From Candidatus Nezhaarchaeota archaeon (GTDB taxonomy: Archaea; Thermoproteota; Methanomethylicia; Nezhaarchaeales; WYZ-LMO8), in assembly GCA_030055465.1 (NCBI GenBank), contig JASFYF010000001.1, forward strand, positions 958,581-1,022,580: 64,000 bases of DNA, read 5' to 3'. Both the position numbers and the translations under genes were made by a program. The notes beneath the pieces were generated by a model. The model made no database searches, was not told the origin of the DNA, and saw only the letters and a program-made list of their open reading frames with translations. Of the stretch, positions 1 to 64,000 are shown piece by piece. Within the stretch, counting starts at the first letter, position 1, and each line of letters opens with the position of its first letter.

Positions 1-495
1 GTGTACTTTGCTCCTTTAGCGCCTATAATACGATGCTGGGTGTACCATACTAGGTGGAGAGGTGTTGACCCAGGCTCCCTCTCGGGGAGATGCCCCCTAG
101 AGGCTAGAGAAAGAGATGTCGAGCTAATTTCGAGGGAACTGCTTGAAACGGAACTATTCGATCCCGCAAGGGTTGGCGTAAGGGGTGCAACGGTGCACGG
201 CCACTCTCTGAGGCTTGACGAGAACGGTTTGATGTTCGATATGCAGAGGAGGTACAAGTACGACCCCAGCAAGGGCGAAGTCGTCTACGTTAAGGATCAG
301 AGCGGCAAGCCATTGGACAAACCGGTGTACGTAGGCAAGCCGTTACCAGAAGAAGAGCTGAAGAAGATGACAACTCAGTTTAGGGTCGACTACATATCAT
401 TGAGGGATGACGCCGAGGTCATGGAGTTCGTGCAGAGACTACACTGGCTTCGAACGCTTGCAGGTGCAGATCCCAACCTAGCAAAGAATGTTTAA
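1..495 (+). CDS. mcrG: methyl-coenzyme M reductase gamma subunit, C-terminal part (5' end outside window)
   Basis: ORF is open at the window edge. The 164 aa contain an McrG-like segment (RGATVHGHSLRLDENGLMFD). It lies directly upstream of mcrA, as in mcr operons. Confidence 0.9.
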   Translation: MYFAPLAPIIRCWVYHTRWRGVDPGSLSGRCPLEARERDVELISRELLETELFDPARVGVRGATVHGHSLRLDENGLMFDMQRRYKYDPSKGEVVYVKDQSGKPLDKPVYVGKPLPEEELKKMTTQFRVDYISLRDDAEVMEFVQRLHWLRTLAGADPNLAKNV

Positions 496-537
496 ATCAT
501 GAAATATGAAAGTCGTTAATTGGAGGTGTGATGTGGT

Positions 538-2205
538 ATGACTACCCAAGAAAGGAAGTTCATGGAGGCGCTGCGCAGGAAGTTTAAGGAGTCTCCTGAA
601 GAGAAATACACTAAGTTTTACGTGTACGGTGGCTGGAAGCAGTCGAAGAGGAAGATCGAGTTCTTCGAGTGGAGCCAGAAAATAGCTAAAGAAAGAGGCA
701 TACCGATGTACAACCCAGACCTCCACCTAGGTGGAGGACCTGGCCAAAGAGTGCTGATGCCCTACCAGATATCGGGAACCGACATATTCGTGGAGCCTGA
801 CGACCTTCACTTCGTCAACAACGCCGCCATGCAGCAGATGTGGCATGATATAAGGAGGACTGTCATAGTTGGGTTGGACGCTGCCCATACTATACTCACC
901 CGAAGGCTAGGCAAAGAGGTTACCCCTGAAACCATAAATCACTACCTAGAGGTCTTAAACCACGCACTGCCCGGTGCTGCCGTAGTTCAAGAACACATGG
1001 TTGAAACTCATCCAGCCATAGTGTCCGACAGCTATGTAAAGGTCTTCACGGGCGATGATGAACTAGCCGACGAGATAGATGACAGGTTCCTCATAGACAT
1101 AAACAAAGAGTTCCCGGCAAACCAAGCAGCCCAGCTTAAACCTGCTATAGGTAAAAGGATCTACCAGGTTCTAAGGATGCCCACAATAATAGCGATGACA
1201 TGCGATGGTGGTACCATGTCACGATGGGCTGCAATGCAGATCTCGATGGCAATGATAAATGCATACAGGCTAATGGCCGGTGAAGCCGCCGTCGGTGAGT
1301 TTGCCTTCGCGGCTAAGCACGCCGAAGTCCTAGAGATGGGCACGCTCATGCCTTGGAGAAGGGTTAGGAGCCCCAACGAGCCTGGAGGAATACCTTTGGG
1401 CTACCTAGCCGACATGTGCCAGGCATCAAGGATTAAGCCTGAGGATCCTGCATGGTGTGCGCTTGAGACCATAAGCATGGCGGCAGTACTCTACGATCAG
1501 TTCTGGTTCGGCAGCTACATGAGTGGTGGTGTAGGCTTTACGCAGTATGCTACCGCCACGTACACCGATAACATATTAGATGACTTCTGCTACTATGGTA
1601 TGGACTACGTGCGGAAGAAATTTGGAGGCTACGCTAAGGCAAAGCCGAGCTGGGACATCGTAAGGGACGTTGCCACCGAGATAACGATGTACGGCCTTGA
1701 AGGATATGAGAGGTGGCCAGCCGCCATGGAGACGCACTTTGGCGGAAGCCAGAGAGCCGCCTGTGTGGCTGCTGGGGCTGGCGTGACCGTGTCAATAGCT
1801 ACGGGGGTAGCCCAAGCGGGGCTAAACGGTTGGTACTTGAGTCAACTGTTGCATAGGGAATCGGCAGGCAGATTAGGCTTCTACGGCTACGACTGTCAAG
1901 ATCAATGCGGCTCCACTAACAGTTTCTCTTGGAGGAGCGATGAAGGTCTACCGTTTGAGCTAAGAGGAGCCAACTACCCGAACTATGCAATGAATGTGGG
2001 GCACCAGTCAGCTTATGCCGGAATAGTCGAAGCAGCTCACGTCGCTAGGGGGGATGCCTGGTGTGTCAACCCCTTAATCAAGGTTGCCTTTGCCGACAAG
2101 AACCTGAAGTTCGACTTTACTAGACCAAGGCTCTGCTTCGCTAAGGGAGCACTAAGAGAGTTCATGCCGGCAGGACTCCTAGATCCAATAATTCCACCTC
2201 GGTAG
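538..2205 (+). CDS. mcrA: methyl-coenzyme M reductase alpha subunit
   Basis: 555 aa with hallmark McrA motifs: [66 protein letters not shown]. Confidence 0.97.
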
Positions 2206-2217
2206 ATCAACCCACCA

Positions 2218-2226
2218 TTATTTTTT
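2218..2226 (+). terminator. oligo-T tract (TTATTTTTT) 13 nt after the mcrA stop; candidate archaeal terminator
   Basis: T6 run at 2221-2226 immediately downstream of the mcrA stop (2203-2205). Archaeal termination commonly uses oligo-T. Confidence 0.4.
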
Positions 2227-2376
2227 ACGTTATGGATTTTGCCGAAACCAGGGCTCTCAGTCTTCAGCCAAATTAGTAAGCCGCGAATGCTTCAAGGCTT
2301 AAATTTTAGCGTTATAGCTTCTTCTCACATCGAGAGCTACCTTGAGGGGATCCCGTGTGTGGGCGGGCTACGGGCT

Positions 2377-4128
2377 TCAGCTGTTCGGCTGGGGGTTGGA
2401 CGTGAAACCTGAGCTTGAAGGTTGTGAGCACTTCGACCCGCTTAATAACTCCTTCTTGTAAAACCTCAAAGACGCCTTTATTGGACCCATGTAAAGCATC
2501 TCTCCGTTATCTATAACGATACCCCTATGGCATACCTCTTCAACGAGGCCGAGCTGGTGATCCACCAATACTGTGGATACGCTTAACCTAGAAACTGCGT
2601 TTTTAAGTGCATTAGCAGCTTTCCTAGCAGTTACTGGATCGAGGTCGCCGAAGGGCTCGTCGAGCAGTAAAATACTTGGGCTTGAAACAAGCGAGAGAGC
2701 CAAGGCGACCCTAACCTGCTCTCCACCCGAAAGTTCATGAGTCATCCTGTAGAGCACATCTTTGGGAAGTCTTAACGCTTCCAACAGCCCTTTAACCTGC
2801 TCTTCCACGAGCTCCTGCGGCATGGCCGGAAAAAGCTCTTTTACAATATCTTGGGTTAGGCCCAATTCTTCAAGCTTTATCTTTGCCTCCTCTGGGGGCA
2901 GCTCTGCTATTCTATGTATAGCATCCAACACCTTGACATCGATCCCCAGCTCTTTCGCCCTTCTTATAGAACCTTGAATCATGTCCCAACTTTTAATCCC
3001 AAGCCTAGAGGCGAAGAGATCTATAACCCTAGACCAGTGTGGCAGCGCGAATTCTTGGTGGAGTATCCCTATTTTCTGGCGGGCCTTCATGCTCTCTACG
3101 CCCAGCCTAGTTATGTCAATCCACCTACGGTCGCACTTGACGTGGACTTCGCCGCTCAGCGGTAGCTCAAGCCCAGCTAATATCCTCATTATAACCGTCT
3201 TACCAGAACCTGAAGGCCCAATTAACGCTGTAACCTCGCCGGTCCTAGCCTTGAAGTTAACCTCCTTGAGGGCAAACACCTCTCCAAGCGGTATGACATT
3301 ATAGCGCCTCGTGACTTTTAGCACTCTCAGAACAGGTTTAGCCCTCTTAGGCATTAATGGTTTGGGTTGGGGATCTTCAAGTCTCGATAGGAAGTTTCTA
3401 AGCAGTGTGCGGGGCCTTCCTTCTCCAACTACCCTGCCCTTGTCTAACCATATGACTCTATCCGCGAGCCTTTCGTGCATCTCAGGCATGTGAGAGGCCA
3501 TCAATATTGTGATGCCGATATCGTTTACCATTCTCAGGGCCTTTACAACCTCAAACCTCGTTTTTGGACAACTCATCGTGGCTGGCTCGTCAAGCAACAG
3601 TACCTCGGGCCTTTTCGCTATCTGCCTTGCGAGAAGGAGCCTCTGCTTCTCCCCTCCGCTGAGCGCTATGGCCCAGATATGTGATCTTTCCCTTAAACCC
3701 ACTAGACCCAGTATCTCCAAGGCCTCTTCAGCTAATTTTTGATATTCACCGGAGTCAGGGCTGGGCAGCGACTCTTCGCCATCGTACCTCCACTTCAAGG
3801 CCCTAATCACGTTGTCCAAAGCTGTCTCCGACCAAAGACCGAAAGACCTTTGAAGGTGTATGGCGGTTTTACGTTTGAGCTTCAAATAATCGTCGATCGA
3901 TGAGTCATGCCTGACAGCAACATCACCCACCTTTATGAAACCGCCATCGATTGTTTCGACGCCCCTGAGAACCCTTATTAAGGTTGTCTTACCTGAACCG
4001 CTTTCGCCTAAAAGGCCTAAGAATTCGCCTTTCTCGACGTCGAAGTTGACGTTGTCTAACGCCTTGAGTTCAAGGCCGCAGCTGGCCCTGTAAATCTTGG
4101 TTACCTCTCTAACCTCTATGAACGTCAT
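2377..4128 (-). CDS. double ABC-type ATPase, component-A2-like paralog (no membrane domain)
   Basis: 583 aa with two ATPase modules. Walker A motifs are GESGSGKT and GPSGSGKT; signatures are LSGGEKQR and LSGGEQVR. The N-terminal half resembles AtwA (LRGVE.., AIHLQRSFGLW..ALDNV) but lacks the CxxC..CxxC insert of the 10296 copy. Confidence 0.75.
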   Translation of the reverse strand: MTFIEVREVTKIYRASCGLELKALDNVNFDVEKGEFLGLLGESGSGKTTLIRVLRGVETIDGGFIKVGDVAVRHDSSIDDYLKLKRKTAIHLQRSFGLWSETALDNVIRALKWRYDGEESLPSPDSGEYQKLAEEALEILGLVGLRERSHIWAIALSGGEKQRLLLARQIAKRPEVLLLDEPATMSCPKTRFEVVKALRMVNDIGITILMASHMPEMHERLADRVIWLDKGRVVGEGRPRTLLRNFLSRLEDPQPKPLMPKRAKPVLRVLKVTRRYNVIPLGEVFALKEVNFKARTGEVTALIGPSGSGKTVIMRILAGLELPLSGEVHVKCDRRWIDITRLGVESMKARQKIGILHQEFALPHWSRVIDLFASRLGIKSWDMIQGSIRRAKELGIDVKVLDAIHRIAELPPEEAKIKLEELGLTQDIVKELFPAMPQELVEEQVKGLLEALRLPKDVLYRMTHELSGGEQVRVALALSLVSSPSILLLDEPFGDLDPVTARKAANALKNAVSRLSVSTVLVDHQLGLVEEVCHRGIVIDNGEMLYMGPIKASLRFYKKELLSGSKCSQPSSSGFTSNPQPNS

Positions 4129-4206
4129 CTCCAGGCCCTCCGGAGATAGTAGTGTGCGCCGTTAAAGCTTTAACCTCCTCGCAGGAAAAATACGTGGAGA
4201 TGTGCA

Positions 4207-4539
4207 ATGTTGAAGGAGCAGATCGAGATATTTCCCTATCGGATACTAAGCGAGAGGACCACTGAAGTACTATTGAAGAAGATATCAAAGTTAGATGGAA
4301 TAGTTGAAGCGATACCACAAGTGCTAAGATATGAAGATGGGGAAACCGTGACGAAAAGGATTATAGTGGCCCTAAACGGCACGGTCCCCACAGATAAAGT
4401 GCTTAACAAGCTAGACGAGATATGCAAGAACATGCTGCCCTTTGGTTACATGCTGAGAACAGGGGTCTTCATAAAGCCGAGGCCCACAGTCTCAGACTAT
4501 TTAAGGGGATACCCACCTCAAGGCGTAGAGGAGGATTGA
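4207..4539 (+). CDS. mcrD: methyl-coenzyme M reductase operon protein D (short form)
   Basis: 110 aa. The N-terminus is IEIFPYRILSERTTEVLLKKISKLDGI and the C-terminus is LPFGY..RTGVFIKPRPTVSDY, as in McrD. It is shorter than my recollection of classical McrD (~140-170 aa). Confidence 0.7.
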   Translation: MLKEQIEIFPYRILSERTTEVLLKKISKLDGIVEAIPQVLRYEDGETVTKRIIVALNGTVPTDKVLNKLDEICKNMLPFGYMLRTGVFIKPRPTVSDYLRGYPPQGVEED

Positions 4540-4796
4540 CCACTTGGCGAACGCCCTTCTTCAAGGGATCTAATCCTTTCTTCAAGCTTCCCAGCTATGT
4601 AGGTCCTTGCCCTCTCAAGCTCCTCTCTCTTCCCTTTAAGCACTAATGTTCGAGGATTCCAGTATATACCTTCATCTGGGGGTGGGACACGCAGCTCCAG
4701 CTCAACGATCTTGAGGTTGAACTTTTCTGCGGCTTCAACCAAAAGCGAGTAGGGTACACCTGCAGGTATCTTCATGTATACTTCTTCCTCGCCCAT
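4518..4796 (-). CDS. hypothetical protein (92 aa), convergent with mcrD and overlapping its 3' end
   Basis: ORF only; no family recognised. It overlaps mcrD by 22 nt tail to tail. Confidence 0.35.
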   Translation of the reverse strand: MGEEEVYMKIPAGVPYSLLVEAAEKFNLKIVELELRVPPPDEGIYWNPRTLVLKGKREELERARTYIAGKLEERIRSLEEGRSPSGQSSSTP

Positions 4797-5053
4797 CCTA
4801 CCTCACCGCTTCTTCAGGCTGGGAGCAAATTTAACGCATTCGGTGGAAGCCCCTTACAAAAAGGAAGGAATGAAAGCCCCATAACTGGGATTGCTCGTTG
4901 AGAGGTAGATAAGCGCTACGAAAGTTGACTCCTCCAATTGTAAGATGAATGAGCGGCTTGAAATGTCATATGGCCACCAGTATGAGGCGCGCCGCCCAGA
5001 GAACTAAATAAAGCCCGCGAAGAGAGGATTATAGCTCGAGATAGCGTTTTAGC

Positions 5054-6475
5054 TTGGAGTTGAGCATTTTGCGGCCGAGCGAAGCTAAGATCACGGTCAT
5101 ATCGCCTGAAGTCTACACTTATGGGGCTATGCTTGTGGCTGGGGCGCTTGAGGAGGCTGGTTTTAGAGCTCAACTCATTAAAGCAACACCGACCACCGAG
5201 ATCAGCAGCATCCCTCAAGCCGATGTGTACGCCATTGGGTTGTACTCTCTCCTTCACGTTATGGAGTTTAAGAATTGGATCTCTTCGCTGAAGAGAGCAC
5301 GCAAAAAGCCGATCATAGTGGGAGGGCCGGTTACCGTCGTTCCGGAAGCAGCGTTGGAGAATGTTGATTGTATAGACGCTGTAGTTGTTGGAGAAGGAGA
5401 GGGAACCGTGGTGGACCTAGTTGACTCCCTTATTTCGCGAGGGGATCTGGAAAGCGTTGATGGCATAGCCTTCAGATCTGGAGGCGATATCGTCGCAACG
5501 AATCCGAGGGAGCCGGTAGACTTGGATAATAGGCCATACCCTAAAATTCCGGACGACATATCTTACCAGAGCATTCGAGGCGCACACGTATACATGGAGG
5601 TTTTGAGGGGATGCAAAGGTTCATGTGCTTTCTGCCAAGTTCCAAGGTTCTTTGGAAGGAAGATAAGGAGCAGGCCCTTGGACAAGGTAGTGGAGGAGGC
5701 AAAACTGTTTAGAAGAAAGGGAGCAATCAGAATCGCTATAAGCGGCGGCACAACCTCGTTTTACGGCTGCGGACCTTCTTGGGTGAACGAAGAGGAGATC
5801 CGTGGGCTGCTAAGGTCCCTCAGCGAGGTTGTTGGCTCGAAGAACCTGTCTGCGCCAGACATCAGAGCTGATGCGGCTACCGATGGAATTCTTGAAGCTA
5901 TAGCTAAGTATACCATCGGTTGGATCTTCTTCGGGATAGAGTCGGGGAGCCAGAAGATGCTGGATAAAATGCTTAAGGGCTTAAAGGTAAGCGATGTACT
6001 CGACGCAGTATACAGAGCAAGGAGGCTGGGCGTTAAGCCCGCGGGCTCATTTATTGTTGCATACTCAGGAGAGACCGATGAAGATTTTCAGGAAACCCTA
6101 AGCCTAGTTAGGGACCTTCCACTCATGGACCACTTTGTAAGCATAGCTGAACCCATACTTGGCACACCTCTAGCCGAAGAGGTAGCTGAGATGGATTTAC
6201 GCGAGAACCTTCTATTCGTTGATGACTCCTCCAGCTTTGCAAGGCTTCATGGCCTTTCAGTAGCTGAAATGAGGGCTTACAGGCTCATGGTTGAGGGGTA
6301 CTATGCTAGGCTTCTTTCGACAAGCTTACATGATGAAAGGGCGTTCAAGCTGTTTTTAAACGAAGTTAAGAAGCAGGGAAAGGATATTAAGGCGTGCACC
6401 TTGGAGGTTAAGAGGATTTATTCCATGCATCGACGGAGAAGCCTCAAGACTTCATGGTCAGGCGCTACATCTTGA
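5054..6475 (+). CDS. B12-binding-domain radical SAM enzyme (class B type)
   Basis: 473 aa. An N-terminal Rossmann-like B12-binding-type domain is followed by a CX3CX2C motif (CKGSCAFC, codons 187-194, nt 5612-5635). TTG start. Confidence 0.85.
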   Translation: MELSILRPSEAKITVISPEVYTYGAMLVAGALEEAGFRAQLIKATPTTEISSIPQADVYAIGLYSLLHVMEFKNWISSLKRARKKPIIVGGPVTVVPEAALENVDCIDAVVVGEGEGTVVDLVDSLISRGDLESVDGIAFRSGGDIVATNPREPVDLDNRPYPKIPDDISYQSIRGAHVYMEVLRGCKGSCAFCQVPRFFGRKIRSRPLDKVVEEAKLFRRKGAIRIAISGGTTSFYGCGPSWVNEEEIRGLLRSLSEVVGSKNLSAPDIRADAATDGILEAIAKYTIGWIFFGIESGSQKMLDKMLKGLKVSDVLDAVYRARRLGVKPAGSFIVAYSGETDEDFQETLSLVRDLPLMDHFVSIAEPILGTPLAEEVAEMDLRENLLFVDDSSSFARLHGLSVAEMRAYRLMVEGYYARLLSTSLHDERAFKLFLNEVKKQGKDIKACTLEVKRIYSMHRRRSLKTSWSGATS

Positions 6476-6663
6476 AATCTGGTTCTTGGATGCCTAGAAA
6501 CGGCACATGAGCTTGAATGCTATCGGTGCGCGACTCATTAACTTAAATTAGAAGGCTCTAGCAGTGGTTTAGAAGGTAAAATCCAGCCGCGGAGCGGATC
6601 CAGTGGGGCAGTTGAGAACCCTTATATTGTCCTTGATTTGATGGGTAAGGGAGGTGGAATGTA

Positions 6664-6963
6664 TTGGAAAGCGTAGTTAATAGGAGGGGGCTAAGAATAT
6701 CAGTTGGATCGTTGGTTCGGTACTTGAACACCGGGACAACCGGGGTAGTTACATCAATGGAGACCATTGATGGAAGGTGTTGGGCTCTAGTGGAGCCCAT
6801 CAATCTTTGCTATGATGTGGACTACTTAGAACCCCTCGGAGAAGCAGACACAGACATGAAAGATAAGGTTAGTAAGGTTAAAGTGGATGTGGGAAAAACT
6901 CTAAAAGAGGAAGAGGACGTAATAGAGAGATCAACAGAAGTTTCACCTTCAGGTGCGGGTTGA
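6664..6963 (+). CDS. small conserved archaeal protein (tentatively DUF2098-like)
   Basis: 99 aa with the segment GSLVRYLNTGTTGVVTSMETIDGRCWALVEPINLCYDVDYLEP and an acidic tail. TTG start. Its stop overlaps the next gene (TTGA). The family name is from memory only. Confidence 0.5.
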   Translation: MESVVNRRGLRISVGSLVRYLNTGTTGVVTSMETIDGRCWALVEPINLCYDVDYLEPLGEADTDMKDKVSKVKVDVGKTLKEEEDVIERSTEVSPSGAG

Positions 6964-7565
6964 AGGGAAGACGCTTGAACGGGTTCGAAAGCTTGAAGCG
7001 CATAGCGTCCATAGTGGACGTGACAAGGGAGACCGTGGAGGCTCTTCCCCGAGAAGAGGCCCTGAGCAGGCTTAACAGGCTATACGTTAACTTTCCTAAG
7101 GTAGTAGAAGGGATAGCTGAGGCCTTTCTGAATGAAAGGTTTTTAGACGTTTACTTCAGGTTGAAGATAGAGCTGCAGCTGGTCGAAAAAAGTAACCCTC
7201 CCGTTAGACCCGCCTTGGATCCCGAGTTTGCCTTAAGGTTAAGGCTCTACTCGCTTGATGACGCAGAGGTTGGAAGGTTTCTAGGGTATCCCGAGTGCTG
7301 CATACGTAGCTTCGTGGAGGACCTGAGGCTATCTTTCGATGAGGAACATTTGCGGGAGCTATGCGAATTGAGGAGAAGAGGGTTTCGAGTTATCGCGACC
7401 GCGGGCTTTATACCCTGTAGCTTGAACTGCAGTGAGGCGATGAAACAGGGACTTTTGACGCACGTAGAAGACGACTCCAAGATAAGGCTCCTAGATGATG
7501 AACTTAAAAAGAACCTTCCCCACCCACATCCAGCATACCCAAACTTCTTCGAATACCTGTACTGA
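6960..7565 (+). CDS. Cys-motif protein (tentatively DUF483-like)
   Basis: 201 aa with GYPECCIRSF ... GFIPCSLNCSEA. It has a 4-nt overlap with the upstream gene and lies 9 nt before mmp5. Confidence 0.55.
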   Translation: MKGRRLNGFESLKRIASIVDVTRETVEALPREEALSRLNRLYVNFPKVVEGIAEAFLNERFLDVYFRLKIELQLVEKSNPPVRPALDPEFALRLRLYSLDDAEVGRFLGYPECCIRSFVEDLRLSFDEEHLRELCELRRRGFRVIATAGFIPCSLNCSEAMKQGLLTHVEDDSKIRLLDDELKKNLPHPHPAYPNFFEYLY

Positions 7566-7574
7566 AAAACGGGA

Positions 7575-8045
7575 ATGAGAGGGCCAGCTGAAATGCCTAA
7601 AAAGGTAATGATATTTCCGGTTAACAGCCTAATACTATACGACTTGGTTTCGAGGTTTGGACATCAGCCCTTGGCGATGATGTCTAAAATTGCCGAAAAA
7701 GTAAGGGATCCCGAAGTAGACAGCCCACCCATCAACATAACTTATGAGGAACCGAGACATGGATTGAAGTATTGCGCAGTCGAAGTTCCCTCAGGTGTGA
7801 GGGGTAGAATGGCGTTGCTGGGCCCTTTAATCGAGGAGGCCGAAGCCGCCATAATAGTTGACGACCCAGATATAGAGTTCGGTTGTTCCGGCTGTGCGAG
7901 GACCAACGAGCTTGTAATCCAAATGCTGCACAATAAGGGCATTCCTATACTGAGGTTGAAGTATCCTCGAAGCAGTGGTGAAGCCAGAGACTTCGTCAAG
8001 TCGATAGTTGACTTCCTCAAGAGCATTGATGGTGGTGCAAGTTGA
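7575..8045 (+). CDS. methanogenesis marker protein 5
   Basis: 156 aa with FPVNSLILYDLVSRFGHQPLA, DSPPINITYEEPRHGLKYCAVEVPSGVRGRMALLGPLIEEAEAAII and FGCSGCARTNE, matching my recollection of Mmp5. The true start is possibly the ATG at 7593. Confidence 0.7.
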   Translation: MRGPAEMPKKVMIFPVNSLILYDLVSRFGHQPLAMMSKIAEKVRDPEVDSPPINITYEEPRHGLKYCAVEVPSGVRGRMALLGPLIEEAEAAIIVDDPDIEFGCSGCARTNELVIQMLHNKGIPILRLKYPRSSGEARDFVKSIVDFLKSIDGGAS

Positions 8046-9274
8046 CAGTTAAGGTGGCTCAGATCTCTTGCGGGACCGAGTACAGCGGAGTTCAAAAGGA
8101 GATAGCTAGGGCGGCCGAAAAAACTGAGATGGAGCTGGTATTTCCTGAAGTCGATTCCAGCGATATTAAGAGAGCCATGGAGGCGATAGGCCTTTCGCCT
8201 GCAAGTTCCGGGTTAAAGGTGATGCTAGCGAGGGCCCTAGTGATAGTTGAAGGTAGAGCCGACGTCGACGGTGCAATAGTGATGACTTGCTTCAGGTGTG
8301 CTGAAGGAGCCCTCGTCAGGCACGCCATAAGGCGCTTTTTGCATGAGAAAGCACGCATACCAGTGATATCCTATTCTTTTACCGAAAGAACGAAGGCCGA
8401 AAACCTCCTTCTAAGATTTGAAGCGCTGTCAAACATGATAAAACGACGCTTCCTCCTCGCCAGGAAGAAGCATGAAGGCTTAACTATCGGGATAGACTCG
8501 GGCTCAACAATGACGAAGGGCGTAGCCATGAAGGACGGCGAAATACTGGCTTTCCACTGGCTTCCAACAACGGAAGTGGTGGTCTCAGGTTTAAAGGTCT
8601 ATAAAGAACTGCTGTCAAAAGCAAGTATATCGGAGGGAATGGTTGAGGCAGTAGGCGTAACGGGCTACGGTCGATTCATGTTAGGTAAGGAGCTTAATGC
8701 AAACCTTATGCAAGAAGAGATCACGGTGTGCTCGAAGGGTGCCTCCTTCTTGGGTAAAGCGCAAGAGGGCAACGCGACAATAATAGACATAGGCGGCGCC
8801 GACAACAAGGCAATATCAATCTACGACGGCGTTCCTTATAGCTTCACTGTTGGAGGGGTTTGCGCCGGAGCCTCCGGTCGCTTTCTCGAGATAGCTGCTT
8901 CGAGGTTAGGAGTTGACATAGAGACATTCGGCGAAATAGCATTGAAGGGCGACCCACGCAAGATAGCTATGAATGCTTACTGCATAGTCTTTGGAATGCA
9001 CGATCTCGTTACGGCTTTGGCGAGCGGGGCCAGAAAGGAGGACGTTGCAGCGGCAGCTTGCTACAGCGTCGCGGAGCAATTTTTCGAGCAGCAATTTCAA
9101 GAGGTTGAGGCTAAAGAGCCCGTCCTCCAGATAGGAGGAACGTCACTGATAAAGGGCCTCATAAAGGCGTTTGAGGACACCCTGAAGATGAAAATAGTGG
9201 TGCCCCCCTACTCCCAGTACTGCGGTGCTGTTGGTGCAGCGATACTATCCTCGGGGCTTTTGGGGAGATCCTAA
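8042..9274 (+). CDS. methanogenesis marker protein 15 (BadF/BadG/BcrA/BcrD-type ATPase fold)
   Basis: 410 aa. The C-terminal 270 aa has an acetate/sugar-kinase-type ATPase signature (GIDSGSTMTKGVAM). The unique N-terminal domain, size and context fit Mmp15. TTGA overlap with mmp5. Confidence 0.75.
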   Translation: MTVKVAQISCGTEYSGVQKEIARAAEKTEMELVFPEVDSSDIKRAMEAIGLSPASSGLKVMLARALVIVEGRADVDGAIVMTCFRCAEGALVRHAIRRFLHEKARIPVISYSFTERTKAENLLLRFEALSNMIKRRFLLARKKHEGLTIGIDSGSTMTKGVAMKDGEILAFHWLPTTEVVVSGLKVYKELLSKASISEGMVEAVGVTGYGRFMLGKELNANLMQEEITVCSKGASFLGKAQEGNATIIDIGGADNKAISIYDGVPYSFTVGGVCAGASGRFLEIAASRLGVDIETFGEIALKGDPRKIAMNAYCIVFGMHDLVTALASGARKEDVAAAACYSVAEQFFEQQFQEVEAKEPVLQIGGTSLIKGLIKAFEDTLKMKIVVPPYSQYCGAVGAAILSSGLLGRS

Positions 9275-10176
9275 CTCAGCATGGACTCCGGCAAAAGCCG
9301 CACAATGATGTTGTCCTCTAAAACTGACCTCTCCAACGAGGCAACCTCTCCGAGCTTGTGGCCTTCTATCACCACATTGCCTATGATTTTGGCGTAATCA
9401 TCATACTTTAACTGAACCCTGACTCCGTCAATCTTCAAAACCGTTACCTCTCTAGCATCCTCTACTTGTTCCTCGAGCTCCTTCTTCAGTAGAGCTGGTG
9501 GGAACAGGGGAGGATCTTCAGAGAGCTCTTTCCTCCTCCTCTCTAAGAGGACTCCAAGCGACTCAACGAGTTCACTTAGTGCTTTAAGCTCGTTGCTAGA
9601 CTTCAATCTATGAGCTATCCTCCCGAGACCACCTATATATGTGACTTCTGGGGGCAGATCAACCCTCTGCGGTCCACCAACTATCACGACAGGCACTTTA
9701 AGCGCCTTAACCAGGCCGGCCTTCCTTTTTATGCATTCACCCACGTTGCCCATGATGAAGACTGCAGCGTCAACCTCGTTTAGAAACCTGCTTTCGAAAC
9801 TGGTTAGCAAAGCTCTCTTCTGTCCGACCCCTCTTGAAAGGCCAACCATAAAGGTCTTTGATCCATATCTTCTTAGGTATTCATTTATGTCGCATGCAGG
9901 GTGAGGTAGGTGCCTGTAGGACATGCTGGGGGGTACCACAGCTATTTCGGAGCCTATCAGCTTGGCCTCGCTTACTTTAGCTTTAAGTTCACTCGCCAGC
10001 TTCAACAGTGCATCTATGTCGGATCTCGGAATCGCTATGAACATTACAAGGTCTAAACCCATAGTCAATTCTTGCACTACAATGCCTCCCAGGTCGTCTA
10101 CGAGCTCCAACACCTCTTGTTTTCTGTAGGGGCCGCCCACGAACATGTAGTATCCGTAGTCGTACACGGAGTGCAC
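9271..10176 (-). CDS. methanogenesis marker protein 7
   Basis: 301 aa with HLPHPACDINEYLRRYGSKTFMVGLSRGVGQK. Size and context fit Mmp7 as I recall it. It is convergent with mmp15 with a 4-nt overlap. Confidence 0.65.
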   Translation of the reverse strand: MHSVYDYGYYMFVGGPYRKQEVLELVDDLGGIVVQELTMGLDLVMFIAIPRSDIDALLKLASELKAKVSEAKLIGSEIAVVPPSMSYRHLPHPACDINEYLRRYGSKTFMVGLSRGVGQKRALLTSFESRFLNEVDAAVFIMGNVGECIKRKAGLVKALKVPVVIVGGPQRVDLPPEVTYIGGLGRIAHRLKSSNELKALSELVESLGVLLERRRKELSEDPPLFPPALLKKELEEQVEDAREVTVLKIDGVRVQLKYDDYAKIIGNVVIEGHKLGEVASLERSVLEDNIIVRLLPESMLS

Positions 10177-10295
10177 CTTCCACGCACACTTCTAACAGGT
10201 TACCGTTAAATAATTCTACTTCATGATCGCTTATAACCCCATACGCGCATTATTTTCTGTTTTTGACTTCGCATGCCTCATAAAGGTGTCCTGCG

Positions 10296-11885
10296 ATGCT
10301 GTTATTAGAAGTCCACAAGGTGAGTAAGCAGTTTGATGGAATTAAAGTGCTTGATGGGATCTCGTTCAGTTTAAAGCTTGGAGAAAGCCTGGGAATACTT
10401 GGTAAAAGCGGAGCGGGAAAGTCTGTCCTCATACATATGCTTAGGGGAATGAGGGGCTACGAACCAGATGAAGGCAAGGTCATATACCGCGTTGATTATT
10501 GTCCATCATGTCTGTGGGTTGAACCCCCCTCATTTAACGTGGGGCAATGTCCTCATTGTAATGCCATAATGGAGCACAGGACCGTTGACCTATGGGATGA
10601 TGTGGACTCCGAGGTTTCCAAGGCTGTGAAGGCGAGGATCGCTATAATGTTCCAAAGAACCTTCGCCCTTTACGGTAACCTTACACCAATTGAAAACATT
10701 ATGGAGGCCCTTCGAAGGGCTAGGGTAAAGGAAGATGCGGCGCCCAAGTTGGCCATAGAGTACGTTAAGCTCACAAACCTAGTGCATAGGTTGCTTCATC
10801 CAGCCGAAAACCTGAGTGGAGGAGAAAAACAAAGGGTTGTGCTTGCAAGGCAGATAGCTGCGAACCCTATACTCCTCTTAGCTGATGAGCCCACGGGCAC
10901 TCTAGATCCCTACAACGCTAACCTGATAAGCAATTTGCTCGCCCACGAATTCAAGGAGAAGAAGAAGTGCATGATAATAGCCTCCCACATACCTAGCCTC
11001 CTAGAGAGGCTGTGCGACAGAGTGTTGTGGCTTGAAAAGGGAAGGATAGTGATGGATTCTGCCTCGCGAGAAGTCGTCTCGGCATTTCTAGGAGAAGTCA
11101 AGGAATTCGTGCGCGAGGAGGCGTCGGTGGGCCAAGAAGTGCTTAGAGCCATAGATGTGAGCAAGTATTACTATTCTATCGATAGGGGTTTAACGAAGGC
11201 GGTGGACCGAGTGACCTTCGAGGTTAAGGATAAAGAGATATTTGGGATCATTGGTAAAAGCGGTGCTGGAAAAACAACCCTTTCTAGAATTATATGTGGG
11301 CTTACCCAACCGTCCTCAGGTAAGGTTGAGATTAAAATTGGAAATAAATGGTACGACATAACTGCACCGGGCTATGAGGGGAGAGCCATAGCCTTAAGCA
11401 ATATAGGTCTACTGCACCAAGAGTACTCCCTTTTCCCTCACAGAACGGTTCTGGAGAACTTAAGTACCTCCATAGGACTCGAGCTCCCCGAGGAGCTTGC
11501 TAGGATGAAGGCCATATACACCTTAAAGTCCGTGGGAATAGACCCGACCGTAATTGATGGGATCCTAGAAAAGTACCCTGATGAGCTCAGCGAAGGCGAA
11601 AGGCATAGAATAGCGTTGGCCCAAGTCCTAATAAGGGAGCCCAAGATCGTCGTGCTTGACGAGCCCTCGGGAACCATGGATGCTGTGACTAAAGTTGAGG
11701 TTGCAAAATCGATAACGATGTCTAGGTCCTGGCTCGATGAGACGTTTATAATAGTTTCCCACGACATCGACTTCGTGAGGTTTACGTGTGACAGGGTAGC
11801 ACTAATGAAGAATGGGAGAATAGCTGGTTACCTAGATCCCAGAAAGATATCATGGGAAATGTTGGCGGCCGAGCTCAGCGACTAA
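10296..11885 (+). CDS. atwA: methyl-coenzyme M reductase system component A2 (double ABC ATPase)
   Basis: 529 aa with two GKSGAGK(S/T) Walker A motifs plus LSGGEKQR and LSEGERHR. It has LRGMRGYEP, a CPSC..CPHC zinc-ribbon insert (nt 10500-10559) and [13 protein letters not shown], all typical of AtwA. Confidence 0.9.
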
Positions 11886-11932
11886 CAACACTTTGAGGGA
11901 AGACTTTGAGTGCTGTGGGGTGAGGGCCATCG

Positions 11933-12358
11933 TTATACCACCTTTTTGCCGGCTTCTGGTCCAGGTTTAACGGAGTATACTTCTTCAGCCTTTAGGAGCA
12001 CGCAAGCCTTAGGTTTGAGATTTGGCTTTGCTGAGCGAACTCGAGAGGTCACCTCCTCGAAGAGCGGCCCTGAGATATGCAATTCGACTTTGCCCTTGAT
12101 CTGATATCCTTCCCTGGTCTCCGGGTTCCAGAAGGAGAGGGCTGCCTGGGGGTTTTCCTCGATGTTTAGCCTCGTCTTGTTGAAGAAGTTGTCGGCTATT
12201 ATTATCTCTTCATTGTTTAGGGGCCAAGCAAAAACTATGGGGACAGCGTTGGGCTTACCGTTTCTTGAAGCCGTCGCAAAAATGCAGAGCGCCCTAGGGG
12301 CTAGCTCCTCAAGTAGTTTTAAGATGTTTGGGGGAATTTTAACCATGATGTAGCACAC
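11933..12358 (-). CDS. pyridoxamine 5'-phosphate oxidase-like FMN-binding split-barrel protein
   Basis: 141 aa with the pattern NGKPNAVPIVFAWPLNNEEIIIADNFFNKTRLNIEENPQAALSFW. Confidence 0.65.
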   Translation of the reverse strand: MCYIMVKIPPNILKLLEELAPRALCIFATASRNGKPNAVPIVFAWPLNNEEIIIADNFFNKTRLNIEENPQAALSFWNPETREGYQIKGKVELHISGPLFEEVTSRVRSAKPNLKPKACVLLKAEEVYSVKPGPEAGKKVV

Positions 12359-12463
12359 CCTATTCGAATACCCAGAAAGAAGGTAAAAAGGCTTTGCTAA
12401 AATTATCGTTCCTCAGCTCTTCGCAGGGGCAAAAAACTGGCGCTTGCAACCCAAGGTTTTTTC

Positions 12464-12655
12464 CTATTCTCCGGCCAGCGTATCGAGCTCTCTCTCTACA
12501 AGCTTCAAGTAGCTTTCAATAGTGGCAAAGACCCTAACAACCTGTGTCAGCCCAGCCCCTTTAGCCTCTTCAAGGCACTCCGCGACCTTCTGCGATACAT
12601 CGTTGCTTAGGCAGCGAAGCCTTTTCAGGTTCTCCATATTGTCTCCACACCTCAC
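12464..12655 (-). CDS. hypothetical small helical protein
   Basis: 63-aa ORF lying 3 nt downstream of the ligase gene on the same strand. No family recognised. Confidence 0.3.
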   Translation of the reverse strand: MRCGDNMENLKRLRCLSNDVSQKVAECLEEAKGAGLTQVVRVFATIESYLKLVERELDTLAGE

Positions 12656-12658
12656 GTC

Positions 12659-13972
12659 CTAACCCTCCTTTACTACAACCCTTCTAGACTTGCCCTCGAA
12701 TCTCGGCAGGGTTCCAGGCTCAACGACCTCGATCTGAGGCTCAATGAAAAGGCTATTTTTGAACTCGTTTAATATCCTCCTAATTAGGAGGGAGCTCTCC
12801 TCGGATTTTGGAACCTCTATTCTAATGATGAACTCGTAGGGTAGCTTGGTTTTATCGACTACTACCTGGTACTCGATTATTTCTTTGTGCCGGAGTATTA
12901 TCTCCTGAATCGTCGAGGGGAGTATCTTGATCCCCTTGTAGTGTATTACGTCATCAACCCTTGCACGCACTCTAAGGCATCTTGGAAAGGCCATTCTGCC
13001 GCACTCGCAGGGTTCTTCATCCAGCACCGTTATGTCTCCAAGCCTGTACCTCACCAGCGGCGTTGCCTCTTTGACTAGGTGAGTGAAAACCATCTCGCCC
13101 TCTTCTCCGGCCTCCACAGGCTCACCAGTCTTGGGATCTACGATCTCTAGGAGGAAGTGGTCTATCCAGAAGTGAAACCCCTTCTCGTAGATGCATTCCT
13201 GTCCAGCCCCAGGACCGCACAGCTCGCTTGCACCATAAATATCCCTAGATCCACCACCCTTAGCCTTAAGGCCAAGCCACTCCTCGATTCGCTGCCTCAT
13301 TTTCTCAGTCCACATTTCAGCTCCAGGCATTGTAACTCTGAGGTTCAGCTCCTTCTCAACATCGAGGTTCATGTCTTTTACTAAGCTTGCGATGTAGTAT
13401 TGGTAGCTGGGAGTTCCAGTCATGACGGTAACCTTGAAATCTACAAGGCTTTTTATTAAGGCCTGCGTCCTACCAGTACCCCACGGGATTACGGTGGCAC
13501 CAACGAGGAAGGCGCTCTCATGAAGTCCTAAGCCGCCCGTGAATAGACCATAACCGTAGAGGTTCATCACAACATCGCCTGGTTTAACTCCCGCAGTAAC
13601 GTAAGAGCGCGCCGCTAAATTCATCCACGTGTCATAGTCGTGCCTTGTGTAACCGCTTATGATCGGAGTGCCAGTGGTTCCAGAACTCATATGCCAACAC
13701 ACAACCTCCTCCCTGGGCACGCATAGGAAATCCCCTCCAGCAGGGTAGCCATATCCCCTCACATCATCCTTGGTGGTGAACGGGAACTTACCTATGTCCC
13801 TTAAGCTTTTAACATCGGTTGGATGCAACCCAGCCTCCCTGAATTTGCGCCCATAATAGGGGCTTCTTCTATACGTGTACTCAATCATGTACTTTAGACG
13901 CTTCAGCTGCACCTTCTCAATGGTTTTTCTATCGGCGGTTTCCACGTGTGGCTCCCAGTACCTTATCTCCAT
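12659..13972 (-). CDS. phenylacetate-CoA ligase / coenzyme F390 synthetase family adenylate-forming enzyme
   Basis: Family-typical segments FPFTTKDDVR, SSGTTGTP and YGASE. The ORF extends to a GTG at 14062, but the ATG at 13972 (MEIRYWEPH) is the more plausible start. Confidence 0.85.
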   Translation of the reverse strand: MEIRYWEPHVETADRKTIEKVQLKRLKYMIEYTYRRSPYYGRKFREAGLHPTDVKSLRDIGKFPFTTKDDVRGYGYPAGGDFLCVPREEVVCWHMSSGTTGTPIISGYTRHDYDTWMNLAARSYVTAGVKPGDVVMNLYGYGLFTGGLGLHESAFLVGATVIPWGTGRTQALIKSLVDFKVTVMTGTPSYQYYIASLVKDMNLDVEKELNLRVTMPGAEMWTEKMRQRIEEWLGLKAKGGGSRDIYGASELCGPGAGQECIYEKGFHFWIDHFLLEIVDPKTGEPVEAGEEGEMVFTHLVKEATPLVRYRLGDITVLDEEPCECGRMAFPRCLRVRARVDDVIHYKGIKILPSTIQEIILRHKEIIEYQVVVDKTKLPYEFIIRIEVPKSEESSLLIRRILNEFKNSLFIEPQIEVVEPGTLPRFEGKSRRVVVKEG

Positions 13973-14087
13973 TAATCGGCACCCTATCCTCGAGGTAGAG
14001 GATAAACATAAAAGCGTAGTGGATAAAAATTTTTGTCTAAGCATAGCGAAAGACGAAAGCACTGGGACAACCTGCTGCCTAGGAAAG

Positions 14088-14175
14088 GCGGGGGTGGCCG
14101 AGTCAGGTCAAAGGCGGCAGGTTCAGGACCTGCTGGCGCAGGCCTGCGTGGGTTCAAATCCCACCCCCCGCACCA
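14088..14175 (+). tRNA. tRNA-Leu(CAG), class II, no intron, 3' CCA encoded
   Basis: Acceptor GCGGGGG/CCCCCGC. Anticodon arm GCAGG-TTCAGGA-CCTGC. Long variable arm. T arm GTGGG-TTCAAAT-CCCAC. Discriminator A followed by CCA (14173-14175). Confidence 0.9.
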
Positions 14176-14196
14176 TTAGGTTCACTTACCACATCT

Positions 14197-14511
14197 TCAC
14201 TTCAAATCTTGGATGTAAGGATTTAGATCCTTGCACTCGTAGGCGAACTCAAAACTGACTACATCCTCTTCGATCCAGTATCCCGCAGTCGTCCCCGTAA
14301 CTTTGCACTCGAATCTGTCCTCAAATAGCGCTAGGCGAACATAAAATAGTCTAGATGCGGTTCTGATCCCCCTAATGTAGGGGTTACATGTAGGTATAGA
14401 ACGCCTTTCTGCCTTATTGCACTCAAGTTTATGGTCCTCAACCTTTGAGGAGCGTGAACGCGTAATGAGCTTCCATTTATGGTGTACTATGTATGCGAAT
14501 GAAGCGAGCAT
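14197..14511 (-). CDS. hypothetical protein
   Basis: 104-aa ORF next to the tRNA. No family recognised. Confidence 0.3.
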   Translation of the reverse strand: MLASFAYIVHHKWKLITRSRSSKVEDHKLECNKAERRSIPTCNPYIRGIRTASRLFYVRLALFEDRFECKVTGTTAGYWIEEDVVSFEFAYECKDLNPYIQDLK

Positions 14512-14579
14512 TTTAGGGACAAACGTTAAAGTTTACTTTAAAGTGTAAACCTTAAGCTCAAGATGTTATGTGAAGGAAA

Positions 14580-15824
14580 GTGGTGGAGCACTTGAAGCTT
14601 GCTAGTTGCCCTAAAAGGTACTACTACGGTACTCACAGAGCTCGTGAACCCGAGGAGACTTTAAGGCTTATCGAGCCCAAAGCAAAGGAGATAGGCGTAA
14701 CGAGGGTTTCAGATATAACTGGTCTTGATAGGGTAGGCATACCCATTTACTCATGTGTGAGGCCCAGAGCTGCTCAGGGCGCTGTATCCGTGTACTCCGG
14801 TAAGGGGGTAACGAAAACCTTGGCTAAGGTCTCCGCAATCATGGAGGCGATTGAAAGATTCTCGGCTGAAATGTCACCGGACCACGAGCAGAGGATTGTT
14901 AAGGGATCTTATGGTGCCCTTTTAAACAAACATAACGTCGTGGATCCATCTACGCTGATACTACCCATCAATTCTCCCTACTCTTCATCGTCGACGATTA
15001 GGTGGATTAACGGGTTCGACATAATGAATTCCGAGGAGGTTCTTGTACCTGTGAGTGCGGTGTTTCATCCCTATAGCCCTGATGATGACGTGCATTTATT
15101 CAAAACTAACACTAACGGTCTCGCTTCTGGAAACACAATGGAGGAGGCCGTGCTCCATGGTTTAATGGAGGTGGTGGAGCGGGATGCATGGAGTCTAGCG
15201 GAGCTATCTAGAGATGGAGGTGCAATTCTTAAGCCACCTGAAAAGGGGGGGCTCATACGCGAATTGATATCTAAGTTTGAGAAGGCATGCATTAAAGTGA
15301 TACTTCGAGATATAACTTCGGACTTGGGTATACCGGTTGTCGCGGCTGTGTCTGAAGACCTTAAAATAAGGGACCCAGCGCTCCTCACGATAGGCTTTGG
15401 AGCACACTTAGACCCTGAAATAGCGGCTGTAAGGGCATTGCTTGAAGTAGCTCAGAGCAGGCTGGTTCAGATACAGGGGGCTAGGGAAGACGCGTACCGA
15501 GCTAACCTCATGAGGTTAGTCGGTTACGAAAGGGTGAAGCGATTGAATGAACATTGGTTTTCGGAGCTTGAAGCTAAGGAGCTTTCAAGCATTCCAAGAG
15601 CAGCTAAGGAAGACATAGTGGATGATATAATGCTCGTGCTTCAGAGAATTAAGGAAAAGGGAACTGAAAGGGTAATCGTTGTGGACCTTACGCGAGCTGA
15701 GATCTCCATTCCAACGGTTAGAGTTATAGTCCCGGGGCTCGAGGTTTACAGCGTAGATCAGGAGAGAATAGGTTCAAGGGGGAGAGAATGCTTAAAGAAA
15801 AGGAGGGAGAGAGCAAAACGGTGA
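14580..15824 (+). CDS. ycaO: YcaO-domain protein (methanogenesis marker 1; McrA glycine thioamidation)
   Basis: 414 aa with a YcaO-type pattern (TNGLASGNTMEEAVLHGLMEVVERDAW). It is followed by an overlapping tfuA. Confidence 0.9.
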   Translation: MVEHLKLASCPKRYYYGTHRAREPEETLRLIEPKAKEIGVTRVSDITGLDRVGIPIYSCVRPRAAQGAVSVYSGKGVTKTLAKVSAIMEAIERFSAEMSPDHEQRIVKGSYGALLNKHNVVDPSTLILPINSPYSSSSTIRWINGFDIMNSEEVLVPVSAVFHPYSPDDDVHLFKTNTNGLASGNTMEEAVLHGLMEVVERDAWSLAELSRDGGAILKPPEKGGLIRELISKFEKACIKVILRDITSDLGIPVVAAVSEDLKIRDPALLTIGFGAHLDPEIAAVRALLEVAQSRLVQIQGAREDAYRANLMRLVGYERVKRLNEHWFSELEAKELSSIPRAAKEDIVDDIMLVLQRIKEKGTERVIVVDLTRAEISIPTVRVIVPGLEVYSVDQERIGSRGRECLKKRRERAKR

Positions 15825-16471
15825 TTTTCACGGGTCCAAGCCTCAACTCTTTAGAGGCCTCTTCAATATTTCCGGGCGCCATATACAAGCCACCAATAAG
15901 GCGAGGTGACGCGATAAAGGCGTACGAGGAAGGTGCCAAGGTCATAGCTATAATAGATGGAGTTTTCTTTGATGAGGTTGCGGTGGCCCCAAGGGAATTA
16001 CTCTACCTGCTCGACAAAGGAGTCACAGTGGTTGGTGGGGGAAGCATTGGTGCTTTGAGGGCCGCTGAGCTCGACATCTTCGGCATGATAGGAGTAGGCG
16101 AGGTATACGAGATGTACAAGAGAGGAGAGATAGACTCAGACGACGAGGTGGCGCTAATTTTCAACCCCTACACATTTGAACCGCTCTCCGAGCCTCTTGT
16201 GAATATCCGCTTTAACCTAAAGAAGGCAGTTGAGATCGGCTTGCTGGAAGCACGCGTAGCTCAGGGAATTTTGGAGGTAGCTAAGAAAATGCATTACTCC
16301 CAGAGAAGCTATGTTGGAGTTCTAAGAAAAACCGTGGAGGAGGGGCTTATCGAAGAGGAGCTATACCATAGTCTCTCAATGTACTTCGCAAATAACGCGG
16401 TTGACTTAAAGAGGCTGGACGCCATTAAAGTTGTGGAAAAAGTGAAGGGCCTTTGCAGGCCTACATCATAA
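15788..16471 (+). CDS. tfuA: TfuA-like protein
   Basis: VIFTGPSL..PPIRRGD..IIDGVFF..GGGSIGALRAAEL..DDEVAL. An alternative GTG start at 15821 gives a GTGA overlap with the ycaO stop and has GGAGG 14 nt upstream. Confidence 0.85.
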   Translation: MLKEKEGESKTVIFTGPSLNSLEASSIFPGAIYKPPIRRGDAIKAYEEGAKVIAIIDGVFFDEVAVAPRELLYLLDKGVTVVGGGSIGALRAAELDIFGMIGVGEVYEMYKRGEIDSDDEVALIFNPYTFEPLSEPLVNIRFNLKKAVEIGLLEARVAQGILEVAKKMHYSQRSYVGVLRKTVEEGLIEEELYHSLSMYFANNAVDLKRLDAIKVVEKVKGLCRPTS

Positions 16472-16669
16472 AGGCGGTCGGCTGGGGGCTACTTACAACC
16501 CCACCATTTAATGTGTGGGTCAAACCCCTAAAAGCCCCTGAATTTGGGCCGCCCCTTAAAGGAAGTTTGCTTTAACTGGGTGCAGCTCCTCCGCGAGGGG
16601 CCGCTTACCAAGACTTGAGCAAAGGGCTGCGTGAAAAGCGCAAGCTTAATGGACGGCGTAGGGTTTGCT

Positions 16670-16948
16670 TTAAGTAATCAGCGCAATCAATATCCCCATA
16701 AGTATCGCGGAGACCATTATGGCAACGCTTAGCAAGCCGTTTAGATCGCCTCTTCTTAAAAAATCCATAGCCAAAAAGAATAGGCCAATCATCGGGGTAG
16801 CTATAAGCACCAATGTTGATGTTACCGAGAGGTAATAGCTTAAGGGATCAGCGCCAACAACGACTGTTGTGAGGCTTAAAATGAACAGTATCAGACTTAC
16901 CGCAAGCCCTACCGTGAATGATTTCCTCAATGAGGCCTCGACAGACAT
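16670..16948 (-). CDS. small integral membrane protein
   Basis: 92 aa with three hydrophobic segments. Confidence 0.4.
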   Translation of the reverse strand: MSVEASLRKSFTVGLAVSLILFILSLTTVVVGADPLSYYLSVTSTLVLIATPMIGLFFLAMDFLRRGDLNGLLSVAIMVSAILMGILIALIT

Positions 16949-16961
16949 TTAATGCAACCCC

Positions 16962-17834
16962 TCAAGGACTAATAGCTAAAGTAAAGCCTTCTTTGAGGCT
17001 TGCATACGCCAATGAGATCAACAGAATCCCGAAGGCCGCTCTAATCCATGAAGCTCTTAACTTGTTCATGACTGTGGCACCAGCCGTAGAACCTAAGACG
17101 GAGCCTAAGACTAAAGGCGTTAAGAGGTTAAAGTTTATGGCTCCTAGGGCTAAGTACACTGCTGCGCCCGCGGCTCCCGTCAGACCAACCATGAAAGTGC
17201 TCGTCGCAGTTGATGCCTTTATGGGCACATTCATTATCCTATTCATTATCGGAACCTTGAACACTCCTCCTCCGATGCCGAGGAGGCTTGAAGCTAATCC
17301 AGCGAGAAGAGAGAGCATTATCCCGACGTGGCCTCTAACAACATTGTACTTTACGTCGACTTTGAAGTGCTCGTCTCGATACGTTGATGATAGGTTAAAT
17401 CTCTTTGCTAACTTGTCCGGTGAAACCTCAGCGAACTCTTTGAGCATTGCCAGGTTATCCTCTCTTCCAGCCCCTTGAAGTATTGCTACGGCTATAACTA
17501 CGAGTGTAAGGCCCAGCAACGTGTGTAAAAACATTGGGGAAACACCGAACACTATTAAAGCGCCTATCATCGATCCTACTGAAATGGCCGTTTCAAGGAA
17601 GAGGGCAAGCCTAAGGTTGATTAACCCTCTACCTAAGTACTTTCTGGAGCTTGCAACGCTCGTTGCCACTACTGATACGAGGCTTGCGGTGATGGCCTCC
17701 TTTATTGGCACTCCGAGGAATGATGATAATACCGGAACTATGATTACGCCGCCTCCAACGCCTAGAACAGCCCCTACGAATCCAGAGGCCAACGCTATTG
17801 AAAGCAGTTGCAGGAACAGTGATGCGGTAATCAA
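16962..17834 (-). CDS. TauE/SafE (DUF81) family anion exporter-like membrane protein
   Basis: 290 aa with two halves, each containing a GxGGG motif (LGVGGGVIIVP, LGIGGGVFKVP). Confidence 0.8.
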   Translation of the reverse strand: MITASLFLQLLSIALASGFVGAVLGVGGGVIIVPVLSSFLGVPIKEAITASLVSVVATSVASSRKYLGRGLINLRLALFLETAISVGSMIGALIVFGVSPMFLHTLLGLTLVVIAVAILQGAGREDNLAMLKEFAEVSPDKLAKRFNLSSTYRDEHFKVDVKYNVVRGHVGIMLSLLAGLASSLLGIGGGVFKVPIMNRIMNVPIKASTATSTFMVGLTGAAGAAVYLALGAINFNLLTPLVLGSVLGSTAGATVMNKLRASWIRAAFGILLISLAYASLKEGFTLAISP

Positions 17835-18019
17835 AGTTGTCCCTCACCAATTTATCGGTATGTTAATCATCTTTTAAGCTTTGACGGCGAACTGCTCTGT
17901 CATGTTAGAGGCATTCCTCGCTGATGGTAGCAAAAGCGCTTAACCGAGGAGGATGATAGCCAAGAAGTTCGGGCCAAACTTAATATGGTTTTGAGAGTTT
18001 AAAATATAAATGAGCATCC

Positions 18020-18244
18020 TTGTCTAGGGCATTGAAGTTGATGAAAAGCATAGTATTCCTACTTACTCTTTTCGCTTCCTACTTTATTCTCAACTATCAG
18101 TATTCCACCCTGCAATTGGAACCTAGAGAAATACTGTCTCGCCTCTTTACATGCGTGGGCCTCTGGATTTTGTTAGTTATATTATGGATCGCATGCCTAG
18201 TTGTGCTTCTGTCTCCTAAAGGTGTTTTTGGACTTGAAGTGTGA
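18020..18244 (+). CDS. small membrane protein (hypothetical)
   Basis: 74-aa ORF with two hydrophobic helices. Confidence 0.3.
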   Translation: MSRALKLMKSIVFLLTLFASYFILNYQYSTLQLEPREILSRLFTCVGLWILLVILWIACLVVLLSPKGVFGLEV

Positions 18245-18317
18245 CCATAACCGGAGGAGGCATGAGTGGCCGTTAACCCGGCTCGAATCGCGGGCAGCCC
18301 GAAGCCTAGAAATATAA

Positions 18318-18683
18318 ATGTTTAAAGCTGGTTGCGAATCTTACATAACGGCGAGCTTGATGACCTCGGATATGACTACAAGGGAAAGGATCATAAACCT
18401 TCTTCAATCCCACTCTAATCCCCTCAGCGCAGAGGAGATAATATTAGTTTTAAACCTTCAAAACATGAAGCCTAGAGACATATATGAGCATTTAAAGCAC
18501 ATAGCCAAAAGCGTTAAGGCGAGGAGCGGAGGCAAAGAGGTTTTAGCTATGATACCGCCCTCCTGCAAGAGCTGCGGCTACATTTTTGAAGCCCTAGATA
18601 AACCGAAAAAGCCGAGCAAGTGCCCCAAATGCAAGAGCGAGAGGATATCAACACCGACATTTAAGCTAGTCTCAACTTATTGA
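18318..18683 (+). CDS. transcriptional regulator, winged-helix domain fused to a C-terminal zinc ribbon
   Basis: RERIINLLQSHSNPLSAEEI followed by CKSC..CPKC. The true start is probably an internal ATG. Confidence 0.6.
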   Translation: MFKAGCESYITASLMTSDMTTRERIINLLQSHSNPLSAEEIILVLNLQNMKPRDIYEHLKHIAKSVKARSGGKEVLAMIPPSCKSCGYIFEALDKPKKPSKCPKCKSERISTPTFKLVSTY

Positions 18684-18899
18684 CGTCGCGTCATCTTTCA
18701 CCAAGAACCCTTAGCCTTCGGAACCTTACTTTATAACTATGTTTGTAATGTTTTATGGTATTTTTTCGTACAATTGTATAAAAAAACAGAAAAATATAAA
18801 CATTCATTCAGATTTACCGGTAAAATCCCTATCAAATGTTTGAGACAGTAACCCTTATAAGTCCTTCGTTCTTCAGAGAAGAAGGCGTTGGTGTTCTAA

Positions 18900-20375
18900 A
18901 TGCCCTATAAAATAAGAGCTGACGGAACCCTTGAACCTTTAAAGAGAAGCGTCGCTGATGTCCTCAAATTTTTAGAGGAAAACAGGGTGCTGTTCGTAGA
19001 CCTGCAGGTCACAGACATTTTTGGCAGGCTTCACCATGTATCGGTGCCTAGGAGAACCGTGGATGAGGACTTCTTCGCGTACGGAGCCCCGGAACTCGAT
19101 GGATCGTCTATAAAGGGCTTCGCTCAAATATACGACTCAGACCTTGTTTTGAAGCCAGATCCCAACACCTGCGCATTGGTACCGTGGTCACCCGAGCGAC
19201 ATAGGACTGCAAGGCTGCTATGCGACGTATATTGGGGCTTTGGTCGTGGGAGACTTGAAAGCGATCCAAGGTATATAGCCCAGAGAGCCGAGGAAAGCCT
19301 GAATCACAACGGCTTTACGACTTCATATTGGGGTCCGGAACTGGAGTTCTTCGTGTTCGACAAAATAGAGTTTAACACCCTCAACGCTTATGAGGGGCAA
19401 TCCTACCGCATACTATCGAGGGAGGCCGCTTGGAACACTGAGGCCGGCACTAACTATCCGGTGAGGTTCAAAGATGGATATTTTGCGCCTCCTCCTTACG
19501 ACGCTTTTATCGAACTTCGGTGCGAATGCGTAAAGACGCTCGAAGAACAATTCGGCATATACACCGGGGCGCACCACCATGAAGTTGCCACGGCAGGCCA
19601 ATGCGAGATAGAAATGTATAGGGATACCTTAACCAACATGGCTGACAGCGTTGTGACTTGCAAGTACGTGATTAAGAACGTGGCTAAGGCCATGAACCTC
19701 GTGGCCACCTTCATGCCCAAGCCCATATACGGTGATAACGCCTCAGGAATGCATGTGAACGTTAGCCTCTGGAGGGGCGATAACAACGTTTTCTACGACC
19801 CAGACGACCACTACGCTGAGCTAAGCCAGACCGGCAGGTACTTCATAGGGGGGCTCAAGGAGCACGCCAGATCTCTAGCGGCTATAACCAACCCCACTAC
19901 AAACTCCTATAAGAGGCTTGTACCCGGCTTCGAGGCCCCAGTTTATATAGCCTGGGGTAGAGCAAACAGGTCCACGTGCATAAGAGTTCCAGTCTACTAT
20001 CGCGGCGGGATTAAAGCTGCGAGAGCGAAAAGAGTGGAGTATAGGTCACCAGATCCATCGGCTAACCCTTACCTTTGCTTTGCAGCAATATTGGCTGCCG
20101 GCATAGATGGAATAAAGAAAAAGGTAGATCCGGGAGATCCAATAGACGAAAACATATACTCGCTTCCTCCGGAAAGAAGAAAATCCCTGAATATAGGTGA
20201 ACTGCCAAGGGACCTCAGAGAGGCCATCGATGAGCTTCAATCGGACTTAGAGTACCTAAAACCGATATTCACATGTGAAATTCTAGATAAGCTAATGGAC
20301 CTCCTTAAGGAGCAAGCGCTTCAGGTATCCATTAGGCCGCACCCACACGAGTTCTACCTCTATTTCGACGTTTAG
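18900..20375 (+). CDS. glnA: glutamine synthetase type I
   Basis: 491 aa with the GS motifs FVDLQVTDIFGRLHHVSVP, GPELEFF, NASGMHVNVSLW, NSYKRLVPGFEAP and RVEYRSPDPSANPY. Confidence 0.95.
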   Translation: MPYKIRADGTLEPLKRSVADVLKFLEENRVLFVDLQVTDIFGRLHHVSVPRRTVDEDFFAYGAPELDGSSIKGFAQIYDSDLVLKPDPNTCALVPWSPERHRTARLLCDVYWGFGRGRLESDPRYIAQRAEESLNHNGFTTSYWGPELEFFVFDKIEFNTLNAYEGQSYRILSREAAWNTEAGTNYPVRFKDGYFAPPPYDAFIELRCECVKTLEEQFGIYTGAHHHEVATAGQCEIEMYRDTLTNMADSVVTCKYVIKNVAKAMNLVATFMPKPIYGDNASGMHVNVSLWRGDNNVFYDPDDHYAELSQTGRYFIGGLKEHARSLAAITNPTTNSYKRLVPGFEAPVYIAWGRANRSTCIRVPVYYRGGIKAARAKRVEYRSPDPSANPYLCFAAILAAGIDGIKKKVDPGDPIDENIYSLPPERRKSLNIGELPRDLREAIDELQSDLEYLKPIFTCEILDKLMDLLKEQALQVSIRPHPHEFYLYFDV

Positions 20376-20812
20376 CCAGGTAAATCTTCATGCCGAACGG
20401 CGAGCAGCTGCTACGAGCATTGCTCTCTGTTTCTCAATCGTATTTTACTTTAAAAATTGTTAGAACGTCAAAGGCGTGAATAAACTCCGCAAACCTCGAA
20501 GACCAGTCTAAGAGCACCCTAGAGGCTCCAGCCAGTTAACCTCACATTAAATGAGGTGGATTTGGGGCGAATGCAGCCAAGCAGAGATGCCTGATGTGCG
20601 AACCCTCGCGTTTGGCTGGATTGGCCTTCTATGTGGTAGAGGGAACATAACTGCGCGCTTCGACTCGGAAAGGAAGACACGATACTGCACGCTTACGCAT
20701 AGCCTTAATGTTTTGCGTAAAGTGGAAGCTCGAAGCTGGGTATATTAGGCTGCACCCTTCGATATCATAAAAAGCGATTGCAGAGCATGGTTGTTGGCTT
20801 CTGCAAGTTGGG

Positions 20813-21718
20813 GTGATAATGATGAAGGAGATAGTAGTCGTTAGCGGTAAAGGCGGATCGGGTAAAAGCATCTTCACCGCGTCGCTGGCCTACCTATTTC
20901 ACCAAGAAGGATTCAAGGTCATGGCCGTGGACGTGGACGTAGACACCCCAACGTTGCACTTCATGTTACCCATAGGTGAAATTGTTAAGTGTTATGAAGT
21001 TTACATGTCTAGGAAAGCTGAAATAAACCACCTTCGCTGCAATAACTGTTTGAAATGCGTGGATGTGTGCCCTTACGGGGCAATAGAAATTGTAGAAGCA
21101 GCGTGCCCATCCGTGAACTCGTTGTACTGTGAGGGTTGTGGTGCATGCGGAATCGTTTGTCCTAATGCAGCGGTGTCCATGAAGGAAAGCAAAACCGGAT
21201 GCATGATCTTCGGGGAAACGAAGTTTGGGTTTCCGCTCTTCACGGCAAAGCTTGAAATATACGAGCATAACAGCGGCTTGATGGTGCAGGAGATCAGGAG
21301 CAGGGCAGTCGACATTGCTAAAGAACGTGGAGTTGACTTGTTGGTGGCTGATGGCTCTCCAGGCATTGGGAGCAACGTCATAGCCTCTCTCGCAGGGGCA
21401 TCCTATGCAGTTGTGGTCACCGAGCCGACTCCTCAGTCCTTTAGAGGAGGTTTTAGGGTTACTATGATAGCGCAGCAGTTCAGGATTCCCTCAGGCTTTA
21501 TCATAAACAAGTCGATGGGTTACCCCGTAGAGGAGGAAGCAGAAAGAATGCTTTCCGTTATGAACGCTAGGTTGATAGGGAAAATACCGTATGACTATGA
21601 AGTTGTAAAGGCGTTGACCTCCCTTAAACCTCCGGTAGCGCATAACCCTGAAAGCAGGGCTTCGAAGGCGATTAAGCTGGCCTACGAAAACATCAAGATA
21701 GGGGCGGGTTTAAGATGA
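20813..21718 (+). CDS. MinD/ParA-family P-loop ATPase with inserted 2x[4Fe-4S] ferredoxin domain
   Basis: GKGGSGKS P-loop. Cluster motifs CNNCLKCVDVCP and CEGCGACGIVCP. Confidence 0.85.
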   Translation: MIMMKEIVVVSGKGGSGKSIFTASLAYLFHQEGFKVMAVDVDVDTPTLHFMLPIGEIVKCYEVYMSRKAEINHLRCNNCLKCVDVCPYGAIEIVEAACPSVNSLYCEGCGACGIVCPNAAVSMKESKTGCMIFGETKFGFPLFTAKLEIYEHNSGLMVQEIRSRAVDIAKERGVDLLVADGSPGIGSNVIASLAGASYAVVVTEPTPQSFRGGFRVTMIAQQFRIPSGFIINKSMGYPVEEEAERMLSVMNARLIGKIPYDYEVVKALTSLKPPVAHNPESRASKAIKLAYENIKIGAGLR

Positions 21719-22668
21719 GCATAGCAGTTGCGGTCACGGGAGGGAAAGGTGGCGTCGGCAAAAGCGCCGTAGCGGCAAACTTGGCGGCTGCGCTGTGGAG
21801 AATGGGACATAGAACGTTGCTTGTGGATTCAGATGTCGAGAACCCAAACTTGCACCTGTTCTTAGACGTGAACCCGCGGAGGATTATGCCGATCAGCGTT
21901 TTCACACCCGACTTCGACTTGGGTAAATGCACGAAATGCGGTAAGTGCATCGAAGCGTGCCCTGAGAAAGCGATAGCATTAGAAGAATATGGAGGGGTGA
22001 GGGTTCTCGGCGAAGTGTGCATCGGCTGCAAGGTGTGCTATTACGCTTGCCCTCAGGAATCTATACGTGGTGGAGCTAGAGGTATAGGATACATTCGCGC
22101 TGCCGTGAAAAACGGTCTAAGACTCATAGCAGGTGAACTTAAGCCAACTGAGTCGAGATCGGCTTTAGCCATCTACAAGCTAATGCGCGTGGTGAAAGAT
22201 GATATTAAAAGGGAAAAATACGATTTCATTATAGTGGATACTCCTCCTGGAGTCTGTAGCTCAGTTCTCCAGGCTCTTAGAATAGCTAATGTAGCAGTAG
22301 CCATTTCGGAGCCCACGCCCCTTGGCTTGGAAACAATGAGGATGACCGTAAACATGTTGAATACCATGAAGCTAGGCTGGATAGCATTCATAAATAAAAG
22401 CGGTATATCTCAAGGATGCGAAGAGGAGCTGCTGAGCTTATGCAGAGAGAGCGGCGCTCAGCGCATCTTTCTAATGCCTTATGATGAGGAGGTATTCAAG
22501 ATTAACATGAGTTATAAGCTTCTCGTTGAAAGTGATCACCCATTCAAGAAAGTGCTGCTAGACTTGGCGGATCATATTCGCGAGTTAGCCCCCACAAGAG
22601 CGAATGGCTTTCAACCTAAAAATGGGGGTTCGAAGCGTCTAGGTAGCTTCATTAACCCTCATCAATAA
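21715..22668 (+). CDS. MinD/ParA-family P-loop ATPase with inserted ferredoxin domain (paralog)
   Basis: GGKGGVGKS P-loop. Cluster motifs CTKCGKCIEACP and CIGCKVCYYACP. 4-nt overlap with the upstream paralog. Confidence 0.85.
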   Translation: MSIAVAVTGGKGGVGKSAVAANLAAALWRMGHRTLLVDSDVENPNLHLFLDVNPRRIMPISVFTPDFDLGKCTKCGKCIEACPEKAIALEEYGGVRVLGEVCIGCKVCYYACPQESIRGGARGIGYIRAAVKNGLRLIAGELKPTESRSALAIYKLMRVVKDDIKREKYDFIIVDTPPGVCSSVLQALRIANVAVAISEPTPLGLETMRMTVNMLNTMKLGWIAFINKSGISQGCEEELLSLCRESGAQRIFLMPYDEEVFKINMSYKLLVESDHPFKKVLLDLADHIRELAPTRANGFQPKNGGSKRLGSFINPHQ

Positions 22669-23091
22669 GGCTTTAACGAGCTTTCTCCCTTCACATACTT
22701 TACCCTCACTCGTGACTCGTAGAACTTTGTACCTCTTCCCCTCCCTTATGTAGGGGCTTTGGCATGTTACGTAGTACTTACATGTAACATCTGTACATCT
22801 TGCCTTCTTCAAGGTTATTATAGCGTCTTCGATGGCCATTTTAGCATCTATCATTGCCTCTACTTCAGCCTCGGCAACTCTTGCAACGACAACCCAGTCA
22901 CCCCTCAACGCACACTCATGCTTCTTTCCCACGACGTCCACGACCACGTACACCGTGTTTGGTTTAAGCTTCAACGCGCATACTTCTCGCAGCTTACATT
23001 CGAAGCACACATCAGCTGGCTTTTCAAATACGAACTTGAAGCCAGGTTTAGCCTGAAGCCTCCCCACGAGCGTTGTTATGATCTCCTTCAC
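22639..23091 (-). CDS. UPF0179-family protein
   Basis: 150 aa with ITTLVG..CFECKLREVC..VVDVVGKKHEC, resembling archaeal UPF0179 proteins as I recall them. Confidence 0.6.
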   Translation of the reverse strand: MKEIITTLVGRLQAKPGFKFVFEKPADVCFECKLREVCALKLKPNTVYVVVDVVGKKHECALRGDWVVVARVAEAEVEAMIDAKMAIEDAIITLKKARCTDVTCKYYVTCQSPYIREGKRYKVLRVTSEGKVCEGRKLVKALLMRVNEAT

Positions 23092-24137
23092 TCTATCACT
23101 CCCGTGATCTTGGCTAATCTTTCAGCGGCCTCTCTAGTTAACCCCGTATCGCCAAGTATGGTGTACCTGGGCCTCACCTTATGGGCTTCAAGGAGGGCTT
23201 TTATAATGCATTCGTCATCTAAACCAAGCTCTCTAGCTGTTGTTGGGGCTCCAATAACTTTCAGTGCCCTCTTGATCTTCCTCCAATTAATACCGTGAAG
23301 ATAGGCCATCATTATTGTGCCCACCCCGCACTGCTCTCCGTGAAGTGCAGGTCTGGGCGCCGTAGCATCTATAACATGCGAGAACTGGTGTTCAGCCCCC
23401 GAGCAAGGTCTTGAGGATCCCGCTATGCACATGGCAACGCCGCATGAGACTAGGGCCTCGATTACCGTCCTAACTCCCTCTTCGTCACGCGCTCCTATCA
23501 GCTCGGCGTGCCTCATTATCAGCTTAGCTGAAAGCATAGCTAATGAGGCTGCGTACTCTCCGTAATATTCGTTCTTTATCTTGTGGGCCAGCTTCCAATC
23601 TCTCACAGCCGTAAGCTTAGCTATTGCGTCTCCGCAACCGCTGGCGAGAAATCTATGAGGAGCACTCATTATGATGCTTACATCAGCTATCACGGCTAGA
23701 GGTGGCTTGCCCTTTAAGGAGTAGGGTAAGGCAAGCCCTTTAAGCGATATCATTGGTGAGGCTATGCCATCATGCGAGGCGGCGGTTGGAACGCTTATAA
23801 ACGGGATGTCAAGCTGGAGGGCCACATATTTGCCTAGATCTATTGTTGTTCCACCTCCAACCGAAATCACAAAGCTAGGCTTTATTTGTGTAGCCCATTG
23901 GAGTACATCCTCGTGCTCGCGTTCGTTGCCCTTAACTTCCTTGTCGAACGTATTAAATCCAAGCCTTGAAAGCGAGTTGAGAACAACGTCTCCTGCAAGC
24001 CTGTAGCCAACTTTCCCCAGCAGAACGTAGGCCTTACCGAAGAGGCCAAGGGATTTGGCTACTTCACCTGCTTTCTCGATAACCCCTTTGCCTATGAGTA
24101 TTTTCCTGGGAAGCTCGATATCATGTGGGTCAAGCAA
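23088..24137 (-). CDS. egsA: sn-glycerol-1-phosphate dehydrogenase
   Basis: 349 aa with GGGTTIDLGKY, VPTAASHDGIASP and AEHQFSH. This is the archaeal membrane-lipid backbone enzyme. Confidence 0.85.
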   Translation of the reverse strand: MLDPHDIELPRKILIGKGVIEKAGEVAKSLGLFGKAYVLLGKVGYRLAGDVVLNSLSRLGFNTFDKEVKGNEREHEDVLQWATQIKPSFVISVGGGTTIDLGKYVALQLDIPFISVPTAASHDGIASPMISLKGLALPYSLKGKPPLAVIADVSIIMSAPHRFLASGCGDAIAKLTAVRDWKLAHKIKNEYYGEYAASLAMLSAKLIMRHAELIGARDEEGVRTVIEALVSCGVAMCIAGSSRPCSGAEHQFSHVIDATAPRPALHGEQCGVGTIMMAYLHGINWRKIKRALKVIGAPTTARELGLDDECIIKALLEAHKVRPRYTILGDTGLTREAAERLAKITGVIE

Positions 24138-24257
24138 TTTTAATCCCTTCTCATTTCCGTAAAGCTTTTAAATATGCATGCCGCTTTCCTGCTTGTCCTG
24201 CATTCTATTGTAAACGTAAATCCAGGAAAAGTTGTTCGCTTTGTGGTGTGTTGAAAA

Positions 24258-24887
24258 ATGGTGCCTTCAGGAGGAATAGAACCCCCAGTATTTAAGGGGA
24301 CAACAACTGTCGGAGTGAAATGCGCAGATGGGGTAGTGCTTGCCACGGATAGGCGTGTGACTTCAGGCTTCTTCATAGCGAACAAGAAAGGCAAAAAGAT
24401 ACTCCAGATAGACGACATGGTTTATGCAACCATAGCAGGGGTTGTCGCCGATGCTCAGATGCTTGTAGATCGCGTAAGGGCACAAGTCAAGTACATCAAA
24501 ACTTCTACGAAGCAGCCGCTATCCGTTAAGGCAATAGCGAGCTTGATGTCGAACCTGCTATTCTCGTACCGATACTTTCCATTCATAGTCCAAGCAATAG
24601 TTGCAGGGATAGACAGTGAAGGTTCTAAAATGTTCAACCTGGATTTCTTTGGCACGTTAACAGAGGAGAAGTACATAGCTACGGGTTCTGGTTCTCCTCT
24701 AGCCATAGCTATACTTGAAAGCAAATATAGAGATGGAATAATGGTAAAAGAAGCTTTGCCAATGGTTGTGGAAGCAGTCAAAGCAGCCATTAAGTGGGAT
24801 CCGGGTTCAGGTGAGGGCTTCGACGTAGCCATTATAACTAAAGAAGGCGTCGAAGAGATACCGCAAGAGAAACTTGAACCAAAGTGA
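24258..24887 (+). CDS. psmB: proteasome subunit beta
   Basis: A propeptide is followed by GTTTVGVKCADGVVLATDRR. Confidence 0.92.
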   Translation: MVPSGGIEPPVFKGTTTVGVKCADGVVLATDRRVTSGFFIANKKGKKILQIDDMVYATIAGVVADAQMLVDRVRAQVKYIKTSTKQPLSVKAIASLMSNLLFSYRYFPFIVQAIVAGIDSEGSKMFNLDFFGTLTEEKYIATGSGSPLAIAILESKYRDGIMVKEALPMVVEAVKAAIKWDPGSGEGFDVAIITKEGVEEIPQEKLEPK

Positions 24888-24937
24888 TGTACGTATACCA
24901 CGTTTAGAGCTTCATTTCATGAAGGACGGGTAAAAAG

Positions 24938-26851
24938 TTGGTTCAACAAAACCACCTATCGTCGCTGAGAGACGGAATACTAAAGAGCATACCGCCCGAG
25001 GTAGGAGTCACTAAAATAGAGTTTGAAGGGCCCGAAATAGCCGTTTACGTTAAAAATCCCTCAGTGCTTCTTTCAAGTGGAGACCTTGTCAAAACCGTAG
25101 CCAAGAACCTGAGGAAAAGGATAGTTCTAAGGCCCGACCCTGAAGTTAGGAAGGACAAGGAGGAGGCTAAGAAGCTGGCTTACGAGCTAATACCACCTGA
25201 AGCCGGCATAACAAACATCTACTTTGACGAAGTCATGGGCGAAATGACCATAGAGGCTAAAAAACCCGGAGTAGTCATAGGGAGAAACGGGTATTTGCTT
25301 AAACAGCTCCTTGCCTCTACCCTTTGGAGACCGGTGCCCGTTAGGACTCCGCCTTTAAAATCCAAGTTCGTGGAGTACGTTTCTCTGCTTTCACATAAAA
25401 ACAGCAAGTACAGGTTTAAAGTGTTGAGGGAGGTCGGAAGGAGAATCCATAGACCTATTCTTTACAAGATAGACGAGATAAGGATGACAGCTCTCGGAGG
25501 CTTCAGAGAGGTGGGCCGCTCTGCAATACTTGTAGAGGTCGGCGAAGACAAGATATTGTTGGACTGTGGTGTGAAGCCCAGCGTTAGAGACTACGCTAAC
25601 GAGTTCCCAGCCTTCTGGCTTGATAGCTTTGACATTGACTCACTGAGCGCTGTAGTGATAACTCATGCACATTTAGACCATTGTGGAGCACTTCCGTTGC
25701 TTTTCAAATACGGCTATAGGGGACCTGTCTACTGCAGTGAGCCAACAAAGATGCTCATGTCGTTAATACTGAAAGATTACTTGGACGTAGCCGATAAGGA
25801 GGGTAGGACGCCAATCTATGGGCCAAGAGAAGTTAAGCTCGCCCTCCTCCACACGCTAGCGCTAACGCATGGTGAAGTAACCGACATAGCTCCGGGAGTG
25901 AAGCTAACCCTTCATAGTGCTGGGCATATACTTGGCTCTTCAATGGCTCATCTTCACATAGGTGAAGGTCTGCATAACATAGTATACACTGGCGACTTTA
26001 AGTATGGTAGAACTAGGCTTCTGGAACCTGCCTCATCCACGTTCCCTAGGCTCGAGACTTTAATTATGGAGTCGACCTATGGTGGTCCCCAGGACGTAAT
26101 GCCGTCTAGAGAGGAAACCGAAGCTAAGCTTTTAGAGATAATCAATAGAACGCTGGAAAGGGGAGGCAAAGTACTTATTCCAGTTTTAGCCGTGGGAAGA
26201 GCTCAAGAAATTATGCTTGTGCTGGCAAACGCTGTTGAGAAGAAGCAGATACCCTCAGTTCCAATATACATTGAGGGCATGATACAGGAGTCCACAGCGA
26301 TACACACCGCTTATCCAGAAAGCCTAGCTAAGGAGGTCCGAGACAAAATCTTTTACGAAGATGCAAATCCGTTTTTAGCCGAAAACTTCGCAACGTTAAC
26401 GAGAGGACACGTGAGGCTTGACGTAGTCGAAGGTGAACCATGCATAATCTTGGCAACTTCAGGCATGCTCAATGCGGGCCCAGCCCTTGAATACTTCAAG
26501 TTAATGGCTGAGGACGAGAAGAACTCGTTGATCTTCGTGGCGTACCAAGTTGAGGGCACCTTAGGTAGAGCCATACAGGAAGGAGCTAGGGAGGTGACGG
26601 TTGACTACGTGGACGGCAGGCCGATATCGCTCTCGGTTAAAATGGAGGTGCACACTTGTGGTGGGTTCAGCGGCCACAGTGACCGGAAACAACTACTACG
26701 CTTCGTTGAAAGGGTCACACCTAAGCCCCGCAAAATAATACTCTGCCACGGCGAGGATGAGAAGACGGCGAGCCTAGCATCATCCATAGAGCGCTACTTC
26801 AGACTTCCGGCAGAAACACCGGATTACTTAGACTCCCTGAGAATTAGGTGA
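24938..26851 (+). CDS. beta-CASP ribonuclease aCPSF1 (KH domains plus metallo-beta-lactamase)
   Basis: 637 aa with N-terminal KH-like repeats, the HAHLDHCG motif and a beta-CASP C-terminal region. Confidence 0.92.
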   Translation: MVQQNHLSSLRDGILKSIPPEVGVTKIEFEGPEIAVYVKNPSVLLSSGDLVKTVAKNLRKRIVLRPDPEVRKDKEEAKKLAYELIPPEAGITNIYFDEVMGEMTIEAKKPGVVIGRNGYLLKQLLASTLWRPVPVRTPPLKSKFVEYVSLLSHKNSKYRFKVLREVGRRIHRPILYKIDEIRMTALGGFREVGRSAILVEVGEDKILLDCGVKPSVRDYANEFPAFWLDSFDIDSLSAVVITHAHLDHCGALPLLFKYGYRGPVYCSEPTKMLMSLILKDYLDVADKEGRTPIYGPREVKLALLHTLALTHGEVTDIAPGVKLTLHSAGHILGSSMAHLHIGEGLHNIVYTGDFKYGRTRLLEPASSTFPRLETLIMESTYGGPQDVMPSREETEAKLLEIINRTLERGGKVLIPVLAVGRAQEIMLVLANAVEKKQIPSVPIYIEGMIQESTAIHTAYPESLAKEVRDKIFYEDANPFLAENFATLTRGHVRLDVVEGEPCIILATSGMLNAGPALEYFKLMAEDEKNSLIFVAYQVEGTLGRAIQEGAREVTVDYVDGRPISLSVKMEVHTCGGFSGHSDRKQLLRFVERVTPKPRKIILCHGEDEKTASLASSIERYFRLPAETPDYLDSLRIR

Positions 26852-27344
26852 AAAACTCTTTTAGCCTACTCCACACCTTGTCTCCTACGTGATGCAGGTT
26901 CTTTATAGCCCTCCCCCTTCCTGCAGCTCTAATTTCACTGCTACTTAACAGGGCGGAGCCTACACAGAGGGGTTTACCGTACTTTTCGTCAACCACGACG
27001 ACAACCTCATCCCGGGAGAAGTCTTCTTCAACTTTTACTATCCCCGGAATCATCACGTCGGCGCCGTTGACTACGTGTTTAACAGCGCCCATATCAACCA
27101 CGATGCGGGGTAACTCTACTAGTCCTTTAAGCATTGCCATTAAAGACGGTACCAGAAAGTTATTGATCATCAACACAAGTGGTTCCCCATTCATAAAGTA
27201 CGCTGTAGCCTCATTGTTCAAGTTCATATACTCCCATTTAGATTTATGGTCTATCTCACACTTAAAGCGCAGCTTGTCCTTGATTGAGGCTACAAGCTTC
27301 TTAGCCTCGCTTTTGCTTAATGGAAAGCGATGAGGTTTGCTCAC
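26844..27344 (-). CDS. PUA-domain RNA-binding protein
   Basis: 166 aa. The C-terminal PUA-like segment is VDMGAVKHVVNGADVMIPGI..PLCVGSAL. Confidence 0.7.
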   Translation of the reverse strand: MSKPHRFPLSKSEAKKLVASIKDKLRFKCEIDHKSKWEYMNLNNEATAYFMNGEPLVLMINNFLVPSLMAMLKGLVELPRIVVDMGAVKHVVNGADVMIPGIVKVEEDFSRDEVVVVVDEKYGKPLCVGSALLSSSEIRAAGRGRAIKNLHHVGDKVWSRLKEFFT

Positions 27345-27414
27345 ACTATTTTTCGTTAAGATTTAAATACATATACTTTTACAACCTTTAAGCAAAGGTT
27401 GGCTGGGTTTCATT

Positions 27415-27642
27415 ATGTCGGAAGCGACATTAACGATCTTGGCTTCGTCCATCGGCAATCAAATATTTGTCAGGCTCAAGGGAGGTAAGGAGTTTAGGGG
27501 TAAACTGAAGAGCTACGATCAGCACCTCAATATAGTCCTCGAAGACGCTGAAGAGCTCAAGCAGAACGGTGAATCCAAAAAGCATGGACTAATATTGATA
27601 AGAGGGGATAGCATAGTGCTCATAAGCCCTGCCTTTGCGTGA
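27415..27642 (+). CDS. Sm-like (LSm/SmAP) protein
   Basis: 75 aa with Sm1/Sm2 motifs ([29 protein letters not shown]...[11 protein letters not shown]). Confidence 0.9.
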
Positions 27643-27656
27643 GGAGGCTCAAAGCA

Positions 27657-27848
27657 ATGGTCAAAGGGACAACTTCGTTTGGAAGAATGAATAAAGGGGC
27701 AACACATATAATATGTAGAAGATGTGGCAGGAGATCCTATAATAAGAGGAAGCATTACTGCGCCGCATGCGGGTTTGGACGCTCAAAAAGAATAAGGGAG
27801 TATTCGTGGCAAAATAAACCATTGACAAGAGCCTACAGGCTGGTGTAG
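27657..27848 (+). CDS. rpl37e: 50S ribosomal protein L37e
   Basis: [41 protein letters not shown]. The tracked ORF begins at a GTG at 27639, but the ATG at 27657 fits L37e N-termini. Confidence 0.9.
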
Positions 27849-27926
27849 ATCGCCACTGCAGCAAAGCCCAATAAGGGGTTGGAAAGAAACTTTAATACGA
27901 GCCGAGTGGGGACCCTCTAAAAGGAG

Positions 27927-28003
27927 GGGCCGGTAGATCAGCCTGGTTGATCGCCCGCTTGGCATGCGGGAGGTCGCGGGTTCAAGTCCCGCCCGGTCCA
28001 CCA
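27927..28003 (+). tRNA. tRNA-Ala(GGC), no intron, CCA encoded
   Basis: Acceptor GGGCCGG/CCGGTCC with a G3:U70 pair. Anticodon arm CCCGC-TTGGCAT-GCGGG. T loop TTCAAGT. Ends ACCA. Confidence 0.9.
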
Positions 28004-28093
28004 CCTCATTTTCACTTGCATTAATGAATTTGGATTTTCTATTGGCATTGAGAAAACTTAACTCTACCTCATTTAGAAATGTTGGTTGCTTTG

Positions 28094-28882
28094 CTAAGTG
28101 CAAGTCACTTCGTAACTATCCTTGGATACCATTTTGAGTAGCCCCTCGCGATCTAAAATCTCGAGGGCTTTCTCCAAGTATATTGGATCGGGCTCGGCTC
28201 CATACCACTTCTTGAATGAGGCCTCCACCTCTTTTAGGGTCCACACGTTTTTTGCGTTTTCTCTTGATTCTTCCTGTAACATTACCCTCAGGAATTGCCT
28301 GTAATCGTCGAGTCTAGACCATGGAAACTGGAACCAAACGAATTCTGTTATCTCGACGACAAAGTAGTCTGGCTTCAAGGCACTCATAGTCGACTTCCAG
28401 GTTAATGTTGCGGTCTTGACTTCTGGCGCTTTCCACCTTTTCTCGACAACTTCCTTTGCTTTCTTCATGTGGAAGCCTGTAACTATTATCTCTTCGACTA
28501 GGAGGGCCTTTAGGCCTCTTAGGTCAATATCGTATTCGAAGTTCACGGTGACCCTTAACCTCTTCACAACCTCTTCAATGCTTTTTTCTACTGACCCAGC
28601 ACCTCGAGAAGCCTTAACCCAACCTCGTATCATGTCGGCTAGGTACTTCTCGGCAGGGTTTTTATTATCCGTCTCCAACCATTTGACCGGAACGCCCATG
28701 AGGCTTCCAACGTCAAGAAAGTCGCAAAGTAGCCTAGCAACAACAAATCCACCTCTGCCGACGGCGACGACGACATCGGGATTGAAGTCACTTTCCGCAA
28801 CTTTTTTGCTGAGATCTTGTGTCCATTTAACGACCTCGTTCCACTCGACGAACTTCACTGGGTAAAGCATAAAGTATTCCAC
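28094..28882 (-). CDS. phosphoribosyltransferase-domain protein with C-terminal extension
   Basis: VVAVGRGGFVVARLL and the PRPP motif LLVEEIIVTG. Confidence 0.6.
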   Translation of the reverse strand: MEYFMLYPVKFVEWNEVVKWTQDLSKKVAESDFNPDVVVAVGRGGFVVARLLCDFLDVGSLMGVPVKWLETDNKNPAEKYLADMIRGWVKASRGAGSVEKSIEEVVKRLRVTVNFEYDIDLRGLKALLVEEIIVTGFHMKKAKEVVEKRWKAPEVKTATLTWKSTMSALKPDYFVVEITEFVWFQFPWSRLDDYRQFLRVMLQEESRENAKNVWTLKEVEASFKKWYGAEPDPIYLEKALEILDREGLLKMVSKDSYEVTCT

Positions 28883-29141
28883 CAGCTATGCCTTAAGGCT
28901 TGTTAATGCTAGCTAAACAATAACTTATTTAAGTGTTGCTACTTAAAAGAGAGTATCTCGAATGCGTTGCTCTTCGACGCCCTGTGAGAATCGCTCTGCA
29001 ACTTGATGTCACCTTCATGTTTTCAACTTCTAAGGTCTCCAACGCGGGTTTAACGGGCGCCTGCATCCTACACGCGTTATTCGCTGGCTTAATGATGATA
29101 ACCTTTATACGGTTATCTCCGCATGGGGATTAAGCATAGTT

Positions 29142-30104
29142 ATGGTTGAGCACGACGCTAAGCTCAGGGGGACATGTGGCCACTGCCATGAAATGGCCGA
29201 GCTCGTTAGGCTTAATTATGCGAAGCTTAGCCTCTGTGAAAGTTGCTTTCTCAAATTTGTGGAGCGCAAGGTTGATAGAACCATAAAGGCATACAAAATG
29301 GTCAAGAGAGATGACGTTTTGCTACTTGCTCTTTCGGGTGGTAAAGACAGCTCAGCTTTACTTCACATACTTAGAGTAGTTGCGCCCGAGGTCAAGATTA
29401 TGTGTTTGCACGTGGACCTCGGCATTCCGAGCTTCTCCCAAGAATGTCGAAAGAGGGCTGAAGAGATGGCACGTCGGGAGGGCGTTGAGCTCACGATAAT
29501 GGACTTGGGTGAGTTCTTAGGCTGCACGATAAGTGACATAGCATTTTTAAGTGATTACAGGAGAAGGATCTGCTCTGTTTGTGGCCTCGCCAAGAGGTAC
29601 ATAATGAACTACGTTGGGAGTACTCGTGGTGCAACCAAAATCGTAACTGGGCACAACCTAGATGATGTAACTGCTATTTTATGGGATTTCTACATGACGG
29701 GTGAGTTGTTGGAGGCAGTGAAGATACAGCCGGTTACCCAGCCCCTTCATGTAAAGTCCCTCCCTAGGATAAAGCCCCTTATCGAGTTGACGGACTTCGA
29801 AATTAAAACCTACGCGGACTTGAAGGGGTTGCCTTATGCTTCCGCCCAATGCTCTCTAGGTCGCGAATCCAAACTTAACAGGAGGAAAAAGCTCATGAAC
29901 ATTATAGAGTCGTCTCGTCCGGGGTTTAAACATACCCTATTAAAATCACATGTTAAGAGGGTAACGCCCTTGATCTCCAAGGTAAGATTGGCCAGCGAGC
30001 CATATTCGTGGACTTCATGTGCCAGATGCGGAATGCCATCTCTAAGAGACCTATGCAGAATGTGTAGGCTTAAAGACGAACTTCAACTGAAGCTCAAGGT
30101 GTGA
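29142..30104 (+). CDS. PP-loop ATPase, TtuA/Ncs6-type tRNA 2-thiolation enzyme
   Basis: N-terminal CGHC..CESC, PP-loop LSGGKDSS, CSVCG, and C-terminal CARCG..CRMC zinc-finger pairs. Confidence 0.75.
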   Translation: MVEHDAKLRGTCGHCHEMAELVRLNYAKLSLCESCFLKFVERKVDRTIKAYKMVKRDDVLLLALSGGKDSSALLHILRVVAPEVKIMCLHVDLGIPSFSQECRKRAEEMARREGVELTIMDLGEFLGCTISDIAFLSDYRRRICSVCGLAKRYIMNYVGSTRGATKIVTGHNLDDVTAILWDFYMTGELLEAVKIQPVTQPLHVKSLPRIKPLIELTDFEIKTYADLKGLPYASAQCSLGRESKLNRRKKLMNIIESSRPGFKHTLLKSHVKRVTPLISKVRLASEPYSWTSCARCGMPSLRDLCRMCRLKDELQLKLKV

Positions 30105-30246
30105 TGAACATTTTTCACAAGTTTTTATGAAACAATGATGTGGAGCACAACATTAGAGTGACACTTTTCTATGGAAGTACATTTGCACTAAGGGTTATTA
30201 GGCTCTACATCACATATAATTAGCGCTGCTTTCTACACGAACCCTA

Positions 30247-31470
30247 GTGGTGTCAAGCTTGTCCATCGATGAGATAATTCAAAAGGTCTTGACCGCTCGA
30301 ATATTTAAAGACAGGGAGAGGTTAAGGCCAGACTACGTTCCAGAAAACCTCCCTCATAGGGAGAGGGAGATAAATAGGCTTGCTGAAATACTGGCTCCCG
30401 CTGTCAAGGGAGCAAGACCCTCTAACGCATTTATCTATGGACTTCCGGGAACCGGAAAAACGGCGGTAACTAGGTACGTATTAAGAAAAATTGACTCCTA
30501 CTCGAAGAACTATGCTCCCAGCGTGGGGTTGAGGTTTGCTTACATAAATTGTCGAAATGAAAACACAAATTATAGGGTTCTTTTCACCTTGTGCTGTTGC
30601 TTAGATGAGAAGGTGCCGTTTACAGGCCTGTCGACGGCTGAACTCTTCAGAAGGTTCGTTAGAACTCTTAACACGCAAAGAATGCTCTTCTTCGTGGTTC
30701 TGGATGAGGTTGACTTCCTTGTTAAGGTAAGCGGCGACGATGTTCTCTACAAGTTAACGCGAATAAACCCTGAACTACATGAGGCTAGGCTATCGATAAT
30801 CGGGATCACGAACGACTTGAACTTCGTTGAGTACTTAGATCCCAGAGTAAAGAGCTCTCTAGGCGAGGAGGAACTGGTTTTCAGGCCATATACAACTGAG
30901 GAGCTCGCGGACATACTTCTCCAACGAGCGAGGACGGCCTTTAACGAAGGAGTCCTAGAGGAATCGGTGATACCCCTTTGCGCTTCCTTAGCCGCCCGGG
31001 AGCATGGAGATGCTAGGAGGGCGCTGGACCTTTTGAGGGTTGCCGCTGAAATAGCTGAGAGAGAGGGCTCCCCTAGAGTTCTTGAGGAACATGTGAGGAG
31101 GGCCTACGGGGAAATAGAAAAAGATAGGGCCGTAGAGATCGTGAAGTCAATGCCGCTCCACACGAAACTGGTTGTTGCAGCTGTTTATCTTTTGAGGAAC
31201 AAGAAATGTGAAGCCACAACTGGAGAGATATACGACGCCTACAAAAGTTTATGCCGAAAGCTCATGATGGATGAGTTAACGCAAAGGAGGATAAGCGACA
31301 TACTGAACGAGCTTGATATGCTTGGAGTGGTCAACGCCAAGGTTACAAGCAAGGGTAGGTATGGTAGGACAAAGGTTGTCAGGCTCGCGATAAGCGAGAA
31401 GGCGTTGATAGATGGCTTGAAGAGCGATGTGAGGCTTTCTTCCTTTCTCTCCTGCGAGATCTTGGGCTGA
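30247..31470 (+). CDS. cdc6: Orc1/Cdc6 replication initiator
   Basis: 407 aa with LPHREREI, Walker A GLPGTGKT, Walker B VVLDEVD and a C-terminal winged helix. GTG start. Confidence 0.92.
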   Translation: MVSSLSIDEIIQKVLTARIFKDRERLRPDYVPENLPHREREINRLAEILAPAVKGARPSNAFIYGLPGTGKTAVTRYVLRKIDSYSKNYAPSVGLRFAYINCRNENTNYRVLFTLCCCLDEKVPFTGLSTAELFRRFVRTLNTQRMLFFVVLDEVDFLVKVSGDDVLYKLTRINPELHEARLSIIGITNDLNFVEYLDPRVKSSLGEEELVFRPYTTEELADILLQRARTAFNEGVLEESVIPLCASLAAREHGDARRALDLLRVAAEIAEREGSPRVLEEHVRRAYGEIEKDRAVEIVKSMPLHTKLVVAAVYLLRNKKCEATTGEIYDAYKSLCRKLMMDELTQRRISDILNELDMLGVVNAKVTSKGRYGRTKVVRLAISEKALIDGLKSDVRLSSFLSCEILG

Positions 31471-31475
31471 GGCTC

Positions 31476-32054
31476 GTGAGAGAGTTGAAAGCTCTGGGAG
31501 TTGAAGATGGATCGTTTGACCCTCGCGACCTCAAAAGAAGAGGCAAAACGATACTATGTTGTACGTTAATGGAAAACCTCCGCTTCGAGGACGTGCGCTT
31601 GAGACTAATAGAGGTAGATGGCCTTGATGCTACGGAGAAGCTGATTGACATGGCAAAAACCCTCGAAACCGCGGATGTTATTATGTTGGGTGGAATAACC
31701 TTTGCTGGCTTCAACTTGGTAGATCCCGTCGAGGTGTACGGGCAATTCAAAGTGCCAATTATAGTAGTTACGCGCGATAAACCGGATAATCAATCGGTTC
31801 TCGAGGCTCTTAAAAAACACTTTGCGGACTGGAGCATCCGCTACGAAGTTTTCAGGAGGCTAGCTGACATAAGTCCAGTATACGAATTAAAGCCGAGTCC
31901 CAAGGAGAACCCGGTATACGTGGAGGTCGTCGGAATGGCCGTTGAAGAGGCCTTCGAAGTCTTGAAGAAGACAACCATTAGAGGCAGGATGCCTGAACCT
32001 ATAAGGCTCGCAAACTCCATAGCCAAGGCAGCTTCCCGATTAACCTGCAGTTGA
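31476..32054 (+). CDS. DUF99/UPF0215-family protein
   Basis: 192 aa with the GVEDGSF motif and the size of this family. Confidence 0.65.
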   Translation: MRELKALGVEDGSFDPRDLKRRGKTILCCTLMENLRFEDVRLRLIEVDGLDATEKLIDMAKTLETADVIMLGGITFAGFNLVDPVEVYGQFKVPIIVVTRDKPDNQSVLEALKKHFADWSIRYEVFRRLADISPVYELKPSPKENPVYVEVVGMAVEEAFEVLKKTTIRGRMPEPIRLANSIAKAASRLTCS

Positions 32055-32142
32055 AAGCTTTGATTTGAAGAGCTGAAGGTTAAGCGCTCCCAGGAAACCT
32101 AAAAGTGAGGGCCTCTACCAATGATGATAGGTGGCATAAGCA

Positions 32143-33132
32143 ATGCTATCTCAGTTCAGGAAAATATTGGGGACCAAAAGCGGGAGCTTCCTAGTAGCTG
32201 TTCCCAAGAGCTGGGCATTGAAGATGAAGATTAAGGGCGGCGATCAAGTACTCGTCGAGGAGCTCGACGATGGCTCACTCCTAATTAAACCCCAACACGA
32301 GACTGAAAACGAAAGCGAGAAGCTTAGCGAAACAACCATTGAGTACAGCGAAACCATTGAGAGGGACGTCCTTGGAAGGTACTTAATGGGCTACGACATC
32401 ATTAGGGTCACATCACCGTTTAAGATTACTTCAGACCAGAAGGAAAGGATAAAGAAGGCCATAACCTCGCTGATAGGCGTTGAGGTAATAGAGGAGAAGC
32501 CAAACGAAGTGGTGCTTCAATGCCTCCTTTCCCCCCTAGCAGTTCAGTTGAAGACGTTATTTAAGAGGGCTTACGTCATCGCCCAGCAGATGCATGGAGA
32601 CTCAATGATGGCCCTACTTGAACGCGACGTTGAGCTAGCCCAAAACACCATTAAAAGAGATGAAGACCTCAACAGGATATATTTCCTCATAGTGAGGCAG
32701 CTTAGAACAATAATAAGGAACCCGCGATTGGCCGATAAAGCCGGCATAAAGCTCTATGAATGTTTGGACTACAGGCTTGCAGCTAAGTCTATTGAGAGCG
32801 TAGGCGATGAAGCCGTTTCAATAGCTGCAAACGTGGCGGAGCTCTTGTCTCTAGGGCAGAGTTTAGAGATAGAGTCCGAGGTAGTCGAGCTAAGCAGTCT
32901 CGTAGATAGAATGCTTGCAGAGGCCTTTAAAGCATTCATGAAGTCGGATTACGCTTTAGCCAGCGAAGTTATAAAGCTGAGTCACAAAGCTCATAGCATA
33001 GCCAACTCCCTAAACGTAAAAGTGTTGAAGTTACCGCCTAAGCTTGCCTTTCACGTGAACTCAATAGCGATGAGCCTTAAGATCATAGGGGACATAAGCG
33101 TCGACATAGCTGATCTCGTTGTTAGGTCCTAG
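32143..33132 (+). CDS. PhoU-family regulator with N-terminal AbrB/SpoVT-like domain
   Basis: 329 aa. SFLVAVPKSWALKMKIKGGDQVLVEE is followed by two PhoU-like helical repeats. Confidence 0.8.
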   Translation: MLSQFRKILGTKSGSFLVAVPKSWALKMKIKGGDQVLVEELDDGSLLIKPQHETENESEKLSETTIEYSETIERDVLGRYLMGYDIIRVTSPFKITSDQKERIKKAITSLIGVEVIEEKPNEVVLQCLLSPLAVQLKTLFKRAYVIAQQMHGDSMMALLERDVELAQNTIKRDEDLNRIYFLIVRQLRTIIRNPRLADKAGIKLYECLDYRLAAKSIESVGDEAVSIAANVAELLSLGQSLEIESEVVELSSLVDRMLAEAFKAFMKSDYALASEVIKLSHKAHSIANSLNVKVLKLPPKLAFHVNSIAMSLKIIGDISVDIADLVVRS

Positions 33133-34495
33133 GTTCAAGAGCCCTCAAAAGTAGCCTCTTTCCCCTATCTACGATGTCGCCAAGCTCACTCGCATCTTTA
33201 GCCTCAGCATAAAGTCTTATCTTGGGCTCCGTGCCTGAAGCTCGAATCAAAATCCAAGCACCGCTCTTGCGGTTTACTCGCACTCCATCAAAAGTCCACA
33301 CGCTTTCAACGTTGCCCACAGCGCCTTCAAGTTCTTCCCTTATAAAATCCATGACTGTCGCTTTACGCTCTTCTTGGCATGGAAAGCTCTCTCTAACTTG
33401 GGGGTAGCTAGGTATATCCCTTAGCAGTTGACTTAACTTCAATCCGCATTGAAGCAAATCGTACACTATAATTGCCCCTGTCAGAATCCCGTCGGCCCAG
33501 GGACCCCACTGAGGCGTTATTATTTTCCAAGGTTCTGCAGCTATAGCTACATTGCCGCGCTTAAATAGTTCTACGTGCGTTTTTCCAAGCCTCGTCCTAA
33601 TAACCTCTCCACCTACAGCTTCTACAACTTCATCTATACACCTTGAGGTATCCACCGTTGTGATTACGTTTTTTCCTTCTCCTCTCTCCACAGCCCTCTT
33701 AGCCATATAGGCTATCACCCTATCGTTAGCTACTGGCTCCCCATTAGAGTCGAGGATGGCCACCCTGTCAGCATCGCCGTCGTGGGCCAAAGCTAAATGC
33801 GCCCGCACTTCCTTCGTGTATGAGCCCAAGCTGACAAGGACATCGGGCCTAGGCTCCGGCTCTCTGGCTGAGAAGAAACCATCTATGTTGGCATTTACAG
33901 CTGTAACCTTGGCGCCCAGCATCGACAGCAGCCTTGGGGTTATGAGCGAAGCCGGGCCATTGCAGCAGTCGACGATTACCTTTATATCCGATGCCGTTCT
34001 CGCGGCATCCTCAGCTAGGAAGCTCACAGCATCATCAATGTATTCCTCCGGCGCCCTCGTATATTCAAGGCATAAGCCTATATGAGTCCACGAACTCATG
34101 AGAAAACCACCTTCAAGGATCCTTTTCTCGAGCATCTCCTCTTGGTCTGGCATCAGCTCCCACCCCTCAGATTTGTAGATCTTAAACCCATTGTACTCGG
34201 GAGGATTATGGCTTGCTGTGACGAGAACCCCGAAGTCTAGAACCTTCCTCTTGATTAGGTATGCCACGAGGGGTAGAGGCGACAACCCTAACCTCCTCAC
34301 CTCGCAGCCTTGAGATAGGAGACCTGAAATTAGGGCAAACTCTAAAACCTGAGAGGTGACCCTGCAATCGACGCCGACAACGCATTTTAAGCCAAAAATT
34401 GAAGGAAGCACGCATCCCAACTTAAACCCCAGCAGAGGCGACACTTCAGAGGGGTAAACGCCCCTTATGCCGCTTGTGCTGAAAAGCTTTTTCAA
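33122..34495 (-). CDS. phosphoglucosamine/phosphomanno-mutase family enzyme
   Basis: 457 aa with active-site TASHNPPEYNGFK and the metal loop HDGDADR. TTG start. Confidence 0.9.
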   Translation of the reverse strand: MKKLFSTSGIRGVYPSEVSPLLGFKLGCVLPSIFGLKCVVGVDCRVTSQVLEFALISGLLSQGCEVRRLGLSPLPLVAYLIKRKVLDFGVLVTASHNPPEYNGFKIYKSEGWELMPDQEEMLEKRILEGGFLMSSWTHIGLCLEYTRAPEEYIDDAVSFLAEDAARTASDIKVIVDCCNGPASLITPRLLSMLGAKVTAVNANIDGFFSAREPEPRPDVLVSLGSYTKEVRAHLALAHDGDADRVAILDSNGEPVANDRVIAYMAKRAVERGEGKNVITTVDTSRCIDEVVEAVGGEVIRTRLGKTHVELFKRGNVAIAAEPWKIITPQWGPWADGILTGAIIVYDLLQCGLKLSQLLRDIPSYPQVRESFPCQEERKATVMDFIREELEGAVGNVESVWTFDGVRVNRKSGAWILIRASGTEPKIRLYAEAKDASELGDIVDRGKRLLLRALEPRT

Positions 34496-34540
34496 TTCAG
34501 CAACCTCCTAGTTGTAGAAATATAAGGCCCTCCACAGATT

Positions 34541-34648
34541 AACTTCGCGAGCCGGGGTGGCTGAGTGGACAAAGCGCCGGCCTCGAGATCTCATGGAGTT
34601 TGAGGCCAGAAAGCCGGTGCCCCAAGGGGGCACGCGGGTTCAAATCCC
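34541..34648 (+). tRNA. tRNA-Ser(CGA), class II, with a ~24-nt intron at position 37/38 (about 34578-34601)
   Basis: Acceptor GCCGGGG/CCCCGGC. Anticodon stem CCGGC...GCCGG is interrupted after CTCGAG. Long variable arm. T arm GCGGG-TTCAAAT-CCCGC. No encoded CCA. Confidence 0.85.
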
Positions 34649-34930
34649 GCCCCCGGCGCTAGTGCATCACCACTTCTACGAAGCAACTGAAACCCAGAGG
34701 GCTCAACGTCCATAAAAGGCTGGTTTTCACCTCTCTTTTGCTGGAGTGCGTGAAAACCATGAATTCGAGATCGATTGATAAAATGCGTATAAACATGGAC
34801 CTCCACTAATATGACCGTTAAACTACATCTAACCCTCCAATCCTTCACTTCATAATACCATAGTGGTGATGATGCTTTACGAGCCTAAACGTTATTTTAC
34901 GGAGCGCGAAGACATTATGAGTGAGGTACA

Positions 34931-35434
34931 GTGAGCGGAGATGTAGTTGAGGGCTTCGAGTTTTTCGCAGCTTACAAGGTATGCATAGCCTATCCCTCAG
35001 ATTGGGAATTACAAATCAACGCCTTGAAGAGAAGTCAAGGCTTCATATCGTTTAAGAGCAAAAAAGATGAAAGGTACACTTGCTCCTTGACGTGGGGGCC
35101 CCTTAAAGATGTCAAGAAAAAATCGGAGAGCCTTGAAGGTCATGTTGAAAGCATCATTGGGGACCTCAAAAATAAAAGGGGAATCAAGAACTTCAAACTC
35201 CTAGAAGAGAAGAAGATCACGGTAAATGATCATGAGGCAATGCTATTTCGAGCTGAGGTCGACTTCAGGTCTGGAGCTCTGTTCTCTAAGACCTGCATAT
35301 CCACCGTCATCCAGGCGCTCTACCTCTATTGCGAGGAAAGCGAAAGGTACCTAATACTCTACGCTTTAAGCCCGATAGGAGACGAGTTTTTCTCGGCTTT
35401 CAATTACATGGTTGAGTCGTTACGCTGCCATTAA
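34931..35434 (+). CDS. hypothetical protein
   Basis: 167-aa ORF with protein-like composition. No family recognised. Confidence 0.5.
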   Translation: MSGDVVEGFEFFAAYKVCIAYPSDWELQINALKRSQGFISFKSKKDERYTCSLTWGPLKDVKKKSESLEGHVESIIGDLKNKRGIKNFKLLEEKKITVNDHEAMLFRAEVDFRSGALFSKTCISTVIQALYLYCEESERYLILYALSPIGDEFFSAFNYMVESLRCH

Positions 35435-36605
35435 TGATCGCCATTTTTGATAGCCTCTGCGCTTCAAAGCTTACTATTGTTAATAAGCCACCACTTGTAA
35501 TCCATGTTGTGGCGGCATCTTCTTAAAGTTTTTAATATGGTCCAAGCGCTTAAAGCCGCCACCTCTTAGCGCTTTCAATGGTTATACCCCTCGAGGTTTT
35601 TAAGCTGGGTTTTTGGTTATTCTACCTGCGCTGAGAGAAAACCTAACGACGAGGTCATTCCCGCCTACTCGTATCCGTGACTCGTTGACGAAAAGATCAC
35701 TATCTTTTGAAGTCCTTCTACATCAATCAGGAGGCACGCATGTATGCCAGCTAATCCCACTTACCGGTAGGTTGGCGTTGGAACGCGCAGCCCGAAGGAG
35801 GCTTCCTGTGCACGGCTTAGCTCTTGTTGCATCCAGTTTAGCTACAACATTGTCGTCGTATGTCCCCGCGATGCTCTTCCAAAACGCAAAGAGCACTTAA
35901 ACGTGAGCGGGAGACGGGGGCCGTGACCACAACGTTAATCTTCCTTTTGGCCGCGCACAGGAGCCCAGTTGCCTTCAAGCCCGAAGCGGCGTTGAACTTT
36001 AAGGGTTCAACGTGGTTTATGAATTCCGAATCGAGACTCACAAGCCGATGCCTCCATGTTACTGTCACTTCAACTTATTGACAAGGCTCCTTGAAAATAG
36101 CCTTTCTAACGCCTATTCTGAACTGTGGCTTTAGTAGCCTCTTCCAGGGGGAAACCTGAATACAGCGCTTAGGCCGAGAGAATATGGATGAGGACAGCAC
36201 GGCACTTATTCTGCCGCCTCCCAACGCCTTCAATAAGCCTCCAGTTGTTCGGCCTTAAGCCCTTCCGTGACATACAATAGTAGCATGTCTTGGAATGAGC
36301 CTATCACTGCTTCGGCGCGTTCAAGTATAATAAGACAATATGTGGATCTTGGGTTGCTTCCCTAAGGTTTTAAGGCACTGGATCACATGTGAATCACCGT
36401 TAAGTAGGGGGGTCGTAACGTGCAAGAGGGATGAGGTCTTATTGATGACATCAACGCAGTTGCTTGAAATGCGGGAAGTCATCCTCAGCTTTTTCTTAAG
36501 ATCAGAGGGGCAAAGAACTATCTTTATCTATGAGGGCTCTTAACACGTTATGTTATGCTCTTCAAAATGGCGTCTTTAACTTCTTGAGTTATCGTCTTTC
36601 AGCTT

Positions 36606-37115
36606 TTAACCTTGAGTTATTGTCACGCTTTTGATATAGGGCACCTTCAGTATTTCGGGTATCAGCTCTCCTGGAACTGGTTTTTCGGTTATTATTATTA
36701 GTTTGGGGTCTGGGTTGAGGTCGGGATCTTCAGCGTGGATTTGCCGTATACTTATCCCAGCCTTTGCTAGGATATCAGCTACGCTAGCTATTATACCAAC
36801 GGCATCAGGTTTAGCCCTTATTTCAAGTACTCCGTAGCTGAGAAGCGTAGCTACATCTCTTAGCAAGGCTCCCGCAGGCCTCAGTTTGGTGAAAACTCCT
36901 CGTAGGATCTCATCATTCATTATGAACTTTACGGTGTCCCTAACGACCCGCCTATCAACATCTAAGACTTTGGCAATCTTCGTATCCGGTATTTCCACGT
37001 CTCCACAGTATACTTTGCTACCTTCACCTACTCTAAAGCCGTTCTCAACGAGCAATTTTGCTACCTTTAACTTTGCTGGTGAACCTTCAAACTTCTTAAC
37101 TATGATACCCCACAT
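36606..37115 (-). CDS. ACT-domain regulator of amino-acid metabolism (COG2150-like)
   Basis: 169 aa with an N-terminal HTH-like region (AKLLVENGFRV) and a C-terminal ACT-like domain. Confidence 0.65.
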   Translation of the reverse strand: MWGIIVKKFEGSPAKLKVAKLLVENGFRVGEGSKVYCGDVEIPDTKIAKVLDVDRRVVRDTVKFIMNDEILRGVFTKLRPAGALLRDVATLLSYGVLEIRAKPDAVGIIASVADILAKAGISIRQIHAEDPDLNPDPKLIIITEKPVPGELIPEILKVPYIKSVTITQG

Positions 37116-37252
37116 ACCTTAAAAAGAAGGGTGAGGGACGCTTAGAAATTCTTTACTCTCTTAATACCTTAACCTTGCTTGATGTCTGCCTTAAGCGGAG
37201 TGATGCTCTCCTCTGCGCGTAGAGGCTTGACCATTAAAGGGCAAAAACGCTG

Positions 37253-38026
37253 TTATCTTGAGCTGGCGACTTCACGCTCTTTGCTGTCATCTTTTTCCTC
37301 TATCCTCTCGGTTTTTTCCTGCTGTAGGGTGTAAGCTTCCACGAACTTAACGGTGTTGATATCCTTCAAGTACCGAGCAACGTCCAACGCTATTCCGCGC
37401 TTAGCGTATTGGAGTCCATCGTACGTGTAAGCCTCTGGGGGAACCTCTATTATCAGCGTTCCCGGCTCCGGAAACTCCACCTTGAACTTTTCCTTGTCTA
37501 TCCTTTTTATCCTTGCGTGTATAAGCTCCTTTACTTTCTCCTTTGTCTCGTCAACTTTTTTCACGACTTTTAATTCGCACACTATAGTTCTACCAGCTAA
37601 CGGATGATTGAAATCGAGGACAACCCTGCCGCCCTCAGCCCTTCTCACAATGGCTAAACCGTCTTCCGTCTCTACCCTAGCCCCAAGCTTGGGGGCAATA
37701 CCCCGCTTCGCCAACTCTCTTGCGTTCACTATCTTAACCTTGTTCGGGTCCCTCTCGCCGAAAGCTTTGTCCGGCGGCACTTCAACTATACGGCTTTCTC
37801 CCACGTCCATTTTGTAGAGCTCTTCTTCCACTCCTTTAATTATGAGACCTTCACCTAGGATTACCAGTGCAGGCTCGTAGATGCCATCTTCCCTGTAAAC
37901 TTTCTCCTTCTTAGCGATCTCCTCTACAGTCAAGTCAACAACTTCGTTGGTGTCCTTGACCTTCATCACGTAATCGACGAGCAGAAAATCACCTTTCTGA
38001 AACGCCATCACAACACCTCTGTCCAC
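37253..38026 (-). CDS. FKBP-type peptidyl-prolyl cis-trans isomerase (long archaeal type)
   Basis: FKBP core with an insert-in-flap segment and a C-terminal domain. The probable start is the ATG at 38008 (MAFQKGDFLLVDY). Confidence 0.85.
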   Translation of the reverse strand: MDRGVVMAFQKGDFLLVDYVMKVKDTNEVVDLTVEEIAKKEKVYREDGIYEPALVILGEGLIIKGVEEELYKMDVGESRIVEVPPDKAFGERDPNKVKIVNARELAKRGIAPKLGARVETEDGLAIVRRAEGGRVVLDFNHPLAGRTIVCELKVVKKVDETKEKVKELIHARIKRIDKEKFKVEFPEPGTLIIEVPPEAYTYDGLQYAKRGIALDVARYLKDINTVKFVEAYTLQQEKTERIEEKDDSKEREVASSR

Positions 38027-38093
38027 TCTTTTAGCGCAGAAAGTTGCAGACGGCTATACTTATAAGTTCCTCTCCAGCTGCTATTCTATTGCT

Positions 38094-38327
38094 ATGTGTT
38101 TAGCTGTACCAGCTAAAATCGTAGAGGTGAACGGAAACAAAGCAGTGGCCGACTTTGGAGGGGTAAGAAGAGAAATAATGTTGACTTTACTGGAGGAAGA
38201 AGTCCGGCCTGGAACGTATGTTCTCGTCCACACCGGTTACGCAATCCAAGTTCTAAACGAAGATGAAGCTAAAGAAACGCTAAAGTTATGGATGGAGATT
38301 GCGAGGGCAAGCGGTGTTGAGCTTTAA
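38094..38327 (+). CDS. hypC: hydrogenase maturation chaperone HypC/HupF
   Basis: Starts MCLAVPAKIVEV and is 77 aa long. Confidence 0.9.
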   Translation: MCLAVPAKIVEVNGNKAVADFGGVRREIMLTLLEEEVRPGTYVLVHTGYAIQVLNEDEAKETLKLWMEIARASGVEL

Positions 38328-38344
38328 ACTTGCCCATTAATCTT

Positions 38345-38911
38345 CTAAAGGGTAAAATCGTAGTTCCTAGTTTTTACGTTATCCACAAGCACCTCTTTCA
38401 CTGCCACGCTAAGACGCCTTCCATCAATTGTCAATATCGCAAAGCTTGGTATTAAAGACGCCTTTTCGTCACCTCCCCATACACCTGTCGCCGAGCCCGG
38501 GTTTACGATGACCACCCCGTGTGGTTCAACTCTGATTACTTGCGGGTAATGAGTGTGTCCGGTGACTAAAACGTCAACACATAGTTCTTTAGCTTTCTCG
38601 AGCAGCTTTTCTACGTCACCTCGAGGATAAACATCAAAGCCATGGTTAATGCCTACCTTCACTTGGTCTACACGAATTACGATTTGAACGGGCAAATCCA
38701 GCCTATCCATGTTTCCCCTCGCTGCGTAAACCTTTTTTCCGAGTTTTCTGAGCCATTCCATTACTGCCAGACTTGTCAAGTCACCGGTGCACACGACGAG
38801 GTCGTAGGTCTCTTTAGAAACTTCTAGCTCCAACGGCTTAGGCACCCACCTTGCCCTTGATGGTATGTGAAAATCGCCTATCGCCAATATCCGCGAAACC
38901 ATAGTGAACAC
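38345..38911 (-). CDS. YfcE/MJ0936-family metallophosphoesterase
   Basis: IGDFHIP, GDL, GNMD and VTGHTH motifs. Confidence 0.85.
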   Translation of the reverse strand: MFTMVSRILAIGDFHIPSRARWVPKPLELEVSKETYDLVVCTGDLTSLAVMEWLRKLGKKVYAARGNMDRLDLPVQIVIRVDQVKVGINHGFDVYPRGDVEKLLEKAKELCVDVLVTGHTHYPQVIRVEPHGVVIVNPGSATGVWGGDEKASLIPSFAILTIDGRRLSVAVKEVLVDNVKTRNYDFTL

Positions 38912-38963
38912 GCAGTAAGTATTTTAGTTAAACTAATTTTTAGGCTTCTACTTACAGCAAGGT

Positions 38964-40110
38964 ATGAGTGAGCTTCTAAAGCGCTTTAGAGACGAAAAGA
39001 TTGCCCTCTCCATCTCAAAGAGGATACGCGAATTATTTGAAAAATTGGGACTTGAACGCTTAATTTTAATGCACGTGTGCGGTACACGAGGCTAAGCCTC
39101 GGCCGACACATGAGTGGACCATATCAAGATTTGGCCTTAGAAGCTTGCTGCCGAGGGGGCTTGAAGTTAGATCGGGACCAGGCTGCCCAGTCTGCGTTAC
39201 AAGCATAAGCGATATTCAGGCTGCAATAAGCTTGGCCTCCACAGAAAGAGTTGTGTTAACTACCTACGGTGACATGCTTCGAGTACCCGCCGTTGGGGGC
39301 ATGTCGCTAATGAAGGCTAAGGCAGGGGGAGCCGATGTCAGGGTAGTGTATAGCATAAGGGACTCTATCGAACTCGCTAAGAGGTTGAACTCCCAGGTTG
39401 TACATTTCGCTATAGGGTTTGAGACCACAGCCCCCACAACGGCCGTTGAGCTGCTTAACGGTGCCCCTGAAAACTTCGCCGTGATAGCTAGTCATAGGTT
39501 AATACCTCCAGCCATTGAGCACTTGCTTGAGGGCGGAGAAATAGCGATAGGGGGCTTCATATGTCCCGGCCACGTGTCGACAATAATAGGATCTGAACCC
39601 TATGAATCTCTATCTAAAAAGTACAAAAAACCAATGGTCATAAGTGGCTTCGAGCCGTTAGATGTCTTAGCATCAATACTGATGCTCCTCGAGCAGCTAA
39701 TTGAAGACAGACATGATGTAGAGATAGAGTACACTAGGAGCGTGCGAAGGGAAGGAAATAAAAGAGCAAAGGAAATCATCAATAGCGTCTTCGCGGTATG
39801 TGATGGCGAATGGCGAGGCATAGGCCTCATACCTCAATCTAAGTTGCGTTTAAGAGAGGAGTTTCAGAACCATGATGCCCTCAGGAAATTCGACGTTGAT
39901 GTGCCCGTAGAAGATGATAGGCCTTCAGGGTGCAAATGCTCCGAAGTTCTGAAGGGACTCATTTATCCTTGGGATTGTCCCCTCTATAATAAGGCTTGCA
40001 CGATTGCGAACCCCATAGGGCCCTGCGCTGTCAGCATGGAAGGGGCGTGCTTTATATCCATGAAGGAAGGGATTAAAGGCCTTGAAGATTTCTCTAAGAC
40101 AATTTTATAG
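38964..40110 (+). pseudogene. hypD: hydrogenase maturation protein HypD, reading frame interrupted by a 22-nt insert
   Basis: Codons 1-41 (ATG 38964 to ACA 39084-39086, ending MHVCGT) are in frame 0. The remainder (HEWTISRFGLRSLLPRGLEVRSGPGCPVCV ... GFETT, PGHVS, GPCAVSMEGAC) is in frame +1. Deleting nt 39087-39108 restores a HypD that is collinear with the E. coli segment MEVCGGHTHAIFKFGL. Confidence 0.85.
39087..39108 (+). other. 22-nt insert in hypD: ACAC-flanked 18-nt core with a 6-bp hairpin whose TAA loop is the in-frame stop
   Basis: ACAC occurs at 39084-39087 and at 39106-39109. The stem is CGAGGC (39087-39092) / GCCTCG (39096-39101). The TAA loop (39093-39095) is in frame with the upstream part. 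Confidence 0.8.
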
Positions 40111-40114
40111 ACCT

Positions 40115-41257
40115 TCACGCTAGTAAGAATACCTTCGAGGCTTCGCTGACCCCGGAGCCAAGCTCAACATCGTATCCAAGCTCTTTAAGGGTGCACTCTA
40201 GCGCGTTTATCGTAGTTATGACTATTGATTGGTTTACGATTCCCATGGAGCCTACCCTGATGATCTTGCCCTTCAGCTCAGCCATGCCGCCAGAGATGTA
40301 TATGTTGTGCTTTTCCCTCATAATCCTCCTTATCTCTGAGTCCTTCAGTCCGCTGGGCACTTCGAATACTGTAACAGTGTTGGACCTGAACTCGCGTTTT
40401 GCATAGCACTTTAATCCCATGGCTTCGTAAGCTCGGTAGAATGCTTCAGCGCATATTCTATGTCTTTTAATTCTGTTTTCTATGCCTTCTTCTCTCAGGA
40501 ACTTTAAAGCCTCATTCACAGCCATGAATATCTGTACTACCGGAGTGAAAGGTGTTTGCCTCCTTTCAAGGAAGAACTTTTTGTACAGCTTAAAGTCGAA
40601 GTAATGGCTTTTGGCCTTTGTTGACTTCACAACATCCCAGCCCCTTTCGCTTACAGAGACCATGCTTACGCCTGGTGGCGCTGCCAAGCATTTTTGGCTT
40701 GCCGCTGCGCAAAAGTCTATTTCCCATTCTCCTACTTTAAGCTCATCTCCGCCGAGACCTGATATGGCGTCAACCGCAACGAGGGCTCCGTGATCATGCG
40801 ATATCTTCGCTATTTCGCGCATTCGCCTCACGGCGACACCCGTTGAAGTTTCATTGAACACTATGAAGACCATCTTTACCTTCTCTTTTTGAAGGGCCTC
40901 TTCCACCTTTTCCGGTGTTACCGCCTCTCTTTGGGGTATGTCAACTGTTACAACCTTTCCACCATAAACCTCTACGACGTCTTTTACTCTATTCGTGAAG
41001 TTACCGTAGATTGGGACTAAGACCTTATCCCCTGGATTTATGGTGTTGCTCACAATGCTTTCCACAGCTCCCGTACCAGAGGCCGTGAAGGGTATTACAT
41101 CATAGTTCGCCTGGAAGAAGTACTTCAAATTCTCGAGTAGCTCACCGTAGAGTTCCTCAAACTCCGGCCCCCTATGATCAATTATCGGCTTGTAGGAGGC
41201 CTCTAGAATCCTAGGAGGCACATTTGTTGGTCCTGGTATCATTAATAGCTTGCTCAC
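40115..41257 (-). CDS. class V aminotransferase (serine-glyoxylate / alanine-glyoxylate / phosphoserine type)
   Basis: 380 aa starting MIPGPTNVPPRILEA, with a PLP-lysine context SQKCL. Confidence 0.85.
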   Translation of the reverse strand: MSKLLMIPGPTNVPPRILEASYKPIIDHRGPEFEELYGELLENLKYFFQANYDVIPFTASGTGAVESIVSNTINPGDKVLVPIYGNFTNRVKDVVEVYGGKVVTVDIPQREAVTPEKVEEALQKEKVKMVFIVFNETSTGVAVRRMREIAKISHDHGALVAVDAISGLGGDELKVGEWEIDFCAAASQKCLAAPPGVSMVSVSERGWDVVKSTKAKSHYFDFKLYKKFFLERRQTPFTPVVQIFMAVNEALKFLREEGIENRIKRHRICAEAFYRAYEAMGLKCYAKREFRSNTVTVFEVPSGLKDSEIRRIMREKHNIYISGGMAELKGKIIRVGSMGIVNQSIVITTINALECTLKELGYDVELGSGVSEASKVFLLA

Positions 41258-41318
41258 GCGCGCTCACCGTGCCTTTGGGGTAGATCCTAACAGGATTTTT
41301 ATACCTTTCTATCGAGGG

Positions 41319-41987
41319 CTAAGTGGAAGCCCGGATATCTTCTGCGGGAATTCCAAGCTGTTTTGCATTAATGAAGTGGGATGGAAGAACCTTGCCGCTC
41401 GCCGTTATGGCGACGCCTTCAACTCTTAGTAGATGCTTTTTTAATTCAACCCCTCCCTTATAACCGCCGACGCCTCGGTCACACCTCACAACTCTATGGC
41501 ATGGTATAATGATTGGCCATGGGTTTCTTGCGAGAGCAGCACCCACAGCTCTACTGGCATTACGATTTCCAATGAGTTCAGCAATGCTCCCATAACACGT
41601 AACCGAGCCATAAGGTATGAGTGTAACTATTGATAGCACCTTCTCCATGAAGTCCGATAGCCCCTCACGGCTCAGTTCAAACTTCGCGGAAGGCCTTTTA
41701 CCTTCAAGGTAAAGCTCGAGAAATTCGACAACCTCTTTTCCGGTTCTTCTAACCGCAGGATCCATTTCAGACTTAAACTTGTAGCTTACCTTAATCAGCG
41801 CGGCAGCTTTGGCTTCATTTAAAGCTTCTTCCTCGCTCTTCCTCAACAAGCTTAGGGAGATTAACCTGCCACTTCTGTCGATTATAGCTGCAATGTACTT
41901 GTCCCCTACCCTACCAATATGCATGAAGCCTTGGACAGGCTGATGCATAAGCGTTCGCCTAAGCTTACCTACGCATTTCATACTCAA
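41319..41987 (-). CDS. ogt: methylated-DNA-protein-cysteine methyltransferase with N-terminal extension
   Basis: Active site IIPCHRVV within a C-terminal MGMT domain. Confidence 0.8.
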   Translation of the reverse strand: MSMKCVGKLRRTLMHQPVQGFMHIGRVGDKYIAAIIDRSGRLISLSLLRKSEEEALNEAKAAALIKVSYKFKSEMDPAVRRTGKEVVEFLELYLEGKRPSAKFELSREGLSDFMEKVLSIVTLIPYGSVTCYGSIAELIGNRNASRAVGAALARNPWPIIIPCHRVVRCDRGVGGYKGGVELKKHLLRVEGVAITASGKVLPSHFINAKQLGIPAEDIRAST

Positions 41988-42072
41988 AAGGGTTGAGCAC
42001 CTAAGAATATTTTTGATTTTTTCCTGAAAACTCTTTTAAGCAACCTCCAAACATCTTTTTTACTGGCCTAAT

Positions 42073-42160
42073 GGGCCCGTCGTCTAGTCTGGTTAGGATA
42101 CCCGCCTGACGAGGCAGCTCAGAGCGCGGGTGGTCCCCGGTTCGAGTCCGGGCGGGCCCA
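42073..42160 (+). tRNA. tRNA-Val(GAC) with a ~13-nt intron (about 42112-42124)
   Basis: Acceptor GGGCCCG/CGGGCCC. Anticodon stem CCCGC...GCGGG encloses 20 nt beginning CTGACG. T arm CCCGG-TTCGAGT-CCGGG. No encoded CCA. Confidence 0.8.
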
Positions 42161-42226
42161 CTACCAGCAAGTTTTTAATTCATTTATGAAAGTCCTTTTT
42201 GTGAGCCATCGTCTTAGTGATGTTCT

Positions 42227-42475
42227 ATGAGGTTCAGGGCTCGAGTTGAGGTCAAGTTGAGGCCGGGCTTCTTCGACCCGGAGGGCGAGACTGTCAAGGA
42301 GGCCTTGAATGACCTAGGTTACAGAGTGGAAAATGTGAGGGTAAGCAAGGTCTACACTGTGGATATCGATGCGACGACGATTGATGAGGCCCGATTGCTT
42401 TTAGACGAAATGTGCAGAAGGCTCCTTGCAAATCCCACCAAAGACCTCTACGAGGTGGAGGTGCAACCTCTCTGA
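42227..42475 (+). CDS. purS: phosphoribosylformylglycinamidine synthase subunit PurS
   Basis: 82 aa with the PurS pattern (V.LRPGFFDPEGETVKEAL..LGY). Confidence 0.9.
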   Translation: MRFRARVEVKLRPGFFDPEGETVKEALNDLGYRVENVRVSKVYTVDIDATTIDEARLLLDEMCRRLLANPTKDLYEVEVQPL

Positions 42476-42492
42476 GGGCTCCATATCGAAGG

Positions 42493-44853
42493 TTGGATTT
42501 ACCCTTCGAGATTTACGAAGTTGACCTCATTGGCTCTAACGATGATGTATTGATGAAGATAAGCATTGAAATGGGCATCGGGCTAAACGCAGAAGAGATG
42601 AGGTATATTAAGGAGTACTTCAAGGGAGAGGGCAGAAACCCGACCGATGTGGAGCTTCAGACGATAGGTCAAACGTGGTCCGAGCATTGTTATCATAAGA
42701 CGTTTAAAGGAATTGTGAAGACCACCGACGGGAGAATCGTGGATAACATGTTTCGGAGTTACATAGCGTCTGTGGTAAAGGAGTTGAACCCGGACTGGTG
42801 CGTCTCGGTGTTTGAAGACAATGCTGGCATCGTGGATTTCGTGGACGGTTACGCGATAGCGGTAAAAGTTGAAACACATAACCACCCATCCGCAATAGAG
42901 CCCTTCGGGGGAGCAGCCACCGGGATAGGAGGTGTAATAAGGGATGTACTAGGTGTTTGGGCAGATCCAATAGCTAACATCGACGTCCTGTGTTTTGGAC
43001 CGTTGGATTACGATTACTCCAAGCTGCCGCCTGGAGTTAAACATCCCAGGTATCTTTTCAAAGGTATCGTGGCAGGCATAGGCTACTACGGCAATAACAT
43101 GGGAATCCCCACGGTGAGCGGAGCGATATGCTTTGATGAGGGTTACGTGGGTAACGTGGTTGTATACTGTGGCTGCGTAGGAATCCTGCCTAGAGATAGG
43201 TACCTTAGGAAGGTGAGGCCCGGAGACTCCGTAATACTGGTTGGAGGAAGAACGGGCAGAGACGGCATACATGGAGTGACTTTTGCATCGACGGAATTGA
43301 CTAAGGAATCCGAAGAAGCATCAAGGCCTGCTGTGCAAATACCGAATCCAATTGAAGAGGAAAAGCTGAGGAGGGCAATAATCAGGATAAGGGATGAGGG
43401 TTTAGCCTCTGGCATTACCGATCTAGGCGGCGGCGGCTTATCTAGCGCCACAGGAGAAACGGCAAACAAGTACAATTGTGGGGCGGTGATCGAGCTTTCA
43501 AAGGTAAAGCTAAAGGACCCCAACATGAGGCCGTGGGAGATATGGGTATCGGAGTCTCAGGAGAGAATGCTCATAGCCTCACCACCTCAAAACGTGGCCC
43601 GGATAATGGACATACTTGATGAAGAGGACTTAGAAGCCGCTGAGATAGGCAGATTCACGGAGCCCCGTAGGCTCAAAGTCCTATACCTAGGCTACACCGT
43701 AGCGGATTTGTCGTTGGACTTCCTCTTTTCCCCTCCTAGAGCTGTTAGGACAGCTGAAGTCAAGGAAGATGAGGGTGGGGAGGCAGACTTCGACTTTGCG
43801 ATGCCTAACGACCTTAGCTCGGTGCTATTGAGGCTTCTCAGCTCACCAAATATTGCCAGCAAAGAGTCCATCATTAGGACATACGATCATGAAGTAAAGG
43901 GAATGACAGCTATAAAGCCCCTCCAAGGATTGAGGTCTGGTCCAAACGATGCAGCGGTAATGAAGCCGTTACCATCATCGTGGGCGGGTGTAGTTTTGTC
44001 CTGCGGCATAAAGCCAAGTTATGGGAAGCTGAGCCCGTACTGGATGGCGGCCTCAGCTATAGATGAAGCCGTGAGAAATAACGTGTGCGTTGGAGGAAGG
44101 AGGTGGGCTCTGCTTGACAATTTTACGTGGGGAAATCCAGAGAAGCCGGATAGAATGGGATCCCTCCTCAAGGCTGTTGAGGCATGCTACTACGCAGCCA
44201 AAATATTTCAGGTACCCTTTATTTCAGGTAAAGATAGCCTATACAATGAATCTCCCTTGGGACCAGTAACCCCAACGCTATTAATAACCGCGGTGGGCAT
44301 AATACCGGATGTGAGGAAAGCCGTAACCGCCGACTTTAAGGTCCCGGGTGATCCCATCTACGTTATCGGTCTAACCCGAAGAGAGCTCGGGGGCTCTGAG
44401 TATTACAGGATTCTTAATGTGAAGAGTGGTTTGGTGCCCAGACTGCGTCCCTCGGCGGGGGAGCTGCCAAGTAGGATTATAAGGGCTATAGATTCAGGGG
44501 TGATAATGGCCTGTCACGACCCCTCCGAAGGAGGGTTGGCCGTGGCGCTAGCTGAAATGTGTTTGGCCTCGGGCTTTGGGGCTGAGGTGCATACCTCTAA
44601 CGTGCCTTTAGGCGAGCCCATGAGGGAGGACCTTGTCTTATTTTCAGAGTCCAATAGCAGGTTCATAGTTGAAGTTAAGGCCAACGCAGAAGAGGAGTTC
44701 TGTACCTTAATGGAAGGAATACCACACGCCAAAATAGGCTACGTCACTAAGAGTCCAACCTTCCTAGTTTACGGGTTCGATGGCAAATCACTTGTAGACG
44801 TTAACGTGGATGTGCTATGGAAGACTTGGAGGAACGCGTTGACTTCGAGGTGA
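42493..44853 (+). CDS. purL: phosphoribosylformylglycinamidine synthase subunit PurL
   Basis: PurL motifs (SEHCYHKTFKG, ETHNHPSAIEPFGGAATG). The tracked ORF start at 42412 overlaps purS. The in-frame TTG at 42493 or the ATG at MKISIEMG is more plausible. Confidence 0.9.
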   Translation: MDLPFEIYEVDLIGSNDDVLMKISIEMGIGLNAEEMRYIKEYFKGEGRNPTDVELQTIGQTWSEHCYHKTFKGIVKTTDGRIVDNMFRSYIASVVKELNPDWCVSVFEDNAGIVDFVDGYAIAVKVETHNHPSAIEPFGGAATGIGGVIRDVLGVWADPIANIDVLCFGPLDYDYSKLPPGVKHPRYLFKGIVAGIGYYGNNMGIPTVSGAICFDEGYVGNVVVYCGCVGILPRDRYLRKVRPGDSVILVGGRTGRDGIHGVTFASTELTKESEEASRPAVQIPNPIEEEKLRRAIIRIRDEGLASGITDLGGGGLSSATGETANKYNCGAVIELSKVKLKDPNMRPWEIWVSESQERMLIASPPQNVARIMDILDEEDLEAAEIGRFTEPRRLKVLYLGYTVADLSLDFLFSPPRAVRTAEVKEDEGGEADFDFAMPNDLSSVLLRLLSSPNIASKESIIRTYDHEVKGMTAIKPLQGLRSGPNDAAVMKPLPSSWAGVVLSCGIKPSYGKLSPYWMAASAIDEAVRNNVCVGGRRWALLDNFTWGNPEKPDRMGSLLKAVEACYYAAKIFQVPFISGKDSLYNESPLGPVTPTLLITAVGIIPDVRKAVTADFKVPGDPIYVIGLTRRELGGSEYYRILNVKSGLVPRLRPSAGELPSRIIRAIDSGVIMACHDPSEGGLAVALAEMCLASGFGAEVHTSNVPLGEPMREDLVLFSESNSRFIVEVKANAEEEFCTLMEGIPHAKIGYVTKSPTFLVYGFDGKSLVDVNVDVLWKTWRNALTSR

Positions 44854-44862
44854 AAGACCTTT

Positions 44863-45663
44863 ATGGGTCGCAAGAAGGCATGCATACTGAGGGTTGGTGG
44901 AACCAACTGCGACCTTGAAACTAAGGTGGCGCTCGACGATTTAGGCTTGGAGACCGAAATAATCCACATGAATCATTTGCTTAGAGGACACAGGCGACTC
45001 AACGATTACTCGCTTCTGGTTATTCCCGGCGGATTCTCATACGGCGACTACGTGAGGGCTGGAGCAATATGGGGTAAAAAAATGCTCTCCAAATTTAAGA
45101 AGGAAATAGAGGAGTTTATAGAGGAGGACAAGGCCGTAGTCGGAATATGTAATGGCTTTCAAGTGCTGGTTGAGTCTGGCGTGCTGCCTGGCATAGATGG
45201 ATCGATAAGCGAATATCCTAGGGCAACTTTAGCTACGAATTCATCGGCCAAATACGAGTGTAGGTGGATCCACCTGAAATATCATCAAGCCTCTTCGTGT
45301 AGGCTGCTGCCCGATCTGGATGAAGACACTGTATTGCGCATTCCCATAGGTCACGGCGAAGGAAACTTTATAGTAGGTGAAGAGGTCTTGGAGGAGATAA
45401 AAAGAGAAGGCCTAGTGGTCTTCACGTACTGTAAACCTGATGGCTCGCCAGCTAATGGCGAGTATCCTTACAACCCCAACGGCTCGATGTTGGACATAGC
45501 GGGAATATGCAACTCAAGGGGCAACGTCATGGGAATGATGCCGCATCCCGAGAGAGCATACTTCGGATGGCAAATGCCGGATTGGACCAGCAGGGGCCTG
45601 CAACCGTACGGTGACGGCAGCCTCGTGCTTAAGGCCATAGCAAGTTACGTAGAGAGGCTCTAA
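44863..45663 (+). CDS. purQ: phosphoribosylformylglycinamidine synthase glutaminase subunit PurQ
   Basis: Class I glutamine amidotransferase with GICNGFQVL and the HPE catalytic residues. Confidence 0.92.
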   Translation: MGRKKACILRVGGTNCDLETKVALDDLGLETEIIHMNHLLRGHRRLNDYSLLVIPGGFSYGDYVRAGAIWGKKMLSKFKKEIEEFIEEDKAVVGICNGFQVLVESGVLPGIDGSISEYPRATLATNSSAKYECRWIHLKYHQASSCRLLPDLDEDTVLRIPIGHGEGNFIVGEEVLEEIKREGLVVFTYCKPDGSPANGEYPYNPNGSMLDIAGICNSRGNVMGMMPHPERAYFGWQMPDWTSRGLQPYGDGSLVLKAIASYVERL

Positions 45664-46440
45664 CTACCTCCTAATGTAAGGTTTGAGGATTAGAGATGCG
45701 GCCTCAAGCCCTTTTTCGAGCATTATACCGGTGACCTCGCGCTTAAAATTCAAAATGCGAGGCATGATTTCTTCAGCAACTTCTATCTTGACGTCACTGC
45801 CGGAGATCCTAACCCTTAGATCCCCGTCACCTACTAGTTCCTTGATGCTGTTTTCCACTTCCTCTACGAGGGAGAGCAACTTCAAGTTTAATGGGGTAAA
45901 GGTGGCTATGCGAGTAGCCTTACAGCTGTTAGGCGGTTTACGTGCTGTGGGCAGACCGAACATTGCTGCGACCCTTCTGATATCATCCTTTTTAACTCCG
46001 AATAGGATGAAGGGAGAACACACGCCTTCTTCGTTAAGAGCCTTCAGACCAGGCCTATCTTTCGCCTCATCTACGTTGGTTCCATCAACCACCACCCAAC
46101 CATCATAGCCACGCGCCCGTAACCCCTCCTTAATGATTCTAATCCTCAACTTCTTGCACTTGTAGCATCTCAGCGGCGTGTTTAAGGCTACGTGCGTCTC
46201 TGAGAGCTCATTAGCTGGCAATATCAGGTGCTCAATTCCGATTTGGTGAGCTAGGTTGCGAGCATCTTCTAGGTCCCTTCTAAATGTGAGTGGTGAATCT
46301 ACCGTCACCGCGACCACCCTTTCGCGGCCTAAAGCACTAGTAGATATGAACGTCAATAGAGAGCTGTCGACACCACCTGACAGCATCACCGCAACCCTCT
46401 CAAGGTTTTTTAGGTAGCACGTGATTTTTTCGAGGTCCAC
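45664..46440 (-). CDS. PP-loop ATP pyrophosphatase, LarE-like (COG1606-type)
   Basis: MLSGGVDSS PP-loop. Size 258 aa. Confidence 0.7.
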   Translation of the reverse strand: MDLEKITCYLKNLERVAVMLSGGVDSSLLTFISTSALGRERVVAVTVDSPLTFRRDLEDARNLAHQIGIEHLILPANELSETHVALNTPLRCYKCKKLRIRIIKEGLRARGYDGWVVVDGTNVDEAKDRPGLKALNEEGVCSPFILFGVKKDDIRRVAAMFGLPTARKPPNSCKATRIATFTPLNLKLLSLVEEVENSIKELVGDGDLRVRISGSDVKIEVAEEIMPRILNFKREVTGIMLEKGLEAASLILKPYIRR

Positions 46441-46444
46441 TTAA

Positions 46445-47665
46445 TCACGACACCCCCTTAAGCGTTCTAACTACGTTCTCCAAAGCTTCTAAGAACACAT
46501 CAACCTCTTCGGCTGTATTGTAGAGGTAGAGCGAAGCCCTTACTACGCCAAGCCCTTCTCCAAGAATATCGCGGACCAGCGGTATTGCACAATGGAAGCC
46601 CGCCCTCACGCAAATGTTGAGGTTACCCATGGCTAGCGCCACATCTTCAGCTTTAACGCCTTCAACAGAAAACGATATTATGCCTGTCTGCGGGTCTTCA
46701 GGTCCTAGGACCTTGATGAAGGGCAGAGCTGATATGGATTTTCTAATCTTTCGAGCCAGCTCAACTTCATGCCTCGCTATATTTTCAAGGCCTATACTTG
46801 TTAGGTAATCTATGGCAGCACCCAACCCTATAACGTCGCTTATAGGAGGAGTTCCAGCCTCAAACACGGCTGGTCTTCCCACAAGCCTGTAACCGCTCAG
46901 CGATGCGTCAGACACTGTTCCTCCCCCCACGTTTAGGGGCTCAACTTCAACGCCTTCATTAATGTAGAGCACGCCAACTCCCGGAGGGCCGCACATTTTA
47001 TGGGCTGAGAATGCCAGGAAATCGCATTTGAAACTCCTCAAATCTATGGGCATGTGTGGAGCTGATTGCGCTGCGTCGACAAACAATAGAGCTCCATGAG
47101 AACAGGCCACCTCGGCTATATCCTTGAGCGGGGTTATCGTTCCCAACACATTGGATACGTGAGCCACCGATATAACTCTCGTGTTATTGTCCACAGCCTT
47201 TTCGAGGTCTTCCACCATCAACAGCCCATCTCTATTGGGCTTCACCGTTCTCAACTCAAAACCGTGGAGCTTGCTCGACCTAAGCCAAGGCAGCATGTTT
47301 GAGTGATGCTCCAAAGCCGTTATGACTACATTATCTTCCTTGCGCCATTTAATGCCAGCTGAGACCAGGTTAATCGCTTCAGTGGTGTTTTTAACGAAAG
47401 CAACTTCTTTGGGCTTGGCGCCGATGAACTTAGCTGCCTTCTCCCTAACGTCCTCATACATTTCCGTGGCTATCCGGGCGAGAGGATACGAGCCCCTACC
47501 CACGTTTGCCCTGCACTCTAGAAGGTAGTTAACCATAGCGTCGACGACTTTCCGTGGCGTCAACGACGTTGCCGCGTTGTCAAAGTATATTAAACCCTTG
47601 GAGAGCAGTGGAAAGTCCTTCCTCACTTCATGGACGTCATAGCCCGTCATCTTTCTCCTCAACAA
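46445..47665 (-). CDS. cysteine desulfurase (class V aminotransferase, SufS/NifS-like)
   Basis: 406 aa with the SAHKMCGPPGVG PLP-lysine context and a C-terminal catalytic-loop Cys (RAGFHCA). Confidence 0.85.
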   Translation of the reverse strand: MLRRKMTGYDVHEVRKDFPLLSKGLIYFDNAATSLTPRKVVDAMVNYLLECRANVGRGSYPLARIATEMYEDVREKAAKFIGAKPKEVAFVKNTTEAINLVSAGIKWRKEDNVVITALEHHSNMLPWLRSSKLHGFELRTVKPNRDGLLMVEDLEKAVDNNTRVISVAHVSNVLGTITPLKDIAEVACSHGALLFVDAAQSAPHMPIDLRSFKCDFLAFSAHKMCGPPGVGVLYINEGVEVEPLNVGGGTVSDASLSGYRLVGRPAVFEAGTPPISDVIGLGAAIDYLTSIGLENIARHEVELARKIRKSISALPFIKVLGPEDPQTGIISFSVEGVKAEDVALAMGNLNICVRAGFHCAIPLVRDILGEGLGVVRASLYLYNTAEEVDVFLEALENVVRTLKGVS

Positions 47666-47725
47666 AAATCATAAAGACCCCCGAGATAAATTGATTCTGT
47701 GAGCTCGGGCTATAGGTTTTAAACT

Positions 47726-48295
47726 ATGTCCCTTCCAACTCCTGAAGACATTAGAAGGATGAGGTTGATGGCTGGACTTACCCAGAAAGAGCTGGCTGAG
47801 CGGGCAGGCGTAAGCCAGTCGCTTATAGCCCGCATAGAGGCCGGAACCGTTGATCCTAGGGCTTCGACGCTTAGGAAGATATTGAAAGCGTTGATGCCGT
47901 CCATAGGGGGGCTGAGCGCCGAAGAAGTGATGCATAGCCCAGTTATATGGGTTGAGGCAGGCGAATCCGTTAAAAACGTCGTTGAGATCATGGAAGGCTA
48001 CGGTGTATCGCAGATACCGGTGTTGAAAGAGGGAAGAATAGTGGGTACGGTCTACGAGTCCACGATTCTTAGGCACTTTTTAAAAGCGAAGAATCCGACC
48101 TCTCTTTTCAATAAGCCCGTCCAAGAAGTCATGGATGAGGCATTGCCTATGGTTTCTACTTCGACTTCAATAAGCGACGTCCTAGCGCTTTTAAGCGGAG
48201 ATAAACCAGCTGTCTTGGTAGTTAAGGACGGCAAGCTTTTAGGCATAGTAACTAAAATTGACGTCATCTCAGCCATTAAACCTAAAGGCAGATGA
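47726..48295 (+). CDS. XRE-type HTH domain fused to a CBS pair
   Basis: LTQKELAERAGVSQSLIARIE is followed by two CBS motifs. Confidence 0.8.
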   Translation: MSLPTPEDIRRMRLMAGLTQKELAERAGVSQSLIARIEAGTVDPRASTLRKILKALMPSIGGLSAEEVMHSPVIWVEAGESVKNVVEIMEGYGVSQIPVLKEGRIVGTVYESTILRHFLKAKNPTSLFNKPVQEVMDEALPMVSTSTSISDVLALLSGDKPAVLVVKDGKLLGIVTKIDVISAIKPKGR

Positions 48296-49506
48296 GGTGT
48301 GTGACTACAAATAGGGATAAGTACGTGAAATACATCAACCCCAGAAGGGGGTACGCAGATCCCAGATATTTAAACGTGAATCCCATACAACGCGGCGGCA
48401 TCCTAACTGAGGAGGCTAAAGCGGCCCTTTTGGAGTGGTGTGACGGTTACTCGGTCTGCGATTTTTGTCCACCGCAAACCCCAAGGCTCGACAAAATAGC
48501 GAACCCGCCGATAAGCGAGTTCTACCGCGACTTGGCCGAATTCTTGGGCATGGATGAGGCGAGGGTCGTAACGAGATGTCGAGAAGCTAAGTTCATAACC
48601 TTTAAAATGCTTGGGAAAGCCGGGGACTACGTGGTTCTTGACAGCTTAGCACACTATTCTAGCTACTTAGCTGCTGAGCTTTCAGGCCTACGCGTAAAGG
48701 AGGTTCCAAACTCGGGTTACCCCTACTATAAGGTTAACCCTGAGGACTACGCCCTGAAAATAGAGGAAGTCATCAAGGAGACAGGTAAACCTCCAGCCTT
48801 GGCGTTGATAACACACGTCGACTACCTCTACGGAAACATGGTTGAAGCCTCGAAAATAGCCGAAATATGCCATCAATACGAAGTACCAGTCGTACTGAAT
48901 GCAGCCTATACCGCTGGTGTAAGCCCCGTGAACGGCAAAGAACTTAACGTTGACGTAGTGGTGAGCAGTGGACATAAGAGCTGGGCCGCATGCGCCCCCA
49001 CTGGAATTCTGGCGATGAACGAGGAGGCTGCAGGAAGAATATTGAAGCCTTCCGCGATAGAGGGAGATGTGACGAGGAGGAGCTTTAAATTCAAGGAGGT
49101 AGCGTTACTGGGCTGCACGGTGATGGGAGCTCCGCTCGTCAGCTTAATGGCCTCATTCCCGTACGTCGCAAAACGAGTTCAACGCTGGAGCGAAGAAGTC
49201 GAGAAAGCCCGTTACGTCGTAGAACAGCTTGAGCGAATAGACGGATTCAGGCAATTAGGTCTAAGACCTAAGATGCATACCCTGATACACATGGAGTCGG
49301 CGAGCCTCTACGAGGTTTCTAGGAAGCATAAGCGCAGAGGCTACTTCTTGTATGACGAGTTGAAGAGTAGGTACATCGTTGGGATCCAGCCTGGCTTAAC
49401 CAAGCACTTCAAGTTTAACGTCTACGGCTTATCGTGGGACCAGGTCAAACACCTCGTCAGGAGCTTCCATGAGATAGCTGAGAAATACGGGATCGAAGTG
49501 AGGTGA
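48292..49506 (+). CDS. pscS: O-phosphoseryl-tRNA(Cys) to Cys-tRNA(Cys) synthase (SepCysS)
   Basis: 404 aa with NPIQRGGILTEEA, DGYSVCDFC and SSGHKSWAA (PLP lysine), which I recognise as SepCysS signatures. Confidence 0.8.
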   Translation: MRCVTTNRDKYVKYINPRRGYADPRYLNVNPIQRGGILTEEAKAALLEWCDGYSVCDFCPPQTPRLDKIANPPISEFYRDLAEFLGMDEARVVTRCREAKFITFKMLGKAGDYVVLDSLAHYSSYLAAELSGLRVKEVPNSGYPYYKVNPEDYALKIEEVIKETGKPPALALITHVDYLYGNMVEASKIAEICHQYEVPVVLNAAYTAGVSPVNGKELNVDVVVSSGHKSWAACAPTGILAMNEEAAGRILKPSAIEGDVTRRSFKFKEVALLGCTVMGAPLVSLMASFPYVAKRVQRWSEEVEKARYVVEQLERIDGFRQLGLRPKMHTLIHMESASLYEVSRKHKRRGYFLYDELKSRYIVGIQPGLTKHFKFNVYGLSWDQVKHLVRSFHEIAEKYGIEVR

Positions 49507-50690
49507 GGGCATTACTCTACGACACGGTCATAGTGAGGCACGGGCCCGAGACGGGTGTTAAAAGCGCCGTTACCCGGGCAAGATATGACAGGTTACTCCT
49601 GAAAAACATGGAAGCTAAGGTTAGATCAGCCGGCCTAAGCCTCGAAAAGGTGGATAGAAGATTTGGGAGAATATACGTTAAAACCGATACCCCTAGCGAA
49701 GTAGCTAGGTGCTTGTCGAGGGTGTTCGGAATATCATCTACGTCGCCTGCGGCATCATGCAGGGCTGATCTCGATTCAATAGCTGAAACCGCTGTGAAGC
49801 TAACTGAAAAGAGGGGAGGTCAAGACGTTAGGTTTGCCGTTAGATGCAGGAGGGTTGGGAGCCACAACTTTACGAGCATGGATGTGTGCAGGTACGTGGG
49901 CAGCAGGATCTTAGACTCCATGGGACCTATGGGGTGGCGCGTAGACCTCGAAGAGCCGGATTGCACGATAGGAGTTGAGGTAAGGGATCAAGACGCGTTT
50001 GTCTACACCGAAGTCATAAAAGGCGTGGGGGGTTTTCCCCTAGGCTCTCAGGGAAGCCTTCTCTGCCTTTTAAGCAGCGGCATCGACTCCCCCGTAGCGT
50101 CGTGGTTGGTCATGAAGAGGGGGTGTACCGTTACGCTGCTCCACTTGGACTTGGGGGATCTGGGCAGCGAAGATGCCTTCGACAGCGTTGTAGGAATAGC
50201 GAGGGTCCTCAACGAGTGGTCCCCCGCATTTGAGGTTAGGCTCCTTGCAATATCATTCGGAGAAATTGTGCTAAAGGAAGTAGTTGAAAAGTGCCCCTCG
50301 AAGATCAGGTGCGTTCTCTGCAAGAGAATGATGCTCCGCATAGCTGAAAGAGTGGCCATCAGAAGAGGGCTTCTAGGCATAGTTACAGGCGACTCTATAG
50401 GTGAGCAGGCTAGCCAAACCCTCGGGAACATGGCAGTTATAGGCGAAGCCGCTAAGGGCCTGCCCATCTACAGGCCCTTAATAGGCTTTGATAAGCCTGA
50501 AACCGAAAGGATAGCCAGAGAAATAGGGACATATGATATTTCGGCGAGGTCCAGCGTGGCCTGCAAGGCTGCACCATCAAAGCCGACAGTGAGGGCACGG
50601 CTTGAAGAAGTCGCTAAATGGGAGAAGTCATTAGACGTTTACCAGCTTCTAGAGAAGGCCCTAGCGAGCCTCGTTGAGGTAAGCCTCTAA
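49503..50690 (+). CDS. thiI: tRNA 4-thiouridine synthase ThiI (THUMP plus PP-loop, no rhodanese domain)
   Basis: A THUMP-like N-terminal half followed by the SSGIDSPVA PP-loop. GTGA overlap with SepCysS. Confidence 0.85.
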   Translation: MRALLYDTVIVRHGPETGVKSAVTRARYDRLLLKNMEAKVRSAGLSLEKVDRRFGRIYVKTDTPSEVARCLSRVFGISSTSPAASCRADLDSIAETAVKLTEKRGGQDVRFAVRCRRVGSHNFTSMDVCRYVGSRILDSMGPMGWRVDLEEPDCTIGVEVRDQDAFVYTEVIKGVGGFPLGSQGSLLCLLSSGIDSPVASWLVMKRGCTVTLLHLDLGDLGSEDAFDSVVGIARVLNEWSPAFEVRLLAISFGEIVLKEVVEKCPSKIRCVLCKRMMLRIAERVAIRRGLLGIVTGDSIGEQASQTLGNMAVIGEAAKGLPIYRPLIGFDKPETERIAREIGTYDISARSSVACKAAPSKPTVRARLEEVAKWEKSLDVYQLLEKALASLVEVSL

Positions 50691-51613
50691 GGGCCTCGCC
50701 CCTTCAAGTACTCGTATGCCGAGAGAGCGGCCTTGGCTCCATCACCAGCTGCAATGATTACTTGCTTGTACGGCGTTATCGTGGCGTCTCCGGCAGCAAA
50801 TACCCCTTCCCGTGAAGTTCTGCAGAGAGCGTCAACCACTATTTGGCCCTTATCGTCAAGGGCCACGAAGCCCTTAAGGAAGTTGCCCCTCACCTCTCTT
50901 CCCGCCTCCACGAATACCGCGTTGACGTTCAAAAGCTCTTCAGCCCCGCTCGAGGCGTCCTTGAGCTTTATCCACTCCACAAATCTTTCTCCGCCGATCT
51001 CTATGGGAACTTTATTTAGCTTTTTGACCACGTTGTTTCTTGAGTTAAGCCTCTCTATGAGGGATTGGGCAGCTCTAAGTTCTCCTCTCCTATGAACTAG
51101 ATAGACTGTTTTCGCCAGCGCGCTTAGATACACTGCGGCATCAAGAGCCGAGTTTCCGCCACCTATGACTGCGACATTTCTACCCCTAAAAAGGGGGCCA
51201 TCGCAAACGGCGCAATAAGAAACTCCCTTCCCGCGGAATTCTTCTTCACCTTTAATGCCGAGCTTCTTGGGCTCGGCTCCAATTGCTAATATTAAAGCCC
51301 TGCACTTAAAGTGACCACTCCAAGATGTTTTGACCAGAAATACACCCCCAAATTCTTCAATACCCACAACTTCGTCGTTTAAAATATTAATGCCGAGCGA
51401 TTCTACATGTTCACGGAACCTCTCCATGAGCTCTATACCAGTAATGTGCTTAAACCCCGGATAGTTCTCTATTGTTGAAGCCTCCGCTGCCTGCCCACCA
51501 AGGGTTTTCCCGATAACCTGAACCTTCAAACCGCTCCTTGCGCAGTAGATGGCAGCGGTTAAACCAGCGGGTCCGGAGCCCACAATTACGACATCAAGGA
51601 GTTCTGCAGCCAA
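50687..51613 (-). CDS. trxB: thioredoxin reductase
   Basis: GSGPAG and GGGNSA dinucleotide motifs and the redox-active CAVCDG. Confidence 0.88.
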   Translation of the reverse strand: MAAELLDVVIVGSGPAGLTAAIYCARSGLKVQVIGKTLGGQAAEASTIENYPGFKHITGIELMERFREHVESLGINILNDEVVGIEEFGGVFLVKTSWSGHFKCRALILAIGAEPKKLGIKGEEEFRGKGVSYCAVCDGPLFRGRNVAVIGGGNSALDAAVYLSALAKTVYLVHRRGELRAAQSLIERLNSRNNVVKKLNKVPIEIGGERFVEWIKLKDASSGAEELLNVNAVFVEAGREVRGNFLKGFVALDDKGQIVVDALCRTSREGVFAAGDATITPYKQVIIAAGDGAKAALSAYEYLKGRGP

Positions 51614-51720
51614 ACGTTAAACCTCCACTATCATGTTTGACGTCAGCTAGCTCGACAATTCCTCTGTAAATACATCGCTAAGCTTTTTAAACTTAAATTG
51701 GGAATTAAACTGCGAGGAAC

Positions 51721-51948
51721 TTGATGATAGCATACATACTGCTGAAGACAGCCATAGCAAGGGAGCACGAGGTGGTCCAAGAAATCCAGCACATCCCAGG
51801 AATAATAGAAGCGAAGATAGTATTCGGGGAGTACGACGTAGTAGTAAAAGCGCATGTCGAAAACGTGAGGGTGCTCGACGAGATAGTGACCACTATAAGG
51901 AAAATTGATGGGGTGGCGAACACCTCAACGCTTATAGCCCCTGAATAA
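51721..51948 (+). CDS. stand-alone Lrp/AsnC ligand-binding (RAM) domain protein
   Basis: 75 aa with the pattern AYILLKT...V..I..IPGI.EA..VFGEYDVVVK. Confidence 0.7.
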   Translation: MMIAYILLKTAIAREHEVVQEIQHIPGIIEAKIVFGEYDVVVKAHVENVRVLDEIVTTIRKIDGVANTSTLIAPE

Positions 51949-51995
51949 GGAACAGTTTAAATCCTCCTTCTGCTAAAACCAAAAACGCAGCTAAT

Positions 51996-52109
51996 GCGGG
52001 GGTTCCCGAGCAGGTCAAAGGGGCGGGACTCAAGATCACGTGTAAGACGTTGAGGTGATGGAAGATCCCGTGGCGTAGGCCTTCGTGGGTTCGAATCCCA
52101 CCCCCCGCA
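51996..52109 (+). tRNA. tRNA-Leu(CAA), class II, with a 30-nt intron at 37/38 (52035-52064)
   Basis: Acceptor GCGGGGG/CCCCCGC. Anticodon stem CGGGA...TCCCG encloses 37 nt beginning CTCAAG. T arm GTGGG-TTCGAAT-CCCAC. No encoded CCA. Confidence 0.85.
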
Positions 52110-52155
52110 CTAATTTACTAGTAAATTATAAATACTTGAACGCTGTTTATTTCTG

Positions 52156-52704
52156 TTGGTGGTTGTGACGAGGCCTGATAGGGGTAAGACGCGTACGATT
52201 AAGGATCGGGCGGTTTATGTTTATTTGCCTAGTTTGGAGATGGTTGAGGATTGGCGGCGGCGGGCTGAGAAGGCTGGTATTTCAATTTCTAGGTTTGTTG
52301 TTGAGCGTGTTGAGGATTCTATTAGGCGAGAAGAGGGTGAAGAAGGCTATCTAAGCCGTACTGAACTTGTTAAGCGTTTACGCAGCGCCGAAGAGGAGTT
52401 GAAGAAGCTCCGCGAGGAGAATAGGCTTCTAAAGAGGCTTGCCGAGAACCTTGATAATGAGCTAAAGCGGTATAGGGCCCAGCCTTTCCTCAACGAAGTT
52501 TTTGAGGGTATAAGGCAATTTGACAGAGACCTTATAGAGCTTCTAAGGAAGGGCGGTTCCTTTACGCAGGAGGACATTTTGGCGCACCTAAACATTGACC
52601 CATCTGACGTGGAACTGGTTAGGGCTGTTGACAGGCAGCTTGAAGCCCTTGAAGCCTACGGTCTAGTCGAGTACAAGGGTAGGGGTTGGCGGTGGACGGG
52701 TTAA
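52156..52704 (+). CDS. hypothetical DNA-binding protein (RHH-like N-terminus, coiled coil, wHTH-like C-terminus)
   Basis: 182 aa with AVYVYLPSLEMVEDWRRRAEKAGISISRFVVERV (RHH-like). It overlaps the integrase start by 19 nt. Confidence 0.5.
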   Translation: MVVVTRPDRGKTRTIKDRAVYVYLPSLEMVEDWRRRAEKAGISISRFVVERVEDSIRREEGEEGYLSRTELVKRLRSAEEELKKLREENRLLKRLAENLDNELKRYRAQPFLNEVFEGIRQFDRDLIELLRKGGSFTQEDILAHLNIDPSDVELVRAVDRQLEALEAYGLVEYKGRGWRWTG

Positions 52705-53642
52705 GTCTAAAAACTTTGCAGAGACCATTGACTTTGATTGAGGATTTCAGCCGAGACTGCAGACTTAGGGGCATGACTGACGAAAGCATAAGGAGATACA
52801 TGTCAAGCCTAAGAATATTTGCAAAATTCCTCGAGGAGCGTGGCTTAAACGTAAATTATGTGAATGCGAATTTTCTAAGGGATTTTCTTCAGCACGTGGT
52901 TTATGAGCGGAAAGCTAAGTATAAGACTGTTGAGAACTATTTTTCTGCGCTTTCAGCCTTCTACGATTATTTGGCCTTTGAGGGCTATGTCGCCAGCAAC
53001 ATTGTCCTGCCATTCAGAAAGAGGTATCTTAAACGCTATAAGGGCGGCTATGATGATCCTGAAAGGAGGCTTCTAAGCATTGAGGAGATGAGCCGACTAG
53101 TAAACTCTATTTTGGATCCAAGGGACAAGGCCATAGCTGTATTGTTGGCGAAGACCGGGATAAGGCGCGGAGAACTTTTAAGACTTGACATAAACGACAT
53201 AAACTGGGCTGAATATTCCATAACGCTTAAGCCCACGCCTAAAAGAAGCAACAGAACGGTGTTCTTTGATGATGAATGCGCAGCTGCCCTTAGAAGATGG
53301 CTTAAAGTGAGAGAGAAGTTGAACCCGCCTACAAACGCGCTCTTCATAAGCTACCAAAGCCTAAGAAGGCTGGACAGAAACGGCCTATACACAGCCATAG
53401 CCAAATATGCAAAACGCTTAGGCTTCCATAATCCAGATTCGCCGAGGCTGGAAGACCACTTCGGGCCTCATTGTTTCAGACACTGGTTTACAACTTGGCT
53501 TATCAGAAACGGCATGCCCCGCGAATACGTGAAAGAGCTGAGAGGCGACAAACGCTACGAAGCCATAGACATATACCACCACATAGACCGTCAAGAACTA
53601 AGAAAAGCATACCTAGCATGCATACCAAAACTAGGGATTTAA
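52686..53642 (+). CDS. tyrosine recombinase / phage-type integrase
   Basis: 318 aa with an N-terminal SAM-like domain. Catalytic-type residues are AKTGIRRGEL, HCFRHWF, LRGD and ..IDIYHH. Confidence 0.88.
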   Translation: MAVDGLSLKTLQRPLTLIEDFSRDCRLRGMTDESIRRYMSSLRIFAKFLEERGLNVNYVNANFLRDFLQHVVYERKAKYKTVENYFSALSAFYDYLAFEGYVASNIVLPFRKRYLKRYKGGYDDPERRLLSIEEMSRLVNSILDPRDKAIAVLLAKTGIRRGELLRLDINDINWAEYSITLKPTPKRSNRTVFFDDECAAALRRWLKVREKLNPPTNALFISYQSLRRLDRNGLYTAIAKYAKRLGFHNPDSPRLEDHFGPHCFRHWFTTWLIRNGMPREYVKELRGDKRYEAIDIYHHIDRQELRKAYLACIPKLGI

Positions 53643-53888
53643 AACAGCCACCTTCACGAACAGCCAAAAACTCAAAGTTTTATTTTCGGCTTTCCAAACA
53701 GACCAGATTTAGGCTTCTTTTCACAATAAAACAAGCGAAAATACGCGAAAAACTCTAGTTTTAGGTCAAAAGTGGTAGCTGTTTCCCAGAGTCTTGGAAC
53801 CACTAAGACCGTCATTAACCTGTTCGCTTAGCTGCAACTAACGGAAAATTATATTTCACGTTCGTTATGAAATTTGAATTTTAGGTTG

Positions 53889-54149
53889 CTATTGATAAAT
53901 CTTTTTTCGGGTGTCTATTTTGGCGACGACTATTATTTTTTCTTGTTCGTAGACTTTGAATAGTGCTCGGTATTTTCCTACGCGTAGCCTGAAAGTGTTT
54001 GCCTCACCTGCAATTTTAACTATGTCAAGTTTAATAGCTGGAAAATCCTCCAACTGTTTAAGCTTGTCGACTATGCGCTGCTTGTCTTCAAGGCTGATTC
54101 TCTTTAAAAATTCATCTGCACTTTTATGGAGGAAAACTTTAAACTTCAT
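53889..54149 (-). CDS. relE: RelE/ParE-family toxin
   Basis: 86 aa with a typical archaeal RelE pattern (FRLRVGKYRALFKVYEQEKIIVVAKIDTRKKIY). Confidence 0.8.
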   Translation of the reverse strand: MKFKVFLHKSADEFLKRISLEDKQRIVDKLKQLEDFPAIKLDIVKIAGEANTFRLRVGKYRALFKVYEQEKIIVVAKIDTRKKIYQ

Positions 54150-54342
54150 CGAGAGGTTTCAACTCGTTAAAACGCTTCTCCTTGATTATCTCATCAACCT
54201 CTTTAAGCAACACGCACTCCTCAGCAGTTAGAAAAACATCCTCAAGAAAATCCCTCAACTCATCAAGCTTCCTACCGATCTCCTCAACCTTCTCTAAAAC
54301 CGTTTCACCCAAAAAACCACCCAAATAAACGAATACAAACAC
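54139..54342 (-). CDS. aRelB-like antitoxin
   Basis: Small acidic helical protein that overlaps relE by 11 nt. It resembles archaeal RelB. The likely start is an internal TTG (LGETVLEKV). Confidence 0.5.
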   Translation of the reverse strand: MFVFVYLGGFLGETVLEKVEEIGRKLDELRDFLEDVFLTAEECVLLKEVDEIIKEKRFNELKPLDEV

Positions 54343-54602
54343 ATCCTAATAACACTTACTTCTCCCACCTAAATACTTCCGTTATCAGCGATTAAAAGAA
54401 CATTTTAGGGAAAGGATGATTGCTTGATTTTACTGCTAAGGGGCGGCCACTTGGGTTACATCATGCGTTTCTACCTTCAATCGCTAGCAAGTTCTGCGAC
54501 ATCAAATTCAACAAGTATAGAGTTGATTATGGAGAATACGGTATAGGATGAGTAAATAATATATAGGAGTCATATATATGTGGACTTCCTTAGACCATTA
54601 GA

Positions 54603-55532
54603 GTGATGGCTATGACTGATGTGTTGACGAACGTTGCATACTTTCTTGTCACTATTTTAATTGAGCTTATCCCGCTTTTCCTTATTGTTACCTTTTTTGC
54701 TGGTTTGGCTCTTGAATACATTTCTCCGGAAACCCTTAAGAAGTACTTGACGGGTAGAAGAGGTTTTATTGGCTTATTGCTGGCTGTTGTTTTCGGTTTT
54801 ATAACACCTTTCTGTTCGTGCTCAACAATCCCCGTGCTTGCTGGGATGATTACGGCAAGAATTCCAATTGGCGTTTTGACCGCTTTCTTGTTCGCGTCGC
54901 CCTATCCAATCGAAGTTGCAATCGTGTTGGCACCCATTTTCGGCTGGACACTTGCCTTAACTTTCTGCCTTGCAGGAGCCGTAATAGCCCTACTAAGCGG
55001 GGTTCTTGTTGAAAAGCTTGGATGGCAAGACGAGGTGAAGCCTCTTCTGATACCATTTGGAATGATCAACACCGCTGGTAGTGGAGTTGCCGAAGCTGTT
55101 AAAGTTGGCTTCAAGGTTAAAGCTAAACGTGCAGCCAAATACTCCTTTGATTTCTTCCGTAAGCTAGCCGCATACATCATTATTGGCAGCGTCATCGGTG
55201 CATTCATCTATGGACTTGTGCCCTCCGAATTTATTGCAACCTATGCTGGAGGATCAAATGTTCTCGCAGTGATCATCGCAGCTTTAATTGGAGTTCCGCT
55301 CTACGTAAGCATAATACCAGTAATCCCCATCGTTTACTCCCTGTACCTTAAAGGATTAAGCGCGGGAGCCGTAATAGCCTTTCTAATAACTGCCACTGCG
55401 ATAAGCCCGCCAGAATTAATCATGCTTTCAGGCATGTTTAAGAAAAAATTCATAGCATTCTTTGTAATAATGATGGTTTTGGGGAGCATAGTAACAGGTT
55501 ATCTCCTTAATGCGATATCATGGGGTGTTTGA
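54603..55532 (+). CDS. COG0701-type permease, ArsP-like
   Basis: 309 aa and polytopic, with the motif ITPFCSCSTIPV. Confidence 0.75.
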   Translation: MMAMTDVLTNVAYFLVTILIELIPLFLIVTFFAGLALEYISPETLKKYLTGRRGFIGLLLAVVFGFITPFCSCSTIPVLAGMITARIPIGVLTAFLFASPYPIEVAIVLAPIFGWTLALTFCLAGAVIALLSGVLVEKLGWQDEVKPLLIPFGMINTAGSGVAEAVKVGFKVKAKRAAKYSFDFFRKLAAYIIIGSVIGAFIYGLVPSEFIATYAGGSNVLAVIIAALIGVPLYVSIIPVIPIVYSLYLKGLSAGAVIAFLITATAISPPELIMLSGMFKKKFIAFFVIMMVLGSIVTGYLLNAISWGV

Positions 55533-55880
55533 ATGAATAAGCAAAACAAAATCATGATAGAAATCTATGAGAACGATCCATTCTCTGGGGGGTGCTGTGG
55601 TCTAGGAGGAGCCTCCATACAAGCCGCAATGAACCTAATGAAAACGTTGAAGGAAAGAGCGGAAATTGTTGCCAAAATTAAAGATGAATTCAAAAACGTT
55701 GAGATAAAAAGGGATATAGTCAATCCTCTGAAGAAACTAGAATATTACCAAGAACATGCAAGACAACATATCGCTTCAAGTACACCATTACCATTTGTGC
55801 TTATAAACGGTAAACTCGCCGTTGTAGGCGCTTTTCCAACACTCGACGAGTTCAGAAAAATAATCAAAGAATATCTTTGA
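55533..55880 (+). CDS. ArsD-like thioredoxin-fold protein
   Basis: 115 aa with IEIYENDPFSGGCCGLGG near the N-terminus and LPFVLINGKLAVVGAFPTLDEF near the C-terminus, paralleling ArsD. It starts directly after the permease stop. Confidence 0.6.
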   Translation: MNKQNKIMIEIYENDPFSGGCCGLGGASIQAAMNLMKTLKERAEIVAKIKDEFKNVEIKRDIVNPLKKLEYYQEHARQHIASSTPLPFVLINGKLAVVGAFPTLDEFRKIIKEYL

Positions 55881-55905
55881 ATGGCGATGTCTGGGAGGCG
55901 GTTGA

Positions 55906-56070
55906 ATGGGAAAGTGTGAAATCTGCGGAAGAGAAAACGTCAGCCTTTTATATGCCAGACAAAAAGACTCCAATTCTCTCGTAAAGATGTGCCAGGACTG
56001 TTGGAGAAAAGCCTACGCTGAAAATAGGCTTGTATCCGGATCGGGAAGTTCAGGCGGCTGCTGCAGTTGA
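55906..56070 (+). CDS. unannotated 54-aa zinc-ribbon protein with Gly/Ser linker and C-terminal CC pair
   Basis: An ATG at 55906 is preceded by GGAGG (55895-55899). Translation: MGKCEICGRENVSLLYARQKDSNSLVKMCQDCWRKAYAENRLVSGSGSSGGCCS. Its stop overlaps a TTG at 56067 of padR (TTGA). It is below the 60-aa cutoff of the ORF track. Confidence 0.45.
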   Translation: MGKCEICGRENVSLLYARQKDSNSLVKMCQDCWRKAYAENRLVSGSGSSGGCCS

Positions 56071-56423
56071 ATAGGAAATGTTACTGGGACAAGTCTTTCA
56101 TGCTTGGCCACGCAAAGCTTATGGTGCTGGCAGTTCTAAGAGATAAGCCACTCCACGGCTACGGCATAATCAAAGAAATCAAAAGCAGATCAAACAATTG
56201 CTGCTCCATAACAGTCGGAACCATCTACCCCGTCTTGAAAACGCTAGAATCAGAAGGACTAATAAAAAGCGAAAAGGTTCTAGAAAAAGGAAGAGAAAGA
56301 ATCGCTTACAAAATAACCCCAAGGGGAAGAAAAGTGCTGGCAGAAGGATTGAAAAGATGGATCGAATTCACCGAAGGAGCAAAGAAAATACTAATAACAA
56401 ATACCGAGCAAGCAGCATCCTAG
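56067..56423 (+). CDS. PadR-family transcriptional regulator
   Basis: LMVLAVLRDKPLHGYGIIKEI...GTIYPVLKTLESEGLI. An alternative start is the ATG at 56100. Confidence 0.85.
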   Translation: MNRKCYWDKSFMLGHAKLMVLAVLRDKPLHGYGIIKEIKSRSNNCCSITVGTIYPVLKTLESEGLIKSEKVLEKGRERIAYKITPRGRKVLAEGLKRWIEFTEGAKKILITNTEQAAS

Positions 56424-56428
56424 AACCC

Positions 56429-56826
56429 TTAACCTTTACTTCCGACTTCACTACTGGCAAGTTTAGTGTCGACTTTCGCAGTCAAAGCATAGGTCGCTTT
56501 CGCGGTTTGCCCAGAATACTTTGCCGCATTTTTGCATATTATTTTCCGTAGCAAGTCCTTATCTTCAGAATTTATAAGTGTTAAAGCGAAGTTTGGTTTT
56601 GGGAAGCTTATGGCTTTTTGTGGCATATGGGTTCGCATGTAGCGCATCCGTTAACGCATTTATGGGGATTAGCCACCATGGCTTTTCCGTCTTTGAAGGC
56701 AAATACATCGTTTGGGCAGTATTCTACGCAGCGGGCATGCCATAAGAAGCACATCCAAATTATTATCCCAAAATAGCTTGTTATGAACTTTATAGAGACG
56801 TAGAGAAAGCACAGGCCGAATATCAA
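56429..56826 (-). pseudogene. decayed 2x[4Fe-4S] ferredoxin-like gene
   Basis: The second motif reads CVNGCATCEPIC and then shifts frame: HKKP-stop in frame A, PQKAISF in the frame reached by adding one C. The first motif reads CFLWHARCVEYCP, where WH replaces the expected Cys. Confidence 0.4.
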
Positions 56827-56869
56827 TTTTAGCGTGGTGGTTTTGAAGCGTTTAATTATGGCAACGAAG

Positions 56870-57635
56870 TTATGCGCCGACTATCGCGCCCATGGCAAGC
56901 ATCAAGCCAGCGCTTAGAAACACGAACCCTTCGGTTATTTTGATGGCGGCTCCAACAATGGTTAATGGTATCATGGTTGCTAGTGAGGCGTCCATTGTAA
57001 TGTAAACTGAGGCGTTGAACAGATGAATTAAACCTAGCACTAGTGCGTAGCCTCCGCCTAGGCCAATCAAGCCTGTGAAAATGCCGACTACAAATCCAAA
57101 TATTCCTAGACCGAACTTTGAGCTTGAAATGATGTTTACCTTTCCATACATTTTTCTTTTTTGGAAGCTTTCCCATATCATTCGTAGGGCAAGTCATAAG
57201 AAAGCCAAACCGAGGATTAAGTCTAAAATTGAAGTTTGTGCGGTAAGTTGGATGAAAAGCCATGAACCGAGAATTACGCTGGCCAATCCGAAACCGCTAA
57301 GCCAAAGCATAGCCCTTTTATCTACGTTTTTGCGTATCAAGTGGCCATATCCTCCAGAAACAGCAGTGAAGACAACGGCGAAAAGAATTTGTGCCTATTG
57401 CTGTTGGCGCAGGAAAACCTAACCACAGATGTGGTATAGGCAGCATTATGCTACAACCTCCGTACCGATAATTCGCCAATTAAGCCAGCTACAAGTCCAA
57501 CTATCACAAGCAAAACTCCATTAAGAAAGTTTATGAATGGCAACCCATCTTTCGCGCCAAACCCTACGTGAGGGAACAAAACGCTAGCCCGATCATAACG
57601 ATTAATAGAACAAATACCGGAGCATAACTTTTCAT
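56870..57635 (-). pseudogene. TauE/SafE (DUF81) permease pseudogene
   Basis: Hand translation of the minus strand gives TauE-like segments in three frames (MKSYAPVFVLLIVMIGLAF..; VGFGAKDGLPFINFLNGVLLVIVGLVAGLIG; YGGCSIMLPIPHLWLGFPAPTAIGTNSF; ILFAVVFTAVSGGYGHL...; GLIGLGGGYALV...). They are separated by at least two frameshifts and in-frame TAG/TGA stops. Confidence 0.7.
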
Positions 57636-57666
57636 AACCGCTTTAACTCTCAACTGTTATAACCTC

Positions 57667-59517
57667 CTAAGCCCTGACAAATTTTGCGTCAACAATGTTG
57701 GCGAACTCCTCTAAGCCCAATTCTTTAAGTTTTTCAAGCTTAGGCACTCCTTCCTCATTCCATTCTCTAGCCAGGTAGTAGTCTTCCAGCATCATGTTGA
57801 GTTCTTGTTGGCTTATGGATGCGATGTGAGATGGCCCTTTACCTGGTATGGGAACGTTCATAACCTTCCATGGAAGCATGTCATCTCTTCTTCCAAGTCC
57901 TTCGCGTATGTTAAACAGGCGTGTAAGGTTAACTATTCTTTCAGCTGTGAGTCTCATTTCGTCGGATGTTATTTCTAAGCCCGTTACAAGCGAGTACAGC
58001 TTGGCAAAATCGTCATAGCCCGAGTAGGCTTCACCGTAGAACTTGCATAGTATCAGCGAGTCCATCAACGCGTATTGATCCTCCATGTCTTTAACAATTT
58101 TAGCTCTTCCCGCCTCATACTTGATGCGGCTAAGCTTTCCAGCCAATTCCAAAGTTTGGCAGCCATGTGTGGTGTGGTCTCCCCTGAAAGAAACCGCGCA
58201 ACCTAGAGCAGTCGTCTTTAATGTTCTAAGGTCGTAGCCGGTTATTTCAACACCTTTAATATGCAGTGCTAATTTCTCCGAATCTTTGCCAATTTTTTGG
58301 GCTGCAATTTTAACTCCTTCAGATAATATTTCGCCTATTCCCTCTCTTCTACCTATTTTGTGGATTAGCGCTATTAAAGCTTCGTGGCTGCCGAATTTGG
58401 CGTCCACTCCGCCTAAGTCTTCTTTGTTGAGTATGCTTTTTTCGTAGCATTCCATAGCGAATGCGACAGTCACTCCGGTGCTTACTGCATCTATGCCGTA
58501 ATAGTTGCAGAGTCTAACGGCTTCAGTTACAGCGTCGAGGCGGTGTACTCCACAGTTCGGCCCCAAAGCCCATAGGGAGGCATATTCTATTCTGGCTTCA
58601 GCTCCTTTGCATGGTCCATGTGGAACAGCATATATGTGTTCACATCCAATGGGGCAGGAGTTGCAGCTGTTTACCTTTACAGCAAAACGCTTCAGTCCTT
58701 TATTTAAATCTTCAACAGCATCAAAATATACATCATTATAGTTTCGCGTTGGCAATGCTTGTAACATGTTGCACTTGAGAATTTCGTTTGCTGTTCTCAT
58801 GGTTCTATACTTTTCAAAAGCTGGCCCCCTCATTTTTTCATGCAGAGTTTTAACGAATTCCTTAAATCCCTCCAAATCGAGAACACTCACATCGTTTGTC
58901 CCGCGAACTGCTATAGCCTTCAGATTTTTTGAACCTATAACAGCGCCCATTCCAGTTCTAGCTGCAACCCTGGTTTTGTCGCTGATTATGGCGGCTATCC
59001 GCGCCAGCTTTTCTCCGGCAATGCCTATGGAGGCGACGCGAATGCGGTAATCGCCAAGCTCTTCCCTTATTGCGTCCTCTGTTTCAGCTGGAGACTTCCC
59101 CCACAGATGTTCCGCGTTTAATATCTGAATTGAGTCGTCATTTATCCACACGTAAACTGGCCTGTCTGATCGTCCCTTGAATATGACGACATCGTATCCA
59201 GCTCTTTTAAGTTCAGCCCCAAAATGTCCAAGCGCTCTTGCTAAGCCGACGCCGAAGGTTTGTGGAGACTTGGACACAAAAACGTGACCGCCCCCGCCCG
59301 CAGGTGTCATGGTGCCCGCCAACGGTCCAACTGCCAGAATCAGCGGGTTATCAGGATTAAGCGGGTCTACGTTGGATGGACAATGCTTGAACAGGAGGGC
59401 TATTCCAAACCCGTAACCTCCAATATAGCTTTTAGCGAAATCTTCTCTTAACGGCTCAGTATACCACCTACCAGCTGACAAATTTACATGTAGAATCGCT
59501 CCAGCGTAACCTAGCAT
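57667..59517 (-). CDS. aor: aldehyde:ferredoxin oxidoreductase family (tungstopterin) enzyme
   Basis: 616 aa with a typical AOR N-terminus (GYAGAILHVNLS..SYIGGYGFG) and a [4Fe-4S] Cys motif region (NSCNSCPIGCEH). Confidence 0.92.
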   Translation of the reverse strand: MLGYAGAILHVNLSAGRWYTEPLREDFAKSYIGGYGFGIALLFKHCPSNVDPLNPDNPLILAVGPLAGTMTPAGGGGHVFVSKSPQTFGVGLARALGHFGAELKRAGYDVVIFKGRSDRPVYVWINDDSIQILNAEHLWGKSPAETEDAIREELGDYRIRVASIGIAGEKLARIAAIISDKTRVAARTGMGAVIGSKNLKAIAVRGTNDVSVLDLEGFKEFVKTLHEKMRGPAFEKYRTMRTANEILKCNMLQALPTRNYNDVYFDAVEDLNKGLKRFAVKVNSCNSCPIGCEHIYAVPHGPCKGAEARIEYASLWALGPNCGVHRLDAVTEAVRLCNYYGIDAVSTGVTVAFAMECYEKSILNKEDLGGVDAKFGSHEALIALIHKIGRREGIGEILSEGVKIAAQKIGKDSEKLALHIKGVEITGYDLRTLKTTALGCAVSFRGDHTTHGCQTLELAGKLSRIKYEAGRAKIVKDMEDQYALMDSLILCKFYGEAYSGYDDFAKLYSLVTGLEITSDEMRLTAERIVNLTRLFNIREGLGRRDDMLPWKVMNVPIPGKGPSHIASISQQELNMMLEDYYLAREWNEEGVPKLEKLKELGLEEFANIVDAKFVRA

Positions 59518-59675
59518 CGCCCGCGCCTCACAACAAATTTTGGACAGCGAAATGAAAGTAACTTCAAATCAAAGATTGAACAGTAGAGTAATGGCTTTTT
59601 AGGATCATTTAAGCCGCTTGTCCTAACCATGCTTTGACCTTCATTTTCAGGTTAAGTTTTGGATGAAAGAGATTT

Positions 59676-59699
59676 ATAGCAATATTTAAATATTGCTAT
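59676..59699. promoter_or_regulatory. perfect 24-bp palindrome ATAGCAATATTTAAATATTGCTAT; candidate operator overlapping a TATA-like core
   Basis: Perfect dyad (12+12). It ends 27 nt before the ATG at 59727. An extra TTGCTATG half-site lies at 59708-59715. A near-identical copy lies at 61261-61284 before arsR. Confidence 0.55.
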
Positions 59700-59726
59700 G
59701 AAATTCTTGCTATGCTGGTGATGTAA

Positions 59727-59999
59727 ATGAGGGAGGTTAAAGTGGAAATCATTGGTCCAGAGCCTCCATGTGTTCGCTGTCAAACGGTTAAGAAGCTTGT
59801 TGAAACAGTCGCCGTGAAGCTTAAACCATTGGGGATCGATGTGAAAGTTGAAAAGTTAAATATCACTTCTGGAAAAGTTGCTAGAAAATATGGCGTTTTA
59901 TCATCACCTGCACTAGTGATTAACGATGCCGTCAAGATACAGGGCAGAGTTCCAAGCGAGGAGGAAGTTGAAAGTTTAATAAAAGAGGCTGCTAAATAA
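59727..59999 (+). CDS. small thioredoxin-fold protein (CxxC = CVRC)
   Basis: 90 aa with VEIIGPEPPCVRCQ...SPALVINDAVKIQGRVPS. Confidence 0.7.
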   Translation: MREVKVEIIGPEPPCVRCQTVKKLVETVAVKLKPLGIDVKVEKLNITSGKVARKYGVLSSPALVINDAVKIQGRVPSEEEVESLIKEAAK

Positions 60000-60041
60000 A
60001 AAGGGTTAGCTTCAACCATTTACTTTTTTATGAGGTAATTG

Positions 60042-60539
60042 TTATTTTGCCGTGACTTCTATCAATCTTTTGACTGCGCCTACACGAGCCTTTTGCGGCA
60101 GCTGCTTTTTATCGATGAGGCATAAGGCCTTTTCTGGACACCATTGTATGCACTGGGGTCCTCCAAGACATTCGCATGCTCCGCAGAGATCGCAGATTAA
60201 CGCGATTTTGCTTTCAGGATGAATTGAAATCGCTCCGAAGTCGCATGCTTCCACGCACCATCCACAGCCATCGCATAGTTCCTCATCAACCACTATTAAG
60301 CCGTCTTCCCTTTGGATCAAAGCTTCCTTCGGGCAAGCTTTAACGCATGGTGGATCCTCACATTTACGGCATGTTACAGCCATGTTCGTGTGTAAACCTA
60401 ATTTGACGACTTGTATTCTTGCCCTGAGAGGGTTAAAGGTGCCTTCTCTCGCATAACTGCAAGCGTATTCGCAAATGCCGCATCCTGTGCATTTGTTGGG
60501 GTCACATTCTATGATTAGGTTTTGGCCATGCTTAATCAT
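60042..60539 (-). CDS. polyferredoxin-like protein with four [4Fe-4S] binding motifs
   Basis: 165 aa with CTGCGICEYAC, CRKCEDPPCVKACP, CDGCGWCVEAC and CDLCGACE..C..WCP. Confidence 0.8.
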   Translation of the reverse strand: MIKHGQNLIIECDPNKCTGCGICEYACSYAREGTFNPLRARIQVVKLGLHTNMAVTCRKCEDPPCVKACPKEALIQREDGLIVVDEELCDGCGWCVEACDFGAISIHPESKIALICDLCGACECLGGPQCIQWCPEKALCLIDKKQLPQKARVGAVKRLIEVTAK

Positions 60540-60541
60540 TG

Positions 60542-60916
60542 CTAGACTCCTTTGCCTAGGTGTTCTTTAACTGTTTTCTCCACAAGATCCACAGCTTCCT
60601 CTGTAGTCATGTTTCTGACGTCGACGGGAATTAGATCCTTCTCAACGTCTAAGCCTGCTTTGGCGAACGCATCTCGGAAAAGCTTTTTCTGCATTACTGG
60701 AGCGCATCCAGCCACCATGAACTTCCAGCCTTTTTTAAGGAACTCTGCCAGAAACCTTTCACCATCCTCGTCGCATAGCATGGGATGAATCATCGCGTAG
60801 GCGAAAGACTCGCTTTTCCTCAGAATGTTTATGAAGTCCCATATGTCCATCTTTGAAAAGCCTGGACACTTTCCAGTGCATACACAGAATATCAAGCCAA
60901 CTTTGCTTTCGCTCAC
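60542..60916 (-). CDS. Cys-rich redox protein, MvhD/HdrA-N-terminal-like (tentative)
   Basis: 124 aa with IFCVCTGKCPGF ... MVAGCAP. The family assignment is uncertain. Confidence 0.4.
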   Translation of the reverse strand: MSESKVGLIFCVCTGKCPGFSKMDIWDFINILRKSESFAYAMIHPMLCDEDGERFLAEFLKKGWKFMVAGCAPVMQKKLFRDAFAKAGLDVEKDLIPVDVRNMTTEEAVDLVEKTVKEHLGKGV

Positions 60917-60923
60917 CGCTTAA

Positions 60924-61241
60924 TCACCTCCCCTTTCTAATTTCCTCCCGCAGCTTGTTAATCACCTTTGAAACTTCAGTTTTAGATGGAAACGTTAAGG
61001 CTCCTGGAATGGGACAAACTTTTTCGCACGCCGTGCAGAAAACCACACAGTTAAAAGGCCTTTCAACAACTAGTTTCTTCTTCCCATTCTCTTCCACAAC
61101 TTCGAAAACATTGTGTAGGCAAAACTCTTTACATTTAGGGTTTCCGCCGCAAAGATCACATTTCCCATAATCTATAAGCGGATACCAAGGTATCTTGTCC
61201 CTGGGAACCCCCGCATATGTCGCCTTAGACATTTCAAACAT
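60924..61241 (-). CDS. ferredoxin-like Fe-S protein
   Basis: 105 aa with CDLCGGNPKCKEFC and CVVFCTACEKVCP. Confidence 0.6.
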   Translation of the reverse strand: MFEMSKATYAGVPRDKIPWYPLIDYGKCDLCGGNPKCKEFCLHNVFEVVEENGKKKLVVERPFNCVVFCTACEKVCPIPGALTFPSKTEVSKVINKLREEIRKGR

Positions 61242-61260
61242 CGATCGGTAAAAAAAGTTT

Positions 61261-61284
61261 ATAGCAATATTTAAATATTATTAT
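61261..61284. promoter_or_regulatory. second copy of the palindrome (ATAGCAATATTTAAATATTATTAT), matching 22 of 24 positions
   Basis: The 25 nt TTTATAGCAATATTTAAATATT... are identical to the copy at 59673 onward. It ends 29 nt before the ATG at 61314 of arsR, inside the 60-bp divergent intergenic region. Confidence 0.5.
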
Positions 61285-61301
61285 AGAATAATGGTTTAAA
61301 C

Positions 61302-61622
61302 GTGCATTCAGCAATGAAAAACCTGAGGTTTAAGGCTAAAATGTTCAAGGCCCTTTCAGATCCGGTGAGGCTTGAAATTCTAGAATACTTGCGCAGCGGC
61401 GAAAAATGTGTATGCGAAATCGTTCCCCATGTTGGAATTTCTCAGCCTGTTGTTTCTCGGCATCTAGCCATATTGAAGAGGTGTGGGCTTGTAAAAGACA
61501 GACAGAAAGGAAACAGAAGGCTCTATTCTGTAACAAATCCGGCAATATTCAGGGTAATTGACGCTGTAAATGATGAGTTGTTGGATGCACTTGTTAAGCA
61601 TGTTGTTGAACAGATTGCGTGA
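61302..61622 (+). CDS. arsR: ArsR/SmtB-family metalloregulator with a CVC motif
   Basis: FKALSDPVRLEILEYLRSGEKCVCEIVPHVGISQPVVSRHLAILKRCGLV. The likely start is the ATG at 61314. Confidence 0.88.
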   Translation: MHSAMKNLRFKAKMFKALSDPVRLEILEYLRSGEKCVCEIVPHVGISQPVVSRHLAILKRCGLVKDRQKGNRRLYSVTNPAIFRVIDAVNDELLDALVKHVVEQIA

Positions 61623-61633
61623 GGTGGGTGAGA

Positions 61634-61894
61634 ATGGTTGTTAAGGTTGAAACTTTCACGGCTGAACCGCCATGTGCAGGCTGCCTTAAGCTGTTGGAGC
61701 ACGCGGATCTGATTAAGGCGAAATACGGCGATAGAGTGGAAGTGATAAAGCATATTGGACCATGCGAGGAGTTCAGCAAATACGGCTTAACAGTGGTTCC
61801 AGCCATAGTCTTCAACGAGGGCAAAATAAAGATTATGGGCGTATGCCCAAGCCTCCAGACCATTGAGGCCTCACTTAGGGAGATGGGGGTGTAA
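61634..61894 (+). CDS. small thioredoxin-fold protein (CAGC, plus C-terminal GVCPS)
   Basis: MVVKVETFTAEPPCAGC...VPAIVFNEGKIKIMGVCPS. The tracked ORF begins at a GTG at 61619. Confidence 0.7.
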   Translation: MVVKVETFTAEPPCAGCLKLLEHADLIKAKYGDRVEVIKHIGPCEEFSKYGLTVVPAIVFNEGKIKIMGVCPSLQTIEASLREMGV

Positions 61895-61898
61895 AATC

Positions 61899-62156
61899 AT
61901 GCCAGTAAAAGTTGAAGTTTTCACTTCGGAACCGCCATGCTCCGGCGGAAGACTGCTCCTCAAACTCATAGAGAAAATCAGAGAAGAGTATAAGGATAAG
62001 ATTGAAGTTGAAATCTACCGTGGAATGAACCCCAAACTAAGCGAGTATGGCATAGCGGCAAGCCCAGCCGTAGTCATCGACAAGGACATACGCATAGTGG
62101 GCGTTTGCCCAAGCGAAGAAACATTCAAAGAAGCCCTAAGGGAGGCTGGCGTATAA
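61899..62156 (+). CDS. small thioredoxin-fold protein, monothiol variant (CSGG, plus GVCPS)
   Basis: MPVKVEVFTSEPPCSGG...SPAVVIDKDIRIVGVCPS. The ATG at 61899 lies inside the longer tracked ORF. Confidence 0.7.
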   Translation: MPVKVEVFTSEPPCSGGRLLLKLIEKIREEYKDKIEVEIYRGMNPKLSEYGIAASPAVVIDKDIRIVGVCPSEETFKEALREAGV

Positions 62157-62510
62157 ATGGATGTTGAAGAGATTCTGAAGAAAATGGAGGAAGTGATCGG
62201 GGAAAAGCCGAAACCACAAGTGCTATTCGCTAAGGTCTATCCAGAATGGTTAGAGAGGCAGATGAACGAGAGAAAATTTGTTATGAGTTTGCCCAGCATA
62301 CCTGAAAAATATAAGCATTTAATTATGGTTGCAGCTGCAGCGGCTTATGGAAGCGAAACCTGCACTGAAATGTTTGCAAAAATAGCTAAAAGAAGCGGGG
62401 TTAGCGACAGAGAAATCGCCGAAGCATTACTCATCGCCAGGTTCGCAGTTGCGTCAACAATATTTGCAACCGCCACTCCAGCGCTTGAATTTTTAACAGG
62501 CGAGAAGTGA
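62157..62510 (+). CDS. carboxymuconolactone decarboxylase / AhpD-like family protein
   Basis: 117 aa, all-helical, with a LIMVAAAAAYGSETCTEMF pattern. The assignment is tentative. Confidence 0.55.
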   Translation: MDVEEILKKMEEVIGEKPKPQVLFAKVYPEWLERQMNERKFVMSLPSIPEKYKHLIMVAAAAAYGSETCTEMFAKIAKRSGVSDREIAEALLIARFAVASTIFATATPALEFLTGEK

Positions 62511-62938
62511 TGCAAGCACCAAAGAAATTAGCCGACGAGTATAAAGACGCTGCAACACCTAAGATTCTTCCACTTTGCCATAAGGTTGCCGAGCATGAAA
62601 ATGTCGTTTGGGTTTGCGACGGAGCAGCCAACGTTGGCCAAATAGGGCATGCGGTAGGCGTTCTGCTTACAAACATGGATAAGGCTAGAATGTGCTGCAC
62701 AACCGCTGTTGCGGCAGGCTCAAAGCCGCACTTGGAAATTGCAGAAAAAGCAAAAATGAACATTGTCATAAACGGGTGTGGCAACCGCTGTGCCTCAAAA
62801 GTCCTGGAGAAAGCTGGGAAAAGAATCGACTACGAAATTGACATATCCAAATACCTGCAAAAAGTACCCACACTTGACATCTACGAGGCAGATGTCAAGA
62901 AAATAGCCAAAATAATAATCGACGAAGCAAAAATATAG
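62507..62938 (+). CDS. DGC-domain (putative zinc-binding) protein
   Basis: 143 aa with VCDGAANVGQ, MCCTTAVAAG and VINGCGNRCASK motifs, resembling the DGC domain. Confidence 0.6.
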   Translation: MMQAPKKLADEYKDAATPKILPLCHKVAEHENVVWVCDGAANVGQIGHAVGVLLTNMDKARMCCTTAVAAGSKPHLEIAEKAKMNIVINGCGNRCASKVLEKAGKRIDYEIDISKYLQKVPTLDIYEADVKKIAKIIIDEAKI

Positions 62939-62968
62939 CAAGCCAAAATGATTTAGAGGCCTAAAGAA

Positions 62969-63709
62969 ATGGAAAATAAAGTCGTTAGCCTAAAAATCGA
63001 GCAGATTCTAGGATTAGAATCGCCGCTGATAGCTGTTAAAATAGTTAAAACAGAGGAGCAAAAACCAAACATAAAGTCTCCACCACAGAAATCCAGATAT
63101 TGTCAACTTCTCATGCTTGCTAGACGAGGGCAAACACTAATGTTGACTGCTGAGGATTTAGCCTGTCCAGCGGCTAAATCAGCCTTGGGTTTTGCGCCTT
63201 TGCCAGAGAAGATCGCAAGTGGAGAAATGCTTTGTTCCTTGGGACTTTACATGGCCAAGGAAGCTGCTGCAAAAACGATGAGCATGATACCTCGAATAAA
63301 ACTTGGGGAGGCAAAGGCAGTAGTCGCCGGCCCATTAAAAGATTTTATTTTAACGCCGGGCGTCGTTGTTGTTGAAGGGCTTCCTGAACAGGTAATGTGG
63401 CTTTGCCTAGCCAGAAACTTCAAAGAAGGGGGGCGCCTCCATTTCAGCTCCTCCATTTTCCAATGCTGCTGCGTAGACGTGACAGTGGTTCCCTATATTA
63501 CAGGCGAGGTTAACATAAGCCCTGGCTGTTATGGATGCCGCGAAGCCACAGACACACCGCCCGAACACATGTTCATGGGAATTCCAGCAAAACTCCTTCC
63601 AGAAATTGTTGAATCCCTCGAATACTTATCAAAAAAGGCTATGCCAGCTGTCAGAGAAAAGCGCGTTTATAAGGCGTATAGGACGGCTGTTGAAGGTAAG
63701 CCATTATGA
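62969..63709 (+). CDS. DUF169-family protein
   Basis: 246 aa with LGLESPLIAVKIV...YCQLLMLARRGQTLMLTAEDLACPAAKSALGF, resembling DUF169 (COG2043). Confidence 0.6.
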   Translation: MENKVVSLKIEQILGLESPLIAVKIVKTEEQKPNIKSPPQKSRYCQLLMLARRGQTLMLTAEDLACPAAKSALGFAPLPEKIASGEMLCSLGLYMAKEAAAKTMSMIPRIKLGEAKAVVAGPLKDFILTPGVVVVEGLPEQVMWLCLARNFKEGGRLHFSSSIFQCCCVDVTVVPYITGEVNISPGCYGCREATDTPPEHMFMGIPAKLLPEIVESLEYLSKKAMPAVREKRVYKAYRTAVEGKPL

Positions 63710-64000
63710 GTGAGGATTTAGCCGAACTCCTTTTTGCGGATGTTATTGTGAGAAAGATCGAGATTAAGGAGATTTCGCCTTGTACGGCTGACCCTGAAAG
63801 GATTAAGTTTTTGGCTCAGGCTGACAAGCCCCTAGAAGATGTTTTGCCAATTCTCTATTTGGCTATTCCAAACGCTAAATACTCTGAAAAGCTCGGCGCA
63901 TTAAGCTACATGCACCAACAGCATTTGATAACAATTTTCGCCAACGGCAGAATCAGCATGACCTATGTCAAGGACAGAAATGAGGCAAATCAACTTGTCG
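63706..64000 (+). CDS. hypothetical protein, N-terminal 98 aa (continues beyond window)
   Basis: The ATG overlaps the DUF169 stop (ATGA). The frame stays open to the window end (MSEDLAELLFADVIVRKIEIKEISPCTADPERIKFL...). It is not in the supplied ORF track. Confidence 0.4.
   Translation, partial: MSEDLAELLFADVIVRKIEIKEISPCTADPERIKFLAQADKPLEDVLPILYLAIPNAKYSEKLGALSYMHQQHLITIFANGRISMTYVKDRNEANQLV

Follow-up and report, generated by a model that had tools for sequence, protein, structure and literature searches.

This locus raises the question of whether MCR genes set in an unusually complete and unconventionally ordered neighbourhood of maturation and activation genes belong to an organism outside the classical euryarchaeal methanogens, as the initial annotation had suggested, and which of the neighbouring genes belong with MCR. 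The cluster is real and unusually compact, the first reading of it is supported, and it is already known. In the window, by which we mean the whole 64-kb stretch of DNA analysed, we found the downstream three-quarters (1-16471) of a supercluster of about 22 kb. The full supercluster very probably lies in a Nezhaarchaeota (Methanonezhaarchaeia, Thermoproteota/TACK) genome and would combine a canonical methane-type MCR with almost all known activation needs. Before position 1 we infer its extent from relatives, whose McrA is 92-93% identical to that of the window and whose accessory genes are only 47-88% identical.

Lineage of the window

Proteins of the window are 100% identical to GenBank MDI9620171-80 from a MAG named "Candidatus Nezhaarchaeota archaeon", and the housekeeping protein aCPSF1 likewise has a fully identical counterpart in this MAG. 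Nezhaarchaeota are placed in Thermoproteati. These identities, and the grouping of McrA with Nezhaarchaeales, bear out the proposal of a TACK rather than a euryarchaeal lineage, which had drawn on introns in three of the five tRNAs; we recovered these introns (Ser-CGA, Val-GAC, Leu-CAA) with aragorn -i. MCR metabolism outside the classical euryarchaeal methanogens is supported, but it is not new: Nezhaarchaeota have been on record since 2019 (PMC6783470 and work cited there), the methanogenesis marker genes on their mcr scaffolds were already remarked (PMC6783470), and the class now includes one cultivated methanogen, which makes methane and highly expresses MCR (bioRxiv 10.1101/2025.06.25.661132).

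The assignment would mislead if the mcr neighbourhood had recently been transferred as an island, or were a chimera produced in assembly or binning, with mcr and the TACK-like housekeeping genes coming from different organisms. The window does belong to a MAG, published work considers horizontal transfer for both mcr and A2, and a low-GC segment with an integrase begins at about 52 kb. However, this element is 35 kb from the cluster, G+C is even (0.46-0.52) over 1-52 kb, and mcr lies together with aCPSF1, Orc1/Cdc6 and proteasome beta on 64 kb of uninterrupted sequence within a contig of 1,024,082 bp. The window's gene order is also repeated in at least five independent assemblies, the same order being seen in the metagenome contigs L001 (ENA), L004 (Nezhaarchaeota WYZ-LMO8, published 2019) and L090-L093 (JGI), and the McrA relationships agree with the organismal label. 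We regard a transferred or chimeric origin as very improbable and keep to the Nezhaarchaeota assignment.

MCR structural genes and enzyme type

1-495, + strand: mcrG, C-terminal 164 codons, partial at the window start (TIGR03259, 220 bits; cut-off 172)
538-2205, + strand: mcrA, MCR alpha subunit, methane-type (TIGR03256, 984 bits; cut-off 768)

The mcrA product is identical to MDI9620171.1, and shares 93% and 92% identity with Nezhaarchaeales McrA and 65-66% with Methanothermobacter McrA. All six modification sites are kept (His257, Arg271, Gln400, Gly445, Asp450, Cys452). A phylogeny of McrA had been named beforehand as a check, and our neighbour-joining tree, built without an alkyl-type outgroup, places the window among Nezhaarchaeales, sister to Methanomethylicia, in the TACK methanogen-type clade.

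Divergent alkane-type enzymes are present outside the classical methanogens in some Bathyarchaeota, Hadesarchaeota and Archaeoglobi (PMC6783470; PMC9081873), and the cluster might by analogy encode an alkyl-coenzyme M reductase for ethane or longer alkanes. This is extremely unlikely given the score of McrA on the methane-type equivalog model, its identity to the Methanothermobacter protein, its retained modification sites and active-site motifs, its position in the tree, and the methanogenic character of the cultivated relative. The earlier claim of a methane-type enzyme is upheld by the same identity and residues: the enzyme is predicted to be a canonical methane-type MCR, with sequence alone compatible with either methane formation or methane oxidation.

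Gene order and the displaced mcrD

2377-4128, - strand: A2 paralog without zinc-binding motif (AtwA2 / MA_3967 type), double-ABC ATPase
4162-4173, no strand: palindrome TTAAAGCTTTAA, at the exact midpoint of the 78 bp that separate mcrD from the divergent A2 paralog
4207-4539, + strand: mcrD, short form, 110 aa (Pfam MCR_D, 62.5 bits, cut-off 25; NCBIfam, 64 bits, cut-off 100)
4518-4796, - strand: MJ0093-like gene, conserved, 92 aa

The order described initially is indeed non-canonical. In L001 and L004, mcrB immediately precedes mcrG and mcrA follows directly, with neither mcrD nor mcrC in between; in the window mcrD stands 2 kb downstream of mcrA, beyond the divergent ATPase gene. The short McrD, identical to MDI9620173.1 (named McrD by PGAP), keeps the IFPxRxL, LPFGY and PTVxDY motifs; an internal stretch of some 15 residues is missing, as is the C-terminal tail.

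That no mcrC was visible holds for the 64-kb window, where tblastn with three McrC queries gave only a weak paralog match on mmp7 and Pfam annotation of all larger ORFs found none; this is most likely an effect of the window edge. In L004 and L001, mcrC, mmp3, mmp6 and mmp17 are found upstream of mcrB, and on the WYZ-LMO8 contig mcrC is divergent and adjoins mmp3-mmp6-mmp17. By synteny, mcrB, mcrC, mmp3, mmp6 and mmp17 would all lie upstream of the window, with mcrC beside mmp3-mmp6-mmp17 most likely about 5 kb before position 1.

The "A2-like" ATPase belongs to a known family of A2 paralogs without the zinc motif. Its best match is the A2 model TIGR03269 (298 bits, under the 517-bit cut-off), and Walker A, signature and Walker B are intact in both halves. 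The motif CxxCx12CxxC is absent from it and from all 121 homologs inspected. This zinc-motif distinction between A2 and its paralog has been drawn before (bioRxiv 10.64898/2026.03.18.712670), and the window genes match it.

The palindrome TTAAAGCTTTAA is 34 nt away from both start codons of the divergent pair. L001 has it at the corresponding position, as does L004 in a version with a single change; it may represent a bidirectional TATA/BRE-type promoter element. The MJ0093-like product is identical to MDI9620174.1 and resembles homologs near mcrD in L001 (78%), L004 (60%), L087 (47.5%) and L085 (36%); precomputed matches to Pfam PF27275 (MJ0093) exist for the L085 and L001 homologs, the latter weak.

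Genes for McrA modification

5054-6475, + strand: McrA glutamine C-methyltransferase, B12-dependent radical-SAM (TIGR04014, 505 bits; cut-off 360)
14580-15824, + strand: ycaO, McrA glycine thioamidation (TIGR03266, 516 bits; cut-off 365)
15788-16471, + strand: tfuA, YcaO partner in thioamidation (NF033432, 263 bits; cut-off 235)

The gene noted initially as a B12/radical-SAM enzyme can be named more precisely by its TIGR04014 match as the MCR glutamine C-methyltransferase. Its translation carries a CKGSCAFC (CxxxCxxC) motif, and both its target Gln400 and the YcaO target Gly445 are kept in McrA. In WYZ-LMO8 the methyltransferase gene is missing at the corresponding position. The start codon of ycaO is uncertain, since the protein collection contains no product that matches it exactly.

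Activation genes

6664-6963, + strand: DUF2098, 99 aa, MCR activation complex small subunit (Pfam PF09871, 61 bits)
6960-7565, + strand: DUF483, 201 aa, conserved, Cys/His-rich, translationally coupled to DUF2098 (Pfam PF04467, 104 bits)
7575-8045, + strand: mmp5, methanogenesis marker 5 (TIGR03271, 219 bits; cut-off 140)
8042-9274, + strand: mmp15, BcrAD/BadFG-type (activase-like) ATPase (TIGR03286, 616 bits; cut-off 456)
9271-10176, - strand: mmp7, McrC paralog, Fe-S subunit of the activation complex (TIGR03274, 318 bits; cut-off 349)
10296-11885, + strand: atwA, canonical component A2 with zinc-binding motif (TIGR03269, 711 bits; cut-off 517)

The first four genes form the tightly coupled operon described initially: judged by position, the end of DUF2098 runs 4 bases into DUF483, a gap of 9 bases precedes mmp5, and mmp5 again shares 4 bases with mmp15. 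Two of them had been left unnamed, and by their domain matches the 99-aa gene is DUF2098 and the 201-aa Cys-motif gene DUF483. DUF2098 corresponds to chain L in PDB entries 8S7V, 8S7X and 9H1L (E = 2.6e-6). In M. maripaludis, DUF2098 is bound by a loop of McrC and co-purifies with it (PMC12176620), and the solved activation complex (PDB 8S7V, 9H1L) consists of McrC, Mmp7, Mmp17, Mmp3, A2 and DUF2098 (PMC12176620).

Mmp15 contains the acyl-CoA dehydratase activase domain (TIGR00241, 283 bits). Mmp7 is identical to MDI9620180.1 and matches Pfam MCR_C (287 bits), the McrC model giving only E = 7.6e-4. AtwA carries CPSC-x12-CPHC from residue 69, and both its NBDs are intact. All gene names given initially were backed by searches with curated HMMs (NCBIfam, Pfam), with mmp7 and mcrD under the NCBIfam cut-offs and over those of Pfam. 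In M. acetivorans, the genes for A2 and Mmp5, 6, 17, 7, 3 and 15 are transcribed together as an "MCR activation operon", and they resisted deletion.

In DUF483, C113, C114, C157 and H130 are invariant and C153, H188 and H190 nearly so. Its AlphaFold2 model has a mean pLDDT of 92.5, and neither sequence nor fold gave a match in the PDB. Where Methanomethylicia loci have DUF483, it directly follows mcrA (12 loci; seen again in a second scan), and in a DUF483-anchored scan it adjoined MCR genes only in Nezhaarchaeia, Methanomethylicia and one Bathyarchaeota MAG.

Completeness and proposed working of the cluster

To count completeness, we scored the surroundings of mcrA for 15 accessory families across 84 sequences, namely 83 related loci (flanks of at most 10 kb) and the whole window. 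The window has 11 of the 15 and its two syntenic relatives 12 each, against a median of 3 and 10 for the next best locus, which agrees with the description of the neighbourhood as unusually complete. Such exceptional completeness characterizes a lineage that was already known and has by now been brought into culture.

Alongside the gene identities, synteny, target-residue conservation and lineage observed here, established work on homologs suggests a biochemical role for each component. The MCR genes would be ordered mcrB-mcrG-mcrA, with mcrB just outside the window. The short McrD may serve in cofactor loading and assembly, YcaO-TfuA would convert Gly445 of McrA to thioglycine, and the B12/radical-SAM enzyme would convert Gln400 to 2-methyl-Gln400. 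The activation complex would then carry out the ATP-dependent reduction of F430 from Ni(II) to Ni(I); its predicted members are the zinc-motif A2, Mmp7 and DUF2098 in the window, and McrC, Mmp3 and Mmp17, encoded immediately upstream of mcrB in syntenic relatives. Mmp5, Mmp15 and Mmp6 make up what is left of the Methanosarcina "MCR activation operon", and Mmp15, as an activase-type ATPase, may inject low-potential electrons. The A2 paralog without zinc motif, the MJ0093-like protein, DUF483 and a PNPOx-like protein are further conserved, putative members.

Neighbouring genes of doubtful membership

11933-12358, - strand: PNPOx-like flavoprotein, recurring neighbour (Pfam PNPOx_N, 67 bits)
12659-14062, - strand: PaaK / coenzyme F390 synthetase-like adenylating ligase
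14088-14175, + strand: tRNA-Leu(CAG), intronless

Clustering may be functional only in part, such that mcrGA, mcrD, the methyltransferase, DUF2098, mmp5/15/7, atwA and ycaO-tfuA belong together and the A2 paralog, DUF483, MJ0093-like, PNPOx and PaaK-like genes are bystanders. Many DUF483 homologs have no MCR gene within 8 kb and stand beside PheRS-beta, RibD_C, TatD or CobN, the A2 paralog of Methanobacteriaceae adjoins rubredoxin, ferritin, peroxiredoxin and SOD genes rather than MCR genes, and no connection between the PaaK-like ligase and MCR is known. On the other hand, the A2 paralog lies among clustered activation genes in four separate lineages (window/L001/L004, L085, L087 and L088). 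The MJ0093-like gene adjoins mcrD in Nezhaarchaeales and in L087, and in L085 about 1.7 kb separates the two genes within one cluster. DUF483 overlaps the DUF2098 stop codon at the head of the four-gene operon, and follows mcrA in Methanomethylicia as described above. We consider the bystander reading possible rather than probable for the five genes as a set, and retain the first four as putative members.

L001 and L004 keep the PNPOx-like gene in synteny, and PNPOx genes are also found in the activation clusters of L087 and L088. The PaaK-like ligase, likewise syntenic in L001 and L004, scores about 376 bits on PaaK models and 122 bits on the F390 synthetase model, all under cut-off, and is probably not part of the MCR system. 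The conserved module of A2 paralog, short mcrD and MJ0093-like gene, together with the MCR-linked DUF483, are the remaining leads. The MJ0093-like gene, the PNPOx-like gene, the PaaK/F390-synthetase-like ligase and tRNA-Leu(CAG) are additions to the features listed initially.

Gene content of the MCR cluster

Mechanical ORF calling combined with curated HMM libraries (NCBIfam and Pfam) backed nearly every item of the gene list in the initial annotation. It also assigned two genes left unnamed there (DUF2098 and DUF483) and added a conserved MJ0093-like 92-aa gene, a PNPOx-like gene, a PaaK/F390-synthetase-like ligase and a tRNA-Leu(CAG).

Genes of the MCR cluster in window coordinates; (-) marks the minus strand
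1-495: mcrG, 3' part; TIGR03259 above cut-off
538-2205: mcrA; TIGR03256, 984 bits
2377-4128 (-): two-domain ABC ATPase (A2 paralog); top match component A2, 298 bits, far under the 517-bit cut-off
4207-4539: mcrD, 110 aa; passes Pfam MCR_D, fails the stricter NCBIfam model
4518-4796 (-): MJ0093-like gene, 92 aa
5054-6475: McrA glutamine C-methyltransferase (B12/radical SAM); TIGR04014, 505 bits
6664-6963: DUF2098
6960-7565: DUF483
7575-8045: mmp5; above cut-off
8042-9274: mmp15; above cut-off, with an acyl-CoA dehydratase activase domain too
9271-10176 (-): mmp7; 318 bits, short of the 349-bit cut-off, but strongly matched by Pfam MCR_C
10296-11885: atwA (canonical component A2); 711 bits
11933-12358 (-): PNPOx-like flavoprotein
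14580-15824: ycaO; above equivalog cut-off
15788-16471: tfuA; above equivalog cut-off

DUF2098, DUF483, mmp5 and mmp15 form a tight four-gene operon: two of its junctions are 4-base overlaps, and the remaining one is a 9-base gap. Judging from the roles of homologs, the cluster would encode the enzyme, a cofactor chaperone, two modification systems and the reductive activation machinery.

The MCR enzyme and its modification systems

McrA is full length and scores well above the cut-off of its equivalog model (984 against 768 bits). In an alignment with M. marburgensis McrA, and in the numbering of that protein, His257, Arg271, Gln400, Gly445, Asp450 and Cys452 are all kept; the 120 top McrA matches listed are all canonical-length McrA-type proteins. 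The model score and the six residues agree with the earlier proposal of a methane-type MCR. Because these modification positions are kept, both YcaO-TfuA and the methyltransferase have their target residue in McrA (Gly445 and Gln400, respectively). The thioamidation pair is encoded by overlapping genes (ycaO, TIGR03266, 516 bits, cut-off 365; tfuA, NF033432, 263 bits, cut-off 235), and the glutamine C-methyltransferase (TIGR04014 cut-off, 360 bits) carries CKGSCAFC, a CxxxCxxC motif.

The methyltransferase gene is also found in the ENA contig ERZ1742239 NODE_2788 (hereafter L001), in the JGI contigs L090 and L093, and in locus L095. When the window was compared with the Nezhaarchaeota WYZ-LMO8 contig QNVF01000025.1 (L004) and with the JGI contig L092, the gene was absent from the equivalent position in WYZ-LMO8 (L004 10170-10682). 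This patchy presence predicts strain-level differences in the 2-methylglutamine modification.

The short McrD passes the Pfam model (62.5 bits, cut-off 25) and fails the NCBIfam one (64 bits, cut-off 100). In an alignment it measures 110 aa against 129-166 aa, with an internal segment and the tail missing and three conserved motifs kept; PGAP names the protein McrD.

Activation genes and the two ATPases

In M. acetivorans, the genes for A2 and Mmp5, 6, 17, 7, 3 and 15 belong to one co-transcribed unit, the "MCR activation operon", and resisted deletion (bioRxiv 10.64898/2026.03.18.712670). The M. maripaludis activation complex solved by cryo-EM contains McrC, Mmp7, Mmp17, Mmp3, A2 and a DUF2098 protein held by a McrC loop, and ATP-dependent reduction of F430 to Ni(I) is known only for this complex (PMC12176620). 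The window encodes A2, Mmp5, Mmp15, DUF2098 and Mmp7, the last passing Pfam and falling short of its 349-bit cut-off. McrC, Mmp3, Mmp6 and Mmp17 lie outside it; L004 and L001, which are syntenic, carry them upstream of mcrB, and from this synteny we infer their presence in the window's genome.

The Nezhaarchaeota cluster has the same seven families as the M. acetivorans operon (where A2 is MA_3998), four in the window and three upstream in its relatives. The layout differs: in Methanosarcina, the seven genes form one operon apart from mcrBDCGA, whereas in Nezhaarchaeota they lie in blocks on both sides of mcrBGA and on both strands, interleaved with the post-translational modification genes, DUF2098, DUF483 and the A2 paralog. 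Of the M. maripaludis complex (PDB 8S7V, 8S7X, 9H1L; PMC12176620), the A2, Mmp7 and DUF2098 families are in the window, and McrC, Mmp3 and Mmp17 are encoded upstream in its relatives. The window DUF2098 matches chain L of these structures by sequence, but it is very divergent and only residues 5-68 align. It is only 47% identical to its L001 counterpart, with neighbours mmp5, mmp15 and McrA at 87-93%; this small subunit of the activation complex is evolving much faster than its partner proteins.

Two double-ABC ATPases are present, each with two nucleotide-binding domains that both carry Walker A, signature and Walker B motifs. Only atwA exceeds the TIGR03269 cut-off of 517 bits. True A2 is set apart from related ABC ATPases by an N-terminal CxxCx12CxxC zinc motif, and many archaea also carry an A2 homolog that lacks it (bioRxiv 10.64898/2026.03.18.712670). 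AtwA has this motif (CPSC-x12-CPHC, residue 69), as does M. acetivorans A2; it was found neither in the ATPase at 2377-4128(-) nor among the 121 listed homologs of that protein. Because the zinc motif is lacking, we do not file this ATPase as A2; it belongs to a known paralog family, referred to as AtwA2 (PMC3087415) or MA_3967 (bioRxiv 10.64898/2026.03.18.712670).

Gene order and the position of mcrC

In L001 and L004, mcrG follows mcrB after 3 bases and is itself followed by mcrA, so the classical mcrBDCGA arrangement, with mcrD and mcrC between mcrB and mcrG, does not apply here. The classical euryarchaeal operon encodes the same five proteins (McrB, D, C, G and A), with catalytic subunits 54-66% identical. 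In contrast to that operon, mcrD in the window lies 2 kb downstream of mcrA as a divergent pair with the ATPase gene, and the relative has mcrC on the other strand from mcrB, about 3.4 kb upstream of it. The non-canonical order proposed earlier is confirmed. According to a review, methanogens always retain one operon enclosing both accessory genes (PMC9081873); the TACK loci described here depart from that rule.

The initial annotation had also seen no mcrC. This holds for the 64-kb window, where three McrC queries matched only the paralog mmp7, weakly, and no other ORF. In WYZ-LMO8, mcrC sits on the minus strand at the extreme start of the contig, divergent from an mmp3-mmp6-mmp17 block (also found in L001) that is followed by a 177-aa ORF and then mcrB. 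Carried over to the window, this layout would put mcrC about 5 kb ahead of position 1, so its absence most likely reflects the point at which the window begins. We also considered whether mmp7 could itself be the missing mcrC, and rejected this: the protein scores E = 3.5e-95 on the Mmp7 model against 7.6e-4 on the McrC model, and the relative has a separate, true mcrC.

Completeness and conservation of the neighbourhood

We counted 15 accessory families (mcrC, mcrD, mmp3, mmp5, mmp6, mmp7, mmp15, mmp17, atwA, A2 paralog, DUF2098, DUF483, ycaO, tfuA and the glutamine methyltransferase) in 84 sequences, made up of the whole window and 83 related loci in which mcrA was flanked by at most 10 kb. 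The window has 11 of the 15, L001 and L004 have 12 each, Methanomethylicia loci have six, and the median over all 84 sequences is three. It is thus fair to call the neighbourhood unusually complete, as had been claimed; taken jointly, the window and the upstream block of L004 hold all 15. Completeness is a trait of the lineage and not a quirk of the window's genome. The next best locus (L067, on the 2.55-Mb chromosome OW818644.1) is of euryarchaeal type. Its McrA is 66% identical to that of the window, and 10 of 15 families lie no more than 10 kb from mcrA, so TACK lineages are not alone in having supercluster-like arrangements.

L001 and L004 show the same order as the window: mcrB-G-A, A2 paralog(-), mcrD, MJ0093-like(-), DUF2098-DUF483-mmp5-mmp15, mmp7(-), atwA, PNPOx(-) and PaaK-like(-). 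The JGI contigs L090-L093 share this order with all three, gene for gene. The accessory proteins of L001 and L004 are only 47-88% identical to those of the window, which therefore represents a different species or genus. Their contigs reach the upstream mcrC and mmp3-mmp6-mmp17 block, which the window does not, but stop before ycaO-tfuA, which the window shows to belong to the neighbourhood.

As in Nezhaarchaeota, Methanosuratincola and other Methanomethylicia (e.g., L002 and L007) have mcrBGA with no internal mcrC or mcrD. Their loci carry DUF483 directly after mcrA, and DUF2098, atwA, tfuA-ycaO and mmp15 within 10 kb. They differ in orientations, in the smaller number of families nearby (6 of 15 against 11-12), and in lacking the A2 paralog, mcrD, mmp5, mmp7 and the methyltransferase in this neighbourhood.

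Host lineage

The initial annotation suggested that this MCR might lie outside the classical euryarchaeal methanogens, and several lines of evidence show this inference to be right. Proteins of the window are 100% identical to GenBank proteins within MDI9620171-MDI9620197 encoded on a 1,024,082-bp contig of a Candidatus Nezhaarchaeota archaeon MAG, including McrA, the ABC ATPase, McrD, the small ORF, the methyltransferase, DUF483, Mmp7 and the housekeeping protein aCPSF1. McrA is 93% identical to that of L001, 91-92% to Nezhaarchaeales MAGs including WYZ-LMO8 (at 92%, the closest among GTDB species genomes), 75-85% to Methanosuratincola and other Methanomethylicia, and about 65% to classical methanogens. 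In a neighbour-joining McrA tree built without an ACR outgroup, the window joins Nezhaarchaeales in a group that has Methanomethylicia as its sister and is separate from the euryarchaeal clades. G+C is even over the first 52 kb, and housekeeping genes lie on the same stretch as mcr. Rfam detects five tRNAs, and ARAGORN, run with intron detection, finds introns in three of them, the number first reported. The MAG identity and the closest GTDB McrA both assign the window to Nezhaarchaeota/Methanonezhaarchaeia, a phylum placed by NCBI in Thermoproteati.

The locus is not new: its genome is in GenBank with most genes named, its gene families are known, and the lineage has been published and cultivated. 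The description of Nezhaarchaeota dates from 2019, when the mcr scaffolds of these TACK MAGs were said to "always harbor" methanogenesis marker genes (Hua et al., PMC6783470), and a representative of the class, since brought into cultivation, is a methane-producing methanogen that strongly expresses MCR (bioRxiv 10.1101/2025.06.25.661132).

Candidate assembly and activation factors

Among 83 mcrA-anchored loci, the A2 paralog adjoins mcrA only in Nezhaarchaeales. Its closest homologs outside this order lie inside activation clusters:

L085: mmp3-mmp6-mmp17-mmp7-paralog, divergent from mcrD-mcrC-mmp5
L087 (Bathyarchaeota MAG): mcrD, divergent from paralog-atwA-ycaO-DUF483
L088 (Methylarchaceae): mmp6-mmp7-paralog, with atwA, mmp3, mmp17, mmp5, mmp15 and mcrC near

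In Methanobacteriaceae, the neighbours of the paralog are oxidative-stress genes (rubredoxin, ferritin, peroxiredoxin, SOD).

The paralog, a short mcrD (110-120 aa) and the MJ0093-like gene recur jointly in activation clusters of several TACK lineages (window 2377-4796; L085 2086-9695; L087 7225-9722; L088 6649-9683), and mcrD is usually transcribed divergently from the paralog or its operon. MJ0093-like homologs adjoin mcrD in Nezhaarchaeales and in L087, and share a cluster with it in L085. The family assignment (PF27275) is supported by pairwise comparison with a protein bearing a precomputed Pfam match, the L085 homolog of the 92-aa gene; this ORF is a real gene. The 78-bp spacer between the A2 paralog and mcrD has at its exact centre a perfect palindrome, TTAAAGCTTTAA (4162-4173), 34 nt from each start codon, which is kept in L001 and has one change in L004. 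Both genes probably share it as a bidirectional promoter element of archaeal type.

DUF483 contains invariant and near-invariant Cys/His residues. It has no sequence match in the PDB, and a confident AlphaFold2 model gave no fold match there (best E = 1.9); a literature search on the domain found nothing relevant. In a DUF483-anchored scan of metagenome contigs, linkage to MCR was confined to Nezhaarchaeia- and Methanomethylicia-type loci, the Bathyarchaeota locus L087 having been found separately. We therefore rejected a general link of DUF483 to MCR; outside these loci it is found next to PheRS-beta, or RibD_C, TatD and CobN. In L087 (11411-13208), ycaO is followed by DUF483 with no tfuA within 8 kb, and Methanocaldococcus has DUF483 too. 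Together these give a lead that DUF483 could be connected with thioamidation or take the place of TfuA, but a weak one, since the window and Methanomethylicia have both tfuA and DUF483.

A PNPOx-like flavoprotein gene lies in or beside activation clusters of three TACK lineages (window 11933-12358; L087 15313-15726; L088 6155-6577).

It is conceivable, if rather unlikely, that in TACK methanogens the zinc-motif-less A2 paralog, short McrD and MJ0093-like protein form a conserved module with divergent transcription for a second ATP-driven step of MCR assembly or activation, for example the opening of apo-MCR for the loading of F430. The same tentative proposal would make DUF483, which is Cys/His-rich, unmatched in fold in the PDB and translationally coupled to DUF2098, a further unrecognised metal-binding maturation factor.

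By synteny, about 22 kb hold the structural genes, McrC, McrD, all seven activation-operon genes, DUF2098 and two modification systems. This comes close to a natural minimal parts list for obtaining active MCR in a foreign host, which is still an unsolved problem. Candidates for the still-missing factors are four conserved uncharacterised neighbours: the A2 paralog and the MJ0093-like protein, both found again in activation clusters of several TACK lineages, together with DUF483 and the PNPOx-like protein. What makes the locus valuable is this compact parts list, along with the few candidate factors to which it points.

Other features of the window

Two adjacent, overlapping MinD/ParA-type P-loop ATPase genes with an inserted 4Fe-4S ferredoxin domain, followed by a UPF0179 gene, occupy 20813-22668; a link to MCR is not obvious.

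In the segment 51996-64000, an intron-bearing tRNA-Leu(CAA) precedes a 182-aa ORF and a tyrosine integrase gene (52686-53642), and G+C falls from about 0.50 to 0.41-0.45 up to the end of the window. An integrated element is the probable explanation. No att-like repeat of the tRNA was found downstream of the integrase within the window. This segment also contains two copies of a 39-nt repeat, 82% identical (59666-59704 and 61251-61289), with an inner palindrome, TATAGCAATATTTAAATATTGCTATA, in the first copy that is degraded in the second. One copy precedes an aldehyde:ferredoxin oxidoreductase gene and the other a series of small ORFs, and the repeat may be a shared operator.

Follow-up and report, generated by a model that had tools for sequence, protein, structure and literature searches.

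A probable McrA glutamine C-methyltransferase gene (mgmA) in the mcr-mmp cluster of a Nezhaarchaeota genome, with decayed copies in sister genera

What does a B12-binding radical SAM enzyme act upon when its gene lies between an mcrD-like gene and the mmp genes of a Candidatus Nezhaarchaeota archaeon? [quoted passage not shown] We analysed this proposal in the window, i.e., the whole stretch of 64,000 nucleotides that carries the gene (GCA_030055465.1 JASFYF010000001.1:958581-1022580; G000:C1:958581-1022580 in our own numbering), which belongs to an assembly consisting of a single contig of 1,024,082 bases, rated 67% complete. The features of the gene and its surroundings are given below, with positions counted from the first letter of the window.

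1..495, + strand: 3' portion of mcrG, truncated by the left edge of the window (TIGR03259, 219.8 bits, profile positions 89-243 of 244)
538..2205, + strand: mcrA, encoding the predicted substrate protein (TIGR03256, 983.6 bits; top PDB match M. kandleri McrA)
1738..1755, + strand: codons of F401-G-G-S-Q405-R406 in McrA, the minimal QCMT recognition motif with the predicted target Gln405 (alignment; PMC13469106)
1759-1761, + strand: codon of Ala408, the Q+3 position of McrA (residue reading)
2377..4128, - strand: divergent double ABC ATPase, the second component-A2-like gene (TIGR03269, 298.5 bits; cut-off 517 not reached)
4207..4539, + strand: short McrD-like gene, 110 aa (PF02505, 62.5 bits; TIGR03260, 64 bits, short of the required 100)
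5054..6475, + strand: mgmA (QCMT), predicted cobamide-dependent radical SAM McrA glutamine C-alpha-methyltransferase (TIGR04014; PDB 9CCB; AlphaFold2/Foldseek)
5096..5419, + strand: B12-binding Rossmann domain, residues 15-122 (PF02310, 49.7 bits; cut-off 32.1)
5597..6106, + strand: radical SAM core domain, residues 182-351 (PF04055, 89.6 bits)
5612..5635, + strand: CX3CX2C [4Fe-4S] cluster motif, C187/C191/C194 (direct sequence reading)
6107..6472, + strand: C-terminal helical domain of MgmA, residues ~352-473 (9CCB alignment to residue 454; model helices 372-468)
6664-6963, + strand: DUF2098 gene (PF09871, 61 bits)
6960-7565, + strand: DUF483 gene (PF04467, 104 bits)
7575-8045, + strand: mmp5 (TIGR03271, 219 bits)
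8042-9274, + strand: mmp15 (TIGR03286, 615.5 bits)
9271..10176, - strand: mmp7 / McrC-family gene (PF04609, 287 bits; TIGR03274, 318.5 bits, short of the required 349)
10296..11885, + strand: atwA, MCR component A2 (TIGR03269, 710.9 bits; cut-off 517)
14580-15824, + strand: ycaO, McrA thioglycine machinery (TIGR03266, 515.7 bits, above cut-off)
15788-16471, + strand: tfuA, McrA thioglycine machinery (NF033432, 263.3 bits, above cut-off)

The gene and the family of its product

The gene is an uninterrupted frame of 473 amino acids that begins with TTG, the sole start codon type on offer, and lies 2.8 kb downstream of mcrA. Further in-frame TTGs are found at 5060 and 5069; since the family profile does not set in before residue 12, any of the three may be the start, a spread of at most five codons. 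The B12-binding domain, which displays the strand/helix alternation of a Rossmann fold in the structural model, precedes the radical SAM core in the order originally proposed, and the position given for the cluster motif was exact, its cysteine codons being TGC 5612-5614, TGT 5624-5626 and TGC 5633-5635 (C-KGS-C-AF-C). These three cysteines are invariant across 57 family members. The final 15-20 residues form a low-confidence tail outside the family profile, where pLDDT drops to 56. The placement between mcrD and the mmp genes also holds, with the McrD-like gene upstream and the DUF2098-DUF483-mmp5-mmp15 series downstream.

The neighbourhood is conserved among relatives. The DUF2098 and DUF483 genes are syntenic in four of them, and the divergent A2-like ATPase directly after mcrA is 71-73% identical and syntenic in three. 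The match of the McrD-like protein is split into two stretches, but its 70-74% identity in relatives shows that it is a real, shortened gene. The remaining McrA-modifying genes in the window are ycaO and tfuA. An Rfam scan of the window returned five tRNAs as its sole matches, leaving the 514-bp gap upstream of mgmA empty; two of these matches (34551-34658 and 51996-52109) extend over 108 and 114 bases where the model has 71 positions, and are suggestive of intron-containing tRNA genes.

Profile comparison assigned the product to TIGR04014, the NCBIfam equivalog for the McrA glutamine C-methyltransferase, at 505.3 bits, where 360 is the cut-off; the alignment spans residues 12-449 on profile positions 1-428 of 434, and the assignment was confirmed on the genome. 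The next family, TIGR04013, reached 155.8 bits, below its cut-off of 251, and the other radical SAM families among the matches listed (the best 25 of 33 NCBIfam families) scored at most 91 bits against cut-offs of 250 to 750. The PDB sequence search aligned residues 11-454 with 9CCB (E 2.9e-99), the crystal structure of Methanothermobacter marburgensis MgmA (PMC11796369). Public homologues of 68-72% identity are named 'methyl-coenzyme M reductase glutamine C-methyltransferase [Candidatus Nezhaarchaeales archaeon]' or 'TIGR04014 family ... [Thermoproteota]'.

An AlphaFold2 model built from 57 homologues had a mean pLDDT of 94.8 and retrieved 9CCB as the top Foldseek match (E 1e-46, TM 0.97 when target-normalised, rmsd 1.5 Å), whereas the runners-up MtaB, MiaB, CysS, OxsB and TsrM gave a TM of ~0.6. 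The model matches the three-domain fold of the solved MgmA, i.e., Rossmann domain, 3/4 TIM barrel and C-terminal domain. Among the columns invariant in 56 homologues, all 49 are kept, as are 56 of the 60 near-invariant ones, the alterations being T66L, V216A, P338S and P369L. In a maximum-likelihood tree from a quick search, sampled from the top-scoring matches only and thus without Methanococcales and Methanopyrus, the product fell within an 8-sequence clade (99% support) inside the MgmA family, and a long, 100% supported branch separated the 57 MgmA rows from two class B paralogues of relatives. Two of the eight clade sequences carry source names, Candidatus Nezhaarchaeales and Thermoproteota. 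The clade is 45-50% identical to the characterised enzymes.

The McrA target and the predicted reaction

The McrA encoded in the window contains FGGSQR, the minimal six-residue motif that QCMT requires in vitro (PMC13469106), and its Q405 aligns with Gln400 of M. marburgensis McrA. At Q+3, Ala or Gly is found in 84 of 85 McrAs of MgmA-encoding organisms (PMC11796369), a rule that Ala408 fits. The original prediction had listed six McrA modification targets as retained. Alignment with the M. marburgensis protein bears out five of these (H261=His257, Q405=Gln400, G450=Gly445, D455=Asp450, C457=Cys452) but moves the arginine from R277 to R275 (=Arg271), because McrA residues 211-313 align without gaps to residues 207-309 of the M. 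marburgensis chain. Arg271 is the second R of VRRARG, and R275 (codon 1360-1362) is the second R of WRRVRS; as both R275 and R277 (codon 1366-1368) are arginines, the arginine target is still kept.

A few departures from the M. marburgensis McrA were noticed near these sites. Where RRARG usually has Ala and Gly, the present McrA has Val276 and Ser278. YDCQDQCG (C453, 1894-1896) stands where M. marburgensis has YDLQDQCG, and this cysteine is common to relatives of the family and some Methanomethylicia, with Gln in others. QRAAC (C409, 1762-1764) corresponds to QRAAV, the cysteine occurring in this genome only among those compared.

What the analysis establishes is thus the family and fold of the protein, the integrity of its catalytic and invariant residues, the target motif and the mcr linkage; the ORF very probably encodes an intact MgmA/QCMT that would methylate Gln405 of McrA, with both the activity and the presence of methyl-Gln predicted from sequence. 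The glutamine-type option of the original prediction is supported by the TIGR04014 assignment, the 9CCB match, the mcr linkage and the FGGSQR motif alike, whereas nothing in the analysis supports its option of an undescribed specificity.

A class B mechanism has been published for QCMT (PMC9401015; PMC13469106), and we infer the mechanism of the present protein by homology with the characterised enzymes. The substrate would be nascent, still unfolded McrA. The [4Fe-4S] cluster on C187/C191/C194 would reductively cleave one SAM to give a 5'-deoxyadenosyl radical, which may then take the C-alpha hydrogen from the glutamine of FGGSQR. Methyl-cobamide, presumably bound base-off in the N-terminal Rossmann domain, would donate its methyl group to the substrate radical, and a second SAM would re-methylate the cobamide. 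The expected products are methylated McrA, carrying 2-(S)-methylglutamine at Gln405, 5'-deoxyadenosine and S-adenosylhomocysteine.

For the cofactor of such an enzyme, we searched for genes of the late cobamide steps; neither CbiB nor CobS turned up in the 1.02 Mb contig of this 67% complete assembly, while CbiB is present in the relatives G001, G002 and G005. Likewise, mtrA was not found in the contig and is present in all nine relatives of the same family. Given the completeness of the assembly, missing sequence is a likelier explanation than gene loss for mtrA, CbiB and CobS. At the locus of a 68%-identical thermoproteotal homologue (L030 1336-4424), mgmA lies a few kb from CbiZ and CbiB, which serve cobamide salvage and remodelling, and from an aminotransferase gene, with a YcaO gene 7 kb downstream; the vicinity of CbiZ and CbiB ties the enzyme to its cofactor supply.

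Loss of mgmA in relatives and the alternative readings

We then compared the locus with 40 relatives, of which 14 encode McrA and only one (G001) encodes an MgmA above the cut-off. A tblastn search with the window proteins against the mcr loci of four relatives from the same family revealed strict synteny, with the mgmA site of the mcr-mmp cluster occupied in G001 and holding remnants in G005 and G003. The G001 gene is open, 70% identical and reaches the contig end. In G005 (L026 9664-10374, - strand), the remnant is broken into three frames (residues 3-34, 35-144 and 146-177); residues ~178-252, with the cluster motif, are missing, a piece covering 253-325 comes next, and the C-terminal third is gone. 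G003 (L028 10389-10629, + strand) retains two pieces of ~35-45 codons, one with an in-frame stop, and in G002 (L027 9610-10109) tblastn detected no mgmA trace in the ~500 bp gap between the mcrD-like gene and DUF2098. The McrAs of G002, G003 and G005 are nonetheless 89-92% identical to that of the window and carry the same FGGSQRAA.

The loss is specific to mgmA and not tied to the loss of Mtr, since G002, G003 and G005 keep both ycaO and mtrA; ycaO is absent from G004, which is without McrA. We had considered that mgmA loss might track Mtr loss, as in a switch to Mtr-free methylotrophy, and rejected this because the same three genomes retain mtrA. That sister genera lost the gene is indicative of weak selection on mgmA in this family. 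The decay series also fits the picture, drawn in the paper on the cultivated Ca. Methanonezhaarchaeum (PMC12700198), of a class in which methanogenesis genes often erode.

Clustering of MgmA with mcr and its presence in TACK organisms have already been noted (PMC11796369). Linkage to mcr is frequent in the family without being universal. In the P0011 locus, which carries a 49%-identical homologue, 6 kb separate mgmA from mcrG-mcrA-DUF483 and DUF2098 adjoins it, while no mcrA occurs within 8 kb of mgmA around the 68%-identical homologue with CbiZ and CbiB nearby (P0006 locus). In the distant lineage with the 49%-identical MgmA, DUF483 directly follows mcrA and DUF2098 abuts mgmA (L033 1982-2614 and 10156-10473); the recurrence of DUF483 and DUF2098 with mcr and mgmA there and in the window suggests a gene set for MCR maturation or activation.

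Mmp10 (TIGR03278) was not found in the 41 genomes searched (our own and the 40 relatives), 15 of which encode McrA, and its best match in the genome of the window, of 22 bits, lies at another locus. That Verstraetearchaeota lack it has been on record since 2017 (bioRxiv 10.1101/211441), yet a 2026 paper calls methyl-Arg universal (PMC13469106). The arginine target of Mmp10 is conserved in the class although Mmp10 itself was not found. For a divergent Mmp10, we also used PF04459 (DUF512) as a probe, which left all 41 genomes unmatched and the controls M. jannaschii and M. acetivorans as well, and was therefore the wrong probe and uninformative. An Mmp10 identity for the ORF itself was rejected, as TIGR03278 does not occur among the best 25 of 33 NCBIfam families at E <= 0.01.

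The absence of Mmp10 bears on an alternative reading, in which the enzyme C-methylates or epimerises a residue other than Gln405, in McrA or in another protein, with compensation for the missing Mmp10 as one possibility. The promiscuity of QCMT in vitro for the side chain at the target position (PMC13469106) and the modest identity of the clade to characterised enzymes favour such an altered or additional specificity. However, we consider it very unlikely: the protein scores above the equivalog cut-off, its fold is near-identical to 9CCB, every invariant residue is kept, and the local McrA carries the exact minimal motif. QCMT reads the residues flanking its target, and the context of Arg275, PWRRVRS, is unlike FGGSQR; an essential compensating role is further disfavoured because sister genomes without Mmp10 have lost mgmA. 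If true, an altered or additional site in the Nezhaarchaeales clade would amount to an undescribed modification pattern in a thermoproteotal MCR. The decay series raises a different concern, namely that the gene, with its sequence still intact, is non-functional or unexpressed, at an early stage of what befell the frameshifted and deleted copy of G005, the two remnants with a stop in G003 and the empty site of G002. Its four replaced near-invariant residues, its TTG start and the upstream gap of 514 bp, without a verified promoter, could be read in that sense. Against this, the 473 codons are unbroken, the 49 invariant positions are retained and the model is confident, and the comparison with the G001 copy (pN 0.20, pS 0.80), for which the saturation of synonymous sites limits the quotable figure to a pN/pS of ~0.25, involves a gene that also stays open to its contig end, so that silent decay seems most improbable to us.

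There remains the reading that this B12-radical SAM enzyme serves lipids, cofactors or tRNA modification, in a pathway unrelated to McrA, and lies near mcr by chance, to which we assign a negligible probability. Some sources do name homologues 'tRNA-2-methylthio-N6-dimethylallyladenosine synthase', and the MiaB/RimO, HpnJ, BchE and lipid B12-rSAM families do give weak matches below threshold; yet these fall far short of their cut-offs where TIGR04014 exceeds its own, MiaB superposes much less well than 9CCB, and the class B paralogues of relatives stand outside the family on their long branch. Profile scores, the 9CCB match, the tree and Foldseek effectively refute it. The best homologues are thus members of the MgmA family with mcr linkage, and both the profile comparison and the structural modelling that the original prediction had proposed as checks, the former with the Mmp10 model unmatched among the families listed and the latter with the superposition on 9CCB, came out on the side of an McrA glutamine methyltransferase.

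The gene is an ordinary member of a known family and, in this sense, already known, because publications already cover the family, the reaction it catalyses, its structure and its occurrence in TACK archaea, and homologues of ~70% identity are already named. Our literature search found no co-mention of Nezhaarchaeota with MgmA, QCMT or methylglutamine, and names such as Nezha, Verstraete, Korarchae and similar do not occur in the supplements of PMC11796369. A member of the class is now in culture (PMC12700198), and MCR modifications are not among the topics of the paper on this Ca. Methanonezhaarchaeum. The finding therefore adds little past a correct annotation, its modest value lying in the context, where the stepwise decay of mgmA in sister genera is new, if minor. 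Genomes with an intact, a decaying or no mgmA, all encoding a nearly identical McrA, constitute a natural experiment on the role of methyl-Gln in MCR, and a comparison of MCR across such strains could address why some methanogens methylate the glutamine and others do not, a question posed in PMC11796369.

Comparison with known systems

The closest known system is MgmA/QCMT itself, a family that NCBIfam also lists under the alias B12_SAM_MJ_0865 (TIGR04014). It has been characterised from Methanoculleus thermophilus (PMC9401015), from M. marburgensis together with a second homologue abbreviated Mh (structure 9CCB; PMC11796369), and from M. thermolithotrophicus (PMC13469106), and its function is established in vitro (PMC9401015, PMC13469106) as well as in vivo and structurally (PMC11796369). 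The present protein shares the domain order, the CX3CX2C motif, the C-terminal domain, the fold (target-normalised TM 0.97) and all family-invariant residues, and its setting shares the FGGSQR motif and the Q+3 Ala of the cognate McrA as well as the position of the gene beside mcr. It differs in being only ~40-46% identical to the M. marburgensis MgmA (40% in the Foldseek alignment) and 45-47% identical to the Methanobacterium homologues. Unlike the characterised enzymes, it comes from a thermoproteotal (Nezhaarchaeales) host and has a C-terminal tail extending ~15-20 residues past the profile, and its gene lies in an mcrD-like / DUF2098-DUF483-mmp5-mmp15 cluster rather than beside a classical mcrBDCGA operon. 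Tyr64 occupies the position of Gln49 of the M. marburgensis enzyme, in a column that is variable in the family (H/Y/F/Q).

The archaeal class B paralogues and TIGR04013 (MJ_1487-type), the nearest non-MgmA family by score, have the same two-domain architecture; TIGR04013 nevertheless stays below its cut-off of 251 here, and the paralogues of relatives, with their CPF(N/R)CIFC motif, branch outside MgmA. Mmp10, the McrA arginine C5-methyltransferase, resembles the predicted enzyme in being a cobamide-dependent radical SAM protein that transfers a methyl group to an sp3 carbon of a residue in the McrA active site, and, like mgmA here, it is often encoded beside mcr. It belongs, however, to another family, TIGR03278 being absent from the matches listed. 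Its domain order also differs: a 2022 study by Fyfe et al. is reported to place the radical SAM domain first, in agreement with the remark on Mmp10 in the original prediction, whereas in the Nezhaarchaeota protein, as in the characterised MgmA/QCMT, the B12-binding domain leads.
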